A stretch of DNA of 64,000 nt. It comes from a virus. The notes under the pieces are model-generated. The model ran no database searches and was not told where the DNA came from. It saw only the letters and a program-made list of their open reading frames with translations. Positions 1 through 64,000 of the stretch are shown one piece after another; position 1 is the stretch's first letter; each line of letters starts with the position of its first letter. The stretch spans positions 1 to 64,000 of IMG/VR virus record IMGVR_UViG_3300008267_000011. One strand, given 5' to 3'. A program made the translations under genes and the position numbers.

Positions 1-90
1 CTCGCGTTCAAGACACAAAGAAGCAGAAGGAGCGACGTAGGAGCGGTAAGAAAAATAATTGGAATTTAGACAACGATTAGTAATTGCCTG

Positions 91-119
91 TTGACTTTAT
101 GGATTTTTAGGTATAACTT
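91..119 (+). promoter_or_regulatory. Putative host-sigma (early) promoter
   Basis: TTGACT at 91-96, then TATAAC (112-117) or TAACTT (114-119), followed by an A/T-rich leader before ATG 158. Confidence 0.45.
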
Positions 120-157
120 CAATATATAATAATAAATAATAAATAAGAAAAAGAAAA

Positions 158-325
158 ATGGTTACTATAGCAATAAGTACAATAGCAATATTAGCAATTG
201 GATTTGTATACATAAAGGCAAAGTTTGAAATAAACGAGTTGCATACGAAAGTACGAGATCTCGAGGTAAAAAATAGCTTATCAACTAAGTACTACGAAGC
301 GGAGCTAGCTAAAAAGAAAAAGTAG
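158..325 (+). CDS. Small membrane-anchored protein, 55 aa (not in ORF track)
   Basis: Hand translation MVTIAISTIAILAIGFVYIK...AKKKK*; hydrophobic N-terminus; ends 3 nt before the next ATG. Confidence 0.7.
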   Translation: MVTIAISTIAILAIGFVYIKAKFEINELHTKVRDLEVKNSLSTKYYEAELAKKKK

Positions 326-328
326 AAA

Positions 329-745
329 ATGAGTTGCTTTACAACATTAGTCGCTAACCAATTCTTAGCCAACGCACACTCTGAGATGATTGATGCTCGA
401 GCAAGAATTGTCTCTGAGATAGCCACCGATCCTGCTAATAACACATTCGTGTTTGATCGCAATCAAAGGCAGGAAGTGTACTACGTAGTAGGCAATATGT
501 ATGGCTTCTTCGATCAGCTATATAATATACAGTTCGAGGACAATAGGATTTATTACCTCACCTACGATTGCTACATGATGGTAGTATCTCGCAAAAAGCC
601 ACTAATCGATAATGCGATCTCCTCAGCGCATAATGTTAATGGAGATATACCTTATTATCGCACTAAGCATAAGTTTGGTGGTAAGTTAGTCCATAGCGTA
701 CTATTTAATACAAACTTCACAATACCCCCAGTAACATTAAACTAA
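329..745 (+). CDS. Hypothetical protein
   Basis: 138 aa ORF tightly packed with neighbours; no motif recognised. Confidence 0.7.
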   Translation: MSCFTTLVANQFLANAHSEMIDARARIVSEIATDPANNTFVFDRNQRQEVYYVVGNMYGFFDQLYNIQFEDNRIYYLTYDCYMMVVSRKKPLIDNAISSAHNVNGDIPYYRTKHKFGGKLVHSVLFNTNFTIPPVTLN

Positions 746-746
746 C

Positions 747-926
747 ATGAGAAACAAGCAAGTTATAGAGAAGGCAGCTACAGAAGCTGAGAACAATCTA
801 CTGAACCTTTATAGAGATATTGATAGCGGAAAACCGCATATGACAATCGATTACATCAAGCAGCAGTTGGCGTATGTAATCCATCGAACCGAAACCATTC
901 GTCACTACCTAGACTTAGAAGATTAA
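747..926 (+). CDS. Hypothetical protein, 59 aa (not in ORF track)
   Basis: Hand translation MRNKQVIEKAATEAENNLL...YLDLED*; fills the 745-931 gap. Confidence 0.7.
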   Translation: MRNKQVIEKAATEAENNLLNLYRDIDSGKPHMTIDYIKQQLAYVIHRTETIRHYLDLED

Positions 927-930
927 GGTT

Positions 931-1344
931 ATGTGTATAGTTGAGTGTCAAAACTGCGGAGCTCTACAACCAAATGTCCCAGCAGGAACAAAAATAAAAA
1001 TGTGTTTTGATTGTGTACGTGAAGAGATTCACACCAAGATAGATTCACCAACACATACCCAGAGACGTGCTGGTTACCCTAAGGGTTGGAAATTCATGAA
1101 AGTTTTTGTATATTCAGATGGTACAGTTTACCACAAAGGCATTGAACAGCCTGAGTTGAAAGGTACATTAGAACCAACTCCATTAGTAGTTAAGGAGAGA
1201 AAAACCAAAGCTCAAAAAGCTAGAGAAAAGCAAGAGGTATTGGTACAACTCCAAAAACTAAAAGTGGAATTGAAAAAACAAACAAGAAAGACGGAGATCA
1301 AAAAGATTGAGTCTAAAATTAAAAAGTTACAAAAACAACTATGA
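931..1344 (+). CDS. Zn-ribbon protein with basic coiled-coil tail
   Basis: CQNC...CFDC pair; Lys-rich helical C-terminus. Confidence 0.7.
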   Translation: MCIVECQNCGALQPNVPAGTKIKMCFDCVREEIHTKIDSPTHTQRRAGYPKGWKFMKVFVYSDGTVYHKGIEQPELKGTLEPTPLVVKERKTKAQKAREKQEVLVQLQKLKVELKKQTRKTEIKKIESKIKKLQKQL

Positions 1345-2102
1345 AGAATCTAACAGCTGAACAACTACAAGAGAACTTTCTCAAGCTAGTTGGTTACATC
1401 GATGTCTACATTCCTGGAGAGAGGGGTGAGAATTTAAAAATGCTTTACAATGATCATGCTGAACGTATTATGCTCATGCCTGCAAGTGGTAATGAGAATT
1501 ATCACAACTGCTTTATTGGTGGTTACGTTGATCACGTTATCCGTGTTATTGACAGTGCCTTGGAAGTTGCTAAAGTGTGGAAAGCGTTTGGTGCTACGGA
1601 GAGTTTCACGACGGAAGAGTTGGTGTTTGCTGCTCTAAACCACGACTTAGGCAAGATCGGCACTGAGGAATCTGAAATGTACATACACAATGATTCTGAG
1701 TGGCATAGAAAGAACCAAGGTAAGATTTACAAAATGAATCCTGCTAACGCTTTTATGACAGTACCAGACCGCAGCTTACGTCTGCTAGCTGAAAGAGGTA
1801 TTCCTGTATCTGAGAACGAGTGGTTTGGAATTAAGTTGCATGATGGAATGTATGATGAGAGCAACAAGCACTACTACATTAGCCATGATCCAAATTCTCG
1901 TTTACGTACAAACCTACCGTACATTCTACACCAAGCTGATCAGTTGGCTGCTCGTGTCGAGTATGAGATGTGGGTAGCTGCCCAATCACCTTTTACAGCG
2001 ACAACTATCAAGCATAAAAAAGCTAACGTAGAAACAACAACAGCTTTGTCTGATGACCAAAAAGAGGACTTAATGGCTGCATTTAATAACCTATTCAAAT
2101 GA
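1341..2102 (+). CDS. HD-domain phosphohydrolase
   Basis: GGYVDH, AALNHDLGK, LHDG and LHQAD motifs. Confidence 0.85.
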   Translation: MKNLTAEQLQENFLKLVGYIDVYIPGERGENLKMLYNDHAERIMLMPASGNENYHNCFIGGYVDHVIRVIDSALEVAKVWKAFGATESFTTEELVFAALNHDLGKIGTEESEMYIHNDSEWHRKNQGKIYKMNPANAFMTVPDRSLRLLAERGIPVSENEWFGIKLHDGMYDESNKHYYISHDPNSRLRTNLPYILHQADQLAARVEYEMWVAAQSPFTATTIKHKKANVETTTALSDDQKEDLMAAFNNLFK

Positions 2103-2404
2103 TTTTAACAATAGTCATATTGTCGATCCTACTAGCGGCTGCCTCCTATCTTGCGTTTGCAAACTATAGGAAATATACTAAAGCCGTTGAGTATGCTGAA
2201 AACGGCTTCTTTATCTATAACACTTTCATCGCAAACCTTTACGCTAAGTTTAAGGATGCGCATACTAATATGAAAACCATAGATCATAGAGGATCCTTTA
2301 GCTCTGATGATGAGGTTGGAATGACCTTCCAAGCAATCAAAGGATGCATTGACGAGTTGGACGAATACCTATCACGCTATGTCGAAAGTGAAGAAAAAAA
2401 CTAA
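2099..2404 (+). CDS. Membrane-anchored hypothetical protein
   Basis: N-terminal hydrophobic helix; ATGA overlap with the upstream gene. Confidence 0.7.
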   Translation: MILTIVILSILLAAASYLAFANYRKYTKAVEYAENGFFIYNTFIANLYAKFKDAHTNMKTIDHRGSFSSDDEVGMTFQAIKGCIDELDEYLSRYVESEEKN

Positions 2405-3080
2405 GAATTACTACTTTACCTCAGCAGTCGATGACGCTATTAAAGTATTCAATAACACCGAAGATCAACTCACAAGAGACCTAATCTACCGCAAAGAAAT
2501 CCAACCAGCATTTGAAAAACTAGCTGAGAATATCATACACACCTTCAAGTTCTACTACACTGATGGCATTAGTTTGAAGGATTTACAACATGATGTGGTT
2601 AGTTTTTTAATTGAGAAGCTGCAGAAGTTTACATCAGACAAAGGAAAGGCATTTAGCTACTTCAGCATTGTTGCTAAAAACTACTTAATCTTAAACAACA
2701 ATAAGAATTACAAGAAGCTTACGGATAGTGAAAAACTAGAAGGGGTCAATGGTAGTACGTACGCCTTAGTAGTGGAAGAGGAGCCTACACCGATTGAGTT
2801 CTTTATACAAGAGATGGTAGACTACTTCGATGAGAATCTAGAAGAGTGTTTTCCAAAGAAGAACGATCAAGCAGTTGCTGGAGCAGTATTAGAGTTGTTC
2901 AGACGGAAAGAGTCGTTAGAGATTTTCAATAAGAAAGCGTTGTATATTTACATTCGTGAAATGACAAACGCAAACACTCAACAAGTGACGAAGGTTATTA
3001 AACTACTCAAAGAAAAGTACGTTAAGATGTTTAATGACTACGATCGATTGGGATTTATTCCACGTAATAACGTCTACTAA
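2379..3080 (+). CDS. gp55: gp55-like late-transcription sigma factor
   Basis: EKLAENII and LQKF...KAFSYFSIVAKNYLI resemble sigma region 2 of T4 gp55 homologs; start moved to ATG 2379 (MSKVKKK) from TTG 2349. Confidence 0.7.
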   Translation: MSKVKKKTKNYYFTSAVDDAIKVFNNTEDQLTRDLIYRKEIQPAFEKLAENIIHTFKFYYTDGISLKDLQHDVVSFLIEKLQKFTSDKGKAFSYFSIVAKNYLILNNNKNYKKLTDSEKLEGVNGSTYALVVEEEPTPIEFFIQEMVDYFDENLEECFPKKNDQAVAGAVLELFRRKESLEIFNKKALYIYIREMTNANTQQVTKVIKLLKEKYVKMFNDYDRLGFIPRNNVY

Positions 3081-3325
3081 TGATAGTCTACGCAAATAGG
3101 GAAGATTTAATCAATATAATAAGAGAAGAGATGTCAGCTTGGGAAGCGTTAGGACCAAACCCTAACGCTTTTGAGTTTGATCCTAAGGTAGTAGATCCAA
3201 AGCAATTGCACGAGTTAGGCTACTATGATAATATTGAGAGTTGGATTGCTGGAGCTAGATTGAATAAGCTAAGTGATTATCTGAAGCAGATTGAAAGCTT
3301 ACCGCAAGCTACAAATCTCAAATAA
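3080..3325 (+). CDS. Hypothetical protein with IIREE leader
   Basis: 81 aa; LINIIREE resembles the leaders of the putative internal head proteins. Confidence 0.6.
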   Translation: MIVYANREDLINIIREEMSAWEALGPNPNAFEFDPKVVDPKQLHELGYYDNIESWIAGARLNKLSDYLKQIESLPQATNLK

Positions 3326-3330
3326 CTCTG

Positions 3331-3337
3331 TATTTAT
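3331..3337 (+). promoter_or_regulatory. Putative late promoter TATTTAT
   Basis: Intergenic, 14 nt before ATG 3352; motif recurs before many late genes. Confidence 0.7.
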
Positions 3338-3351
3338 TGTAAAGTATAGCT

Positions 3352-3699
3352 ATGGATAAAGATAGTATTTTATTTGACGACAAGTCCTTTAGTGACTTGT
3401 TACGTGACGTATACCAAAACACAAAAAAGAAAGAAAATCAGATCAATGGTCTTATTGATCAACTTAAAGCATTGGTACGAAATGTGACTGATGCATCAAT
3501 GATGGTTCCTTTAATTAAAGAGTATCTTGAGATTTCCGTAAAGAATGATGATAACTTAGTTAGGTTAACAGCAATCATTCAGAGGTTGCTCGTTACCGGT
3601 TCAAAAGATAATAAAGAAGGTGGTGAGTTAGGATTGACTGACCAAGAGAGAGCTCAATTACTATCAGAAGCCCAAGAGATTTTGGACAAATCTAAATGA
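3352..3699 (+). CDS. Helical hypothetical protein (possible terminase small subunit)
   Basis: 115 aa all-helical pattern behind the late motif; TerS identity is only a guess. Confidence 0.5.
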   Translation: MDKDSILFDDKSFSDLLRDVYQNTKKKENQINGLIDQLKALVRNVTDASMMVPLIKEYLEISVKNDDNLVRLTAIIQRLLVTGSKDNKEGGELGLTDQERAQLLSEAQEILDKSK

Positions 3700-4688
3700 G
3701 TAGCTTATCAACAGGATTAGGTGAATTTATCAACACGACATCCCCGTCGCAGCAACCACCTACGTCCCCTACTCGCATATTTACCGCACACGTTTTAGAA
3801 GTCGTCAAGGACGAAAACTCACCTTACTACGATGAGAAACTAGGTCCTGCATGCATAGGCTCCATAAAGGTTAAGCTAATAGAAACACAGTATAATAAAT
3901 TCGAAGATCAACACTACTATAGAGCCTTTCCTTTGGATAGAGGTGATTACATGCTACCTCTTCCAGGAGAAGCAGTTGTGTGCGTAGTTGCACAAGGAAA
4001 CTACACTTCAGGCGCCGGTGGCACTTATATCGATCTTTTGTATTACGTGGGAGTGGTTTCTATGGAGCAACAGCTTACACTCAACACAGCACCGTTTTTA
4101 AGCTCCGACACCTACCACATCGATAGTGGACTAGCGTCGTTTGTAAAGCAGCTGTCTATAGATGTAGCTGTTTTTGCAAAGAGGTTTGATGGTAGGATCG
4201 ATATTGAAGGTGGTGCGTTCAAAAAAAACATAGGAGCAACAAAATCGACAGCGGGAGATACTGTGTTAGAAGGACGTTTTGGAAGCTTAATAAAGCTAAC
4301 AAGTAATTCTAAGGATAGATGGAGCACAGAACAAGTTTCAAATACTAAAGCTGGATTGCCCACAGACCCTTTTATAGTAATGAAGGCGTCGAGAAGATTT
4401 TTAGCAAACGAATCGTTTGAGGAGTTTGGATCAACCGCAATAGACGATAACCCAAATACAGACGATACTAGTGTCTATATAACAACGACGCAAAATATAC
4501 CTGCAATACTAAGTTGTTCGGAAAGATTGTCGTCTTGGAACTACGAGCAGGTACTAGGCTCGGTAGACGGTGAAGTCGATGAAGGAGCTGCTAATTTACA
4601 AACATTATACGGAGGAGGTTATGATTCAAATGCCAAAATCACCCTTAACCTAGTAGGATCGATTAACGTCAAAAAAGCAGGAACTTAA
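3696..4688 (+). CDS. gp5-like baseplate hub/spike N-terminal paralog A (no enzyme cargo)
   Basis: PLPGEAVVC and GDTVLEGRFG blocks; paralogous to the next two genes; lies upstream of gp25/gp6. Confidence 0.6.
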   Translation: MSSLSTGLGEFINTTSPSQQPPTSPTRIFTAHVLEVVKDENSPYYDEKLGPACIGSIKVKLIETQYNKFEDQHYYRAFPLDRGDYMLPLPGEAVVCVVAQGNYTSGAGGTYIDLLYYVGVVSMEQQLTLNTAPFLSSDTYHIDSGLASFVKQLSIDVAVFAKRFDGRIDIEGGAFKKNIGATKSTAGDTVLEGRFGSLIKLTSNSKDRWSTEQVSNTKAGLPTDPFIVMKASRRFLANESFEEFGSTAIDDNPNTDDTSVYITTTQNIPAILSCSERLSSWNYEQVLGSVDGEVDEGAANLQTLYGGGYDSNAKITLNLVGSINVKKAGT

Positions 4689-4699
4689 TAATTATAGCT

Positions 4700-6214
4700 A
4701 TGAGTTCGTTATTCAAGGGATTATCGGAGTTTGTCACTTCATTGCCACAATCTCCACCGACACAACTACGCAAGAATGACATATTTCCAGCGTATGTGGT
4801 TGATGTCGTATTAGACGAAATCTCAGAATATTACAATGGACCAGAGAGCTTGGGAGCTGTACGCTTTAAGCAATTGCCAAATGATACTACAAAATCAGAA
4901 AACGTCACTAATAAAATAGCCTATCCGCTAGATAGAGCTAACTTCGTGCAACCTTTAGCTGGTGAGCAAATTGTGTGCGTATTGTTATTTGACGCAGAGG
5001 CAAGGCAGCGTTACTTTTACATAACAACCGTTAGCACAGAGCAAACAGCAGCTGCTATAATATCTCCGTTTCTTGGTACCGATTTAACAATACTCAAGTC
5101 AGATGGATGGGCAACACCAGGCACTGCCGAAAAGCGATTTGATGCAAAAAATGGTTATGGAATTGAGTTTCTAAAGGCAAGAGTGTCTCAAGAAAAGCTA
5201 CGAGAGGGAGATAAGGTGCTTGAAGGTAAGTTTGGAGGGGTTATTAAGTTCACACACACAATAGGAAAGGCGGGAATATGGGATGCTCAAGATCAAATTA
5301 CCAATCTACCAACGCTATCTAATTTATTTGGAACAACAACTACTAGCGATGGTGATCCTATGTTAATTATCAAAAGTGCTTTACGATCTAGTAAATTTGA
5401 ATTTGAAGATGATGATGTAAATGTAGATGAGAGTAGTATGTATCTAACTACTACGCAAACTATTCCGTTAGAGATAAGTTGTGCTCAATTAAAGAGTTTT
5501 GAAGTTGAGCCAGAAGGCATATTGCTAAGTGCTCTAAATGATGAAGATGCTGCTAACTTGTCTAATATATTTGGTGGTGGATTTGATCCAAACGCATCGA
5601 TAATCAAACCGGAAAATGTGACACTAACAGGAACACCACAAGTGCAGTTGGTTCAAGGAGGTGGAAGTGGAGTGTTTGGAGGTGGTGCAACGGGAGAGAA
5701 CGGTAAATTACCAAATGAAGCATTAAAGTCTATTGGAATAGGTAACCATAGATTGGCTATAGAAGCAGCAGATGCGTGGATACAAATGGCTGCAGCTGCG
5801 CAAGCAGATGGAGTTACGCCAGCACTAACAGATTCTTACCGTACGTTTGAATCGCAGTACGAAATATTTGACTGGGATCTATATGTAGCTACGGGAGGAT
5901 CGTTGAGTGATACAACCCCTACCAAAAACGCAAAGAAAGCTAAAAAGGGCTCGAACGGAGAGACTGCAGCTGCATTCCCAGGTACATCGAATCACGGTTT
6001 AGGAAAAGCGGTTGATACCAAAGGAGGGGAGTTCCAAGCTTGGCTAAGAGCAAACGGTGTACGATTTGGTTGGTCATGGAAAGAGGGTAGGAGAGTTAAT
6101 GAAGCATGGCACTTCACCTACCTACCAGGCGAAACTGAAACATGGACATCGTACAGACCTGATGGAAAATACGGAGGACAAGCTCTACCGGTTTGGCCCA
6201 ATGACTTCACTTAA
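4700..6214 (+). CDS. gp5-like paralog B with C-terminal M15 (VanY-like) Zn peptidase
   Basis: Same N-domain; from ~5696 DSYRTFESQ, PGTSNHGLGKAVD (SxHxxxxAxD) and EAWH. Confidence 0.8.
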   Translation: MSSLFKGLSEFVTSLPQSPPTQLRKNDIFPAYVVDVVLDEISEYYNGPESLGAVRFKQLPNDTTKSENVTNKIAYPLDRANFVQPLAGEQIVCVLLFDAEARQRYFYITTVSTEQTAAAIISPFLGTDLTILKSDGWATPGTAEKRFDAKNGYGIEFLKARVSQEKLREGDKVLEGKFGGVIKFTHTIGKAGIWDAQDQITNLPTLSNLFGTTTTSDGDPMLIIKSALRSSKFEFEDDDVNVDESSMYLTTTQTIPLEISCAQLKSFEVEPEGILLSALNDEDAANLSNIFGGGFDPNASIIKPENVTLTGTPQVQLVQGGGSGVFGGGATGENGKLPNEALKSIGIGNHRLAIEAADAWIQMAAAAQADGVTPALTDSYRTFESQYEIFDWDLYVATGGSLSDTTPTKNAKKAKKGSNGETAAAFPGTSNHGLGKAVDTKGGEFQAWLRANGVRFGWSWKEGRRVNEAWHFTYLPGETETWTSYRPDGKYGGQALPVWPNDFT

Positions 6215-6223
6215 CAATATAAC

Positions 6224-7897
6224 ATGAGTAGCTTAAATACAGGATTAGGAGAATTTTTTGCTGGAGCCTTTGGTAGCGATGGGGTGAAAAACGAAGTATC
6301 GCATCGTCTGTTCTTTGCGCATGTTTTAGATATAGTTAATGACGAATTTAGTATATGGTACGATGGACCGGATAGTATAGGAGCAGTTAGAGCGAGGATA
6401 TTGATGACAGGCTACAACAAATACGAAGATGAGCAAGATACATTACTGTACCCACTAGACCGATCTTACATTAGAGTACCATTTCCTGGAGAGCAGGTTG
6501 TTGGCATAGTCAGCTTTGGTCCTGCAGTAGCAGGAAGATACCTAATGAGATACTATTACTGGAAGATATTAACAGTTGATCAAAATATAACATATAGTGG
6601 ACAACCGTTTACAGGCACAGACCCATATAGCATTAAACCAGGCCTAAAGATTATGGTAGATGTTTCTGCCGAAGCAAAGAGATTTGAGACTAAGTTGCCA
6701 TATGACAAAGCATTGTTAGACGACAAGGCAGTTAATCAAAAGACTAGGCAAGGTGAGCGTACGGTAGAAAGTCGTTTTGGAGCTATGATAAAGTTCACAA
6801 GCACTCCCGATAAAGTAGGCATGTGGAACAATTCACAAATAAATAATCAAATAGCTTCGAGTGTAGGAGATCCTCTTGTAATCATAGGTGCTAATCCAAA
6901 GACATCGAATACTAATGAACTAACGACTCGAGACTTGGATGTGGATTTAGGGAGTAACATATACCTAGGGTCAACACAGAACTTACCGACTAAGCTAGGA
7001 TGCTCAACAAAGCTACATAGTTGGAATGTTGACGTCAGAGCAGGTAAGCTACAAGAAGGATTAGATGAGACAACAAATCTCCAAACACTATTTGGAGGTG
7101 GATTTAATCCAGAAAACCAACTAGCAATTGCTCTAGCTGGATCAATAGGATTACCAGGACAATCAGGAGGAACGCTTAGTCCAGTTGCAGGTATAAACGA
7201 AGCACAGGCTGCAGGTATACAGGCAATTAGCTTAAAGCTAAAGGAAGCGGGATTTGGTTGGCAATCTGTTGCAGCCATCGTTTGTGTATGCGGAAAGGAG
7301 TGCGGGCTTGTACCAGTCAACGAATCAAGCTACTCAGGAACAAGCCCAGCTGGCTTAAGAAAGCTATTTGGAAAATACTTAACAAATTATACAGACGAGC
7401 AACTATTACAATTACGTACAGACGATGTTTTATTCTACGATACGATATACGGATACTTGACGCAAAGGGGTAGAGATGCTGAAAACACTTCACCTGGAGA
7501 TGGTTATAAGTATCGAGGTCGAGGATATAACCAAATAACATTCAAAAGTGCGTACAGAAAGCTATCAGACTACACCAAGACGATTTCAACAGGATATCGA
7601 GATTACGTAAGTAACCCGGACCTATTAAACGATGTGGAAAATGCAGCAATCGGAGCAGCTTGGTACTTCGACAGAGCTGTGAGCCAGCCAGCTAAGTATA
7701 GAGAATACTCTGGAGAGGCAGTTAATCCAAAGCAGGGTACTAACCTAGATGTGCTTATCCACTACTACGTAAATGCAAACGCAGGAATGGGAAATGATTG
7801 GAATAGCGACGTTGTGATAACTAACTATAACAAGGCCAAAAATTGGGAATCAGCTGTTGTTAATTTCTTCAATAGCAATCCTCAACTAATGCAATAA
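6224..7897 (+). CDS. gp5-like paralog C with C-terminal GH19 lysozyme/chitinase domain
   Basis: Same N-domain; C-terminal KEC...NE, DGYKYRGRGYNQIT, NPDLL and AAWYF. Confidence 0.8.
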   Translation: MSSLNTGLGEFFAGAFGSDGVKNEVSHRLFFAHVLDIVNDEFSIWYDGPDSIGAVRARILMTGYNKYEDEQDTLLYPLDRSYIRVPFPGEQVVGIVSFGPAVAGRYLMRYYYWKILTVDQNITYSGQPFTGTDPYSIKPGLKIMVDVSAEAKRFETKLPYDKALLDDKAVNQKTRQGERTVESRFGAMIKFTSTPDKVGMWNNSQINNQIASSVGDPLVIIGANPKTSNTNELTTRDLDVDLGSNIYLGSTQNLPTKLGCSTKLHSWNVDVRAGKLQEGLDETTNLQTLFGGGFNPENQLAIALAGSIGLPGQSGGTLSPVAGINEAQAAGIQAISLKLKEAGFGWQSVAAIVCVCGKECGLVPVNESSYSGTSPAGLRKLFGKYLTNYTDEQLLQLRTDDVLFYDTIYGYLTQRGRDAENTSPGDGYKYRGRGYNQITFKSAYRKLSDYTKTISTGYRDYVSNPDLLNDVENAAIGAAWYFDRAVSQPAKYREYSGEAVNPKQGTNLDVLIHYYVNANAGMGNDWNSDVVITNYNKAKNWESAVVNFFNSNPQLMQ

Positions 7898-7909
7898 TGA
7901 AATTACTCA

Positions 7910-7916
7910 TAGTTAT
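7910..7916 (+). promoter_or_regulatory. Late promoter variant TAGTTAT
   Basis: One mismatch to TATTTAT; intergenic, 13 nt before ATG 7930. Confidence 0.5.
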
Positions 7917-7929
7917 ATAAAAAGCAAGT

Positions 7930-8895
7930 ATGGCAGATAAAGAAAAGCTGGATGGTAACGGTAAACCAATAGGATCCCAAACACAGACGATAAACACGAG
8001 CGGACCAGCAGGAGCAACAGCCAACTTAACAGCTACTGTTGATACAGGTGAAGGAGCAGCTGCAGGTCAAGGAATAGGAGAAAAGATAGTTCTCGAAGAT
8101 AAGGTATATACGTTGCAACTACAAAACGCAGATCCCGTACCAGATAAAGGGTTTGAAGAGTTGCAAATACAAAAGGGAACTTATAGGAACGATGTAAAAG
8201 ATGGAAAGTCTTCTATTCTACTAAACTCAAGTAGGGTTGTGATTAATAGTAAAGACGACTATACAATCATAGCAGGCCAAAAGGGAGTTTCTATTTCATC
8301 ACCAAATAAAGTGAATCTAGATGCAGACCAAACAATATGCTTATATGGTGACCAAGGTTTATTTTTTGGTATTCCAAACAAAGGAATGGCTAAAGGAGTA
8401 CAACCTTCGAAGGATCCAAAGTACGCTGGTCCAAGCTACCTTAAAGAAGGCAAGAAGCTAAAATCAGTACCTGCAGACAATAATGACTATGAGCCATTGG
8501 TATTGGGATTGAGATTGGCAAACTGGCTCAATGATTTAATAATGACATTGAAAACAGCTGTCATTGTAGCTCCGATGGGAGATGCTAGTTTTCGTGAAGA
8601 TGCTCAATGGGATTTAGTGGCGTTAGAGTCTCGTATCAAAGACATGCTATCAAACTACGCTTACATCGATGGTTGGTCTCATGAAGAAGCTGGAGACGTG
8701 CCAAGTCCGCCAAAAGAAGAAGATTTAACAAGACCAAAACCAGAACTAACCGTTGATGTATCAGGCTTAACTATACAGATTCCGTCCGAGTTGTTTAATA
8801 CACAACCAACAGATCCAATGGCAACTGCAGCTGACTACTTTACAACAGCTGATGTGCAAAGCTTACCGCAACAAAACAACGAATCTAAAAACTAA
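7930..8895 (+). CDS. Putative spike C-terminal (beta-helix) half
   Basis: Short beta-strand repeats ILLNSSRVVINSKD..VSISS..VNLDA followed by EPLVLG, as in gp5/gpV-type spike ends. Confidence 0.5.
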   Translation: MADKEKLDGNGKPIGSQTQTINTSGPAGATANLTATVDTGEGAAAGQGIGEKIVLEDKVYTLQLQNADPVPDKGFEELQIQKGTYRNDVKDGKSSILLNSSRVVINSKDDYTIIAGQKGVSISSPNKVNLDADQTICLYGDQGLFFGIPNKGMAKGVQPSKDPKYAGPSYLKEGKKLKSVPADNNDYEPLVLGLRLANWLNDLIMTLKTAVIVAPMGDASFREDAQWDLVALESRIKDMLSNYAYIDGWSHEEAGDVPSPPKEEDLTRPKPELTVDVSGLTIQIPSELFNTQPTDPMATAADYFTTADVQSLPQQNNESKN

Positions 8896-9737
8896 TGGCA
8901 ACAACACTAGCAGGATATACACCAGGAACAGCAGGAGCTAATTGGTTTGTTTCAAATGAAATGAAAACGAGGTTTGATGAGATGGCAAAGGCGATAGCAA
9001 TGGCTATCCCAAGCACGTTAATCTCACTATCAGACGGCTACATATCGCGATATGAATTGATAAGGCAGCTTGCAACTAAGTATGGATACGCCGACCAAGC
9101 ACTCAAAGATAAGGTTACAAACATACCAAGTAATGGTACAGTGACACCGGAGGAGTGGAATGCTCTGGAGTCGTACTTTAATGACGACGTAAGCTACGGT
9201 AGTCAAAAACCAGCAGCATATAAGTACATTGTGCATCCGTATTTGCAAGGAAACAATTCATTTGTATCTGAGGTTCCTAATAAACCAAATAGCGATCTAC
9301 GGAGAATTGGCACATATGTTAAAATAAAAAGCGGTGGCTTTGGCGCACAGTCGCAAGGAAATTGGAACGTTGCAGAATGGATGTTAAAAAATAGCCATAG
9401 ATATGGATTCTTTTTCGTAGGGCCAATAGACAGCGATTATCTATACCAGCCTAATTGGACGTTTGGTGAAAATTTCCAAAGTCAATTAGATACGTACGGA
9501 AATCGTATATGGATTAAATGGGCTGCGGATAACTTTAGATTTGGAGGTTTTAATTTAGACATAAACAACGTTGACGATAGAATAAAGCAAGAATTGCAAC
9601 AAAACACAATGCCTACGCTAGATCAAGTTATACAAAAGCTTAATAGCGTATCCAACCCTTCAAACGAAAGCATAAAGTCCGCTGTAGATGCTGCTAAATC
9701 ATCGGCACCATGGCTATACTTAGCAGAAAAGTTTTAA
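8895..9737 (+). CDS. Degenerate M15-peptidase-like protein
   Basis: ISLSDGY, KPNSDLRRIGTYVKI and WMLKNSHRYGF align by eye with the M15 blocks of 4700-6214 but lack the His/Asp/His ligands. Confidence 0.5.
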   Translation: MATTLAGYTPGTAGANWFVSNEMKTRFDEMAKAIAMAIPSTLISLSDGYISRYELIRQLATKYGYADQALKDKVTNIPSNGTVTPEEWNALESYFNDDVSYGSQKPAAYKYIVHPYLQGNNSFVSEVPNKPNSDLRRIGTYVKIKSGGFGAQSQGNWNVAEWMLKNSHRYGFFFVGPIDSDYLYQPNWTFGENFQSQLDTYGNRIWIKWAADNFRFGGFNLDINNVDDRIKQELQQNTMPTLDQVIQKLNSVSNPSNESIKSAVDAAKSSAPWLYLAEKF

Positions 9738-9741
9738 TTAA

Positions 9742-12675
9742 ATGCTAAACTTCAAATTAGATTTTGAACAAAAATTTGCTCGTGGCTTGGTCGAAGGAGG
9801 CTATGCCACCCCTGCCGAGTTTGCTCAAGCTGTTACAAGGTTTTACATGACGACCATAGTCAAAGGTACCCCTGCAGGCATACCACCAACACTACCAGTA
9901 GGATACGTACCATTCAATCCAGCTCCCATAGGACCAGCCTCCCCTGTACCGTACCGCAATCGCGAAAAGATATTCTACAACACTATTAAGACGTATTACA
10001 CAATCAAGGATCTTAATAACACAAAAAGCTTTATAGCATTTGCAACTAGAGATATTCAAAATGCTGTTAAGACATCAATAAGGCTTAAGCAGGAGATTGA
10101 GGAGAAAATAAAACGCATTTCTGAAATTGATGACGAAGTTAAACAGCTTAAGGAGGATTTAAAGTCTATAGGACCTGAGATTAGAGATTATTTTAATGAG
10201 AAAAAAAATACCTTCCTTAAACTAGCAAAAAGCGTAGAAGAGCTAGTTAGTCGGTTAGACGAGCTCCCACTCCAAGAAGCTGCCCAAGGTGGAGCAGGTA
10301 AGTTCTTTGCAGAAGAAATTGCAATTTTCAATACAATTAAAAACTTCAAGATTGACATTAGTAATATAAAAGAGGCTGTGTTACTGGTCAATAATACACT
10401 AAAGCAGGCCACAGCCAAACAAAGAAAGTACGAAAACGACTTCAGCACCCAAGCAAACATAAGAGTGTTTTTTTGGAAACGTCTGCAAGCATTTCTAACC
10501 GAGGTCGCTAAGATAATCGGAACGGTAATAAATCCGGCTGATTCTATTGGATACCTCAAAGAATTACTATACGTACCAAAAGCTCAGAAATTCGCTAGAA
10601 TAATGATACGCATCATTAACAGAAACGCACAACTAAAGTATCAAAAAGACACCTTAATGCGATCAATTGATAGAATTAAGCAGGAGATAGAGGAGCAGGT
10701 TAAAAAGCGTATAGATGGAATGAATGCTGCAATACAAGAAAAGGTGAAGAAGTTATCAGGCATTCAGCGAAAAGGTGGACAAAAGAAAGCAAAGCGAGAC
10801 TCAATGAAACGTCTTAAAGAGGAGTTGAAGATTGTAGCACAGGATGTAAAATTTGCAATTAAAGTAGTTGGATATTTTACAAAATTACTAAACACGGTAG
10901 TGACGATAACTACAAAAATCACATTACTGATTGACGAATTTAAGGAGTATTGGAACACGACAATTAAGCAAGATATCCTACAAAGAGCAAAAGACGGTAT
11001 ACAAGCAATAAAGGATCAAATAAACCAAAGCCCTGAGCAAGGTATAGATGTTAATTTAATATTTAAGCAGTTTAAAATAACAAACAATGTAATAAAAACT
11101 GCACTAGATAAAATACTACAAAGTGTAAAATTAACAAGCCCTCAAATACTGGCAAAAGTCAAACAACCGGTAGACAAGTTCGAGCAGCTATTAAAAGCAA
11201 TTGAAGAAATCTTGCTACAAGACTTGCCATCGTTAGAGCATAGTGTAAATAATCCTCCTAAAAGAGACGGCTCAACAGCTAGACGATCTAACAAAAAACA
11301 AACCAAACCAGTCAAGCCTAAAAAAGCAAGAAAGGTAACAGCTGCTATGATACTGGACAAATTCACCTATGCTTTCAATTGGCTAGGTGAGCTTATTGAG
11401 CGTCTGAGGAAGGACTATGTTGAGAAGTATAAGAATGAAGCTATAAGTAAATTAAAGAAGCTCCAAAAGGACGTAACAGACTACATAGCTGAAATTACAA
11501 ACTTCAATCCAACACAAAAAAAGATACAATCTAAAAAACGAGAAGTTGATCAAGAAAGAGTTGAGTTGGAGGATGAGAAGATCAAAGCGCAGCTTATAGC
11601 GAAGTCAGCCGTTTTGTTTGCAAAGATGATCCAAGCTGGATTAAAGATTACTAACAGGCTTGCTCCTACAGATGGATCAACGAGACAACTTAGCATATCA
11701 GCAAACGAACGTGACCTTCTTGACTTTTTTAAGTACTTCAACCAGTGGGAAATATTGACAAAACGCAAAACAGAGCAGCAAGTCGCAGAATCAACGTTAC
11801 ACCTAAAACGTAAAATAAAGGATTTTAAGGTGTATGAGCAAATTTTTGAATTCTTTAAGGAAATGGTAGTAGAGATGAAGGAAGTAAGGGAAGATGGAAA
11901 GACCTTTAAGGATTACATAAATGAAAGGCTAGATTTACTGCAACAAAGAGCTCTCGATTCTGCGACATCGGATATTAAGGATAGGATTGACCAAATTAAA
12001 GGATTCTTTACAACTCCACCAAAAACAATAACTGATTTTGCAAACTTACCACTGGGTATATTTGACATAATAGACTTTAACACAGACCTCTTCTTAGGAG
12101 AAAATCGCTTTCTCAGAAAGACCAGGTCAAAAATTAAAAATCTACAAGACGAAATACCTGCGGATACTCAAGATAGCGTTTTGTTATTCTTCAGAGAGCA
12201 GTTAGGAAAGGGTGTTAGTGTTGTTGGAGAGATGATCAAGCTCTTCAAAAGAGGAGTAGACAAGCTTATTGCCTTCATTAAGCAAACGATAATAGACCCA
12301 GCACTAAAAACAGTTGGCACCTTTATTGAGGAAAGAAAGGTTAGGTTAAAAAACCAACAGCAGGAAAAAGCTAGACGTAAATTAGACGCAGAAGCACGTC
12401 GCAAGATTGACGCAGCCGCTGCTTCTTTTGTATTTGGACTCGCATCGCGATTGTTTTGGACTGGTCTTACCTGGAAAAACCCAGTTGATACAACCTTTAC
12501 GGTACTTAACATAGGACCCTTTAAACCAATTGATCCTAATGAGTACACTACAGCAGCTGGAATTGCCGAGCAAATGTCTAAGGGATTTGAAGGGCAGGTA
12601 CAATTAATGACCGGATTGTGCACTCCAAATCCATCTTTAGCAATTCCTCCGTTTCCATTTCAAGGATATATCTAA
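9742..12675 (+). CDS. Very long basic coiled-coil protein (tape-measure- or ejection-like)
   Basis: 977 aa, K/E/I/L-rich helical core between Pro-rich terminal segments. Confidence 0.55.
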   Translation: MLNFKLDFEQKFARGLVEGGYATPAEFAQAVTRFYMTTIVKGTPAGIPPTLPVGYVPFNPAPIGPASPVPYRNREKIFYNTIKTYYTIKDLNNTKSFIAFATRDIQNAVKTSIRLKQEIEEKIKRISEIDDEVKQLKEDLKSIGPEIRDYFNEKKNTFLKLAKSVEELVSRLDELPLQEAAQGGAGKFFAEEIAIFNTIKNFKIDISNIKEAVLLVNNTLKQATAKQRKYENDFSTQANIRVFFWKRLQAFLTEVAKIIGTVINPADSIGYLKELLYVPKAQKFARIMIRIINRNAQLKYQKDTLMRSIDRIKQEIEEQVKKRIDGMNAAIQEKVKKLSGIQRKGGQKKAKRDSMKRLKEELKIVAQDVKFAIKVVGYFTKLLNTVVTITTKITLLIDEFKEYWNTTIKQDILQRAKDGIQAIKDQINQSPEQGIDVNLIFKQFKITNNVIKTALDKILQSVKLTSPQILAKVKQPVDKFEQLLKAIEEILLQDLPSLEHSVNNPPKRDGSTARRSNKKQTKPVKPKKARKVTAAMILDKFTYAFNWLGELIERLRKDYVEKYKNEAISKLKKLQKDVTDYIAEITNFNPTQKKIQSKKREVDQERVELEDEKIKAQLIAKSAVLFAKMIQAGLKITNRLAPTDGSTRQLSISANERDLLDFFKYFNQWEILTKRKTEQQVAESTLHLKRKIKDFKVYEQIFEFFKEMVVEMKEVREDGKTFKDYINERLDLLQQRALDSATSDIKDRIDQIKGFFTTPPKTITDFANLPLGIFDIIDFNTDLFLGENRFLRKTRSKIKNLQDEIPADTQDSVLLFFREQLGKGVSVVGEMIKLFKRGVDKLIAFIKQTIIDPALKTVGTFIEERKVRLKNQQQEKARRKLDAEARRKIDAAAASFVFGLASRLFWTGLTWKNPVDTTFTVLNIGPFKPIDPNEYTTAAGIAEQMSKGFEGQVQLMTGLCTPNPSLAIPPFPFQGYI

Positions 12676-12683
12676 AGTGCGTA

Positions 12684-12690
12684 TATTTAT
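12684..12690 (+). promoter_or_regulatory. Putative late promoter TATTTAT
   Basis: Intergenic, 14 nt before ATG 12705. Confidence 0.7.
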
Positions 12691-12704
12691 GTAAAACGTA
12701 TATT

Positions 12705-13091
12705 ATGAAATTGAGTCAGTTTAAATCGATGCTGCGTGAACTTATTCGAGAAGAAGTACAAACAGCAGTACGTACTGAGATGAAAAAACTTAACGAAGGA
12801 AGAGTGCCTGCTAAAGCAAGTCAAGCAACTTCAAGACCACCACTCTATCCTCAACAAAGAACAACTCCTTTGGTAACCTTAGATGAACCTTTTACTAATG
12901 TAGGAGGTGCTCTAGGAGATTTGCTTAATGAAACAGCAATGAATATGCAAGGATTTGGAGAAGAGATTTCTGAAGAGCCAAATCCTGATTTTATGGGAGT
13001 GAGTGGCGCATCAACAAACGCCTTTGTAAAAGACTACTCTGCACTGTTGAAGAGATCGGAAGAACTGAGCACTGGCAACTTTAGACCCTAA
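12705..13091 (+). CDS. Hypothetical virion protein with LIREE leader
   Basis: Start revised to ATG 12705 (MKLSQFKSMLRELIREE), which removes the overlap and follows the motif. Confidence 0.7.
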   Translation: MKLSQFKSMLRELIREEVQTAVRTEMKKLNEGRVPAKASQATSRPPLYPQQRTTPLVTLDEPFTNVGGALGDLLNETAMNMQGFGEEISEEPNPDFMGVSGASTNAFVKDYSALLKRSEELSTGNFRP

Positions 13092-13510
13092 TGGCGTATA
13101 TAATACAAGTAAACCCTGTTGATCTAGAGACTAACGTAGCACTTGGTCTCGATCTTCCTATGAACGATAGCCATGGTGCTAGGTTTAAACAGAATTACTT
13201 ATCGATTGATCAAGCAGTAGCTAACGCAAAGAACCTACTAAAGACTGAGCCAGGAGAGAGAGCAATGTTGCCTCAATTTGGATGTGGATTAAGAAAAACC
13301 TTATTCGAACAACTAACTGATCAATCTATTGAAGTTTTACGAGATCGTATACAACAAAACTTTGCAACTTTTTTACCTTACATATTTATACATGAGCTTA
13401 ACATCACACCTAAACCGGACGAAAACAAACTGCTTGTGCAGTTGACAATAAGCCTTAGTGAATTAGGATTGGATCGTAGAGCGATACTAATTGAAACTAC
13501 AAATGGCTAA
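13091..13510 (+). CDS. gp25: Baseplate wedge subunit, gp25-like
   Basis: NAKNLLKTEPGERAMLPQFGCGL motif. Confidence 0.9.
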   Translation: MAYIIQVNPVDLETNVALGLDLPMNDSHGARFKQNYLSIDQAVANAKNLLKTEPGERAMLPQFGCGLRKTLFEQLTDQSIEVLRDRIQQNFATFLPYIFIHELNITPKPDENKLLVQLTISLSELGLDRRAILIETTNG

Positions 13511-15401
13511 ACTCATAAACAAACAAACAGATATTAAGTATGTAGGTAGAGACTTCGACTCCTTTAAGCAGGGGTTAATTGAATTTGCAAAAGCATACTA
13601 TCCTGATACGTACACAGACTTCAACGAAGCCTCACCAGGAAGCTTGTTTGTAGATTTAGCAGCGTATGTAGGAGATGTAATGTCGTATTACACCGACTAT
13701 AATTTTAGAGAAAACTTTCTACAGTACGCTCAAGAGAAGCGTAACTTGTTAGCAATGGCAGGAGCTTTTGGCTACATACCTAAGTTATCGGTACCATCAA
13801 TAGTAGCCCTGGATGTATTTCAGTTGCTACCTCCAACAGGAACAGGAACGAACACAGCACCAGACCTTTCTTACGGGTTAAAAATTAAAGAAGGTATGGA
13901 AGTACGTGCCGATCAGCTAGGGGTAAATTTTTTAACAACAACCAACCTCGACTTTACAATTGATACCAAAGAATCTCCAACCGAGATATCAGTGTACAGC
14001 TACGATGCCGGTACTGGAGCTATCAACTATTACTTAGCAAAGAAGACCGTCAAGGCTATTAGCGCTAGAACAAAAACACAAACTTTTACAATAGATAGTT
14101 CAACGAGATTCTTAAAATTAGCAGTAGAGGACGCTACAGATCCTATTATAGGAATACAAAGCATCACAGACGCAGATGGGAATCTCTGGACACAGGTACC
14201 ATATCTTGCACAGGATACTATCTTTGAGCGAGTAGAAAACACCACATTCAACGACCCAGAATCAGCAACGTACAGCTCAGAAACACCATGGTTATTAAAG
14301 TTAAAAAAGGTGCCACGTAGGTATGTTGTGCGTGTAACTGAAGATGGACTAGAGGTACAATTTGGAGCAGGCACGTCATCAAACCCTGACGAGGAGCTAC
14401 TAGCAACCCCGGAACAGATAGGATTGATCCTACCAAACGGAAAAGAGGATTTGGACTATAGCTTAGACCCTTCCAATCCGCTGATCACAAGCACATACGG
14501 ACTTGTGCCGTCAAATACAACGTTAACAGTGACCTACCTAGTAGGAGGAGGTACGCAAGCTAATGTACCATCTAATAGCATCACCACGGTAATATCCACA
14601 GATACCACAGAAACGTCGTTACCGCTTACAACACCAACTCTAAACAATGCAATACTACAGAGCATTGCAATCAACAATCCTGAAGCAGCAAGCGGTGGGC
14701 GTAACGAAGAGACCGTAGAGGAGATTAGACAAAACACACTAGCACAATTTGCATCGCAAAATAGAGCTGTAACACGAGAGGATTACATCATGCGTGTATA
14801 CAGCATGCCATCCACATACGGCTCAGCTGCAAAGGCATTCATAATGCCAGACGAACAACAAAACATTGGAACAAGTGAAGTTTTAGATACAGTAGCCAAT
14901 CCATTAGCTTTGAATTTATATCTATTAGGATACGATTCAAACAAAAATTGCACAACTCTTAATAGAGCAGTAAAGGAGAATGTAAAGACGTACCTAAGTC
15001 AATATAAAATGTTAACTGACAGCATCAACATTAGAGATGCGTATGTAATAAACATAGGAATCAAGTTTGACATTATTCCGTTGCCTAACTTCAATGCAAA
15101 TGAGGTGTTGTTAAACGCTATAGCCGTGGTTAAAAGGTATTTCGATATTGATAGATGGCAAATCTCACAACCAATAGTAATTAGCGATTTATACAACGAA
15201 TTATTTAATGTGGATGGAGTGCAAAGCGTTTCCTCTTTAAGGATTGTTAATCTAGACGATGAGTCATTAGGTTATAGTGGAATCGTCTACGACATAAACG
15301 CAGCAACTAGAAACGGCATAATATACCCAAGCTTGGATCCGTCTATATTTGAAGTTAAATTCCCAAACACCGATATACAAGGTCGTATAACAAACTACTA
15401 A
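13503..15401 (+). CDS. gp6: Baseplate wedge subunit, gp6/baseplate J-like
   Basis: DFDSFKQGL, DFNEASPG, SGGRNEETVEEIR and QNRAVTREDY; ATG at 13503. Confidence 0.9.
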   Translation: MAKLINKQTDIKYVGRDFDSFKQGLIEFAKAYYPDTYTDFNEASPGSLFVDLAAYVGDVMSYYTDYNFRENFLQYAQEKRNLLAMAGAFGYIPKLSVPSIVALDVFQLLPPTGTGTNTAPDLSYGLKIKEGMEVRADQLGVNFLTTTNLDFTIDTKESPTEISVYSYDAGTGAINYYLAKKTVKAISARTKTQTFTIDSSTRFLKLAVEDATDPIIGIQSITDADGNLWTQVPYLAQDTIFERVENTTFNDPESATYSSETPWLLKLKKVPRRYVVRVTEDGLEVQFGAGTSSNPDEELLATPEQIGLILPNGKEDLDYSLDPSNPLITSTYGLVPSNTTLTVTYLVGGGTQANVPSNSITTVISTDTTETSLPLTTPTLNNAILQSIAINNPEAASGGRNEETVEEIRQNTLAQFASQNRAVTREDYIMRVYSMPSTYGSAAKAFIMPDEQQNIGTSEVLDTVANPLALNLYLLGYDSNKNCTTLNRAVKENVKTYLSQYKMLTDSINIRDAYVINIGIKFDIIPLPNFNANEVLLNAIAVVKRYFDIDRWQISQPIVISDLYNELFNVDGVQSVSSLRIVNLDDESLGYSGIVYDINAATRNGIIYPSLDPSIFEVKFPNTDIQGRITNY

Positions 15402-15402
15402 G

Positions 15403-16479
15403 ATGATCAAGTCAATATACAATATAAGCGACGCTACAATTTACGAAAGGTACAGCAAACTAAATACTGGACTTGATCAGGTAATAGAGCTACAGAAAAC
15501 GGAGGTAGACAGTCAGCAATATAATTCACGAATTGTATTAAAGTTTAATACAACCGAATTATCGTCATCTGTAGCTGGAGCGACTAATCCAAAGTTTTTC
15601 CTAAAGCTCTACACAACTGAACCATTAGAGATACCAGTAGATTATACCATATATGCCTATCCGATTTCACAAAGTTGGAATATGGGAACCGGAAGATACG
15701 GCAGCTTACCAACTGGAAGTGATGGAGTTACTTGGGTATACAGAAATAACACAACTGACACAGGATCAGCATGGACAACATCCAGCTTTGCAGCAACAAC
15801 AACTGGTAGCTGGGTAAACAATCCAGGAGGAGGTACATGGTATACATCCTCAACAGCATCACAAAGCTTTAGCTATGAAACTGCTGATGTATACATGGAT
15901 ATCACCAACATAGCATTAGCTTGGATCAGCGGTACAATCAACAACGATGGTCTCATTGTAAAGAAGAGCGATCAAGATGAGTCAAGCAGTAACGTGTTCA
16001 GCAGCCTACGTTTCTTTAGCAAAGATACGCATACGATATACCAACCGCGAATAGAGGTTAAGTACGACGATGCAATCTATCACACATCACATTCCGTAGT
16101 AGATTTTACAGACGAAGCAGTTGTAAACATAACAAACCTTCAATCTCAATACGCTAGCGGAAGTATTGTTAGAATAAACCTATCAGCTAGGCCAAAGTAT
16201 CCAACTAGAACATTTGCAACAAGCAGTAACTACCTAACAACCTATCAACTTCCATCATCAAGCTACTATAGCTTAGTAGATGCGCATACAAACGAAGCTG
16301 TAATGGACTTTGATTCAACCTACACAAAAGTAAGTGCTGATTCTAATGGAAGTTATTTCAAGATAAGTTTAGATCAACTACATGCCGATCGTTACTACAA
16401 AGTATTAATTAAGACGCAAACACAAAATCAAGAGACCTATATTTATGATAAGAACTGGATCTTTAAGGTCCTTAAATAG
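15403..16479 (+). CDS. Baseplate-associated DNRLRE/CBM96-like protein
   Basis: DATIYE..NTG, SRIVLKF, LKLY, SW, VTW, DIT..W, NDG, FFSKD and PRIEV pattern. Confidence 0.65.
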   Translation: MIKSIYNISDATIYERYSKLNTGLDQVIELQKTEVDSQQYNSRIVLKFNTTELSSSVAGATNPKFFLKLYTTEPLEIPVDYTIYAYPISQSWNMGTGRYGSLPTGSDGVTWVYRNNTTDTGSAWTTSSFAATTTGSWVNNPGGGTWYTSSTASQSFSYETADVYMDITNIALAWISGTINNDGLIVKKSDQDESSSNVFSSLRFFSKDTHTIYQPRIEVKYDDAIYHTSHSVVDFTDEAVVNITNLQSQYASGSIVRINLSARPKYPTRTFATSSNYLTTYQLPSSSYYSLVDAHTNEAVMDFDSTYTKVSADSNGSYFKISLDQLHADRYYKVLIKTQTQNQETYIYDKNWIFKVLK

Positions 16480-16484
16480 CATAT

Positions 16485-19400
16485 ATGGTCGACCCAACTG
16501 TTTACAGATACCTCAAGGACGCAACATCCCAGACTCCAGCAACAAAGCTGGTTGTAGACTTACAAGATGGGGTTAGTACTACAATGTCCGGTAGCATTAC
16601 TAGCGCTTTAGTTGAACGCTCAACGTTTGATGAAAACTTAACGCAGTATGCTTTGTATCCGTATGAGCTTAATCTACCGCCAATAATAGTAGACCCAATA
16701 TTAGAAGCTAGCGAACCTAAAATATACAACTCTGTTAACTGGGTAGATGGCCAAAAAGCCCTATATCAAAATGACGACGGAGCTGTGATAGTAGCAAAAG
16801 GGACAGCAATAGTACTAAGAGTAAATGCTCAACAACCAGATACACTTAACGTAGAAAATGGCATTCCAACAACCCTACAAGACAGTGAGAGGTTAAATTA
16901 TACATGGACTTTCAATGGAGTTGAGATACCTACAGACGTTGATGAAGGTATTGACGGACTGGTAGTTGATGGCAATGCATTGACGATTGAGAGCCTACGA
17001 CCTACTTTAGCAGGCACATATGTATGTGCAATTGCAAACGACTCTGGTGTAACTTCTACCAATCCAATATTACTACAAGTATTTGATCCATACTCGCAAC
17101 AAACAGATTTTTTTCGTAAAAATATAGTTGTAAACCCAACGCTCACAGACGGAACCAGCGGATGGACTAATGCAATTGGTGAAATTCTAAAAAGACCACT
17201 AATCACCCCGCAAACTCCAAAAGATTTACAACACATAATTGACCTAAAGAAGATAACAAACATCAGTAACACAGGATTTGCCCCAGAAATGTTTGAGCCT
17301 CAAATCGATACGGTGGATTATGTGGGAATCGATAGGCTAGATGATGGGACTCCGTATACCCTTGAGCCATTGCGTACTGGACAAGGAGGTTACGTAACTC
17401 GCAACTATCTCACCTACGGTGCAGCTGACGGAAAAAAAGTTGTAGTAGCATATCAAGATTTAGACCTATCAACAATACAAGATCACATTGCAGGAAAGAT
17501 TTGGGGCATTGACGGTGTAAAGGCGTACTTTGCGTGCTATCTAGGCAACAGCGTATCAAGCACAATACCAACAGAAGATGTACTGACTACCGAAGAACGT
17601 GGTAATAGTGGCAACTACTACACAGGAGCTCCTAGACTAACGCTAGAAAACATGTTGTTATCAGGTCTTCCTTTTGTAGATGAAACACTCACCGTATATA
17701 TTCAAGAGTATTACGACAATGAGCTATTAGCTAGTACAATTTACGATCCACGAACAGGGCAAAAAACACAAACAACTTCAGCAAACGTCGTAGACCCAAT
17801 AACCGAGGTAGTAAGGAATCTCGATACACAACCCGCAGCTACAGCAGATGGATTTGTAGTAGCATCAGCACAGGACCCTGTTGCTAAGATAGCAAAGACG
17901 TTCAAACAACTTTACGGTAATGAGAGTAGGTATTACACCAACGGTCAAGTTGTTAAGCAACGTGAGTTGGTATTCGATAAGCTTAACTCTCGTACAAACA
18001 AAGTGCGTATTAGTTTGAAATTTGAGCTCAACACAATTAGATTTGAAGAGACGGAACAAACAGCAATTGACTCAAGTCGTCTATTGGAGATGGTATCGTA
18101 TGAGAGGGTGTATAAGAAAGGGTTAATTGAGAGAGGGGATTATGCATTAGCTAAAATTAGAACCAAAAGTGGGTATGATGCAAATACAACAATAACTAAG
18201 GCTTTTTTAGACGCAAGTCTGTCTAGAGTAATGGCGACTGCTTTTACTTTTGTTACAAATCCAATTGTATCAAATGATGGCTTAACAAAGGGAAATAGCC
18301 TTTTTGCAAACAACATTAAGAGAGTGCGTCAGCAGATGGACTATGACACAAGAGCAACACTCCTAGGCTCAATATTTCAGTACAACACCAGCTTTTTATC
18401 AAAATACTTAGGTAATACAAAAAAGCCTAGAGCTATTACCTATGAAGCTGCTGTAAACTTATTACCACTAAACCGATCGATCCCATCGTGGGTATCGCCT
18501 ACTGATTGGAGAAATGCTACTCAACAGTGGGAAGCGCAGATAAACGTACTAGAGACAGATTTGACTACAGGTCAGACATCTCCTTCAACAGACAGCTATT
18601 TTACAGCCTTTGAGCAACCTATAGAAAACTTAAATAGCCGCTACTATAATCAACTCAATAGCGACATAACCGTAAGTTTAGCAAATCCATCATCCCAATT
18701 TAAAAGAAAGGGGATTACAAAAACAACACCACAACCCTTAACAATCCGAGATGTCGCAATATCAGACTCTGGCTCCGTAGCTAATTACTTGACAAATGCG
18801 GCAAACAGGCAAGTATCACAAACTACGTTAGATTTAAGAAAGTGGATACAATCCGATTACTACAATCAAATATCAAATACGTTAAATGATAATAGACGGC
18901 TACCACTTGCAAATACACTCAAAGTGACCTTCGACTTACTTCATTGGAAGAGTGGTACCCTAACCAAGATTGCTAGCACTACAAAAACCTTCATGGCTGG
19001 AAAGCAGATTAAGCTGACCTTTGCAGACTTTATACCGGAAAACGCTCAACAGTCATCGTACGAGTTTGCAGCAAAGTCTTTTACTGGTGCACGAAACGTA
19101 TACGTTGTTCCTACAGCAATAGAGCAGGTATTTCAAGTCCCAGTTTGGAACCTGGAAGATCACGAGATAGCTATTCCAAACCTAAAGGATAAGATAATTG
19201 TACTGATTGACGGTAGTGGGCTTAGTGAATACTATAAAGATGCTCTAAAGGACTTTGCAGATGAGATAGATGGCAGTGCGTATGCTGAGGTGGGAACCAT
19301 TCGTACTATGATCAATAAAGTGCAAAACTGGTCCACAGACATAGGAACGACAATTCTTGACGACATCCTACAAAAACTTACAGATCTCAAAAACAACGAA

Positions 19401-19574
19401 GGATATCAACCAGCCCCTCCAGGATATGTGACAGTTCAGGAACCAGGAGACAATATTATAGACTACATCCAAGTCATTGCAAACACACCAGTCACAGGGT
19501 TATTGGATATTGTAAACGATAGTAGCAACGGAGATGTATTTATGTATAACTACAAATTAACAAGTACATTGTGA
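16485..19574 (+). CDS. Virion protein with Ig-like and galactose-binding-like domains
   Basis: YTWTFNG..ALTIESL..AGTYVCAIANDSG, then KNIVVNP..GW. Confidence 0.7.
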   Translation: MVDPTVYRYLKDATSQTPATKLVVDLQDGVSTTMSGSITSALVERSTFDENLTQYALYPYELNLPPIIVDPILEASEPKIYNSVNWVDGQKALYQNDDGAVIVAKGTAIVLRVNAQQPDTLNVENGIPTTLQDSERLNYTWTFNGVEIPTDVDEGIDGLVVDGNALTIESLRPTLAGTYVCAIANDSGVTSTNPILLQVFDPYSQQTDFFRKNIVVNPTLTDGTSGWTNAIGEILKRPLITPQTPKDLQHIIDLKKITNISNTGFAPEMFEPQIDTVDYVGIDRLDDGTPYTLEPLRTGQGGYVTRNYLTYGAADGKKVVVAYQDLDLSTIQDHIAGKIWGIDGVKAYFACYLGNSVSSTIPTEDVLTTEERGNSGNYYTGAPRLTLENMLLSGLPFVDETLTVYIQEYYDNELLASTIYDPRTGQKTQTTSANVVDPITEVVRNLDTQPAATADGFVVASAQDPVAKIAKTFKQLYGNESRYYTNGQVVKQRELVFDKLNSRTNKVRISLKFELNTIRFEETEQTAIDSSRLLEMVSYERVYKKGLIERGDYALAKIRTKSGYDANTTITKAFLDASLSRVMATAFTFVTNPIVSNDGLTKGNSLFANNIKRVRQQMDYDTRATLLGSIFQYNTSFLSKYLGNTKKPRAITYEAAVNLLPLNRSIPSWVSPTDWRNATQQWEAQINVLETDLTTGQTSPSTDSYFTAFEQPIENLNSRYYNQLNSDITVSLANPSSQFKRKGITKTTPQPLTIRDVAISDSGSVANYLTNAANRQVSQTTLDLRKWIQSDYYNQISNTLNDNRRLPLANTLKVTFDLLHWKSGTLTKIASTTKTFMAGKQIKLTFADFIPENAQQSSYEFAAKSFTGARNVYVVPTAIEQVFQVPVWNLEDHEIAIPNLKDKIIVLIDGSGLSEYYKDALKDFADEIDGSAYAEVGTIRTMINKVQNWSTDIGTTILDDILQKLTDLKNNEGYQPAPPGYVTVQEPGDNIIDYIQVIANTPVTGLLDIVNDSSNGDVFMYNYKLTSTL
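19537..19543 (+). promoter_or_regulatory. Putative late promoter TATTTAT (in the 3' end of the upstream gene)
   Basis: 27 nt before GTG 19571; a similar copy at 16440-16446 precedes 16485. Confidence 0.45.
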
Positions 19575-21706
19575 TAAAGCAGTATGAAATAAGCACACAA
19601 AAGACGTTACTACGAGGTACGGACGAAGAAAACTTTCAACTCAAGCGAAAGCGTCAACAACTACCTATAATTATAGGTCAGCCAGTAGATAACGTTTTCC
19701 AGTTTAAGTATATAAAAAACAACATTCCCGGAAAGGTAACAGCGGTAAATAACGTAGTATCGTTGGTAGTTGGAATTGGTTTTACTATAAACGTATTAGC
19801 ATTAGATCCATCAAACACAGAGGATCCTACCGTTGTAAGTGATTTGAGGTACGTTTGGAAGTATAATGGAGGTGAGATCTTTGTAGCAAATAATGTGGGT
19901 AATGGTAAGGGAACGAGCTCGCTAAGATTTACAGACGAGCAATCCCGCGTAGGCTTGACTGGGGAGTATGTTTGTGAGGTTACAAATCAATACGGCACAA
20001 CAACAACAGCAGCATTTACACTAGAGATTGTGGATGCGACTAGATATCCCCTCTACTACAGAAACTTAATAACAAATGGATGTGGCGAAGCAGGTACAGA
20101 CGGTTGGACAGCTGATGATAAAATTACCGTAAGTGAGTTCAACCAAAACACCACATACTTCAACAACTTTGGCACAATTGAAAGATTAATAACGACAAAG
20201 GATGCGCAAGACAACTACATAGAAATACAACCAGCAGTGCCATTCAAATTCACAAAAGATGCAAACTGGGCGAATCTTGAGAGATATTTTCAAGATATAA
20301 ACTTTGCTAACGCAGATGGGGCATTTTTGTGGAAAAATCTGAAACCAAGTTTAATACAAAACGAGCATCCTTATGAGGAGTTTGCAAGTTTTTTTCCATC
20401 AATGAAGTATGTTGATGAGTATAACAAAAACGAAAACAAGAATGGGTTGCAAAGCGCTTTTAAAGTTTCTCCAACCTATTTTACTCGCGAAGCAATGGGA
20501 TTTGAAAAAGATGGAGAACCTCAAACAGTTCAACTAACGCAAACCATTGATTTATCCGATTACAAGAATCACATCGATGGTCGAGTTGTGGGAATAGATA
20601 ATATTGTCGGTAGGTTTTTTTGCTACATAGGCGCTGGTTTAGATAAGTATGAGTATGAGATTATTACATCGACAAACAACGAAGAGAATCAAGTACCAGC
20701 AGATCCAGATCTATTTAACTTAGCATACAATTCAATACCACCAGGATTAGGTTCATTCTTAGACCGATACGTACTAGCCAAGGAAGCGTACATTAATGCA
20801 GGAGGAACCTTTATCAGCAGCATAGTATCGGCAGTTGATGGACAAATTCCTCGATACAATACATTTGTAATGAGTGCAAAATCGTTGGAGCTGTTTGCAA
20901 ATGATCAATCGTTTCCTAAGTTAGTGGCATCAAATGTGACTCGAATCAACTTAATACCAAAGACACACAATACGGCAAACATAAAGATAACGGCTATAAG
21001 AGAGAATCAACCACCAGTAGAGTTGTCAAACCTACAAGGACCAAGCGAAAATGACCTATTTGCTACCAAAGAACTAGCTTTCCTATCGCACTATCTACAA
21101 CGATTATTTGCCAATACTGCAACCCTCTCACAAAAAACTCCAATATACTACCAAGATAAAAAAATATGCGAAGTAGGGCCTGGATCGGAACAAGCAAATG
21201 TAGACTATATCACAAGTAGAGTAGCTCAATACGATCAATCGTATTATGGACTGCAAAACACTCCTAAGGAAGTCTTATCGGATACAGGCGTACAAGCTTT
21301 CTTTGCAGTTGGAAGTGGTTTTAGCATACCTAAAGGTACAAGGAGTTTGCAAGTTAGTGTAACTATGAACCACAACTCTCGTGCATACTTTAACGCAAGT
21401 CCTCAAAACGGAGGAGCAGTCACATGGAACCAAGACACTCTGTACGCGGAGCATCTTGATGAAGTTAACGTAAATGGGGCCTTTTACAAAGCTAACAGTC
21501 CAAAAATCGCAGTAACCCAAATGAAGCTATCGCTATATGATAACGAATACGGCCGTATTGAAACACAACCGACGTTCTTTATACCAGAAAACAGCATTAT
21601 TTCAAATCGTCGTGAAACTCTACGTACTGTTAATTTAGATGATTCAATTCCCAACCAACCAAGTTACTTTATCACACCGGTACCGGACTCCTATTTTAAA
21701 AGCTAA
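19571..21706 (+). CDS. Paralogous Ig-like + FBA/CBM-like virion protein
   Basis: YVWKYNG..GEYVCEVTNQYG, then YRNLITNGCGEAGTDGW and QTIDLS. Confidence 0.7.
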   Translation: MIKQYEISTQKTLLRGTDEENFQLKRKRQQLPIIIGQPVDNVFQFKYIKNNIPGKVTAVNNVVSLVVGIGFTINVLALDPSNTEDPTVVSDLRYVWKYNGGEIFVANNVGNGKGTSSLRFTDEQSRVGLTGEYVCEVTNQYGTTTTAAFTLEIVDATRYPLYYRNLITNGCGEAGTDGWTADDKITVSEFNQNTTYFNNFGTIERLITTKDAQDNYIEIQPAVPFKFTKDANWANLERYFQDINFANADGAFLWKNLKPSLIQNEHPYEEFASFFPSMKYVDEYNKNENKNGLQSAFKVSPTYFTREAMGFEKDGEPQTVQLTQTIDLSDYKNHIDGRVVGIDNIVGRFFCYIGAGLDKYEYEIITSTNNEENQVPADPDLFNLAYNSIPPGLGSFLDRYVLAKEAYINAGGTFISSIVSAVDGQIPRYNTFVMSAKSLELFANDQSFPKLVASNVTRINLIPKTHNTANIKITAIRENQPPVELSNLQGPSENDLFATKELAFLSHYLQRLFANTATLSQKTPIYYQDKKICEVGPGSEQANVDYITSRVAQYDQSYYGLQNTPKEVLSDTGVQAFFAVGSGFSIPKGTRSLQVSVTMNHNSRAYFNASPQNGGAVTWNQDTLYAEHLDEVNVNGAFYKANSPKIAVTQMKLSLYDNEYGRIETQPTFFIPENSIISNRRETLRTVNLDDSIPNQPSYFITPVPDSYFKS

Positions 21707-21745
21707 TAAGTGGATTCAAGAAATATCTAGAAAGTAACTTAGCTA

Positions 21746-21752
21746 TATTTAT
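21746..21752 (+). promoter_or_regulatory. Putative late promoter TATTTAT
   Basis: 5 nt before ATG 21758. Confidence 0.7.
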
Positions 21753-21757
21753 ATTCA

Positions 21758-24700
21758 ATGGCAAAGAAACCGACTGATAAGCAAGTATCGTTTTTACAAG
21801 AAAAACCTAGCAAGGTTAGTACTACAATGGCAAAGCCTTTAGCATTGCCAAACCTAGTCGTATCACCACAGGGATATGGTACCTACAAACTAAAGCAACC
21901 GTTTGACTACCCAATAGACGATGTTGTACTGAATGTTTATGGTCGTAATGGGCAGTTGCTTGAAACCTTACCGACACCAAATGGACCTGCAATAGACTTT
22001 GCAGTAGAAAATGGTGCTATTGCAATTGATCTTGAGCAACAGCTAAAAAACTACAACTACCTAGCAGGAGAATTTACAGTAGAGCTAGTTGCAATTAGAA
22101 ATTACTTAGGAGCAGCTCAAGGAGCTAAATTGCAGATCCAAGAAATTTCAAACGATCGACAAGAAATTAGAGCTGTACCAGCACTAATCGACATAAATGC
22201 ACAAGGAAAGTCTGCAAACAGTGATGTAATATTTCAAGACTTCTTCTCAACTGGATTTTTTGAATTAGATAAGCTTAGCATACTACCAAACCTAAGAGTG
22301 TATTGGACGCAACAAGATTCGGTGAAGGTATTCGACTATATTCAAGATAAGTTTACAATCCAAGTAGCTCCGTATAGTATAATATTCAAGCTCATTGAGC
22401 CATTACCTAATGTCCTATCTGTGGACGACTTCATATGGGTAACTCAAAACATAAGCGAACCTATTACAGAAAATGTCATAGTAATACCGCAATCGGAGGT
22501 AAAACAGAGAAAGCGTATTGCTGGACCTAACTTTGATGTAAACGCTAAGAGATCGTTACAACAGTCAACTGGATACAAGAACTGGGATAGTATTCTTACT
22601 TACGCAAGTTCGAGCATAATCGATACAGCATATTCGCAATCTATGGTAGAGGGTATAGCTCTTAACGTGGATTACACGCGATTTGAAAACTTTGTTCACT
22701 TTGGAAGTGCTTACAATCGATTATTCAACTTCACAGAGAAAATTAAGAAGATTGAATACTACCAAAGTATAATTGACTCCGTCAGTACAGACCTAACTGG
22801 ATTAGCAAACAGCGACCTAACATCCAGCCTATACTACGTTACACAAAAACAGACGTATCGAGCTAAGATAGACACAATTAAAGGAGCGTTTGATGGATTT
22901 GAACGCTACCTGTACCACGAGTCGTCAAGCTACGTATCAAATAGTTTTGGTGAGTTTTTAGATATGGCTTGGCCAAAGTCTACCTCAACAAAACCTTACA
23001 CGCTTTATGGATCAAATACGGTTCAAGTAGAGAATTGGCTGACAGGCATTTATGAGTCGGCAAGTGTATACGATCAAAACAATCCACACAAATTATCATC
23101 GTTAGTGCCAAGTCACATCTTAGAGGATGAGTCCAACGAGACTGCGTTAGTTTTAGTGGATATGATAGGTCACTTTTTTGATGTGCAATATGGGTACGTC
23201 GATCACTTTACAAAGATATATAATCGAAACCAAAACTTAACAGAAGGCTTTGCAAAGGACTTAGTGTATCACGTAGCTCAAAGCTTGGGAGCGGATTTTG
23301 ATAATGGTCAATCATTCAACGACCTATGGACGTACACTCTAGGATTCAACTCATCAGGAAGCTACGACAACGAATTAAAACTATCAGCAGAAGATCGTAC
23401 TCGAGAGGTGTGGAAGCGTATTGTTAACAACCTTCCGTACTTAATGAGAACGAGAGGTACGGAGAGAGGATTAAGAGCGTTAATAAACTGCTTTGGTTTG
23501 CCATCTACGATTCTACGAATAAGAGAATTTGGAGGACCTGAACCTGACTTTGATACAAGTTCTACTTACAACCATGATAGGTTTTATTATGCATTAAACG
23601 TTGGAGCTGGTGATACGACTACATCGGGATCGTACATTGCAGTGCCTTGGCTATCAAGCGGATCTACAAATGCACCAGTGGGACTAGAACTGCGTTTCAA
23701 AGCCGCACCGTTTTCTGGCAGCGTTCGACGGTACAACTTAGCAGCATGGTATAGTGGTTCTGTAGGACCAGACTGGGACCCAGCAGGCACCTTTCAGAAT
23801 GCATATGGTACTAATCTAACTAATCCGTATGGTACACTAGACGTCGGTAGAGATAGTGGTGGTGACTTTGTTGAGTATATTGGAGGAACCGGCCAAGATT
23901 ACATAGTTACATCTCAATCATTAAAACTATACATACCAACATCATCAAATAGCCAAACGTTATTTGATGGAGATTGGATTACATTGTATTTGCGAAGAAC
24001 GGGAAGTGCGGTGTTAGGAGTGGGAGTGACTGGTAGTTATGAAATATATGCTGGTAAAAAGACATCCTATAGCGAAACACCACTAGTATATAGTGCTAGC
24101 GTACTTTACACAGGATCTTTTAGCGACACGCTTGGTACAGACGGATACCGTAATGCCCGCGCATTTGCCTACTGGGGTTATACCGGATCTCCAAATACTT
24201 TTAGATGGATGCTAATAGGTAGTTCCAGTACACCAGGAGGTTTTGGATCTCAAACAACAGCAAGCTTCAGTGGAAGTATTCAAGAAGTGAGGTTTTGGAA
24301 CCAGTTTGCTGTAGAAGGAACGGTACCATCAACTGGTTCAACGCTTATTCAACCTTTAGGGCTAAACCTAGAGCAAAGTCCTTTTTATGCCCATACACTA
24401 AACCCAACAACAATTGTAGGTGCAAACTACGCAAACCCAAACTGGACTGGTGCAACTAGTAGTTTTAACGATCTCAACTTTAGATTAAATCTAGGAACGG
24501 ATAATAAAAAAACAAATTTAGATACGACAAGATCGTCATCAAGTTATACGAGCTTTATTATATCGGCTAGTGGCATCATTACAGCCAATCAGTTTCTAAC
24601 AAACTACAACACGCCAATGCTGGTGAGTGGTGGATTCGCTACAGCATCTTGGAACACAGCATCAATGTCCCAATCGTCAAATATTGCCGATTACCCATCC

Positions 24701-27115
24701 GGATATGACTTGTACATTGTCAATATGTACAATTTTGGTTTAACTACCAACCAAATGAAATTAGCGCTAGACTTATTTGATGCAGGATACACAGTACATA
24801 CAATTGGAAACGATTCAACAATAGCAAATTTAACTGGATCTGGAGGAACAACTTGGCCGATCTTATCAGGATCAGCAGCCCCAGCCAATTCTTTTAGCTT
24901 TTCTGGTTCTAAGGCAACTGGAACTTACGGAGTTCCTTCAAATCACCCAATTGGATTTGGGTGGTCTAATTGGCCAGACAACGATAATGATAGTGGTAGA
25001 TGGATCGACAAGTTAAACACAAAACCAGGTCCTAATACCTTAGTATATCCATTAGCAGTATCAGGAGGGTTGCAACTAACAACAACCCCAGAAACAAATA
25101 CAACTGCGCACATGCTTGGGTTTTATGCAGTTAACGTAAAAACAGGCGGTAGGTGGGTACATACGCAAAATAGAGGATACCCGAGTCTATACTTTAGTTC
25201 ATCGGGAGTAATTCCAAATCAAATTATTAATTTCTTATTGAAGAGACCTGATTCGGAGTACATATCAGGATCGCAACCAAATCAAAATTCCAACTGGGCA
25301 GCCCCAACTGCTTTTATTGGGTTTAATGCAAACACAAGCTCGTATTGGACGCCAATAGCAGAATCAAACTATACGCCATGGCCAGATATTGCAGGAAATC
25401 GTCAAATTAGCAACAAGATAAGAGTAGATGAGACGTATTTGCCAAGCGACCAACTATACTGGAATGTAAAAACGGAAAAGGGATTGCAAGATTCTCAACC
25501 AACAGACAGTCCAAAATTAGGAGTTTATCTATCAACAGCCGATCAAGTAAATGAGGACATTGCTGAGCAATTTGGAGGCATCCACTTAGACGATTACATT
25601 GGAAGTTATGCTGATATCTACGAATCTTCTTACGACTCATTGGAAGATGTCCAACGTGAGTATTTTAAAAAGTATGGGTGGAGAGAGGGAGCAAGGTTCA
25701 ACTCACAAACCTATATCAGATTGTTAAGCAACTTTGACGGAGCTCTATTCAGCTTAGTAAAACAATTTGTACCTTACAGAGCAAACTTGCAAACTGGATT
25801 GGTAGTAGAACCTCACGTTTTGCACCGTCCAAAGATTGCAACCAAAAAGCCAACAATCGAAGACCTTTCTTACGAAAGTGCAATCAACATACCCGATCAG
25901 ACGCAGACACCGGGAGGAGAGGTGCAAGATGCTGCAGGAGGAGGACAAGCTAACTATGTTTGGGATGCGGAAATAGACCAACAATACGTTACACCAGTTG
26001 GCGATTATTTTTTACAAGCAGAAGGATCTGTAAGCACTGAAACTACTTTAACGGTAGGAGGTTTGCAAAACGAATTCAATAACAGTCAAGTAGGAGAGCA
26101 AAGGTCAACAGGAGGATCATTATATAGCACAGTACGTGCTGATGAGACGTCTTATGGACGACCAAAGATTGAAGGATCGCAATATGACTTCTACAATTGG
26201 TATAAGACTGGTTCTGGTGATCAAGATTGGACTTATAGCAGAGCTAATTCTAGAGATTACTGGGATCCAATTCAAACAACCGTTCTAGATAGTAGAAAGT
26301 CTGAGACTATGTTAATAGCGGACGCTGGCGTATCTTACAATGGAACGGATATCTACGCAAGTAAAGGAAATTTCTCAGATAACCCACCCAGCATATACAT
26401 ACTAGATAGTGGTTACGTCCAAGACGTTAATGAGGATCCGTCTACAGGCAACAGTATCGTAGGTACCTTAGGATTGAGGGTATTGACGACTTCTCAATCA
26501 ATATCAACTTACTCCAACGCCAATCATTACTGGAGATTGGATACAGGAAATACGCTAACCTACCGAATAGGAGCAACCAGCGCAGCGGTAATATCGACCG
26601 GATCTGCTTGGTTTAATGCCTTCACAACAAGAAACAATCAGGCGGATTACAGTACGGTTGCGTTTAGCTACAAAGCTACCACAGTAGTGCAAAGTGCAAC
26701 AATGTCTGTATGGTTTGGAACATCAGGATCGACGACAACCCCAGAACTAACGCGATCTTTTACAACAACAACAACTACCTCCATCCCTACGCAAACTATC
26801 GTAGGTCCACGAGCAAATTCAGACCTATATGTCGAAATTCGAGCCAGCGGAAGCTTTACTAATGGTGGATTTGCAATCGATGATCTAGTTGTCAAGCATT
26901 TTCAATACGCACCGGTACAAGATTACCACTGCGGCGACAATGCAGCCACTGGACAAAAGAACCAAAAGTACAACGGATCAAAATTAATAAGCACAGATTG
27001 GAATGAAGATAGTTCAGATACAATTGACGGAGGACCGGTGATATCTATTATAGAAGGACCATCTCCAGTGATAGCTGTTAATCCAAATACAAATGGAACC
27101 TTTACTTTTAGATAA
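21758..27115 (+). CDS. Large baseplate wedge protein (gp7/P2 gpI-like core with beta-rich domains)
   Basis: LVPSHI..MIGHFFD..WKRIVNNLPYLMRTRGTERGLRALINCFG; LamG-like FSGSIQEVRFW. Confidence 0.7.
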   Translation: MAKKPTDKQVSFLQEKPSKVSTTMAKPLALPNLVVSPQGYGTYKLKQPFDYPIDDVVLNVYGRNGQLLETLPTPNGPAIDFAVENGAIAIDLEQQLKNYNYLAGEFTVELVAIRNYLGAAQGAKLQIQEISNDRQEIRAVPALIDINAQGKSANSDVIFQDFFSTGFFELDKLSILPNLRVYWTQQDSVKVFDYIQDKFTIQVAPYSIIFKLIEPLPNVLSVDDFIWVTQNISEPITENVIVIPQSEVKQRKRIAGPNFDVNAKRSLQQSTGYKNWDSILTYASSSIIDTAYSQSMVEGIALNVDYTRFENFVHFGSAYNRLFNFTEKIKKIEYYQSIIDSVSTDLTGLANSDLTSSLYYVTQKQTYRAKIDTIKGAFDGFERYLYHESSSYVSNSFGEFLDMAWPKSTSTKPYTLYGSNTVQVENWLTGIYESASVYDQNNPHKLSSLVPSHILEDESNETALVLVDMIGHFFDVQYGYVDHFTKIYNRNQNLTEGFAKDLVYHVAQSLGADFDNGQSFNDLWTYTLGFNSSGSYDNELKLSAEDRTREVWKRIVNNLPYLMRTRGTERGLRALINCFGLPSTILRIREFGGPEPDFDTSSTYNHDRFYYALNVGAGDTTTSGSYIAVPWLSSGSTNAPVGLELRFKAAPFSGSVRRYNLAAWYSGSVGPDWDPAGTFQNAYGTNLTNPYGTLDVGRDSGGDFVEYIGGTGQDYIVTSQSLKLYIPTSSNSQTLFDGDWITLYLRRTGSAVLGVGVTGSYEIYAGKKTSYSETPLVYSASVLYTGSFSDTLGTDGYRNARAFAYWGYTGSPNTFRWMLIGSSSTPGGFGSQTTASFSGSIQEVRFWNQFAVEGTVPSTGSTLIQPLGLNLEQSPFYAHTLNPTTIVGANYANPNWTGATSSFNDLNFRLNLGTDNKKTNLDTTRSSSSYTSFIISASGIITANQFLTNYNTPMLVSGGFATASWNTASMSQSSNIADYPSGYDLYIVNMYNFGLTTNQMKLALDLFDAGYTVHTIGNDSTIANLTGSGGTTWPILSGSAAPANSFSFSGSKATGTYGVPSNHPIGFGWSNWPDNDNDSGRWIDKLNTKPGPNTLVYPLAVSGGLQLTTTPETNTTAHMLGFYAVNVKTGGRWVHTQNRGYPSLYFSSSGVIPNQIINFLLKRPDSEYISGSQPNQNSNWAAPTAFIGFNANTSSYWTPIAESNYTPWPDIAGNRQISNKIRVDETYLPSDQLYWNVKTEKGLQDSQPTDSPKLGVYLSTADQVNEDIAEQFGGIHLDDYIGSYADIYESSYDSLEDVQREYFKKYGWREGARFNSQTYIRLLSNFDGALFSLVKQFVPYRANLQTGLVVEPHVLHRPKIATKKPTIEDLSYESAINIPDQTQTPGGEVQDAAGGGQANYVWDAEIDQQYVTPVGDYFLQAEGSVSTETTLTVGGLQNEFNNSQVGEQRSTGGSLYSTVRADETSYGRPKIEGSQYDFYNWYKTGSGDQDWTYSRANSRDYWDPIQTTVLDSRKSETMLIADAGVSYNGTDIYASKGNFSDNPPSIYILDSGYVQDVNEDPSTGNSIVGTLGLRVLTTSQSISTYSNANHYWRLDTGNTLTYRIGATSAAVISTGSAWFNAFTTRNNQADYSTVAFSYKATTVVQSATMSVWFGTSGSTTTPELTRSFTTTTTTSIPTQTIVGPRANSDLYVEIRASGSFTNGGFAIDDLVVKHFQYAPVQDYHCGDNAATGQKNQKYNGSKLISTDWNEDSSDTIDGGPVISIIEGPSPVIAVNPNTNGTFTFR

Positions 27116-27121
27116 TTGACA

Positions 27122-27128
27122 TATTTAT
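27122..27128 (+). promoter_or_regulatory. Putative late promoter TATTTAT
   Basis: Intergenic, 19 nt before ATG 27148. Confidence 0.7.
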
Positions 27129-27147
27129 ACAAAACAACTAATACAAA

Positions 27148-27855
27148 ATGGGATATTTAGATAACTCAACAGTCACAGTAGATGCTATCCTGACTAACAA
27201 AGGAAGACAGATCCTTGCATCAGGAGGCCAGCTAAACATTACAAAGTTTGCTGTAGCAGATGACGAAATTGATTACGATTTGTGGAATCCATCACATACC
27301 TTAGGATCAAACTACTATGGAGCAGTGATTGAAGCTATGCCAATCGTAGAAGCACTACCAGACGAAACGCAACTAATGCGCTATAAGCTGGTAACCTTAC
27401 CAAAGGATGTAACAGGAATCCCAGCAGTGACAATTGGAAGAAACACAGTTTCTATTACATCAGCAAATCAAAGAGAAACAATCACACCTGCAGTGACGAA
27501 CTTTGCTGGAGGTAACTCAACCCTTGGATACACAGCAATTATCTCAGATGACACGGTAGCTACTTTGGAAGTAGTTGGTGGAACACCTGGAACAATGGCA
27601 CCAGGATCAGGAGCAGCAGTAAACAATGCACTTTCAGTAACAAACTTCTTAGATGATGAGGCTACAGGAATAACAACAGCTGGTAAGTCTATTACGCGAG
27701 TTGGCCAATCATTCGAGATTAAAGCAGCTTCTGGAACAACTGGCCAAGGTGCTAAATCTTGTTTGTTGACTTTAATTGGAAATGAAACTGGCGGATTTAA
27801 AACAGTTACTATTACAGTAAACGTACCATTGTTAGCTGACGTAGGACAAAGATAA
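27148..27855 (+). CDS. Baseplate/fibre-attachment protein (DUF3751-like N-half)
   Basis: AILTNKGRQILA..NITKFAVADD. Confidence 0.6.
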   Translation: MGYLDNSTVTVDAILTNKGRQILASGGQLNITKFAVADDEIDYDLWNPSHTLGSNYYGAVIEAMPIVEALPDETQLMRYKLVTLPKDVTGIPAVTIGRNTVSITSANQRETITPAVTNFAGGNSTLGYTAIISDDTVATLEVVGGTPGTMAPGSGAAVNNALSVTNFLDDEATGITTAGKSITRVGQSFEIKAASGTTGQGAKSCLLTLIGNETGGFKTVTITVNVPLLADVGQR

Positions 27856-27875
27856 TAAAGAGATAAAAGTACAAA

Positions 27876-28931
27876 ATGGCAAACATATATAAAAGCTTCG
27901 GAGCAGACGATATCGTAGTAGGAGATATCCAAACAGTGAGTCAACCACTATGGTCTGAAAACATTAACCCACTATCAGGAGGCTATGCCACTGGGGTTGG
28001 GTTTTTCACATCATCTACTCAAATCTCACAAAGTGGTAATTATTACACAAACGTGTACCACAAGAATCCTGCATCAGACACCAATGCGGCAATCCAATTT
28101 GCAATTGCATATGGAAATAGGGTAGGTAGCGGATCAGTAGGAGATACAAACACAGTAGGTCAGAACGTAAACGATACTCCAACAAGAGCCGTATACGGAC
28201 AGTATCGTAACCTATTACTTCCACCATCAGATACAGCCTTTACTATCAGTGGATCGACCCCTAACGATATCTTTGTAATAAACGTTGCTCGCTCTCGCTT
28301 CAAGCAAAAGCTAGATCCAGGTAACTGGACATTGCGTATTGGTAGTGGATCGGGTGGAACAGGATCAGCAGCATTGACAAGCTACCTCTCCTTCACCGAC
28401 AATAGTGGAGCAAATACAAATCCAGAAATTAACCAAGCAGGTCGTATATTCTACATCATGTCAGGTTCAGAAGGAACTACAGTAGGTACGACTGTATACG
28501 GACTCTTCTACCCAGATGCAGGCGTGTACGTGTTTAACGCAACTTTGTTGAGCTCGTCTTTAGGAATGGTGCCAGCTACACAATTCAACACAGGAAGTAA
28601 CTCCAACACCGTGAAAAACGCTGTATCATTATTTACTCGTATCAGCGCATCTAGCTACTACGCAGCTCGTAGCGAAGAAAAGATTACATCAACCCATTTC
28701 TTTGTTCGTGTGACAAATAAAGAGTTCAACTTTAGTAACAATCCAACGTTTGTAACAGGAAGTAATGGAGATTTCAAATACGCATCTATGCTAAGAAACC
28801 CAAGTGTGTATGTCACAACTATTGGAATGTATGATGATGCAAATCGCCTATTAGCTGTTGCTAAGCTAAGTCAACCGTTGTTGAAGACTTTTAATCGTGA
28901 GGCATTAGTTAAAGTAAAACTAGACTACTAA
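27876..28931 (+). CDS. Baseplate protein with DUF3751-like C-terminus
   Basis: YVTTIGMYDDANRLLAVAKLSQPLLK..VKLDY. Confidence 0.65.
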   Translation: MANIYKSFGADDIVVGDIQTVSQPLWSENINPLSGGYATGVGFFTSSTQISQSGNYYTNVYHKNPASDTNAAIQFAIAYGNRVGSGSVGDTNTVGQNVNDTPTRAVYGQYRNLLLPPSDTAFTISGSTPNDIFVINVARSRFKQKLDPGNWTLRIGSGSGGTGSAALTSYLSFTDNSGANTNPEINQAGRIFYIMSGSEGTTVGTTVYGLFYPDAGVYVFNATLLSSSLGMVPATQFNTGSNSNTVKNAVSLFTRISASSYYAARSEEKITSTHFFVRVTNKEFNFSNNPTFVTGSNGDFKYASMLRNPSVYVTTIGMYDDANRLLAVAKLSQPLLKTFNREALVKVKLDY

Positions 28932-28959
28932 CCCCTCTCTGAATAGCATTCTGAGACAG

Positions 28960-28987
28960 ACCCTCCAAATCTGGAGGGTTTCTTTTT
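28960..28987 (+). terminator. Intrinsic terminator
   Basis: ACCCTCCA-AATC-TGGAGGGT stem followed by TTCTTTTT. Confidence 0.85.
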
Positions 28988-28994
28988 ATCAACA

Positions 28995-29001
28995 TATTTA
29001 T
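28995..29001 (+). promoter_or_regulatory. Putative late promoter TATTTAT
   Basis: Directly after the terminator, 5 nt before ATG 29007. Confidence 0.75.
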
Positions 29002-29006
29002 ACACA

Positions 29007-30593
29007 ATGGCAGGAGTATTTAAAAGTTTAGATGCATCAGACGTAAGGATTACGCCCTTCAGAGCCTATAAAGCTTTTAGTGGAGCTGATTCATACACCA
29101 CATACAGCTTGCAACTATCAGCAACGCCTACAGAGTTGGGCAACGATGCTCTGGATTCAGATGCAACCTTATACACAACTAACGGAGTGTTAAAAGACTC
29201 TGCATGGCGATCAACCAATCATCTTTTTTACCAGAACTATTACGATAACACTAAAGCTAGTTTTGGACCATACAACTTTGTAAACCAACCTCGTTTATTA
29301 AGCAATATTGCGTACGTATTATCAATGCCTCAACGTTATATAGGAGAGGGTATAGCTCCAAATACATTAGAAGTTAGTATTGATGGAAATGTATACGTAA
29401 ACGACTTGTATAACAATCTAGTAAAGAGAGACGGTAGATGGTATGCAGGCGGAGAAGTAAGTGCAAGTAGTGTTGTATTTGCAACAAAGCCTTCGAGAGT
29501 TGCTAGAGAATACGATCAAACTGTAAACTACACCTTTGCATCTGCAAGCGCTTTATCGTACGCAACAGACCAGTACCCATCAGAAGTTCAAGTTGAAAAA
29601 TGCCAAGTTCAATATTCAAGTACCCAAGGTACTATGCTGAAGTTGCAGCAGTCGTCTAGTATTGTAATTAAACCAAATGCTGAGGAGTATAATAGAGCTT
29701 TCAATTTCATAGGTAGAGACTTCAGCATTGCAGCATCATTTGACGTGTCTAGTGTAACTGGCGATTGTGTTTTATTGCAAAAATACGAACCATCGAATAC
29801 TTGGCGAGTAACGGAGAATGGAGAAGTCGCAACGCAACCGTTACGTAACTACCCATACAAGCTAACCTATCGTCAAAGTGACGGATATCTTGTGTTTGAA
29901 AAAACAGATGGTTTTACCACCATGTCCTTTTCAAGTAGCGCAGCCTATAGTAGCAATGAAGTGTTTTTACTAGCACGATCAGGCTCAACTTTCTATCTTG
30001 GATCAGATCCAAGCAACTTAGCAACAGCCACAGACACCTTTGTAAGTGGAGGAGTTGACCAACATTGTGCAAATCCTTCACCAATTTATATTGGCAGTAG
30101 TTACACAAAAACTACAGCAAATTTGCTAGTTGGTAATGTGAGCTTTTTTGATGAGTGCTTGACTGACAATCAACTGAGGTCCTTACAAAGCAGTGTAGTG
30201 TTGAATAACCCATACGCAACTGTAGGCAATGTATTCCCGCAACATGGAATGGTGGTAATAACCAGCCCGACATTAGCAGCGACAGCAACTAGTGATGGAG
30301 TAGGTGATGTTCAGTATAGAGGAACAACAACAATATACGAAAACGAAATTAGCTGTACAATCTCTCCAGGTGAGTTTGGATTTAGTGGCAATCCAACTCT
30401 ACAAAAGTATAATCCAACTACAAATCAATATGAGCTTACTGATTTTGCAACAGGATCTGCGTTTAGACCTTACATATCACAAATAGGCTTGTATAATGAC
30501 AAGGGTAGCTTGGTTGTAGCAGGAAAGCTATCGCAACCAATACGGTTACCAAATAACGTAGATACTACAATAATAGTAAAATTTGACAGATAA
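29007..30593 (+). CDS. Baseplate protein, paralog of 27876-28931 with an inserted LamG-like domain
   Basis: Shared FKSL..D, EF.FS.NPT and IGLY.D...L..KLSQP blocks; extra beta-rich middle. Confidence 0.65.
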   Translation: MAGVFKSLDASDVRITPFRAYKAFSGADSYTTYSLQLSATPTELGNDALDSDATLYTTNGVLKDSAWRSTNHLFYQNYYDNTKASFGPYNFVNQPRLLSNIAYVLSMPQRYIGEGIAPNTLEVSIDGNVYVNDLYNNLVKRDGRWYAGGEVSASSVVFATKPSRVAREYDQTVNYTFASASALSYATDQYPSEVQVEKCQVQYSSTQGTMLKLQQSSSIVIKPNAEEYNRAFNFIGRDFSIAASFDVSSVTGDCVLLQKYEPSNTWRVTENGEVATQPLRNYPYKLTYRQSDGYLVFEKTDGFTTMSFSSSAAYSSNEVFLLARSGSTFYLGSDPSNLATATDTFVSGGVDQHCANPSPIYIGSSYTKTTANLLVGNVSFFDECLTDNQLRSLQSSVVLNNPYATVGNVFPQHGMVVITSPTLAATATSDGVGDVQYRGTTTIYENEISCTISPGEFGFSGNPTLQKYNPTTNQYELTDFATGSAFRPYISQIGLYNDKGSLVVAGKLSQPIRLPNNVDTTIIVKFDR

Positions 30594-30997
30594 TGGCAAG
30601 AAAGGTTACAAAAAAACAAGCAGCAAAAGCAAAAGGATATCGTAGCGGTCTAGAGGTGGATTTACAAGAATCCCTGGACCGATTAGGCATTAATGGTGAG
30701 TACGAAAAACACAAAATCAAATACACCAAACCAGCAACAGATCACACCTACACCCCAGACTTTAAGTTACCTAATGGTATTTTTATAGAAACTAAAGGTA
30801 GGTTTGTTACAGAAGATAGAAAGAAACATGTGCTAATAAAAAAGCAGTATCCAGAGCTAGACATTCGTTTCATATTTCAAAATTCAAAAAACAAGATTCG
30901 TAAAGGATCACCAACAACCTATGCTGATTGGTGCAATAAACACGGCTTTCTATATGCAGATAAAACAATCCCACAAGAGTGGTTGGATTGTAAATAA
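30593..30997 (+). CDS. Holliday junction resolvase, T7 endonuclease I family
   Basis: GYRSGLE, YTPDFKLPNGIFIETKGRF, DIRFIFQ and TTYADWC. Confidence 0.92.
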   Translation: MARKVTKKQAAKAKGYRSGLEVDLQESLDRLGINGEYEKHKIKYTKPATDHTYTPDFKLPNGIFIETKGRFVTEDRKKHVLIKKQYPELDIRFIFQNSKNKIRKGSPTTYADWCNKHGFLYADKTIPQEWLDCK

Positions 30998-31010
30998 TCT
31001 GGCGTATAGT
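30983..31010 (+). promoter_or_regulatory. Putative host-sigma promoter for primase and nuclease genes
   Basis: TTGGAT-16 nt-TATAGT ending 7 nt before ATG 31018; no TATTTAT here. Confidence 0.35.
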
Positions 31011-31017
31011 TAGTTCT

Positions 31018-31941
31018 ATGGACATAAACCAAGCTCAACTTAAACAGATAGTAGATGGACACTTAGGCGCAGGAACTCCTGGCAATAAGGGAGAAACTGC
31101 ATACTACTGTCCATTTTGCAGTCATCACAAGAAGAAGCTGCAAGTGAACTTTGTGTTGGAGAAGTTTCACTGTTGGGTATGTAATACTAAGGGAAGCTCT
31201 ATAGCTAACCTGCTCAAGAAGAGTAATGCAGCCAAGCACCTGATACAGAAGGCAATTGAGCTTGGAACTAGGAGATTTAGTATTCCATTAACAGAAGTTA
31301 GATCAACACAATTAACACTACCAGAAGAGTACATTCCTATGTGGAAAGCGAGTCCAAACAGCCCACACTTTAAGAATGCGCTACACTACCTACTAAACGT
31401 AAGAGGCTTGACTAAGCATGATATTCTCAAGTATCAGATAGGCTACTGCGAGACTGGTGAGTATGGAGGAATGGTTATCATTCCAAGCTACGATGAGCAT
31501 GGAGTTGTTAACTTCTTCACAGGAAGAAGCTTCTACCAAGAAGCAGGTCGTAGACACAACAACCCAGACGTATCCAAGGATATCATCGGATTTGAGAACC
31601 TAATAGACTGGTCTCAGCCAATCACCTTAGTAGAAGGTGCATTTGATGCAATATCAACAAAAAGAAATGCAATTCCGTTGTTTGGTAAGATGATTCTTAG
31701 TAAACTGCAAATAAAAATAATTGAACAAAGCGTTAAGCGAATCAACATAGCACTCGATCCAGATGCACTACCAAAGGCTGTAGAGGCTATTGAGTCGTTT
31801 ATCAATAATGGTGTCGATGTTCGATTAGTTAAACTAGATGAGGATCCTAATGACACAGGATTTGTGGATATGAGACCAAAGGTCGATGAGGCAACTGCAA
31901 TCGATTTGTTTGATTTGATATCGTTAAAAATGGCTATATGA
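31018..31941 (+). CDS. DNA primase (Zn finger + TOPRIM)
   Basis: CPFC..FHCWVC, LVEGAFD and ALDPDA. Confidence 0.9.
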   Translation: MDINQAQLKQIVDGHLGAGTPGNKGETAYYCPFCSHHKKKLQVNFVLEKFHCWVCNTKGSSIANLLKKSNAAKHLIQKAIELGTRRFSIPLTEVRSTQLTLPEEYIPMWKASPNSPHFKNALHYLLNVRGLTKHDILKYQIGYCETGEYGGMVIIPSYDEHGVVNFFTGRSFYQEAGRRHNNPDVSKDIIGFENLIDWSQPITLVEGAFDAISTKRNAIPLFGKMILSKLQIKIIEQSVKRINIALDPDALPKAVEAIESFINNGVDVRLVKLDEDPNDTGFVDMRPKVDEATAIDLFDLISLKMAI

Positions 31942-34900
31942 TTAATAAAGTTAAGACAAGCTTAAAGAAGGTTGACAAAATCCTTCACATTGCGGATGTT
32001 CACATTCGTAACTGGAAGCGCCATAAAGAATACAAGTTGGTATTCGATAAATTATTCGAAGCAGCAAAGCAACTGCCAGAGGATTCCATCATTACTATTG
32101 GTGGAGATATTGTACATGCTAAGACCGATATGAGCCCAGAGTTGATTCACATGGTATCTTACCTATTCAACAACTTAGCAGACATCAGACCGACGATAGT
32201 AATTTGTGGTAACCACGATACCAATCTGAACAATAACAATAGATTAGATGCTTTAACACCTATTATTGAAGCACATGGGCATCCTAACTTGTTTTATTTA
32301 AGAGACAGTGGTGCTCATAAGATTGGTGACGTAATGATCAACATAATGTCGTTACTCGACGATCCAAAGGAGTATAAGTTAGCCGATGCGTTAATAGGAA
32401 AAGCTGATACTTTAATTGCTATGTACCACGGAACTATTGCAAATAGTAAGGTGGATAGTGGATTAAACATTGCACATGGATTAGACTGGGACACCTTTGC
32501 TGGACATGATATAGTTCTACTTGGAGACATTCACAAAAGACAAATCCTTAGCGACGCTAATCCACTAATATTCTATCCTGGAAGTACTGTTCAGCAGAAC
32601 TTTGGAGAATCTTACGAAGGGCATGGGTATGCCATCGTCGATGTGGCGAGTAGAACGGTTGAGCACTTCGACATTCCAAACGACTACGGATACTTTACAT
32701 TTGAAATTAAAGACGGAATTGTACCTGACAACTTACCAATCACATCCAAAACGAGCGTAAGAGCAAAGGTTTACAACACATCACCAGCACAACTGAAAAA
32801 GGCACTAGCCGAGGTAAGAAAGAAGTATAAGAATGGAGAGGTGCTTGTTACCAACATGGACAAAAGTCAGATACAAAATGGTCTTAAAATAGACGATACA
32901 TTGCATGGTTTAGATGTTAGAAATGTAGACTACCAAACGACGCTACTAAAGGAGTACTTGGATCAATTCCACTTAGAGGAGGAGTTGGTTGATAAGATTA
33001 TTAGCACCAACAAAGGATTCAACTCAGCTGTAATATCAGGCGAATTAGTGCGTAATGTTGTATGGACTCCAAAGAAGTTTGAGTTTGATAATATGTTCTC
33101 ATATGGTGAGGGCAACGTGATTGGATTTGACAACCTCAATGGCATATGTGGATTGTTTGCACCAAACCATGCAGGTAAGTCAGCTACATTAGATGCATTA
33201 TGCTTTTGCTTATTTGACCACTCCTATAGAGCAAGCAAAGCTGAGCAGGTGCTTAATAGAAAGAAAGATGGCTTCTGGTGTCGTTTTAACTTTGAATTAA
33301 ACGGATTAGACTACTATATCGAAAAGAGAGCTGCAAGGTACCAAAAGGGACCTTTGGCTGGAAAATTGCGTGTGGATATTGATTTCTGGTATGTTGACCA
33401 TGAAGGGCAGAAGCATTTACTAAATGGTGAGCAGAGAAAGGACACTAACCGAATCATACAATCGTATGTTGGATCCTTTGACGACTTTATTCTAACAGCA
33501 TTATCGCTTCAAGGTAACAACAGTAGCTTCATTGAGAAAACTCAAGGGGAGCGAAAGGATTTGCTAGCAAACTTTTTGGACCTAAAGATTTTTGACAACC
33601 TATACGAGTTAGCAAACAAGGAAATCAGAACAACAACAGTGCTGTTAGAAGAGTACGAAAAGCAGGACTTTGAGCAATCGTTAGGAGATGCTCAACGATC
33701 ACTAGAAACTAACGAGGAGTTGTATAAGGATAAGTTTGCCGAGTATGAAAAGGTACAAGAAGCAATTCAAGACCTAAACGATCAAATCATCAAATTATCC
33801 GAGCAAATCAAGCCAACTGAAGCAGATGGATTGGATTTACCAAACCTACAAACTCAACAGACCTCTTTGGAGAAAGAAGTTGAGTCCAAGATCAATGACC
33901 AACAAACAATACAAGACAAGATCAATGCAGTCAATGCAGAAATTGGTAGACTTGACCAGGAATTTAACAAAACCGATGTAGGTGAGGTACAATCAAATTA
34001 CGCAGACTTCTGCATGATGCTGTCACGTAAAACTGAGTTGGATACAAAACTACAGCACTATAAAGTGACAATCTCAACTAAGCTAGATAAGCTTAAGAGA
34101 TTAGAAGAACACGAGTACGATCCTAACTGCAAGTACTGCGTCGAGAATGTATTTGTTAAGGATGCAATCAAGACCAAGCAAGAGCTTGATGAGGATAAGA
34201 AGCACGTAGCAGAGTTCCTTAGTGAAAGAAAGCAAGTAGAGGAATATGTCGAAAAGTATAAGGATATCGAAGAGCAGTACAAGTACTTTGAAGGAATAGC
34301 GACTGAGAAGCAAAGGTTGACAAATGGATTGAGTGTTTTAGATTCCAAACTAGAGTCAATTGATAGCCAAATACAGACGTATAGGGCTAAATTAGAGCGG
34401 GTAGAATCGAGTATCAAGACGTACAATGACAACTTAGCTACAATTGAGACAAACAGCTCTTTAAACAAGTCTATTAAGGTTTTACGAGAGCAAGCAACTA
34501 AGACCAAACAACAAGCTGAAACGCTAAATAAGGAGGCTCAAAACTATCACGGAAAGGTAAAAGTTAGTGAGAAGGTAATTAGTGAGTGTGAAAAGAGCAT
34601 TAGGCATATGCAAGAGCTATCAGAAAAGCAAATAGCTTACGACTATTACCTAAAAGCAATGGGTCGTGATGGGATACCATATTCTCTAATCAGCAAAGCA
34701 ATACCATACATCCAATCCTACGTCAACAACATCCTAGCTCAGGTAACCGATTTCACAATCGAGATTGAGACTGACGGTAAAAACATCAATGTACATATCT
34801 GCTATGACGATAATAAGTGGCCATTGGAATTAGCTTCTGGAATGGAGAGATTTGTTAGTTCGCTTGCTATTCGTGTAGCTTTGATTAAGATCACCAACCT

Positions 34901-35105
34901 ACCAAAGCCTAACTTTATAGCAATTGATGAAGGACTAGGTGTATTGGATAGCAATAATCTCAACTCAATGCATATGTTCTTCAACTACCTAAAGGATACG
35001 TTCAAGTTTGGACTAATCATTAGTCACATTGACGTGGTGCGCGACATGGTGGATACCATCATTACTATCGATAGAAAGGAGGATTTCAGCTATATTAGAT
35101 GTTGA
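31938..35105 (+). CDS. Fused Mre11/SbcD nuclease - Rad50/SbcC ATPase (gp47-gp46)
   Basis: HIADVH, GGD, GNHD, GDIH; Walker A APNHAGKS, CKYC hook, ASGME, IAIDEG, ISH. Confidence 0.92.
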   Translation: MINKVKTSLKKVDKILHIADVHIRNWKRHKEYKLVFDKLFEAAKQLPEDSIITIGGDIVHAKTDMSPELIHMVSYLFNNLADIRPTIVICGNHDTNLNNNNRLDALTPIIEAHGHPNLFYLRDSGAHKIGDVMINIMSLLDDPKEYKLADALIGKADTLIAMYHGTIANSKVDSGLNIAHGLDWDTFAGHDIVLLGDIHKRQILSDANPLIFYPGSTVQQNFGESYEGHGYAIVDVASRTVEHFDIPNDYGYFTFEIKDGIVPDNLPITSKTSVRAKVYNTSPAQLKKALAEVRKKYKNGEVLVTNMDKSQIQNGLKIDDTLHGLDVRNVDYQTTLLKEYLDQFHLEEELVDKIISTNKGFNSAVISGELVRNVVWTPKKFEFDNMFSYGEGNVIGFDNLNGICGLFAPNHAGKSATLDALCFCLFDHSYRASKAEQVLNRKKDGFWCRFNFELNGLDYYIEKRAARYQKGPLAGKLRVDIDFWYVDHEGQKHLLNGEQRKDTNRIIQSYVGSFDDFILTALSLQGNNSSFIEKTQGERKDLLANFLDLKIFDNLYELANKEIRTTTVLLEEYEKQDFEQSLGDAQRSLETNEELYKDKFAEYEKVQEAIQDLNDQIIKLSEQIKPTEADGLDLPNLQTQQTSLEKEVESKINDQQTIQDKINAVNAEIGRLDQEFNKTDVGEVQSNYADFCMMLSRKTELDTKLQHYKVTISTKLDKLKRLEEHEYDPNCKYCVENVFVKDAIKTKQELDEDKKHVAEFLSERKQVEEYVEKYKDIEEQYKYFEGIATEKQRLTNGLSVLDSKLESIDSQIQTYRAKLERVESSIKTYNDNLATIETNSSLNKSIKVLREQATKTKQQAETLNKEAQNYHGKVKVSEKVISECEKSIRHMQELSEKQIAYDYYLKAMGRDGIPYSLISKAIPYIQSYVNNILAQVTDFTIEIETDGKNINVHICYDDNKWPLELASGMERFVSSLAIRVALIKITNLPKPNFIAIDEGLGVLDSNNLNSMHMFFNYLKDTFKFGLIISHIDVVRDMVDTIITIDRKEDFSYIRC

Positions 35106-35109
35106 CAAC

Positions 35110-35116
35110 TATTTAT
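35110..35116 (+). promoter_or_regulatory. Putative late promoter TATTTAT
   Basis: Intergenic, 17 nt before ATG 35134. Confidence 0.7.
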
Positions 35117-35133
35117 TAGAAAAACAGTTGTAA

Positions 35134-38100
35134 ATGGCAATCGTACAACGTCCCTTTCTAAGGAGAAACTTTACACAATACCAATACGCTGTCGTTGATT
35201 CGAGTGAAACTTCGCCTGATTTCTTCGACATTTCCTTCTTTCCTACTAAGATTGGAGGTGGAAAGAGTGTTATCAAATTCAAAGGAAATCCTAACAACCT
35301 AGCGCTGCTAAAGGAGGTTGAGATTGAGGTAGTAGACGCAGCAGGCAATCCAGTAAAATCTGAGGTTGTTGAGTTAGTTGATAGATTCAACAACTACTTT
35401 GCTTCTATTAACGTACACGACGACACTGCTGCTGGAACAGGATACGTTTACTTGGTAGGAGTTGCAAATAAGAATTCTACTGGCCAGCCGTTAGATAGAT
35501 CGAGCTATAACGAGTTAGGGTATAACTTAATTTGGGGTAGGCCAATAGACATCCAACCATTTGAACGAAACGACTCAGAGCTAATCTTCAACGAAGCTCC
35601 AGCAATCCAAGTAGCACAGATAATTGCACCAGCCCGTATTAGCTCTAATTTAGTGGCAGAAAGCTTATTCACAGCAACGACTTCATCAAACGCAACAATA
35701 ACAACTTCAAAGTTCAGGGGGTTTGATAAGAAGCAATCGACAAGCGTACAAGTTGTCGATAAAAAGCTCAACAGCATAAAGATACAGCCTGATACGCAAG
35801 CAACCACTACAAACATTGTAGACACTACAATAAGAACAGCAAACCCCGACGTTATAGGAGGCTACCAGGCAAACGACTTAGAGAGATTCAACACAGTAGC
35901 AACAACCGCTGTTTCCTTTTTTAGTAGTAGCCATGTCGGTGGCTACATGCAATTTTTTACACAAAGCTATACGCTACAACCCTCATTACCATCCACATCG
36001 CTACTAGCAACAACAAACCCATACAATAGCTTTGAGGTTAATGGGCTGACGCAATCGATAGACGATCAATTAGGATACTGGAAATCTACAGTAGTTCGTG
36101 TACTAAACGACAAGACTGCCTATCTCGAAACTCCGGTGCAAGTTAACACTAGAGTTCCTGGAAGATTAGGCTATGTGCAAAACACCCACACGTACAGCAA
36201 CGTATCCCAGTTCACAGCTAGTTTGATATACGTAGACAATTCGAGTCTGTATATAACAAGTAGCCTAATGTCTCAAAGCTATATCCAAGTCACTTGCTAC
36301 GATTTAAAACCAATTGCTGGAGAGGTTACTAGAATAAAGACCTATTTCAAAAGGTCATCTGCAACACAAGACTGGACGCTGTTGGGTGACCAGGAAGTCT
36401 ATCCTCCTGAGTACCTAACAGACGCTGAAAAGCCTAATCAAGCATCGTACGCACGCACGCTAAGCGACTTCTTGCTAATAGGACACTTTACAGACAACGC
36501 AGTACTGCAAGACAATTGGAGTTTTATCAATGAGACGCCAACTGGATTTGATAATGCAACGGGATCAATCGTAAACAATCCACTGCAGGATAGTGTACGT
36601 TTGCAAACAAGTGGATCGACGAATAAGATACTAACGACAAAATACAACCAAAGCTACTTAGAGAGTCAAGTATACACTATAGCATTTGATTGTGTGCTGG
36701 ATCCGTATACTGATCTAGAGGTTTACATGAATAGTGATGTGCTAAGCACAACGTTAATATCGCAGGACTTTTTGCCTAAAGCGTATACTAAGTCCAAAAA
36801 CAAAGAACTGACGCGTTACCCGGATGGGTACTCGAGGTTTGGTAGATCGATTGGACGTATTGCAAATGCAACCGATCAACAAAAACAATATGGCCGTGTG
36901 CTGTTTGATTTCCTTACAGATGGAGATGGATTAGGTAAGCCTCTACTTAGATGTGTACCAAATGGAGATGTGACTGGATCAAGCTATATCTCAAAAGTTA
37001 ATCTAACACCAAGAAAACTAAACGGATACACACCAGAACTAATACAATTTGCACTACCAGCACCACCAGACTTTAGCTACAACCTTTCAGAGAGCATTGA
37101 TTACAAATTCGAATACTACGACTACTCAGGTAAGCAGTCTGAGTTTATTAGCTACATAAAGGACGAAAACCTAGAACTTGTTTCAGAGATCCAAACAAAT
37201 AAGTGCCAAGCTGAGCGTAAAAGCTTCAGCTTTACATCAGACTACTGGATTTCGTCAAGTTACACAATTCCTAACTACATAGTAAGTGGTCGTACCTTGG
37301 AGCAAATTACTTCCGAGAGCTATAGTGCGGATACGAGACTATATCCTATGTTTGTTAACGGTGCTGTAGGCAGTATACTCGGATCGTACGCAGGTGCAGC
37401 TGCTAGTAACACACCAGTAGACGGATGGAATTGCGCAATACCCTACAATTATATGTTCTCTAACTCAGTAACATATTCAAGCTTCCGGTATATATCGGCA
37501 TCAATATCGACTACAAACATGACGGTGTATCAAAACGCAGCTGGTCGTGTTACAAGTTCGTGGAGGTGGTTTGATACCTTCACCGACCTATACAACACAG
37601 GACCGGGGATTGGGACAGCATTGCAAGCTTACGCGTACACTACAGCCTCTATTTCAGCAATCGACAACGCGCGATTCACAACTCACAGCTGTGTTGGAAT
37701 CAGACGCGACGATGTATCACAATCATATGCAGACTACACTAACGCAGCAAGTAATACAGCGCGAACTGTAGCGTTAAAGAAGAGAAGATTGGTTTGGCCA
37801 ACTGGCGGATCTGTCACATCAAGCTACTTTACTGAAAATGGAGGTATATACAACGTTAAGTTCAAACTAAAAAAAGACACAGACTACCTACCCGATACAG
37901 GATCGTACTTGATGGTCTACCTATTCAATGCATACACAGACTATACAACAAGTAGCATAGGAACAGCTGGTTGGTATCCACCATCAAGAAACATAGTAAA
38001 GATAGGACATGGATACACATCAGGCAGTATCACAACGCCAACTATAACCTGGTACGACAGTGCAACGGGATACTACTACGATGAATACGACATAAACCTA

Positions 38101-38310
38101 ATACAATACGGATCCTCAGCGCAATTGGTATTTGAGCCATCTGGTGATGGGGGAAAGTATTTTGGTACGTTGGTTGATGATATAGAATTTTGCAAAGTTG
38201 GCGTTACAACAGATCCGTTGTTCATCAAACCACAATCAGCAGCTAACCTGTCACGTTTTGGTAACATAGCATTTATCCCAAGTCCTGATACTCCAAGCGG
38301 TCAAAAATGA
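35134..38310 (+). CDS. Large beta-rich virion structural protein
   Basis: 1058 aa, S/T/Y-rich, follows the late motif; rich in [ST][GAS]S. Confidence 0.6.
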   Translation: MAIVQRPFLRRNFTQYQYAVVDSSETSPDFFDISFFPTKIGGGKSVIKFKGNPNNLALLKEVEIEVVDAAGNPVKSEVVELVDRFNNYFASINVHDDTAAGTGYVYLVGVANKNSTGQPLDRSSYNELGYNLIWGRPIDIQPFERNDSELIFNEAPAIQVAQIIAPARISSNLVAESLFTATTSSNATITTSKFRGFDKKQSTSVQVVDKKLNSIKIQPDTQATTTNIVDTTIRTANPDVIGGYQANDLERFNTVATTAVSFFSSSHVGGYMQFFTQSYTLQPSLPSTSLLATTNPYNSFEVNGLTQSIDDQLGYWKSTVVRVLNDKTAYLETPVQVNTRVPGRLGYVQNTHTYSNVSQFTASLIYVDNSSLYITSSLMSQSYIQVTCYDLKPIAGEVTRIKTYFKRSSATQDWTLLGDQEVYPPEYLTDAEKPNQASYARTLSDFLLIGHFTDNAVLQDNWSFINETPTGFDNATGSIVNNPLQDSVRLQTSGSTNKILTTKYNQSYLESQVYTIAFDCVLDPYTDLEVYMNSDVLSTTLISQDFLPKAYTKSKNKELTRYPDGYSRFGRSIGRIANATDQQKQYGRVLFDFLTDGDGLGKPLLRCVPNGDVTGSSYISKVNLTPRKLNGYTPELIQFALPAPPDFSYNLSESIDYKFEYYDYSGKQSEFISYIKDENLELVSEIQTNKCQAERKSFSFTSDYWISSSYTIPNYIVSGRTLEQITSESYSADTRLYPMFVNGAVGSILGSYAGAAASNTPVDGWNCAIPYNYMFSNSVTYSSFRYISASISTTNMTVYQNAAGRVTSSWRWFDTFTDLYNTGPGIGTALQAYAYTTASISAIDNARFTTHSCVGIRRDDVSQSYADYTNAASNTARTVALKKRRLVWPTGGSVTSSYFTENGGIYNVKFKLKKDTDYLPDTGSYLMVYLFNAYTDYTTSSIGTAGWYPPSRNIVKIGHGYTSGSITTPTITWYDSATGYYYDEYDINLIQYGSSAQLVFEPSGDGGKYFGTLVDDIEFCKVGVTTDPLFIKPQSAANLSRFGNIAFIPSPDTPSGQK

Positions 38311-38825
38311 TACCAAGTAGAAACATAAGAAATACTCGTGTAACGATGCCAATTCTCAATATGTTGGTAGATGCACCTTTTTTGGAAAAGACGACGTTAA
38401 AAGCCTTGTACCCACAGTGGAAGGGAGAATCTATAGCGGAAATAAAAGAGAAGCATAGTGATAATCCGTATAGGGTAAGAATAGGAACGCCAAACACTGA
38501 TAAAGCGATGCAAGCGGATCACGCCTTGTTTATACAAAGTTACCTATCGTATAATCCAATCACAAAACAGCTCGAAAAGCGAGAGCTATTACCATATCGT
38601 AACGTTGAGAAAGTTTATATAGGGGAGCAGAGAATAGATGAGCATAATTACGGTAACTACACTCTATTCATAAACGGATCTATTGTAGCGGAGGACCTAA
38701 TTCTGTTGAATAATAAGCAATCTTTATTGGAGATAATAAAGAAGTTGACGGAAGAGGTAGCAGAGTTACGGGTAGAAGTTCACAAATTACACACTCAAAC
38801 CAAACAACAACCTATTTATAGATAA
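38307..38825 (+). CDS. Hypothetical protein with C-terminal coiled coil
   Basis: ATGA overlap; heptad tail LLEIIKKLTEEVAELRVEV. Confidence 0.6.
   Translation: MIPSRNIRNTRVTMPILNMLVDAPFLEKTTLKALYPQWKGESIAEIKEKHSDNPYRVRIGTPNTDKAMQADHALFIQSYLSYNPITKQLEKRELLPYRNVEKVYIGEQRIDEHNYGNYTLFINGSIVAEDLILLNNKQSLLEIIKKLTEEVAELRVEVHKLHTQTKQQPIYR
38813..38819 (+). promoter_or_regulatory. Putative late promoter TATTTAT
   Basis: 5 nt before ATG 38825. Confidence 0.7.
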
Positions 38826-41038
38826 TGAGTTCGTTATCAAAATTTATAGTAGAGTCCCTTCTCAAGGAAGCGGGTGAGCAAACAACAGTTCTGTTCCCTG
38901 GAGGATTCAAGCCACCTCATGGAGGACATCTGGAGTTAGCAACACGCTACGCCGAGCAGCCTAATGTTGGGCAAGTTATCATACTCATTGGCCCTGAGCC
39001 AAGAGAAGGTATTACTAGAGACCAAAGCATTGCTATATGGAGAGAGTTAACTAAGAACAACAGCAAAATTCTTATCCAAAAAACCGAAGTAAACAGCCCG
39101 CTAGCAGCAGCATATAAGTTTTTAGAGACAGCTAAACCGGGATCCTATGCACTTGCAGCAAGTTCAAAGGGAGACGACTACAAAAGAGTCCAGCAATTTG
39201 TTGCAGGACACCAACCTGGAGCAAAGTACGCAAAAGAAGGTGTGGAAGTTGTAGAGCTTCCGTTGGATACTAAACCGTTAGTCTACAAAGATAGGTCACC
39301 AAAAGCAGAAAAGTATGTACCAGGAAAGAGTGAGAATGGAAAGGGAGTTAGCGCTAGTATTTTGAGAGCTGACTTAAAGAATGGAGATCAAGAAGCTTTT
39401 GCAACAAACTATCCAAACGTAGCAGACAAAGGAACTCTTGATAGAGTGTTTGGTATTTTAAAAAAAAAGCTATCTGAAGAGATCCAACCTAGCGATTTGT
39501 TTTCCAAAATGAAAATGAGATTTAAAGACTTCCTTCAAAAAGTCAATCAAGAAAAAGAGGAAACAAAGCAAGCATTCACCCTTATCGCACAGGCAGCCCA
39601 AGGGAAAAGAAAACTCACTCCAGAAGAGCAAAAGCAGGTTGGAGAGCAAATGAGAGATGTTCTTAAAACAATGGGAATTGGAGCAGCCACAATGCTACCA
39701 GGAGGAACGATATACTTCTTAATAATCAAACTATTGAAATTGGAAAAATACACAATGCCATCGTCTTTCATAACCGAAAAGGTGCAATTAAATGAGGGTG
39801 GTGGAGCAGGTCACTTAGCTCATCCGTATGAGGACTTGGAGCTAACCTTCGCAGACATTAAGGAAATGATAAAGGCTGCCTTATCAGGCAAACTAGAATA
39901 TGCACAAGAAAAGTTAGACGGTCAAAACCTATTAGTTACTTACAAGGATGGCAGAGTTAGAGCAGCAAGAAACAAAACTGAGCTCAAGAATTATGGCCAA
40001 GAAAGTAAGACAATTGAACAAGTAGCCGAGAAATTTGCAGGTAGAGGAGCTATACAGGCAGCCTTTGTTGAAACTATGCGTGACTTAGAGTCAGCAATTA
40101 ACAAGCTAGACAAGACACAAAAAGAAACTTTCTTCAAGAATGGACAGAGGTTCATGAACTTGGAGATCCTCTATCCCGACACACAAAACGTGATTCCTTA
40201 TGGAGCAACTTTAATTAGAATGCACCACTTTAAGGAGTATGATCAAAATGCAAAAGAGGTTGCAACAGATAACAAAGGCGTAGAGTTGCTTCAAAGAGCA
40301 TTCGACAATGTACAGGCACAAGAGTCTGATCAAAAAACCTTTGAAATCGGAGTCACAAACCCAGCAACAATTAAGCAAGATGCAGACTACGCTAGCCAAG
40401 AAAAGCAATTCATTGCCATGGCTGATGACGTTAAGCGAAAATATAACCTTGGCGATGAGACTAAGGTGAGTGAGTATGTTAAAAAATACTGGACTGACTT
40501 TGTCAAAGATAACGCAGAGCGTTACAATTACGAAGTTCCTACAGATGTACTAGATATGGTTGTAAATCGTTGGGCATTTACTGACAAATCCATCTCTTTA
40601 CCAAACGTAAAAGCTAAAATAGCTAATGAAGAGTTTGCAAGTTGGTTTATCAACTTTGACAAAGGATCAAACGTAGAAGAGGTTAAAAAAAGAATACTGA
40701 GACCTATTGAGCAGTTGTTCCTAAAATTAGGAGTTAGGGTGTTAAAGAACATTGAGAACCTAACAGCAGTTAACCCAAACGACTCTACAAAAAAGATTAA
40801 GCAAAGCGTATCTGCAGCAATCAGAGGAATCCAAGACGCAATCAACAACGAAACTATTGCAGACAACGATAAGGCAATTAAGTTTTTAAGACGTGAATTG
40901 GGAAGATTAAAAGACATTGGAGGCTTTGAAGCTATTGTTCCGACTGAGGGGGTAGTATTTAGATATAAGGGTAAGCTGTATAAGCTTACTGGAGCCTTCG
41001 CACCCGTTAACCAATTATTAGGCTATTTAAGATTTTAA
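38825..41038 (+). CDS. Multidomain protein: HxGH nucleotidyltransferase + LETM1-like + ligase-like (DUF6267-type) domain
   Basis: PGGFKPPHGGH..SASILR; LTPEEQKQV..LPGG..PSSF; GHLAHPYED, EKLDG, EGVVF, KLTG. Confidence 0.7.
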   Translation: MSSLSKFIVESLLKEAGEQTTVLFPGGFKPPHGGHLELATRYAEQPNVGQVIILIGPEPREGITRDQSIAIWRELTKNNSKILIQKTEVNSPLAAAYKFLETAKPGSYALAASSKGDDYKRVQQFVAGHQPGAKYAKEGVEVVELPLDTKPLVYKDRSPKAEKYVPGKSENGKGVSASILRADLKNGDQEAFATNYPNVADKGTLDRVFGILKKKLSEEIQPSDLFSKMKMRFKDFLQKVNQEKEETKQAFTLIAQAAQGKRKLTPEEQKQVGEQMRDVLKTMGIGAATMLPGGTIYFLIIKLLKLEKYTMPSSFITEKVQLNEGGGAGHLAHPYEDLELTFADIKEMIKAALSGKLEYAQEKLDGQNLLVTYKDGRVRAARNKTELKNYGQESKTIEQVAEKFAGRGAIQAAFVETMRDLESAINKLDKTQKETFFKNGQRFMNLEILYPDTQNVIPYGATLIRMHHFKEYDQNAKEVATDNKGVELLQRAFDNVQAQESDQKTFEIGVTNPATIKQDADYASQEKQFIAMADDVKRKYNLGDETKVSEYVKKYWTDFVKDNAERYNYEVPTDVLDMVVNRWAFTDKSISLPNVKAKIANEEFASWFINFDKGSNVEEVKKRILRPIEQLFLKLGVRVLKNIENLTAVNPNDSTKKIKQSVSAAIRGIQDAINNETIADNDKAIKFLRRELGRLKDIGGFEAIVPTEGVVFRYKGKLYKLTGAFAPVNQLLGYLRF

Positions 41039-41039
41039 T

Positions 41040-41345
41040 ATGAAACTAAAAAAATTAATTCCTCTAGAGGAAAAGAAAGAGGCGATAGCCTCATCACCAG
41101 CAACTAACCTAACTCTTCACTTTGACAAAGGCTTTCAAGCTGTAGGTGAAGAAGGTACTCCTGAAGCAAACTTTACTATTAGCATCAGTAGTGTTGGTGG
41201 AAAGGAGTTCTTTCGTGGGGTAGGCGATAGTGCTGAAGCTGATAAAATTACAGAGGGTGTTAAGTTGGAATTACGCAGAGCAATGCGTAAGTTCGATAAA
41301 CACGTTCAGCATATACTAGATAAATACAAGTTTCATACAAGATGA
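41040..41345 (+). CDS. Putative internal head protein
   Basis: MKLKKLIPLEE leader. Confidence 0.6.
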   Translation: MKLKKLIPLEEKKEAIASSPATNLTLHFDKGFQAVGEEGTPEANFTISISSVGGKEFFRGVGDSAEADKITEGVKLELRRAMRKFDKHVQHILDKYKFHTR

Positions 41346-41830
41346 GTTATTACGTTACGACCAACAAAAAATCCTTTACAGAGCATTCTGAAGGCGAAGT
41401 CTGGGAAGAGTCAGGCAAGACATGGACTATTCGAAATGGTGTCAAGCGCACCGTGTCTAAGATGGAATCTTTCCGCAAACAAATTATTACTCCAATCGCA
41501 TGTCCACACTGTGGAATGAAGATGGAAAGTCCAGTGCACAAGTGGGCTTGGAACACACATAAGATGTGTTTTAATTGCGTTGTAGACATGGAACATGAGA
41601 TTATGAAGGTAGGTAGACTTGAGGAGTATCAAAACGCTCTATTTAAGGCAAACATGGAATCTTTCTATGGAGACCTAGAGCAGTTTGTTCAAGAGTTTGC
41701 AAAAGAAAAAACAACCGTTTTCACCGAAGATGGTGTAAAAGAGAACTGGGTTGATAACAGTGGTAAAGTGATAGAGGAGATAGGTAAGAAAGAATTAGAA
41801 GCACTAAAATCAAAAATTGAAGAGGTATGA
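41342..41830 (+). CDS. Zn-finger hypothetical protein
   Basis: CPHC...CFNC. Confidence 0.7.
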   Translation: MSYYVTTNKKSFTEHSEGEVWEESGKTWTIRNGVKRTVSKMESFRKQIITPIACPHCGMKMESPVHKWAWNTHKMCFNCVVDMEHEIMKVGRLEEYQNALFKANMESFYGDLEQFVQEFAKEKTTVFTEDGVKENWVDNSGKVIEEIGKKELEALKSKIEEV

Positions 41831-42438
41831 CGGATGCAATTTGGGTTGCAATAATCGGAGGGGTAATTGGGCCCGTAATTGTATTATCTATCAAGTGGTG
41901 GTTTGACCATAAGATGGGTAAGAAAAAGACTGATATGGTCACTGAGGCGTTGTTAGTTGGAGACTTGATCACTAACAAATTAGACTCAGTTAAGGAAGAG
42001 TATGGAGCAGACCGTGTATGGATTAGTCAATTTCACAACGGTGGTCATTTTTATCCAACCGGAAAGAGCATAGCTAAGTTCAGTATCTTTTATGAGACTG
42101 TATCAGCAAACGCACCATCTCTCCAACTCAACCTAAAAAACATTCCAGTAGCACTATTCTCAAGAAGCTTCAATCAACTACTATCTCACAACATAATTCA
42201 CATTGAAGACTTCAAAGATGAGACTGTAGCAACTTATGGATTAAAGTACTTTGCAGAAGAGTATAAAACAAAGTCGCAATATTTATATGCGATAAAGAGC
42301 TTTGAAGGAAAGTTCATAGCTATTTTAGGGATTGACTACACAACTAGAAAGCACAAGCTAACCCATGAAGATGATGATGAGCTAATGAGAATTGCAACAT
42401 CGCTTGGTGGAGTACTAGCAGGACATTTAAAGGTATGA
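41827..42438 (+). CDS. Single-TM protein with GAF-like domain (T4 holin T-like architecture)
   Basis: N-terminal TM AIWVAIIGGVIGPVIVLSI; ADRVWISQF...FIAILGIDY..LT GAF-like pattern. Confidence 0.55.
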   Translation: MTDAIWVAIIGGVIGPVIVLSIKWWFDHKMGKKKTDMVTEALLVGDLITNKLDSVKEEYGADRVWISQFHNGGHFYPTGKSIAKFSIFYETVSANAPSLQLNLKNIPVALFSRSFNQLLSHNIIHIEDFKDETVATYGLKYFAEEYKTKSQYLYAIKSFEGKFIAILGIDYTTRKHKLTHEDDDELMRIATSLGGVLAGHLKV

Positions 42439-42959
42439 CAAACGAAGAATCAAAAGGGCTTTGGGCAAACATACGAGCTAAAAGAGCACGTGGTGAGAAG
42501 CCTGCCCGTAAAGGTTCAGATGCCTACAACAAAGCAGTAGCAGCTGCTAAAAAGATCAACGCTACAAACGAAGAGCGTGAGGAAGAAAAAGACAGACCAG
42601 CACAAACAATTACAACTGGAACAAAGGCAGCAATGCCAGTAGGTTGGTACGAAACTACAATGTGCGAGACTTGTGCAATTGCTCTACTAGAAGACATTAA
42701 AGCTGGTAAGTTTCCACTTACAGAAGCCGAGTACCAAGGACGTAAAGTTCCACTTGGCAAGCCTATGAGAGGCGATGTCAAGAAGTTCAAGGTATATGTC
42801 AAGAAGGGAGATAAAGTTGTTAAAGTTAACTTTGGAGACCCTAACATGAAAATAAAAAAGTCAAATCCAGAAAGACGTAAATCATTCAGAGCAAGACACC
42901 GTTGTGCCACTCCAGGTCCAAGATGGAAAGCTCGTTACTGGTCTTGTAGAAAATGGTAA
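42435..42959 (+). CDS. Basic two-module protein (DUF6321-like C-terminus)
   Basis: GLWANIRAKRARGE module; LTE site; RRKSFRARHRC..ARYWSCRKW. Confidence 0.6.
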   Translation: MTNEESKGLWANIRAKRARGEKPARKGSDAYNKAVAAAKKINATNEEREEEKDRPAQTITTGTKAAMPVGWYETTMCETCAIALLEDIKAGKFPLTEAEYQGRKVPLGKPMRGDVKKFKVYVKKGDKVVKVNFGDPNMKIKKSNPERRKSFRARHRCATPGPRWKARYWSCRKW

Positions 42960-42965
42960 TCAAAC

Positions 42966-43547
42966 ATGATTAAGTTAGGAAAAATACTACAAGAGGCTTC
43001 TAAGACTGGAGCAATGACTGGAACGCAGGAAAGAGAGCTTAGCACAGGCTTACGTAGCATACATTGGAAGCATGCGGATTTTGAGCGTTATGCAATAAAC
43101 AGCTCCACACCTCACAGTACTATTAACTTTGGTGGATGTGGTATATTTGCAAAGTTGCTTTATTACAATATGCGCAAATATTTAAACATAACACCAGAAA
43201 TCATTTGCATTGACCTAGATGAGCATCAGATAAGTCCAGGGGAAATTAACGATTACAAGACCGTACAGGAGTATAATGAAGACGGCAATATGTGCATACA
43301 CATAGTGTTAAAGTTAGGCGATAAGTACATAGACTCATCAGGAATACATGCTTTTTCTTGGTTTGAGCAACAAGTGTATCGTCATCCTCTTTGTCAACAA
43401 GAAGGAATGACAATACAAACATTAACTAGATGGTGCGCATCAAGCAACAGCTGGAACCCTACATTCAATAGATACAACATCGGAGACATAAATGACGATA
43501 TGGTCAAAGTGATGAAATTTGCAAAAAAAAGCGGAATAAAAAAATAA
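42966..43547 (+). CDS. Putative internal protein with papain/transglutaminase-like Cys-His-Asp motif
   Basis: MIKLGKILQE leader; GGCGIFA...HIVLKLGDKYIDSSG. Confidence 0.5.
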   Translation: MIKLGKILQEASKTGAMTGTQERELSTGLRSIHWKHADFERYAINSSTPHSTINFGGCGIFAKLLYYNMRKYLNITPEIICIDLDEHQISPGEINDYKTVQEYNEDGNMCIHIVLKLGDKYIDSSGIHAFSWFEQQVYRHPLCQQEGMTIQTLTRWCASSNSWNPTFNRYNIGDINDDMVKVMKFAKKSGIKK

Positions 43548-43553
43548 CTAAAC

Positions 43554-44573
43554 GTGCCATATAAAGTTAAAAAGCAAGGAGACAAGTACGTGGTATACAA
43601 AAAAGATACTGGTAAACGTGTAGGCGCTACTGCTGGAAACAAAGAAGCATTACGAAAGTATATGGCAGCCTTGCACATAAACACTAAAGAATCGACAATG
43701 AAATTAAAAAACCTTCTTCCCGAAGACGCAGCCACAGACGTCCAAGACCTTATTAAAAACGTATCTAACTACGAAGAGTTTGTTAATAAACTAGGTCAGT
43801 TAGCGCAAGACCCTAAAGTACAAGCTTTCTTGAAATCTGGAAAAGCAGACGGAGATCAGACAGATGATAAGTTTACAGCAACATCGAAAGCGATTCCTGT
43901 AAAAGAACTAAGACCAACTCAAAATGAGATTGACGTAGACGGATCGCTAAAATGGCCTCTAACCAAACCTGACTCACTCAAAAACTGCTTACAGAAAGGA
44001 CCAATAACAATTAAAGCACCAGTTGTCACATACAATGGAGAGTTTATTATAGACGGTCACCACAGATGGAGCCAACTGTACGCCATGAACAAAGAAGGGC
44101 AGATCAATTGCGTAGATTTAACAGGACCTAAGATGGACCCAATCCAAGTACTAAAAGTAGTTCAGCTTGCAATAGCAGCTGACCTAGGTAAGGTACCAGT
44201 AGCTACAGTCAAGGGAAATAACTTACTTAAACTCGATGGTAAGCAAGTAGCAGAGTACGTAAAGAAGACTATTACTGGAGATTGTGTAAAGGTATTTAAT
44301 ACAATGCGTAGTGCTGCATTAGGCAAACTCGATCCTAACAGCATAGCAGGTAAGGTGATTGTTCCAAACGTCATGGAGATGAAAAAAACATCACAACCAG
44401 CACCAGGAGCACCAAAGAGAGATGTAATGCCTCAGACAGACGATGCTACAAACGCTATGAGTATGATTGCAAAAGGTGCAGTAAACTACAACGATCCTTA
44501 CGTAGCTGAACAAAAATTACGTAGAGCAATTCGCAAAGCAATATTGCAAGAAGTCAAAAGACTAAAAAAATAA
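43554..44573 (+). CDS. ParB/Srx-like domain protein
   Basis: LRPTQNEI...IIDGHHRW; GTG start; second in-frame ATG at 43698 (MKLKNLLPED). Confidence 0.75.
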   Translation: MPYKVKKQGDKYVVYKKDTGKRVGATAGNKEALRKYMAALHINTKESTMKLKNLLPEDAATDVQDLIKNVSNYEEFVNKLGQLAQDPKVQAFLKSGKADGDQTDDKFTATSKAIPVKELRPTQNEIDVDGSLKWPLTKPDSLKNCLQKGPITIKAPVVTYNGEFIIDGHHRWSQLYAMNKEGQINCVDLTGPKMDPIQVLKVVQLAIAADLGKVPVATVKGNNLLKLDGKQVAEYVKKTITGDCVKVFNTMRSAALGKLDPNSIAGKVIVPNVMEMKKTSQPAPGAPKRDVMPQTDDATNAMSMIAKGAVNYNDPYVAEQKLRRAIRKAILQEVKRLKK

Positions 44574-44601
44574 GTTTAACCAAACCCCACGTAAATGGAA
44601 G

Positions 44602-44814
44602 GTGATAGTAGACAACAAGAAAATATCGAAACAGACCTTAGCGACCTGGTGCATGATGCTGGCTCTATTCTTCAATCCTCTTGGATTCGACGTAGTCCAG
44701 TACTGGCTAATTGCCTTAACTGGGAGTCTATGGAGCGCCAATATTGCTTTGTATTGTGTGGCGGGACTATTCTTTGGGCTATCCATCTTGCTACGCTGTT
44801 TATCTAAACAATGA
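44602..44814 (+). CDS. Small membrane protein (2 TM)
   Basis: 70 aa with two hydrophobic stretches; the overlapping alternative frame is rejected. Confidence 0.55.
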   Translation: MIVDNKKISKQTLATWCMMLALFFNPLGFDVVQYWLIALTGSLWSANIALYCVAGLFFGLSILLRCLSKQ

Positions 44815-44815
44815 C

Positions 44816-44822
44816 TATTTAT
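44816..44822 (+). promoter_or_regulatory. Putative late promoter TATTTAT
   Basis: 4 nt before ATG 44827. Confidence 0.7.
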
Positions 44823-44826
44823 TAAC

Positions 44827-45105
44827 ATGAACACGAACCCAAAAACATTAGTAGCCGTAAAGTGGGCCGACCTAAAGACATCGTCAGACTTAACAGATTT
44901 CATATTAGATCAAATGCAAGACGGTGATCAAAACGCACAAAGCTATATAACAAGACAATGGTTAGCAGGCACACTCACAGCATTAAAGGATCTTGATTCT
45001 ACAATTGAAGATGAGGAAGACTTTGATCCAAAGCTAACAAGAGAGCTTGCGGAAGTAGCAAAGGTCGTTACCGCAAAAGGAATACAAATAATTTTAGTAG
45101 AATGA
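44827..45105 (+). CDS. Hypothetical protein
   Basis: 92 aa ORF behind the late motif. Confidence 0.65.
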   Translation: MNTNPKTLVAVKWADLKTSSDLTDFILDQMQDGDQNAQSYITRQWLAGTLTALKDLDSTIEDEEDFDPKLTRELAEVAKVVTAKGIQIILVE

Positions 45106-45509
45106 AACTGATCAACCTAATACCTCTAAGAGAGGCAGACGAGCCAACTTCACCAGAATTGATCGCTACTCCTTACTTCCGTGAATTTCAAACAGCTCAT
45201 GGATACAAGCCATTGTTTAAGTACTTAGGTACAAAGAGCGAGGAGATGATCTTTGTTGCTGACTTAACAGAATTTGGCATGCTAGATTTGATCATCAGCG
45301 ATGCAAAGCTTGTTGCTAAGATAACGGAGAAGACTGCAATCTTTGGAATCGTATACACTCTAACTGGATTAGAGCGTTTTGATGCAACTGTTTGTGCAAT
45401 GAAACAAAAGGATGGTGTTATCGAGCGTATCACATTCGATAACAAAGACAAGAAAAATTTTGGAGCAGCACAAACAAACTTCTTAAAAGTAATTGAAGAC
45501 CAAAAGTAA
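45102..45509 (+). CDS. Putative internal head protein
   Basis: MKLINLIPLREAD leader. Confidence 0.6.
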   Translation: MKLINLIPLREADEPTSPELIATPYFREFQTAHGYKPLFKYLGTKSEEMIFVADLTEFGMLDLIISDAKLVAKITEKTAIFGIVYTLTGLERFDATVCAMKQKDGVIERITFDNKDKKNFGAAQTNFLKVIEDQK

Positions 45510-46174
45510 TGTTTAAAGTACTAGACTATAAATTAGTACCACATCCATACATTAGCGAGCCACTACCAGACGAATCAGTATTTGAAAGGTTAGTGGCTCC
45601 TGAATTTTTTGATAGGTTTGGCTACGAGCTAACCTACATCGAAAGCCTCTATCATCAACACAACAACATACCAGGACACGTACTAGTGCCAGGAAGTCCT
45701 ACAGATGCAGCAGCTTGCATACAGGACTGGATGATACAGGAACAACAACATCCAAACATTTTCTTAGATCATTGCCATCTTAATACGAGATATGCTTACA
45801 AAGGAGAAGCGTTAGAGCAGTTAAAAAGGCTTAGCAAAAAGTACCCACGGTTGGTAAAGATTCTAAACATTAAACCAAAATACATGGTTGATTTTTGTGT
45901 GGATTACATTACGGACGGAAAGGTAGTTGAGTTGGTTCACATAGAGCACGACTTCCATGAATTTGAGCAGTACAAGAGCCATATTGCTTTTTGCGAAGTT
46001 CTTATAGCGGAGGCAAATTGGGGTAAGGTCTACAAAGATTTAAAGCCGTTTTTCGAGACAGAATACAACTACGATGAGTATGCACAAGCGCAGTACAAGG
46101 CAAAATACTTTGGATTTGATAAGCTAGACTACTTACATGAGCCAAAAATGTTATCGTATAAGAAGGTTTACTGA
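45509..46174 (+). CDS. Hypothetical phage protein
   Basis: 221 aa, His/Tyr-rich; function not recognised. Confidence 0.7.
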   Translation: MFKVLDYKLVPHPYISEPLPDESVFERLVAPEFFDRFGYELTYIESLYHQHNNIPGHVLVPGSPTDAAACIQDWMIQEQQHPNIFLDHCHLNTRYAYKGEALEQLKRLSKKYPRLVKILNIKPKYMVDFCVDYITDGKVVELVHIEHDFHEFEQYKSHIAFCEVLIAEANWGKVYKDLKPFFETEYNYDEYAQAQYKAKYFGFDKLDYLHEPKMLSYKKVY

Positions 46175-46181
46175 TATTTAT
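46175..46181 (+). promoter_or_regulatory. Putative late promoter TATTTAT
   Basis: 16 nt before ATG 46198. Confidence 0.7.
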
Positions 46182-46197
46182 TTAAAAACCACATAAA

Positions 46198-46515
46198 ATG
46201 CGTATAAAAGAATCACAATTTAGAGCACTTGTTCGTAGAGAGATTAAAGCTCTTTTGGAAGCTAACGAAGAAGAGCCAGAAATGACTGGAGCTCCAGAAG
46301 CAGGCGCTGAAGAACAACCAGAACCAGAACAAGAAGAGGTTAGCAAAGCTACAAGAATGGCACAAAAGCTTGTTGAGAAGATCAAACAAGATAGCGAACT
46401 TACATCAGCTGAGTCTATCCAGGATATGTTTGTTGTGTTTATTGAATCAATGGGATTCAGCAACGAAACAAAGCTTAGAATTTTACAAAGCGTTAAATCA
46501 GAAACGATCCGATGA
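46198..46515 (+). CDS. Putative prohead core/internal protein
   Basis: MRIKESQFRALVRREIKALLE leader, then an acidic linker. Confidence 0.6.
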   Translation: MRIKESQFRALVRREIKALLEANEEEPEMTGAPEAGAEEQPEPEQEEVSKATRMAQKLVEKIKQDSELTSAESIQDMFVVFIESMGFSNETKLRILQSVKSETIR

Positions 46516-46883
46516 AAACTTCGCATATAATTAAGCGTCTGCAAGAAGATACAGCTTACCAAGAGTTCTTTAAAAAGGCTATGGATAAGTTTGGTATTAG
46601 TTCAATTGGTGATTTAGATGGAGAAAAGAAAAAGCAATTTTTCAACTACATCGACAAAAACTACACAGCTAAGGTTGAAGAAGGTTATATGCCAAATGAT
46701 AGCAGTATCTCAAGAGAGGTACAGGCCGTTGGAAATCAGATCGACACTATACTAGGAGACCTTAGTGCAAGATTTAAAGTACCAAGCCAAGACTTGTCCA
46801 AGTTAGCAGATCTTATTTGGGACTACGCTGATGTATATGCAGAATCTCGAATTGAAGCCTTAGAAGGCGATAGAAGTTTCTAA
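46512..46883 (+). CDS. Putative prohead core/internal protein
   Basis: IIKRLQE leader; YQEFFKKAMDKFGI..KKQFFNYID module. Confidence 0.6.
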   Translation: MKTSHIIKRLQEDTAYQEFFKKAMDKFGISSIGDLDGEKKKQFFNYIDKNYTAKVEEGYMPNDSSISREVQAVGNQIDTILGDLSARFKVPSQDLSKLADLIWDYADVYAESRIEALEGDRSF

Positions 46884-46900
46884 AACAATAACAGTTACGT

Positions 46901-48475
46901 ATGTCAGAAAAGACCTTAAAAGAGATCATTAAGGAGGAGTACGTTAAGTGCGCTACTAATCCTGGGTACTTTATTAACAAGTACTGCATGATCCAACATC
47001 CAACGAGAGGAAAGATACCTTTCCACTTATACCCATATCAGGTAACTACGTTGGATGACTTTATGAAGTTCGATAGAACAATCGTACTAAAGTCTCGTCA
47101 GCTTGGCATCAGTACGCTTATTGCAGCTTATAGTCTATGGTTGATTCTTTTCCATAGCGATAAGAACGTGCTCGTAGTAGCGATTGATCAAAACACATCC
47201 AAGAACCTTGTAACAAAGGTTCGAGTTATGTTTGACAACTTACCAAGTTGGTTAAAGATGAAATGTGTAGAGAGTAATAAACTCTCAATGCGATTATCAA
47301 ACGGTTCTCAAATTAAAGCAGTAGCAAGTACAGGAACATCAGGACGTTCAGAGGCACTATCGTTGGTTATTATTGACGAGGCAGCTTTCGTAGATGGAGC
47401 TGAAGAGTTGTGGGCATCCTTGCAACAAACGCTATCTACTGGAGGACAGGGTATCCTATTATCGACTCCAAATGGTACTGGTAACTTTTTCCATAAGATT
47501 TGGATTAAGGCAGAGGCTGGAGAAAATAAGTTTAAGACTATTCGCCTACCTTGGCAAGTGCATCCAGAAAGAGACCAAGAGTGGAGAGATAGGCAAGACG
47601 CTGAGTTGGGTCTCAGATTAGCAGCACAAGAGTGCGATTGCGACTTTAGTAGTTCGGGTAATACACTAGTGGATCCTGGATTAATACAATGGTACTTGGC
47701 AACATATGCACAAGAACCAGTAGAGAGGAGAGGTGCAGACCAAAGCTATTGGTTATGGGAACAACCATCAATGAGCAAGAGCTATATTGTAACAGCAGAC
47801 GTTGCTCGAGGTGATGGATCCGATTACTCAGCATTTCATGTAATTGAACCAGAAAGCTTAACTCAAGTAGCGGAGTTTAAAGGCCAATTAACAACAAAGG
47901 ATTTTGGAAACATGCTAGTAAACGTAGCTACGGAGTGGAATGATGCATTGCTGGTAATAGAAAATAACAACGTAGGTTGGGCAACCATTCAACAAGTTTT
48001 AGATAGAGGCTACAAAAACCTATACTACACATACAAGAGCGACGTATTAGACTCAGACGTCTTCTTAGCAAAAGGATACGACTTAGTCAGCAAGATTGAT
48101 ATGGTTGCTGGATTTACAATGTCACATAAGGTCAGACCACTTGCAATTAGTAAGTTTGATTTGCTAACCCGCGAAAAAAGCATTATATTCAGAAGTAAGC
48201 GATTTATGGATGAGTTAGCTACTTTCATTTGGAAAGAGGGCAAAGCTCAAGCAGCAAATGGATATAATGACGACTTAGTAATGTGTATGTGTCAGGGTAT
48301 TTGGGTTAGAGATACGGCTTTAAGATTAAGACAAGCTGGTATTGATATTACAAAGGCATCTCTTAACGCATCAAAGAGTTCAGCAACGCTTTACTCTGGA
48401 ACAACGTTCAGGTCAAGTAACCCATGGAAGCAGAATGTCCAAGGTCGCGATGAAGATTTAACGTGGTTATTGTAA
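46901..48475 (+). CDS. gp17: Terminase large subunit
   Basis: KSRQLGIST, IIDEAAF, STPNG, ADVARGDGSDYS and NDDLVM. Confidence 0.95.
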   Translation: MSEKTLKEIIKEEYVKCATNPGYFINKYCMIQHPTRGKIPFHLYPYQVTTLDDFMKFDRTIVLKSRQLGISTLIAAYSLWLILFHSDKNVLVVAIDQNTSKNLVTKVRVMFDNLPSWLKMKCVESNKLSMRLSNGSQIKAVASTGTSGRSEALSLVIIDEAAFVDGAEELWASLQQTLSTGGQGILLSTPNGTGNFFHKIWIKAEAGENKFKTIRLPWQVHPERDQEWRDRQDAELGLRLAAQECDCDFSSSGNTLVDPGLIQWYLATYAQEPVERRGADQSYWLWEQPSMSKSYIVTADVARGDGSDYSAFHVIEPESLTQVAEFKGQLTTKDFGNMLVNVATEWNDALLVIENNNVGWATIQQVLDRGYKNLYYTYKSDVLDSDVFLAKGYDLVSKIDMVAGFTMSHKVRPLAISKFDLLTREKSIIFRSKRFMDELATFIWKEGKAQAANGYNDDLVMCMCQGIWVRDTALRLRQAGIDITKASLNASKSSATLYSGTTFRSSNPWKQNVQGRDEDLTWLL

Positions 48476-48483
48476 GTACCACA

Positions 48484-48490
48484 TATTTAT
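48484..48490 (+). promoter_or_regulatory. Putative late promoter TATTTAT
   Basis: 18 nt before the portal ATG. Confidence 0.7.
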
Positions 48491-48508
48491 CTAAAAGCGC
48501 TTTAAAAT

Positions 48509-50317
48509 ATGGCAGAGAACAATCCTTCTCTATTTCAGAGGTTACAGAGATTGTTTTCCACCGATGTTATCATTCGTAACGTTGGAGGGAATCAATTAAA
48601 AGTTATAGACGTTGACAAAGTACAGTCAAGTGGTAACATTGATCAGAATCGACGTGTAGATCGCTTCTCCCGTATGTATCAAAACATGCCGGGATTTTCC
48701 TATTATCATGGACAGCTTCACTTAGCTACTCGTCTAGAGTTGTTTAAGGACTACGAAGCAATGGACACAGATAGTATTATTTCATCCGCTTTGGATTTGT
48801 ACGCTGATGAGTGTACAACAAAAGATGAGATGGGTAATGTTTTAATTATCCGATCTCCAAATGAAAAAGTACAGAAGGTATTGCATAACTTATTTTACGA
48901 CATTCTAAATGTTGAATTTAACTTATGGCCTTGGACTAGAAACCTACTAAAGTACGGAGACTTCTTCTTAAAACTAAACATAGCAGATAAGTACGGTATC
49001 ATTGGTGTAGAGCCAATGGCAGCTTATGAGATCATTCGTGAAGAAAACTTTGATCCAGAGAACCCATCGAGAGTTAGATTCAAGAGAGATTTTTCTGCAC
49101 TAGCTGCAAGATCTCACGTCGTTAACACAGAGACTGAGGAGTTTGAGAACTACGAAGTTGCTCACTTCCGTCTATTAACGGACACAAACTTCTTGCCATA
49201 CGGACGTTCTCTAATTGAACCTGCAAGAAAGGTTTGGAAACAGATCACTCTAATGGAAGATGCGATGTTGATTCACCGTATTATGCGTGCTCCAGACAAG
49301 CGTGTATTTAAAATCGATATCGGAAACATTCCACCAAACGAAGTAGATGCTTACATGGAAGGAATGATCAACCGTATCAAGAAAGTTCCTTTTGTCGATC
49401 CTGAGACAGGACAATACAACTTGAAGTACAACATGATGAACCTACTTGAGGACTTCTACTTCCCAGTACGTGGAGGAGAGAGTGCAACAGCTGTAGAGTC
49501 TTTGGCGGGTGTACAATATGACAGTATCCAAGACATTGAATACCTTAAAGCTCGTTTGTTGGGATCATTGAAGATTCCAAAAGCTTTCCTAGGATTTGAA
49601 GAAGACATCTCAGGTAAGGCAACACTAGCATCACAAGACTTTCGTTTTGCTAGAACAGTTGAGCGTATTCAACGCATTATTGCTAGTGAGCTTTACAAGA
49701 TAGCAATCATTCACCTTTACTCACAAGGATTTAACGACCAAGACCTAGTTGATTTTGAACTAGAACTGACTGTAGGATCATCCGTATACGAAAAAGAAAA
49801 GGTTGAGATTTGGTCAAGCAAAGTTACCCTAGCTGGTGATATGGTTGACAAAAAGCTATTTAGTCGTCAATGGGTATATGAAAACCTATTTGGTATGTCC
49901 GATGATGAGTTCCTAAAAGAACAAGAGAGAATGGTTCAAGATTACAAATTACAATTTCGTCTTGAGCAGATTAAAACAGAAGGTAATGATCCAGTTAAGA
50001 CAGGAATGTCCTTTGGTACTCCACACGACCTTGCATCACTATATAAAGGTAATGGAGGAGTTCCAGGTGGGTACGATGAGAAGATGCCTGAAGGAGGCTG
50101 GCCAGGTGCTGGACGTCCAGAGGAATCAGGTACATATGGTACACATAAGCACCCATTAGGTTGGGATCCTTTGGGAAACAAAGGAAGAAGGGTTAATGAA
50201 GAGTTTACAATGTTTATTAGAAATTTGAAAGGGAGTGCATTGAAGCAGACAATTGGTAACACATCTGAAATTTCAGAGCCAGATTTGCTCTCAGAGTCTA
50301 ACATTTTAAACGATTAA
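48509..50317 (+). CDS. gp20: Portal protein
   Basis: MEDAMLIHRIMRAPDKRVFKIDIGNIP, LEDFYFPVRG and LKIP. Confidence 0.95.
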   Translation: MAENNPSLFQRLQRLFSTDVIIRNVGGNQLKVIDVDKVQSSGNIDQNRRVDRFSRMYQNMPGFSYYHGQLHLATRLELFKDYEAMDTDSIISSALDLYADECTTKDEMGNVLIIRSPNEKVQKVLHNLFYDILNVEFNLWPWTRNLLKYGDFFLKLNIADKYGIIGVEPMAAYEIIREENFDPENPSRVRFKRDFSALAARSHVVNTETEEFENYEVAHFRLLTDTNFLPYGRSLIEPARKVWKQITLMEDAMLIHRIMRAPDKRVFKIDIGNIPPNEVDAYMEGMINRIKKVPFVDPETGQYNLKYNMMNLLEDFYFPVRGGESATAVESLAGVQYDSIQDIEYLKARLLGSLKIPKAFLGFEEDISGKATLASQDFRFARTVERIQRIIASELYKIAIIHLYSQGFNDQDLVDFELELTVGSSVYEKEKVEIWSSKVTLAGDMVDKKLFSRQWVYENLFGMSDDEFLKEQERMVQDYKLQFRLEQIKTEGNDPVKTGMSFGTPHDLASLYKGNGGVPGGYDEKMPEGGWPGAGRPEESGTYGTHKHPLGWDPLGNKGRRVNEEFTMFIRNLKGSALKQTIGNTSEISEPDLLSESNILND

Positions 50318-50330
50318 CCGAACTAATACA

Positions 50331-50337
50331 TATTTAT
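50331..50337 (+). promoter_or_regulatory. Putative late promoter TATTTAT
   Basis: 6 nt before ATG 50344. Confidence 0.7.
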
Positions 50338-50343
50338 TACTAG

Positions 50344-51213
50344 ATGAAAAAATCGAGCCACAACAAAATTAAGAATACAATAATCTTGTTTGAGTTGCTT
50401 ACAAGACAAGTAGCATCCGATACGCTGAAGGGTGTCGAAAAGTCGCCTGCATTAACCATCATTAAGAACCACTTCAAGTCCAACTCAGCACTAGGAAAGG
50501 AATTGGTAATGTATCAGACGTTGGTAAACGAAAGCTACAAAAGTAAGGCTAAGGCAACTTCGTTGATGAGTACTGTAGTTGGGTTAAGAAAGAAGCTAAC
50601 TAACGAATCTCTAAAAAAAGAGAAGTATGAATTGATCCGCGAGATCAAAAAGCATTACGATCTAGCAGCCTTCTTTAATACTAAGATTCAAAGCTACAAA
50701 CTATTTGCATCAATATACAGAGTATTTGAAGGTGTATCAGTAGCACGTGCAGCTGAGTTAGTCGATAGTCGTTTTACGATTATTGAGCACTTGACTCGAA
50801 CAAAGCAAAAGACTGCAGAGGACGGATCAGCTATCGTACTTAATGAGTATAAGAAGCAGGATCAGGATGTTCGTTTACTAGCGTATCAGTTAATGGTTGA
50901 TAAGTTTAATGCAAAGTATGCAGACCTTTCACCAAGACAAAGAAACATCCTAAAGGAATACATCAACAACGTATCAAACACTGATAACCTAAGAGAGTTT
51001 ATGCTTAAGGAAGCATACGCTTTGAAGTTGGAATTACAGAAGCAAGCAAAAGCTGTTACTGATAAGGTTGTTAAGATTAAACTTAACGAAGCTGTTGGTT
51101 TGATGAAGAAGTACGAAAAGACAAAGAGTGTTAAAGAGCACAACGTGCTATCACTTTTATTATACCATGAACTACTAAAAGAGCTAAGACATGCGCAAAA
51201 AGGATCTAAGTGA
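50344..51213 (+). CDS. Head-module helical protein
   Basis: Between portal and protease; basic and helical. Confidence 0.6.
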   Translation: MKKSSHNKIKNTIILFELLTRQVASDTLKGVEKSPALTIIKNHFKSNSALGKELVMYQTLVNESYKSKAKATSLMSTVVGLRKKLTNESLKKEKYELIREIKKHYDLAAFFNTKIQSYKLFASIYRVFEGVSVARAAELVDSRFTIIEHLTRTKQKTAEDGSAIVLNEYKKQDQDVRLLAYQLMVDKFNAKYADLSPRQRNILKEYINNVSNTDNLREFMLKEAYALKLELQKQAKAVTDKVVKIKLNEAVGLMKKYEKTKSVKEHNVLSLLLYHELLKELRHAQKGSK

Positions 51214-51940
51214 AGTACAGGCGTTTGTTAAAGAGCTGAACAAAAAGCTTAAAGAAGGTAGTACTACTGATGGAGCTGGTGGTTATCCAACTCCTAAAGC
51301 TTTTGTAGGTGATGAGGATGCTGAAGGAAGTAAGAAAGGCTTAGATGCCTCTACAGCATTTACTGTCAAGCCACCAAAGAAAAAAAAGTTCTTCATCGGA
51401 TATAAGGACCAGGGAGTTCACTTATCCGATATCAAAGAAGCAAACTACAGACAATTCAAAGAGGATGCTTCTATTCCAAACCACAAGAAAATCAATCAAG
51501 CCATTCTTGAGATCAATCGCAAGATTTCCGAAATTAATAAGCTATTTGAACACTCCATAAAGCTAAAAACAGAAACTCAAGTAGGAGATGAAAAATTGTG
51601 GAAGAAAACTAACGAAGCTTTGCTTAAGATTCATAGAAGATTAAACGAAGCAACTAAGCGTGTAAGAAACGTTGCAAATCTCAAAGAGATAGAAGTCAAT
51701 ACAGCTAAGGACAAGTTTCTAAAGATTTTTATGAGAGCTGGTATGACTATCGATGCACAAGACGTTGAGATAGTAAAGCAAGGCAACACCCACATTATCG
51801 ATGTGATGATAAATGGGGAACCTTCTGGATTTGATCTAGAAAACGACATCCTAACTTATCAAGGCTTTGATAAAGAAGTTGAGCTGGGAAATATTAACAG
51901 AGAACAAGAGGTTGCCGACAAGCTTAAAACAATATTCTGA
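51191..51940 (+). CDS. Putative prohead core/internal protein
   Basis: LKE, IKE and LKE sites separate short modules. Confidence 0.6.
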   Translation: MRKKDLSEVQAFVKELNKKLKEGSTTDGAGGYPTPKAFVGDEDAEGSKKGLDASTAFTVKPPKKKKFFIGYKDQGVHLSDIKEANYRQFKEDASIPNHKKINQAILEINRKISEINKLFEHSIKLKTETQVGDEKLWKKTNEALLKIHRRLNEATKRVRNVANLKEIEVNTAKDKFLKIFMRAGMTIDAQDVEIVKQGNTHIIDVMINGEPSGFDLENDILTYQGFDKEVELGNINREQEVADKLKTIF

Positions 51941-51947
51941 TATTTAT
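51941..51947 (+). promoter_or_regulatory. Putative late promoter TATTTAT
   Basis: 4 nt before the protease ATG. Confidence 0.7.
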
Positions 51948-51951
51948 TAAC

Positions 51952-52551
51952 ATGAAAACATTACTTATAGATTCAATCGGATGCCTCTCTGTAACCCCAG
52001 AGCAGATCAACGAGTCTATGCAACAAAACAACGGAAAGGTTATTCTATCCGGAGTTATGCAAAGAGCAGATGCCACTAACCAAAATGGCAGACAATACCC
52101 TGAGGATATCCTACGTCGTGAAGCTGACAAGTATAAGCAAGTATTTGTAACAGAGCGTAGAGCATTAGGAGAATTAGATCATCCAGACTCATCCGTAGTG
52201 AACCTACAAAACGTATCGCATAACGTAGTTGATCTATGGTGGAATGGTGGTGATTTAATGGGTAAGATAGAAATCCTAAGCACCCCATCAGGAAACATTG
52301 CAAAAGAGTTGCTAAAGTCCGGTATCCGTTTAGGAATCAGCTCTCGTGGCATGGGTAGTGTTAAAAATATTGGAGAAGGAAAGGTAGAAGTTCAAGACGA
52401 CTTTGAAATTGTTTGTTGGGACTTGGTATCTAATCCATCTACACACGGTGCATTTATGTCACCACTTAACGAATCGGTATCTCACGACAACAAGCAAAAC
52501 AAGTACACAAAGGTACACTCATTGATAAACGATATAATCTCAGTAATGTAA
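51952..52551 (+). CDS. gp21: Prohead core protease
   Basis: NQNGRQYP, ALGELDHP, VSH, GISSRGMG and DLVSNPS. Confidence 0.95.
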   Translation: MKTLLIDSIGCLSVTPEQINESMQQNNGKVILSGVMQRADATNQNGRQYPEDILRREADKYKQVFVTERRALGELDHPDSSVVNLQNVSHNVVDLWWNGGDLMGKIEILSTPSGNIAKELLKSGIRLGISSRGMGSVKNIGEGKVEVQDDFEIVCWDLVSNPSTHGAFMSPLNESVSHDNKQNKYTKVHSLINDIISVM

Positions 52552-52552
52552 T

Positions 52553-52918
52553 ATGAAACTCAAGAAATTATTAGAAGGACTAGAAGGAGATTCCCCTAAA
52601 AAGACCACAAACGAAAAGGCTGCGTTCATTCAGGAAGTGAAAAAGTTTAACGAATACGGATCGGTAATCTATCGTACTGAGGATCTACGTCGTGTTGCTG
52701 AGGAGATCAATGAGCTTGTGACTAAAGCAGAAGCAGTAACCCTACAAGAAACTCAAGACTGGTTTGACGAGATTACGGTAAAGCGTAATCTAAAGACTTT
52801 GCGTGAAGGCAATAAGCAGTTTGGACAAACTGTGAAGGAAATCTCTAAACTACAACAACGTTTAGAATCTTTGTACGAAGAAATGGGTCACAATCTATCA
52901 AGATACTATGAGCTTTAA
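52553..52918 (+). CDS. Putative prohead core protein
   Basis: MKLKKLLE leader; coiled coil. Confidence 0.6.
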   Translation: MKLKKLLEGLEGDSPKKTTNEKAAFIQEVKKFNEYGSVIYRTEDLRRVAEEINELVTKAEAVTLQETQDWFDEITVKRNLKTLREGNKQFGQTVKEISKLQQRLESLYEEMGHNLSRYYEL

Positions 52919-53309
52919 AATACTCAAACTAAAAGACTTAATACCACTTCGTGAAGCTGAAGGTGACGAAGAGGAAGCTGGTGGTGGAAATCCATTTGCT
53001 GCTGCTGGAGGAGACGAGGGTGGTGCTGAAGGTGGTGACGATGCTGCTGCTGCAGATGATGCAGGAGGTGATGAAGCCGGTGCTGAAGGTGGAGAAGAAG
53101 GAGGCGAAGAGGAAACGGGAGATGCTAAGAAGCAGCCTGATTTAAAGTACCCTATTAAGTTCAATATTGGTAGAGTAAAAAAATACAACAATGCTGATTT
53201 TATTAGCAACCAAGGAGAATTAAAGAGCATCAACAGCAAGGGAATGACTGTAACAGTTCAACCAGACAATGTAGATGTGTTTGTGAATTTTAACGATATT
53301 ATCGACTAA
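52908..53309 (+). CDS. Putative internal protein with Gly/Glu-rich linker
   Basis: LKLKDLIPLREAE leader; low-complexity G/E/D/A tract; small beta-rich C-domain. Confidence 0.6.
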   Translation: MSFKILKLKDLIPLREAEGDEEEAGGGNPFAAAGGDEGGAEGGDDAAAADDAGGDEAGAEGGEEGGEEETGDAKKQPDLKYPIKFNIGRVKKYNNADFISNQGELKSINSKGMTVTVQPDNVDVFVNFNDIID

Positions 53310-53965
53310 TGAAACTGCAACCAATACTAGAAGGAATCCTTAGAGAGGAAGAAGATAAGAAGCAAATTGCAGCCATGGACCAAGCTATGCAATCAGCAGC
53401 TGCTGAACTTGCTAAGTTGTATAAGGATAATGAGGCTGAGATTAAACAAGATGTTGAGCAATCAGAAGAAGAGCTCAATGAGTCTTTAGGAGCAGTAGCT
53501 ATTATTGGATTTATCCTAGCTCTACCTAAAGTAGTGGAGTTGCTAGTTAAGGGAATAGGTAAAATCGTAGCTGTTTGGAAAAAGCTAGTTAAACCAGGAC
53601 AAGCTAAGGGTAACGAAGAGGAGTTTGCTCATAACATTATTGAGTTTACGCACAAATGGCACAAGACCTACATTAAAGGATTGAAATGGATTCTACAGAT
53701 GTCAGGAGTATTTAAGAAAGCAAACATTACTGGAGATGCTGCACAGATGAAAGCAGCAGAAGCAATATACTATACAATTATTGCAGGACTAGCAATTTAC
53801 TCCGGAGTGGGTGCAGTAGGCGCATTTAAAGCAGCAGCTCAAGGAGCAGCACATGGCGGTAGCTTTTCGCTAGGAGCATTTGAAGCAGCTATGGCTTCTG
53901 TTAAGACGGGAGAAGTTGGAGAGTTTCTTGGGAAACTTGGACTAAAGGCTGCAAAAGCTGCATAA
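53309..53965 (+). CDS. Putative internal protein with hydrophobic helices
   Basis: ILREE leader; LNE followed by SLGAVAIIGFILAL; second Gly/Ala hydrophobic segment. Confidence 0.6.
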   Translation: MKLQPILEGILREEEDKKQIAAMDQAMQSAAAELAKLYKDNEAEIKQDVEQSEEELNESLGAVAIIGFILALPKVVELLVKGIGKIVAVWKKLVKPGQAKGNEEEFAHNIIEFTHKWHKTYIKGLKWILQMSGVFKKANITGDAAQMKAAEAIYYTIIAGLAIYSGVGAVGAFKAAAQGAAHGGSFSLGAFEAAMASVKTGEVGEFLGKLGLKAAKAA

Positions 53966-54017
53966 TTTCTGGAAAATTTTATCGTTTGGTGGTTTTATAG
54001 ACTACCTATAGAGGAAT

Positions 54018-54082
54018 ACGTCATCATCTATATGGCGTTGCTTTAATATAATCGAATTGTGGCTCCCAATCTAATAGCCGCA
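54018..54082 (+). promoter_or_regulatory. Two-hairpin structured leader of the scaffold/capsid genes
   Basis: ACGTCAT/ATGGCGT and TGTGGCT/AGCCGCA stems, each with one G-U pair; both loops contain ATCTA. Confidence 0.5.
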
Positions 54083-54107
54083 CAAAACCAAAAAACATTT
54101 ATTAAAA

Positions 54108-55130
54108 ATGAACAAATTGCTTAAAGACGCAATCGCAGACGCTAAAGCCGTACGCGAAACCGCCTTGGCTAACGCTAAACTAGCATTGGAAGAAGCATTT
54201 GCTCCAAAACTCCAAAACATGGTATCTGCAAAGATCCGTGAAGAAATGGACGAAGAAGAGCCAATGGGAACTGAAGATGAGATGATGGCTGGTCAAGACG
54301 AAGAAACCCGCATGAAAGAGCTTGCTGGAATTTCTGAAGAAGATGAAGACTACTCTGAAGAGGGTGGTGAAGAAGACTTCGGAGGAGAAGAAGGTGGAGA
54401 AGAAGATTTCGGCGGTGAAGAAGACTACTCCGACGAAGGAGAAGAGGACTTTTCAGATGAAGGTGGAGAAGAAGACTTCTCTGACGAAAGCGACGAGGAC
54501 CTAGAAGAAATTCTACGCGAACTAGACGCTGAAGGATCTTCAGAAGAAGAGGAAATGATGGAAGGTGAAGGCGAAGAAGAAGAAATGGATCTTGATGAAA
54601 TCATCAACGCACTTCGTGAAGAAGAGGGCGAAGAAGAGGACAAAGAGGAAATGGACGAAGAAATCGACCTTAACGAACTACTAAACTCTTTGAACGAAGA
54701 GGAAGGTGAAGAAGAAGAGAAAGAAGAGATGGAAGAAGGCAAAATGAAGATGAAGAAGAAAATGAACAAAATGGAGGAAGAGCTTAACGAAGCTTACTCT
54801 GCTGTTAAATTCTTGCGCACTAAGCTTTCTGAAGTTAATCTTTTGAACGCTAAACTTCTTTATGTGAACAAATTGTTCCGTAACAACCTAACCGAAGCTC
54901 AAAAGGTTAAGATCATTGAAACATTTGATCGTGCTAAGACTGTAAGAGAAGCTAAACTTGTTTTTGCAACTCTATCAGAATCAATCAAAGTAAATGTTTC
55001 TACAAAAACAAACAACAAAAAGTCTGTTATGGAAGGATACGCTTCTAAGCCAACCAAGAAAACTAACACTGTGTTGACTGAAGGAAACGATATTGCAAAC
55101 AGATTTAAAAAGTTAGCAGGTATTATTTAA
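54108..55130 (+). CDS. Prohead scaffolding protein (gp22-like)
   Basis: Directly before the capsid gene; extremely acidic; many [LIV]xE sites. Confidence 0.8.
   Translation: MNKLLKDAIADAKAVRETALANAKLALEEAFAPKLQNMVSAKIREEMDEEEPMGTEDEMMAGQDEETRMKELAGISEEDEDYSEEGGEEDFGGEEGGEEDFGGEEDYSDEGEEDFSDEGGEEDFSDESDEDLEEILRELDAEGSSEEEEMMEGEGEEEEMDLDEIINALREEEGEEEDKEEMDEEIDLNELLNSLNEEEGEEEEKEEMEEGKMKMKKKMNKMEEELNEAYSAVKFLRTKLSEVNLLNAKLLYVNKLFRNNLTEAQKVKIIETFDRAKTVREAKLVFATLSESIKVNVSTKTNNKKSVMEGYASKPTKKTNTVLTEGNDIANRFKKLAGII
54340..54500 (+). repeat. Coding tandem repeat (GGEEDF/EEDYSDE units)
   Basis: Imperfect repeats of gaagaagactt/ggtggagaagaaga inside the scaffold gene. Confidence 0.7.
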
Positions 55131-55157
55131 AAACAAAAACTCTAAAAACTCAAAAAA

Positions 55158-56774
55158 ATGAATTTATTCGAAAACATTCAAGAGCCAAACAGAGGACAAG
55201 AAAACCGCGCCTTAGTAGGTAAGTGGAAGAAGTCTGGTCTTTTGGAAGGCTTGAAAGGTACAGAACAAGCAACTGTTGCTGTCCTTTTGGAAAATCAAGC
55301 AAAGCAGTTGATTAAGGAAGGTAACGCTTCTTCTGCTGGTACAGCTGGTGCTGGATTTGAACAATGGCACGGTGTTGCTTTGCCTTTGATCCGTCGTGTA
55401 TTTGCTGAGATCTCTGCAAAAGAGTTCGTCAGCGTACAACCAATGAACCTACCTTCTGGTCTAGTATTCTATTTGGATTTCAAATATGGTACTAACAAAG
55501 GACCACAAGGATTTGCACCTGGTGCTAAGAACCAAACTGGTACTTTGCAAGGTATCACTTCACAGTCTGGAGCTCCAACCGACGGTCTTTATGGCGCTGG
55601 TCGTTTTGGATATTCTGCAAACAACAAAGCTAACACAGGAGTGTTGACAACTACCGGTTCTACGAGCTTAGGTGATGTAAACTACGACGGAGCTTTCACA
55701 GCTTCAGTAAACACAGCAACTGGGTACAAGACAGTAGCGGTAACTTTGCCAACTGACGCAGATGCTTTGGCCGTTCGTTCATTCCGTTTGTTCTCTGGAT
55801 CAACTGAATTGACTGCAGGAACTCAATACTTCCCAGCATTCACCAAGGTTGCAGGTGGCAATGTGCAATTCGTAATTACTGCATCTGCAGTAACTACTGG
55901 ATCTTTCACAGCTGCAATTTCCTACTCTATCCAACCAACTAACGATGCTCGTACAGACTTTGAATACGCTGCAAATCGTGTAAGCGATTCTAGCTCATTG
56001 AGCCTAGACACTGACCTTAACATCCCAGAAATCGAATTGCAAATGCGTTCAATTCCTGTGACTGCTAAGACTCGTAAGTTGAAAGCAAGCTGGACTCCAG
56101 AATTTGCTCAAGACCTTAACGCTTACCATTCAGTAGATGCTGAAGCAGAATTGACTGCTATGTTGTCTGAGTACGTTTCTATGGAAATTGACTTGGAAAT
56201 CTTAGATATGTTGATTTCTTCTGCTGCTACTACTGAGTACTGGTCAGCTGAGGTTGGTAAGAACTACAATGCTGCAACACAAGCGTTTGAAACTTCTGGA
56301 TTCAGTGGTCAAGCTTATATTCAAGGTACTTGGTTTGCTACATTGGGAACAAAACTACAAAAAGTTTCTAACCAAATCCACGCTAAGACCCTTCGTGGTG
56401 GTGCTAACTTCCTAGTATGTTCTCCAGACGTATCTACTATCCTTGAGTCTATCCCAGGATATGCTGCAGATGGTGATGGTGAAAAAGTTAAGTATGCAAT
56501 GGGTGTACAGAAAGTGGGTGCTTTGACTAGCCGCTACACAGTGTACAAGAACCCATACATGCAAGAGAACACTGTATTGATGGGATTCCGTGGATCTCAG
56601 TTCTTGGAAACAGGTGCTGTGTACGCTCCATACATTCCATTGATGTTGACTCCACTTGTATACGATCCTGCTAACTTCATCCCACGTCGTGGTGTGATGA
56701 CACGTTACGCTAAGATCGTCACTCGTCCAGAGTTCTACGGTAAGGTGTATGTAGCTGGTTTAGCTCAATACTAA
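55158..56774 (+). CDS. gp23: Major capsid protein
   Basis: LLENQ, VQPMNLPSGLVF, AKTRKLKASWTPEFAQDL, YAPYIPL and GVMTRY. Confidence 0.97.
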   Translation: MNLFENIQEPNRGQENRALVGKWKKSGLLEGLKGTEQATVAVLLENQAKQLIKEGNASSAGTAGAGFEQWHGVALPLIRRVFAEISAKEFVSVQPMNLPSGLVFYLDFKYGTNKGPQGFAPGAKNQTGTLQGITSQSGAPTDGLYGAGRFGYSANNKANTGVLTTTGSTSLGDVNYDGAFTASVNTATGYKTVAVTLPTDADALAVRSFRLFSGSTELTAGTQYFPAFTKVAGGNVQFVITASAVTTGSFTAAISYSIQPTNDARTDFEYAANRVSDSSSLSLDTDLNIPEIELQMRSIPVTAKTRKLKASWTPEFAQDLNAYHSVDAEAELTAMLSEYVSMEIDLEILDMLISSAATTEYWSAEVGKNYNAATQAFETSGFSGQAYIQGTWFATLGTKLQKVSNQIHAKTLRGGANFLVCSPDVSTILESIPGYAADGDGEKVKYAMGVQKVGALTSRYTVYKNPYMQENTVLMGFRGSQFLETGAVYAPYIPLMLTPLVYDPANFIPRRGVMTRYAKIVTRPEFYGKVYVAGLAQY

Positions 56775-56793
56775 TCCGCAATAGCGAATAATT

Positions 56794-56828
56794 AAAAAGC
56801 CCCTCCATGTGAGGGGTTTTTTGTTTTT
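56794..56828 (+). terminator. Intrinsic terminator after the capsid gene
   Basis: AAAAAGCCCCTC-CATGT-GAGGGGTTTTTT followed by GTTTTT. Confidence 0.9.
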
Positions 56829-56834
56829 GCAATC

Positions 56835-56841
56835 TATTTAT
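56835..56841 (+). promoter_or_regulatory. Putative late promoter TATTTAT
   Basis: Just after the terminator, 14 nt before phoH. Confidence 0.75.
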
Positions 56842-56855
56842 AGGAAACAATATCT

Positions 56856-57524
56856 ATGGAAGAAGTTACGGGCAAGCGTAAGCCAAAGGGCCCAATCAAG
56901 TTTCAAGTCACTCTGACTGATGAACAGAAGCAAGCAAAAGCAACCATCCTAGACAGCACAATCACAGTGCTAAAGGGATCGGCAGGAAGCGGAAAGTCTA
57001 TGGTAGCTGCACAAGTGGCATTAGATTTATTATTCCGTAGAGAAATTCAAAAGATCGTACTAACAAGGCCAGCAGTCACCTCAGGTGAAGAAATTGGATT
57101 TTTGCCCGGTGATAAGGATGCAAAACTAGCTCCATACACTGCTGCAATATATGACAATATGTATCGTCTGTATAAAAAGGATCTTATCGATAAACACATT
57201 GCTGAAGGTAACATCGAAGTGATTCCATTAGCGTTTATGAGAGGTAGAAACTTATCAGACTGCTTAGTTGTAGTTGATGAAGCACAAAATATCACTCACA
57301 GACAAATGGAGCTTCTTTTAGGTCGCTTATGCACTGGAGCTAGAATGATCCTATGCGGAGACGTAGCACAGATTGACTTGAGAGATAAAAAGCAATCTGG
57401 ATTTGACTTTGTAGTAAAAAGACTAACAGTCATCCCAGGATTCTCAGTAATTACGCTAAAGACAAACCACAGACACGAAATCGTAGAGCCTATCCTAAAT
57501 GTTTACAATGAATATCGCGATTAA
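56856..57524 (+). CDS. phoH: PhoH family ATPase
   Basis: GSAGSGKS, LTRP, IGFLPG, FMRGR, DEAQN, GDVAQID and RHEIV. Confidence 0.95.
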   Translation: MEEVTGKRKPKGPIKFQVTLTDEQKQAKATILDSTITVLKGSAGSGKSMVAAQVALDLLFRREIQKIVLTRPAVTSGEEIGFLPGDKDAKLAPYTAAIYDNMYRLYKKDLIDKHIAEGNIEVIPLAFMRGRNLSDCLVVVDEAQNITHRQMELLLGRLCTGARMILCGDVAQIDLRDKKQSGFDFVVKRLTVIPGFSVITLKTNHRHEIVEPILNVYNEYRD

Positions 57525-57529
57525 CGTGA

Positions 57530-57536
57530 TATTTAT
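57530..57536 (+). promoter_or_regulatory. Putative late promoter TATTTAT
   Basis: 15 nt before ATG 57552. Confidence 0.7.
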
Positions 57537-57551
57537 ATGAAAACTTAGTGA

Positions 57552-58736
57552 ATGGCAAATATACCTATCTGGCCTGGTTCAAGTTCCTTTGTACTGGCTT
57601 CAGCTTCATACTACAATACTCCGTCTACTGGTTCTAGACCAACACCATTTGGCTATTACGATAACGATAGTACTTTTAAGACAGATGCAGATAGTGTTGC
57701 AACATTCTGCGCAGTTAAGTTAGGATATCCTATCCTTGAGGTAGAGATGCAAGATCGTAACTTCTGGGCTTGCTTAGAAGAGGCTGTGACAGAGTTTTCT
57801 ACTCAAGTTAATATGTACAATGCTAAGGATTATATGCTATCCTTAGTTGGTGCATCAAATCAAACAAACTTGACAGGAAACGTAGTTACTCCAAACCTAG
57901 GACGTATAATCGACTTAGCGCACAACTACGGTAGTGAGGTTGGAAGTGGTGGAGATGTAGATTGGAAGAAGGGCTACATAGACATGGTACCAGGATCACA
58001 AAGCTACGATCTAGATGTACTATGGGCAAATGTGAGTGAGAGTGGTAATAGAATTGAAGTGAAGCGTGTGTATCACGACTTCTCCCCAGCAATCTCAAGA
58101 TACTTTGACCCGTATGTAGGAACAGGAGCTGGAACTCAGCAATTACTGGATGGCTTTGGTTGGGGATCGTATTCACCTGCAGTAAACTTCTTAGTAATGC
58201 CTTTATACGCGGATTTGCTGCGTATACAAGCGATAGAAATGAACGACCAGATAAGGAAGTCATCTTACACTTTTGAACTGCGTAATAACAAGTTAAATCT
58301 GTTTCCAATCCCAACTGTAGCAGTTCGAATGTGGTTTGAGTATGTGGTAGTTGAGGATAGAAATAACCCAGTAAAAGTGAGTGGATCAAATTATATCACA
58401 GACCTTAGCAATGTTCCTTACAATAGAATAGAGTACACTAACATTAACCACATTGGAAAGCAATGGATATACAAGTATGCTCAGGCGTGTGCTAAGGAGT
58501 TGCAAGGAGTTATCCGAAGCAAATACTCAACAGTTCCAATCCCAGGAGCCGAAGTAACGCTTAATGGAACTGATTTGATTGCACAAGGCAGAGAGGATAA
58601 GACAAACCTACTGACAGAGCTTAAGGAATTGCTTCAAGGAATGACAAGACAAGGTCAGTTTGAGCAAGAGCAAGCAGTAGCAACTGCTATGAATTACCAA
58701 TTAGGAAAAGTACCTTTACCAATATACATTAAGTAA
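57552..58736 (+). CDS. gp13: Neck protein
   Basis: KLGYPILEVEM, WIYKYAQA, KY..PIPGAEVTLNG. Confidence 0.85.
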   Translation: MANIPIWPGSSSFVLASASYYNTPSTGSRPTPFGYYDNDSTFKTDADSVATFCAVKLGYPILEVEMQDRNFWACLEEAVTEFSTQVNMYNAKDYMLSLVGASNQTNLTGNVVTPNLGRIIDLAHNYGSEVGSGGDVDWKKGYIDMVPGSQSYDLDVLWANVSESGNRIEVKRVYHDFSPAISRYFDPYVGTGAGTQQLLDGFGWGSYSPAVNFLVMPLYADLLRIQAIEMNDQIRKSSYTFELRNNKLNLFPIPTVAVRMWFEYVVVEDRNNPVKVSGSNYITDLSNVPYNRIEYTNINHIGKQWIYKYAQACAKELQGVIRSKYSTVPIPGAEVTLNGTDLIAQGREDKTNLLTELKELLQGMTRQGQFEQEQAVATAMNYQLGKVPLPIYIK

Positions 58737-58737
58737 C

Positions 58738-59232
58738 ATGGCATTATTTGGAAGTAGTAGGGATATTAGCTTTATCAAGAAGATAAATAGTGAGTTGATC
58801 GACAACGTAATTCAGCAAGAGGTAGATTACTACGTCTTGTCGCTAAAGGATACGACAAAGAATCTTTACGGAGAAGCATCAGCTGGAAAAACTTACTACG
58901 CACCAGTCCGAGTTACCTGCTTACTAGAAAGAGGAGATCAGACCTATGTGGCAGATGACCAATTTGGTTCTGATGTAACGCAGCAAATGACCTTCAAATT
59001 CCTAAAACCAAAGTTGAGAGAGCTTAATCTGATACCAGAGGCAGGGGATATTGTTGAGGTTAGAGGAATTTACTACGAGATTGATCAAATCAATGAGAAT
59101 CAATTTGTTGTAGGTAAAGATAACGACTATGGAAAGAGTGTAGGGTCTGAGTTTGGTGAAAGTTTGAGTATAGTCGCTATAGGACACCATGCACGAGTTA
59201 CACGACTTCAAATAGAAAAAGCTAGACCATGA
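58738..59232 (+). CDS. gp14: Neck / head-closure protein
   Basis: NLYGE, FG, PEAGDIV..YYEI; follows gp13. Confidence 0.75.
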   Translation: MALFGSSRDISFIKKINSELIDNVIQQEVDYYVLSLKDTTKNLYGEASAGKTYYAPVRVTCLLERGDQTYVADDQFGSDVTQQMTFKFLKPKLRELNLIPEAGDIVEVRGIYYEIDQINENQFVVGKDNDYGKSVGSEFGESLSIVAIGHHARVTRLQIEKARP

Positions 59233-60404
59233 GCACTAAATCTAAATCCGCAAACCAAAAAGAAATACTTGCAGGTCAAGATGCGCCAACTTACAATCGA
59301 GCCAACGATGTTCGGATGGATGATGGGTTGAAAGGTTTGACTATTGGCTTAAAGGATTTAGATTACACAATCAAGTACTACTTTGATGAGGTAATTCGAC
59401 CAACAATAGATGACTTTGGGTCAAGACGAGCAGTACCGGTGATATACGGATCTCCTGAAAGATGGAAAAACATTCAAGAGGATGGTTATTTTCGTGATAG
59501 AGAGGGAAAGATTCTAGCACCAATAGTTGCTTACAAGAGAACCGGAGTAGCTAAAAACAGAATGTTGGGTAGTAAGGTTGATGGCAATCACCCACAAGTA
59601 TACTACACCCAGCAGATCAAGTACAATCAAGAAAATAGATACGATCAATTTAGCAGACTAACAAATAGATCACCACTCAAGCGTTATGTTAATACGGTGA
59701 TGGCTGATTACGTTGACATTACATACGAAGTAGTCATTTGGACAGACTTTGTTGATCAGATGAATGAGATAGTGGAAGCAGTATTGTACTCAGAGGGAAG
59801 CTTTTGGGGAGAGAAGGATCGTTTTAAGTTTAGAACTAAGATTGATAGCTTTACAAACACAACAGACGCTTTGCAAGATAATGAGCGTATTGTGAGAACT
59901 AACTTCACAATTACTTTATTTGGTTATATTGTACCTGACGTTACTGTGAAACATTTGAGCGAGAAGCTAGCAGATAATACACTTAGCATAGCGCAAATCA
60001 ATACGGAAATTGAAAGTGACGCAATTCTCGAAACGACAACCACATCACAACAACCAGCACAAGCAATAGCAGCGACACCACCGCCAAATAGAGTAACTAC
60101 AACAGTAGACAATTCAGTGGTAGTCTACATAGGAACCAACAGAGCATTAAGTGCAAATCCAACAAACACAAACACAGTGGTATTCAACCCAGCGACGTTC
60201 TTAGAAGCACCACATCCACTATCGGCAACAGACAAGACATCGTTTACGTACTTTATTAATGGGCAACTAATAGAACCAGCTGCAGTGTCTGATTTCGTAG
60301 ACAACGGAAACGATACTTGTACGCTTACAATCGACATAGCGCAATTAGGATTCACACTAGCTACTAGCGATGAGGTAGTTGCAATCGGTAAATTTACAAT
60401 ATAA
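59229..60404 (+). CDS. gp15: Tail terminator / sheath stabilizer with C-terminal extension
   Basis: VPVIYGSPERW, YVDITYEVVIWT..QMNEIVE; P/T linker and an extra domain. Confidence 0.7.
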   Translation: MSTKSKSANQKEILAGQDAPTYNRANDVRMDDGLKGLTIGLKDLDYTIKYYFDEVIRPTIDDFGSRRAVPVIYGSPERWKNIQEDGYFRDREGKILAPIVAYKRTGVAKNRMLGSKVDGNHPQVYYTQQIKYNQENRYDQFSRLTNRSPLKRYVNTVMADYVDITYEVVIWTDFVDQMNEIVEAVLYSEGSFWGEKDRFKFRTKIDSFTNTTDALQDNERIVRTNFTITLFGYIVPDVTVKHLSEKLADNTLSIAQINTEIESDAILETTTTSQQPAQAIAATPPPNRVTTTVDNSVVVYIGTNRALSANPTNTNTVVFNPATFLEAPHPLSATDKTSFTYFINGQLIEPAAVSDFVDNGNDTCTLTIDIAQLGFTLATSDEVVAIGKFTI

Positions 60405-61228
60405 TGAGCTTAATAAGAGGAGTGCAATTAAGAGAGGCAACTGGTAGCTATGCAACTACTGGAAGTAATGTGTTTGTAGGTAATCAAATTGTTACTGGAA
60501 GTTTGTTTACAACTGGATCAAATACGCTAATAGGCTCCACTACACTAACTGGATCATTTAGCGTATCAGGCTCTACCTTACAAACGGGCAACAATACTCT
60601 AATTGGAAATACGGTATTAAGTGGTAGTATAGAGGTAAGTGGGTCCTCAAACTTCCATAACAGCTCATTCACTGTTACTGGATCAAGTAACTTTTTAGGA
60701 AACATCAACTTTGACGGCAATGTTAATGTAGTTTATTCATCTTCATTTTATCATTGGGGGAATAAGCTGTTTAACTACGGAGCATTCTCAGACACAACAT
60801 CTCAATCAGGATCAGCTAATACGGCTTATCCAATGACATTTAACACTAACGATGTTGTTGGTTATGGTATTAACATAGTATCACAATCTAGAATTACGAT
60901 TGATCACACAGGACTATATAATCTACAATTCTCAGCACAATTAAATAGAGTAGCTAGCTCAGGACATGCTGATGTTTCTATATGGTTACGAGTTACTGGA
61001 AGTGATGTTGCAAATAGCTGTACTGACGTATCATTAAATGGCAATGCTAGCCAAGCTGCTGTAGTAGCTGCATGGAACTTTGTATTCCCAATGTCCGCAA
61101 GTCAGTACTGTGAGTTGGTATGGAGCACTACAGATCCTAACATAAACATCTCATCTATATCCACACGCACTGACCCAGTACGTCCAGCAGTACCCTCTAT
61201 AATTTTAACAGTTACCCAAGTAGCATAA
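60404..61228 (+). CDS. Short fibre/whisker protein with TGS repeats and C1q/BclA-like head
   Basis: Periodic xTGS/xSGS stalk; TGLYNLQFSAQL..WLR..WNF..ELVW head. Confidence 0.65.
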   Translation: MSLIRGVQLREATGSYATTGSNVFVGNQIVTGSLFTTGSNTLIGSTTLTGSFSVSGSTLQTGNNTLIGNTVLSGSIEVSGSSNFHNSSFTVTGSSNFLGNINFDGNVNVVYSSSFYHWGNKLFNYGAFSDTTSQSGSANTAYPMTFNTNDVVGYGINIVSQSRITIDHTGLYNLQFSAQLNRVASSGHADVSIWLRVTGSDVANSCTDVSLNGNASQAAVVAAWNFVFPMSASQYCELVWSTTDPNINISSISTRTDPVRPAVPSIILTVTQVA

Positions 61229-61542
61229 TGGCAACAAGAATACCCTTTACCTGGAACAATGCCAACTTTGCTTGGAACAACAATCCTTACCTATGGGAAG
61301 ATTGTGCTTTAGTAGAAGAGCTAGCAGCAGCATTAGGAGGGCATGGAACAGCTGGTGTATACAAAGAAGTACAAAAGGTTCTCAAGGATAAGGAAAAGAA
61401 AAAGCGGTTTATTAAACTCCTATGTAAAGTAAAAGGTGTAGAACACGAAGAACAGAAGGAAATCAAGAACTTCAAGATAGTTATATCAGACGTGGAGTTG
61501 GTTGTTAATGAGGTAATGAGTAGCGTAAAAATTCTGATATAA
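61228..61542 (+). CDS. Hypothetical protein
   Basis: W-x6-W-x6-W N-terminus; stop/start overlaps on both sides. Confidence 0.65.
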   Translation: MATRIPFTWNNANFAWNNNPYLWEDCALVEELAAALGGHGTAGVYKEVQKVLKDKEKKKRFIKLLCKVKGVEHEEQKEIKNFKIVISDVELVVNEVMSSVKILI

Positions 61543-62144
61543 TGTACAAACTATTTACAGACAAAGTAGAACTTTTTGAATGCGATGTTAAGCTAGAAGG
61601 AGCTTCCTTAAAGAATAGCGTAGCGAGAATTGTAATAGAGTCTGAGGATGTTAATCTTCTATTTAATGGAGAGATCACCTCGGAAGGAAAGTGTAAAATT
61701 CCTATTAAGAAACTAAGAGGCCTATTGGGTGAAAACACAAAAGGAACTCTCAAACTGGAAATTATAGCAGAAGACACGTACTTTGTTCCATGGACTTCTG
61801 AGTTTGCAGTGCAAGCAGCTAAGAAGGTAACAGTGGAGATCAAATCACAAGCAGCAACTAAGATAGTTGAAAGTGCAACTCCTGCAGTAAAAGTGACCTC
61901 TGTAAAGGGTCAAGTAAAAGAAAACAAACAACCAATCAAAAATAAACGCGTACCACTGTCGGTTCAAGAGCATATTGTGCGTATAGTGAAGTTATTAGTG
62001 CGAGAGGATATAAAGCTAAGCAATCTAAAGATTAAGAAAGATAGATTGAATAATATCATGGCTGTATATACTCGTAGATGCGCTATAAACGAAAATCAAA
62101 CTTCACAAATAATTGAAGGTATATTGAAAAATCTACCAAAGTAA
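61542..62144 (+). CDS. Hypothetical protein
   Basis: 200 aa; beta-rich N-domain and basic C-domain. Confidence 0.65.
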   Translation: MYKLFTDKVELFECDVKLEGASLKNSVARIVIESEDVNLLFNGEITSEGKCKIPIKKLRGLLGENTKGTLKLEIIAEDTYFVPWTSEFAVQAAKKVTVEIKSQAATKIVESATPAVKVTSVKGQVKENKQPIKNKRVPLSVQEHIVRIVKLLVREDIKLSNLKIKKDRLNNIMAVYTRRCAINENQTSQIIEGILKNLPK

Positions 62145-62152
62145 TTTAGGTT

Positions 62153-64000
62153 ATGGCAGGACCTCTAGATTTCACAGGTCAAAATATTGAAGACAGTTAT
62201 CAACGGGTCTTACAGACTGATGGTCTCATCATTACTGATGGAACTGGGTCTTTTGTAAATTTACAATTTACTGGATCATTTTCTGGGTCCCTTGAAGGAA
62301 CAGCAACAACAGCATCTTACGTACAACAAGCTGAATCAGCTAGCTATGTGACAATTAATCAAGGAGACGGTATTACTGTTTCCGGAATGACTATATCGGC
62401 TAACTTACGTAGCGTAAATGGAAACTTGCCTGATGGAAGTGGCAATGTATCTGTGTCCTTAGCAGCAGTGTTGACAGGAACTTCTGCATCACTTGCCTCG
62501 TATGCAACTGGTGGATTGGCCGAAGGTACTGTTTGGATTGTGTCTGGAGACGCTGCTCCCGAAAAGAATGGAACCTCATACGTCTACGATTCCGGCTCTG
62601 TTGGAGTATGGTATCAAATAGCACCGCTAGATCAAACAGCAGCAGATGCTAGATATGCGAGGATAAACACAACGACAGTTCAAAACCTAACTAGCAGCTT
62701 TGCTACGACAGCATCCTATGCAGCTAATGGAGGTGTTACGCGGATACTAGCCGGTAGTGGAATATCCTTATCGCCAACAAATGGACTAGGAGCTGTAACC
62801 ATTACAAGCACAGGAGGAGGCGGTGGAGGAACTTTTCCATTCTCTGGAAGTGCTGTAATTACCGGATCTTTAGTAGTTTCTAGCTCTACCCCAACTATTA
62901 ACGGGCTTACAATAAGTCCAATAAAAAACACGACTACAAACATATCGATAGGCCTTGGTGCGCTTCTCACCGTAAGTAGTGGTGTGCGTAACATAGGGAT
63001 TGGATCCGGATCACTTCAAGGAGGTAATCAGTCAGACAATGTGGCTATAGGAATATCTGCTATGGCCAACTCTGGAAACACCGGCTACAACGGAGTAGCT
63101 ATAGGAAGTTACGCGCTACAAAATGGCACAGGTGCATCAAACACAGTAGTCGGATACTCAGCAATGAGGTATGCAACAAGCTGGGCAAGCTGCTTAGCTG
63201 TTGGATTTGAGGCTGGATTGTACTTAACTGGATCTAATAATACACTACTTGGTGTAGGAGCAGGAAGGACTTTTGTTGGCGATCGAAGTGTGCTTATAGG
63301 TGGTGCAGCGGGAGAACGTGGAGCCGGATCTTCAACTGGCAACAGAGGTAATGTTGCAATAGGAGCTCTTGCTTTAGCGGGAGATAACGTGTTACCTCCC
63401 AGAAGCATAACTGGTCAGTATAACTTTGCTATGGGATATCGTGCTATGGGCCAAGGTCATAATGGAGCAGGTAACACCGCCATCGGTACAGAAGCCCTAT
63501 TAGAACTAGCCACGGGATCATACAACGTCGCTCTAGGATATAGAGCATCACAGGCGCTTGTAAATGGTACCAGTAACTTTTATATGGGCTACGATGCCGG
63601 TACTACTAACAGATATGGCAATGGTACTATTGCAATAGGAAATAGTGCTGCTAGAGCGTTATTTTACGACCCTGCCTTTCTAGGTGTGAACACTAGAACG
63701 ATTGCAATCGGAGCTTCGGCTTTACGAGCAAGTAGTACACTTAACGTATCTGTAGACAATATTGCAATTGGAGAAAGCTCGATGACCCTACACGTATCAG
63801 GCTCAGGCAACATTTCAATTGGAGTAGAATCGCTAAACGCACATACCTCTGGAAGCGGTAACGTGGCAATTGGACACCAAGCCATGAAGAATAGTCCAGT
63901 TAGCTCGATAATAGAAAACAACGTAGCTATAGGACTTACAGCTGGTCAGTATCTCTCCGGAAGCAACAACACAATACTAGGAGCTAATGGTACAAACAAT
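62153..64000 (+). CDS. Tail fibre/adhesin, 3' truncated by the window (not in ORF track)
   Basis: ATG 62153 (MAGPLDFTGQNIEDSY..); the same frame reads open in the stretches checked, including the window end; ~14-aa NxAxG repeats (NVAIG, NTAIG, NVALG, NIAIG) of YadA-head type from ~62940. Confidence 0.8.
   Translation, partial: MAGPLDFTGQNIEDSYQRVLQTDGLIITDGTGSFVNLQFTGSFSGSLEGTATTASYVQQAESASYVTINQGDGITVSGMTISANLRSVNGNLPDGSGNVSVSLAAVLTGTSASLASYATGGLAEGTVWIVSGDAAPEKNGTSYVYDSGSVGVWYQIAPLDQTAADARYARINTTTVQNLTSSFATTASYAANGGVTRILAGSGISLSPTNGLGAVTITSTGGGGGGTFPFSGSAVITGSLVVSSSTPTINGLTISPIKNTTTNISIGLGALLTVSSGVRNIGIGSGSLQGGNQSDNVAIGISAMANSGNTGYNGVAIGSYALQNGTGASNTVVGYSAMRYATSWASCLAVGFEAGLYLTGSNNTLLGVGAGRTFVGDRSVLIGGAAGERGAGSSTGNRGNVAIGALALAGDNVLPPRSITGQYNFAMGYRAMGQGHNGAGNTAIGTEALLELATGSYNVALGYRASQALVNGTSNFYMGYDAGTTNRYGNGTIAIGNSAARALFYDPAFLGVNTRTIAIGASALRASSTLNVSVDNIAIGESSMTLHVSGSGNISIGVESLNAHTSGSGNVAIGHQAMKNSPVSSIIENNVAIGLTAGQYLSGSNNTILGANGTNN

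Follow-up and report, generated by a model that had tools for sequence, protein, structure and literature searches.

To our knowledge, virion glycosylation of phages has been shown chemically for a few actinobacteriophages only, and we know of no acceptor code. In mycobacteriophages virion proteins are O-glycosylated by phage-encoded glycosyltransferases (GTs; Freeman et al. 2023, Cell Host Microbe, as cited in PMC12619734 and PMC11256854); PMC12619734 places the chemically demonstrated glycans at the C-termini of capsid and tail-tube subunits. The phage considered here is a T4-like aquatic myovirus, of which a window of 64,000 nucleotides was analysed; the window is part of a 94-kb contig that is ~54% complete. 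It resembles the mycobacteriophages in being a tailed phage with soluble GTs of its own, here known from relatives, and in the proposed cytoplasmic sugar coating of capsid and tail proteins. It differs in that the GTs are unrelated and that the candidate site is a tripeptide, [ST]-[GAS]-S, scattered over insertion domains of many proteins; the motifs are internal, within the capsid and sheath insertion domains, rather than C-terminal extensions, and the tail tube (76698-77186) has none.

GtfA/GtfB, whose substrates are serine-rich-repeat adhesins and Lactobacillus glycoproteins, is an O-GlcNAc transferase made up of two components (PMC5796085). The likeness lies in adjacent paralogous GT4-type proteins (~500 and 440 aa) that are intracellular and are associated with Ser in small-residue contexts (S-A-S-like), and a heterodimer is predicted here too. 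The N-terminal DUF1975 of both Gtf partners gave no hit in the phage pair at E up to 0.01, and similarity to the GtfA structure 4pqg is insignificant (E 0.26); furthermore, GtfB is a non-catalytic chaperone whereas both phage partners keep the EX7E motif, and the acceptors of the known system are long Ser-rich repeats whereas the putative acceptors here are folded virion domains. A second short Ser-small-Ser acceptor pattern is the SASSAS signature motif of Lactobacillaceae S-layer proteins, which is discussed with their glycosylation (PMC10221546); unlike the phage motif it is one local cluster in one secreted protein of other organisms with other enzymes, and no hydrophobic flanks or Gly preference are described for it.

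The general O-glycosylation system of Bacteroidota, the likely host phylum, also uses a three-residue sequon with a hydrophobic residue after the acceptor, D-[S/T]-[A/I/L/V/M/T] (PMC5796085), however it is periplasmic and lipid-linked. The first-pass annotation had set this host sequon apart from the phage motif, rightly so: D-[ST]-[AILVMT] is not enriched in the Ser/Thr-rich virion proteins (45 versus 49.2 expected; 46 versus 49.8 in the relative immuto), and the Bacteroidota phages crAss001 and phi14:2 lack an [ST]GS excess. A virus-encoded GT4 enzyme is likewise known from chlorovirus, B736L (PDB 3oy2), which is the best solved-structure match of the phage pair (E 3e-8 for GT-A, 0.011 for GT-B); the match spans the generic nucleotide-sugar-binding domain only, so no function can be drawn from it.

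The motif and the proteins that carry it

The phage belongs to a very abundant aquatic myovirus lineage with Flavobacterium phage immuto, Microcystis phage Mel-JY01 and Rhodothermus phage RM378, three members that are in culture; the lineage is very common in aquatic metagenomes, with over 598 relatives of the capsid in IMG/VR and GT-B proteins in at least 8000 clusters. Searched as DNA against cultured phages, the packaging region had no match, and the literature search brought up no glycosylation study of RM378, immuto or Mel-JY01.

Expectation for [ST][GAS]S was set per protein by 1000 composition-preserving shuffles. The whole-motif excess is confirmed, and the hand counts of the first-pass annotation proved almost exact. 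The carriers within the window are as follows, with observed versus expected motifs.

15403-16479, + strand: 358-aa protein just after the baseplate wedge genes; 11 versus 2.5 (z 5.4)
21758-27115, + strand: 1785-aa tail/baseplate-periphery protein; 36 versus 8.9 (z 9.1), densest at aa 600-1200
27876-28931, + strand: 351-aa protein, protein C; 10 versus 2.2
29007-30593, + strand: 528-aa protein; weak excess, 6 versus 3.0 (p 0.06)
35134-38310, + strand: 1058-aa tail-spike/fibre-like protein; 15 versus 5.2
55158-56774, + strand: gp23-type major capsid protein (Pfam PF07068); 6 versus 1.9
55485-56012, + strand: capsid insertion domain, aa 110-285, containing 6/6 capsid motifs
57552-58736, + strand: head-completion/adaptor-like protein; 4 versus 0.8, three within the first 30 aa
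60404-61228, + strand: 274-aa fibre-like protein; 13 versus 3.5
62153-64000, + strand: start of a 1631-aa tail fibre (ends at contig position 67048; PHROG tail spike/virion protein); 18 versus 6.3 in the window part

The whole tail fibre holds 57 motifs versus 17.7 expected, and past the window end the protein at 70247-73879 has 28 versus 12.7 and the sheath 13 versus 4.1. The capsid assignment is firm (full-length PF07068 match, E 5.9e-75, 253 bits); for 7/9 motif-bearing window proteins searched, Pfam and PHROGs gave no family, the 1785-aa protein among them. As claimed beforehand, the motif recurs in unrelated proteins, and the comparison of carriers detected no common domain or sequence similarity; protein C and the 528-aa protein have a ~90-aa C-terminus in common. 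Portal, terminase, tape measure, wedge and replication proteins show no enrichment, and the gp25/gp6-like wedge genes upstream of the 358-aa protein (13091-15401) are without the motif. The contrast drawn earlier holds: the Mre11-Rad50-like protein, the portal and the 977-aa coiled coil have none, the terminase and the 737-aa protein one each. In non-virion proteins the motif is not avoided, which counts against the acceptor reading given below.

The strongly selected core is hydrophobic-[S/T]-G-S-hydrophobic and is order-specific; among all exact tripeptides TGS (33 observed, 5.2 expected) and SGS (32, 5.7) rank highest in enrichment, at ~6-fold, and A or S at position 2 gives a weaker excess (~2.3-fold). 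Ser and Thr are both accepted at position 1 and nothing but Ser at position 3; the order of preference at position 2 is G>A>S. Measured in 418 Ser/Thr-rich proteins of the lineage, enrichment at position 1 is 3.8-fold for S and 3.6-fold for T (next D at 1.5, all others at most 1.2), and at position 2 it is 3.7-fold for G, 2.5 for A and 1.4 for S, with charged residues and Asn at 0.4-0.6; at position 3 only S is enriched (3.7-fold; T 1.18, N 1.19, D 1.25). The same profile is flat in controls. Flanks are hydrophobic, with K/E/D/P excluded, in the studied phage, immuto and RM378, and not in controls. The directionality reported from the first inspection is borne out by the T-ending counterpart: [ST][GAS]T occurs five times versus 8.1 expected in the 1785-aa protein, and [ST]-G-T stands at 1.18 versus 3.69 for [ST]-G-S. 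Both the TCN and AGY families of Ser codons are used, so the signal is at the protein level and not a DNA word. Such motif specificity looks like recognition by an enzyme.

An outward or variable location is established for the capsid and sheath domains and may extend to the other carriers. Among 80 capsid orthologues the insertion domain holds 179 [ST]GS versus 44 expected and the HK97 core 0 versus 18, with every recurrent motif column inside the insertion domain; in the sheath, 13/13 motifs fall within aa 101-507 and none in the conserved core at the C-terminus. Sites turn over among relatives while counts stay level; in 54 orthologues of protein C, [ST]GS is enriched 5.6-fold, with three sites 85-91% occupied and the remaining sites turning over. 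Since the AlphaFold model of the capsid is poor overall (pLDDT 51) and the AF2 model of protein C moderate (pLDDT 68) with no fold match found, solvent exposure per site is not measurable.

The glycosyltransferase pair in the relatives

Complete relatives encode a paralogous GT4 pair, GT-A (~470 aa) and GT-B (~440 aa), in a region missing from the 94-kb contig. The pair is present in both complete relatives and in 6/10 long fragments; it was not found on the contig itself, which is without the syntenic region. Immuto carries an 11-kb glycan island. Full-length homologues of GT-A among 50,697 phage records searched are capsid relatives only; a search for homologues of GT-B gave the same lineage only and so yields no independent contrast. 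GT-A matches PF00534, the Glycos_transf_1 family of retaining GTs, with 45.2 bits (curated cut-off 26.4) and the GT-B of relative L088 with 23.8 bits, slightly under the cut-off, the family being present in many GT-B homologues; hhalign makes GT-B a paralogue of GT-A (97.8%). Neither has a membrane segment. All main-lineage members retain the EX7E catalytic motif in the C-terminal domain, as EGFGLxxxE in GT-A and EGFGRPxxE in GT-B; a role for GT-B as a non-catalytic GtfB-like chaperone is thus unsupported in the main lineage, EX7E not being found only in RM378 p014.

GT-A and GT-B are predicted to form a heterodimer, with a model score of 0.76 versus 0.00 for the best control, on a scale where the mark is reached by 58/80 solved complexes and 2/110 mismatched pairs; at least 67% of contacts recur between runs, and partner pLDDT is at least 84. 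The score may come from likeness to solved GT4 dimers. The modelled interface is the C-terminal tail of GT-A, which is conserved wherever GT-B is clear and is missing from the GT-A of LR756508.

LR756508 provides the main contrast. Its capsid is 51% identical and has a homologous 193-aa insertion domain; GT-A is kept and GT-B is missing. It shows no S-specific excess ([ST]GS 1.4-fold versus [ST]GT 1.6-fold) and no motif in the capsid insertion, and no alternative enriched Ser/Thr tripeptide was found in it. Across the lineage the observed/expected ratio of [ST]GS is 3.2 in the studied phage, 2.5 in immuto, 2.55 in RM378, 2.5 in Mel-JY01, and 1.8 and 2.8 in relatives G003 and G004; [ST]GT is ~1 in 4/6 of these genomes, with 1.6 in immuto and 2.9 in Mel-JY01, for which one low-complexity protein is responsible. 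In unrelated phages [ST]GS stands at 0.64 (T4), 1.5 (S-PM2), 0.67 (crAss001), 1.5 (Cellulophaga phi14:2) and 0.9 (phiKZ), with no S/T asymmetry. The excess is thus present in six genomes with the GT pair and absent in five unrelated phages, and the co-occurrence with GT genes that had been suggested as a check is found; LR756508, without GT-B, also lacks the excess.

LR756508 lacks only four of the 33 proteins that four motif-positive genomes have in common, and 3/4 are glycosyltransferases including GT-B; the three were lost as one locus. A GT2 and a WcaA-like GT co-vary with the motif equally to GT-B. This phylogenetic profile brought up no kinase and no other candidate for a modifying enzyme, and a strict profile including RM378 is uninformative, as the divergence of RM378 is beyond the reach of BLAST. 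LR756511 was rejected as a clean negative, as other GT1 genes are present. Per-locus statistics on 80 relatives gave no usable natural negatives (the lowest, L043, has five sites on a 19-kb contig), and in the 41-kb capsid neighbourhoods of the huge phages LR756508 and LR756511 the expected sites are too few to be informative. The association between motif and GTs is phylogenetically shallow, with about one gain or origin and one loss.

Readings of the motif

Since the excess is confined to related phages with the GT pair, the motif is probably an attachment site for sugar on the phage's own particle. More specifically, it is tentatively proposed that Phi-[S/T]-[G>A>S]-S-Phi is the acceptor sequon for virion O-glycosylation by phage-encoded soluble GTs, most likely GT-A/GT-B. 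Virion proteins, assembled or assembling, would be O-glycosylated in the host cytoplasm; the initiating enzyme would most likely be GT-A/GT-B acting as a heterodimer, after which the glycan would be built up further by the products of the variable sugar-nucleotide and GT genes that lie downstream. We infer that protein is the substrate of the GTs and that the motif serves as their acceptor. The likeliest residue to carry the modification would be the Ser at position 3, as only Ser is tolerated there. When position 3 Ser was compared with other serines for conservation in three families, no difference was significant (p 0.10, 0.14 and 0.77), with a trend in two. The first-pass annotation had proposed a phage-wide sequon for surface decoration by an enzyme encoded outside the window; the motif is indeed real, directional, at the protein level and in outward or variable parts, and relatives have a conserved candidate GT island that the excess tracks, but the GT genes themselves are not on the contig.

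An alternative, considered somewhat less likely, is that the motif is purely structural, being the lineage's own way to end strands or make tight turns within decoration and fibre domains rich in beta structure, with the GT co-occurrence reflecting shared ancestry; the motif-positive genomes are indeed all one lineage. Hydrophobic residues at -1 and +1 and the lack of Pro or charged residues suit strand-turn-strand positions, and the predicted models place most G-containing motifs at strand ends or in loops, as in protein C; the protein C model also puts motifs in predicted helices and long loops, which speaks against this. The motif is part of regular repeats in the fibre and in the 274-aa protein, where an N-terminal repeat of ~18 residues has two TGS/SGS in each unit, and the nearly invariant sites of protein C fit a structural role; the turnover of other sites with the count kept does not, nor does the lack of a detectable domain common to the carriers. 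Generic beta-turns or ST-turns would take N, D or T at position 3 or D or N at position 1, however only S, and S/T, are enriched: [ST]-G-N stands at 1.19 and -D at 1.25 versus -S at 3.69, and D-G-S at 1.52 and N-G-S at 1.08 versus 3.6-3.8 for S/T. Furthermore, LR756508 keeps the homologous capsid insertion domain without any motif, and equally Ser/Thr/Gly-rich fibres of five other phages have no asymmetry.

It is distinctly less probable that the motif is a recognition site for another island enzyme, a host enzyme, or another modification or ligand, while the GT pair targets DNA, lipid or host glycan. The pair heads its island and adjoins a clamp-loader subunit, DUF1599/Nmad1, nucleases and SLOG-like proteins; upstream of the pair lie DUF1599/Nmad1, a PD-(D/E)XK nuclease, an NS endonuclease and a SLOG-like protein. 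This neighbourhood is typical of DNA-base modification, so the target could be DNA. In LR756508 the GT gene adjoins thymidylate synthase and a DNA methylase, and in RM378 the neighbours are polymerase and RNR. Pfam 'GT4-conflict' is a further match of both GTs, the genome of immuto includes a 7-deazaguanine pathway for DNA modification, and GTs that hypermodify phage DNA are an established precedent (Pyle et al. 2024, as cited in PMC12619734). The co-variation of the GT2 and WcaA-like GTs with the motif also suits another island enzyme; against this, RM378 has the excess with just GT-A and a diverged GT-B, no other island genes being detected, and GT-A alone, in LR756508, goes with no motif. 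Sugar-tailoring genes differ among close relatives as in a surface-glycan locus, and the profile offered no kinase or other modifying enzyme in place of the GTs.

Composition or low complexity of Ser/Thr/Gly-rich proteins, as an artefactual source of the excess, is already refuted: the carriers are 20-27% Ser/Thr and a few sites lie in short SGSASGS-type runs, but whole-protein shuffles give z 9, shuffles confined to 10-40-residue windows retain z ~16-18, so local Ser/Thr/Gly-rich patches are no explanation, the same proteins have SGT at 0.2 and [GAND]GS at 0.4-0.5 of expectation, and equally Ser/Thr-rich proteins of the same genome are without the motif (81354-83351, 0 versus 2.7; three Thr-rich paralogues at 67.5-70.2 kb).

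Implications of a possible sugar coat

On the reading of the motif as a glycosylation sequon, a lineage with at least Bacteroidota, Cyanobacteria and Rhodothermus hosts may place a sugar coat on every outward-facing virion domain through a heterodimeric GT4 pair that reads Phi-[S/T]-[G/A]-S-Phi; in this breadth the proposal is possible but rather doubtful. Were the motif structural instead, it would still be a lineage marker that flags outward-facing domains. If true, the proposal would provide the first sequence-defined O-glycosylation code for phage particles, and virion surface maps and glycan shields would become readable directly from metagenomes; a sugar coat would affect how the particles adsorb, how sticky they are, and how they are grazed and decay in natural waters.

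Excess of the tripeptide in the phage contig

The window covers positions 1-64,000 of a 94,415-bp IMG/VR viral contig estimated by CheckV to be ~54% complete. All long ORFs of the window lie on the + strand, and they include:

13091-15401, + strand, baseplate wedge proteins
55158-56774, + strand, gp23-type major capsid protein (Pfam PF07068, E 6e-75)

Past the window, the same contig encodes the tail sheath, tube and a baseplate protein, followed by replication genes. The capsid protein has more than 598 relatives in IMG/VR; compared with its nearest named relatives, it is 54.5% identical to that of Flavobacterium phage vB_FspM_immuto (immuto), 52% to that of Microcystis phage Mel-JY01, 51% to that of the uncultured 484-kb LR756508, and 38% to that of Rhodothermus phage RM378. 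Upstream of the baseplate wedge genes are two neighbouring proteins with cell-wall hydrolase domains, at 4700-6214 (VanY/M15 peptidase, aa 350-476) and 6224-7897 (endolysin/chitinase-like region, aa 354-495); neither has the [ST]-[GAS]-S motif.

The first-pass annotation had counted this tripeptide by hand in outer virion proteins; its counts are almost exact on recount, and each motif-bearing protein that it named exceeds 1000 composition-preserving shuffles. The 1785-aa protein contains 36 motifs against 8.9 expected (z 9.1), and the others 11 against 2.5, 10 against 2.2, 15 against 5.2, 13 against 3.5 and 18 against 6.3; none of the Mre11-Rad50-like, portal, terminase, coiled-coil and polyprotein genes has more than 1. 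An unbiased ranking of every exact tripeptide puts TGS (33 vs 5.2) first and SGS (32 vs 5.7) second, and the motif is indeed directional and specific, as SGT stands at 0.2x, TGT at 0.7x and G/A/N/D-G-S at 0.4-0.5x. Ser/Thr/Gly-rich patches are ruled out as the source, since z stays at 16-18 after shuffling inside 10-40-residue windows; the motif is encoded by Ser codons of both families, in many different combinations, and selection therefore acts on the protein. Beyond the window, the excess continues in the rest of the fibre (57 vs 17.7), a 1210-aa protein (28 vs 12.7) and the sheath (13 vs 4.1), and neighbours there that are equally Ser/Thr-rich have no motif. Three tandem paralogues at contig positions 67502-70209 (L002:5502-8209, outside the window; 277-286 aa, Thr 14-15%) carry 0-3 motifs against 1.4-2.5 expected and serve as an internal negative control.

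Anatomy, placement and distribution of the motif

Across 418 Ser/Thr-rich proteins of the lineage, position 1 favours S (3.8x) and T (3.6x), followed by D at 1.5x and all others at no more than 1.2x; position 2 favours G (3.7x), A (2.5x) and S (1.4x), while D/E/K/R/N stand at 0.4-0.6x; at position 3 only S is favoured (3.7x; next L 1.48, D 1.25, N 1.19, T 1.18). At positions -1 and +1, F/I/V/L are favoured 2-5x and K, E, D and P are excluded; the motif is thus Phi-[S/T]-[G>A>S]-S-Phi. Immuto and RM378 share these flanks, while in control phages the residues around [ST]GS sites are at background.

In 80 capsid orthologues (54-80% identity) the recurrent motif columns all fall inside the insertion domain (own aa 119-247), with occupancy of 0.1-0.75 and a mean of 5.0 motifs per protein; this domain holds 179 [ST]GS against 44 expected, with [ST]GT at 0.7x. 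The HK97 core, the capsid outside 55485-56012, shows the reverse of the insertion-domain pattern, having conserved [ST]-G-T sites (65 vs 20 expected) and no [ST]-G-S (0 vs 18 expected). In the sheath the 13 motifs are confined to aa 101-507, none of them in the conserved C-terminal core (Pfam 518-787), and the immuto sheath has the same placement. Protein C, the 351-aa product of 27876-28931, shows [ST]GS at 5.6x in 54 orthologues; conservation reaches 85-91% at three sites, and the others turn over. In AlphaFold models of the capsid (pLDDT 51 for the whole chain, 60-81 for its insertion domain) and protein C (pLDDT 68, no fold match), helices hold two of the motifs, and most are placed at the ends of strands or in loops.

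The carriers have no detectable mutual similarity, save for a short C-terminus common to two neighbours; this ~90-aa module of protein C (28674-28928) and the 29007-30593 protein (30339-30590; 32% identity, E 2e-6) may serve both proteins as a domain for attachment or chaperone recognition. The N-terminus of a 274-aa protein (60404-60700) is an ~18-residue repeat with two TGS/SGS per unit (aa 13, 19, 31, 37, 49, 55, 73, 79), and looks like a fibrous beta-structure with the motif as part of the repeat.

Around the capsid gene of 80 relatives, 889 flanking ORFs contain 1347 [ST]GS against 416 expected (3.2x), with [ST]GT at 1.14x. Whole-genome [ST]GS ratios (all ORFs of at least 150 aa/Ser+Thr-rich ORFs) are 3.2/4.0 for the phage itself, 2.5/3.3 for immuto, 2.55/3.6 for RM378, 2.5/3.0 for Mel-JY01, and 1.8/2.5 and 2.8/4.7 for the complete relatives G003 and G004; control ratios are 0.64/1.0 (T4), 1.5/1.6 (cyanophage S-PM2), 0.67/1.0 (crAss001), 1.5/2.1 (Cellulophaga phi14:2) and 0.9/1.1 (phiKZ). 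The mildly enriched controls have an equal excess of [ST]GT and x-G-S, hence no Ser specificity; no control protein exceeds a z of ~3, whereas many RM378 and Mel-JY01 proteins reach 4-15x with zero [ST]GT. Host phylum is ruled out as the explanation because two controls infect Bacteroidota. An apparent [ST]GT excess in the Mel-JY01 genome is caused by one 805-aa low-complexity protein (PP395634.1 635-3052; 75 [ST]-G-T, 37 [ST]-G-S).

A candidate glycosyltransferase pair in relatives

The modifying enzyme had been proposed to lie outside the window; a candidate glycosyltransferase (GT) island does exist in relatives and by synteny falls in the part missing from the contig, its role being a predicted one. 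In immuto the island spans 11 kb (49.1-59.9 kb) and encodes five GTs along with two WecE aminotransferases, one epimerase, one methyltransferase and a 'pilin glycosylation protein'. Four genes form the core that stays constant in all relatives: GT-A (~470 aa), GT-B (~440 aa), a ~160-aa protein and a 207-aa GT2; surrounding sugar-nucleotide genes vary (UDP-GlcNAc 2-epimerase, dehydratase, carbamoyltransferase, UDP-sugar dehydrogenase). Tailoring genes beside this module, also including WecE aminotransferases, a TOD1/MUCI70-like GT and WbqC, differ among close relatives (loci L088 and L089; immuto 49-60 kb), which suggests that the glycan diversifies.

Paralogues of each other, GT-A and GT-B are GT4 enzymes that have the EX7E motif and lack a membrane segment; of the solved structures, the chlorovirus GT B736L matches best, via no more than the generic sugar-nucleotide domain. 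Across 50,697 phage records, GT-A homologues of full length are confined to capsid relatives; the two complete IMG/VR relatives both have the pair, as do 6 of 10 long fragments. Of the island, RM378 has only GT-A and p014, a diverged GT-B (hhalign 89%, E 2e-6). Mel-JY01 GT-A is annotated as two ORFs of 190 and 302 aa that are jointly full-length (PP395634.1 83441-84932; L094:5998-7489), through a frameshift, sequencing error or real split. GT-A starts M-x-LPKLRK (L088:5331-5370) and GT-B ends with one or two LPxLKK/LPKLKK (L088:7990-8062; alignments); lying outside the catalytic folds, this short common peptide could be a docking or targeting signal.

A GT-A and GT-B complex model scores 0.76 (best of three controls 0.00), passing a mark that 58 of 80 solved complexes attain, as do 2 of 110 mismatched pairs, with at least 67% of contacts agreeing between runs and partner pLDDT of at least 84. 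This supports, but does not show, binding of GT-A to GT-B; the high score could stem from resemblance to solved GT4 dimers. As a separate line of evidence, each of the five genomes in which GT-B is clear keeps the GT-A C-terminal tail (N-[WF]-x-P-R...), which makes the most confident modelled contacts.

LR756508, with a capsid as close as that of immuto, has a homologous 193-aa insertion domain with zero motifs; genome-wide, [ST]GS (1.41x) and [ST]GT (1.61x) show no Ser-specific excess, and neither TGS nor SGS ranks with its top tripeptides. GT-A is kept in the same slot, after a PD-(D/E)XK nuclease, and stops just short of the tail; the GT-B slot holds an unrelated 261-aa protein, then cytidylyltransferase and GT29-like genes. 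This different glycan set (cytidylyltransferase, sialyltransferase-like GT29; LR756508.1 ~302-310 kb, L171:6352-16360) has a DNA methylase, thymidylate synthase, the nuclease and a SLOG/DprA-like protein upstream. In an unbiased profile of 33 immuto proteins kept in Mel-JY01, G003 and G004, four are absent from LR756508: GT-B, GT2, a WcaA-like GT and PhoH. The lost GTs form one locus and thus a single evolutionary event.

Explanations of the motif

The best single explanation, held tentatively, is that the motif would be a virion O-glycosylation sequon read by the GT pair of the lineage. The surface decoration first proposed is partly supported: the motif is confirmed and sharpened, with outward placement in the capsid and sheath and a candidate GT pair; modification of the proteins is the presumed step. 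Against this sequon stand the position 3 Ser, not significantly more conserved than other serines, and the motif-GT association, in essence a single gain and a single loss. The pair also sits beside DNA-type genes: the island head adjoins a clamp-loader subunit, DUF1599/Nmad1, two nucleases and a SLOG-like protein, and neighbours include thymidylate synthase and DNA methylase in LR756508 and polymerase and RNR in RM378. As phage GTs are established as glycosylating DNA (Pyle et al. 2024, as cited in PMC12619734), the target of the pair may be DNA. A purely structural motif is a somewhat unlikely alternative, for which hydrophobic flanks and strand-end positions are equally expected, as in a structural turn; a recognition site unrelated to the GT pair is less likely still, though both are live rivals.

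As a putative glycosylation system, the pair resembles GtfA/GtfB (PMC5796085) in being paralogous, presumably intracellular GT4 enzymes and in its candidate Ser-small-Ser acceptors, but it lacks DUF1975 and significant sequence similarity, and is not assigned to that family; the motif is also like the SASSAS motif of Lactobacillaceae S-layer proteins (PMC10221546), and the host-type Bacteroidota sequon is not enriched. The sites described for mycobacteriophages in PMC12619734 are C-terminal extensions, unlike the internal tripeptide here, and enzymes and host range also differ; if the sequon is real, the lineage would nevertheless share with mycobacteriophages the glycosylation of capsid and tail proteins by phage GTs.
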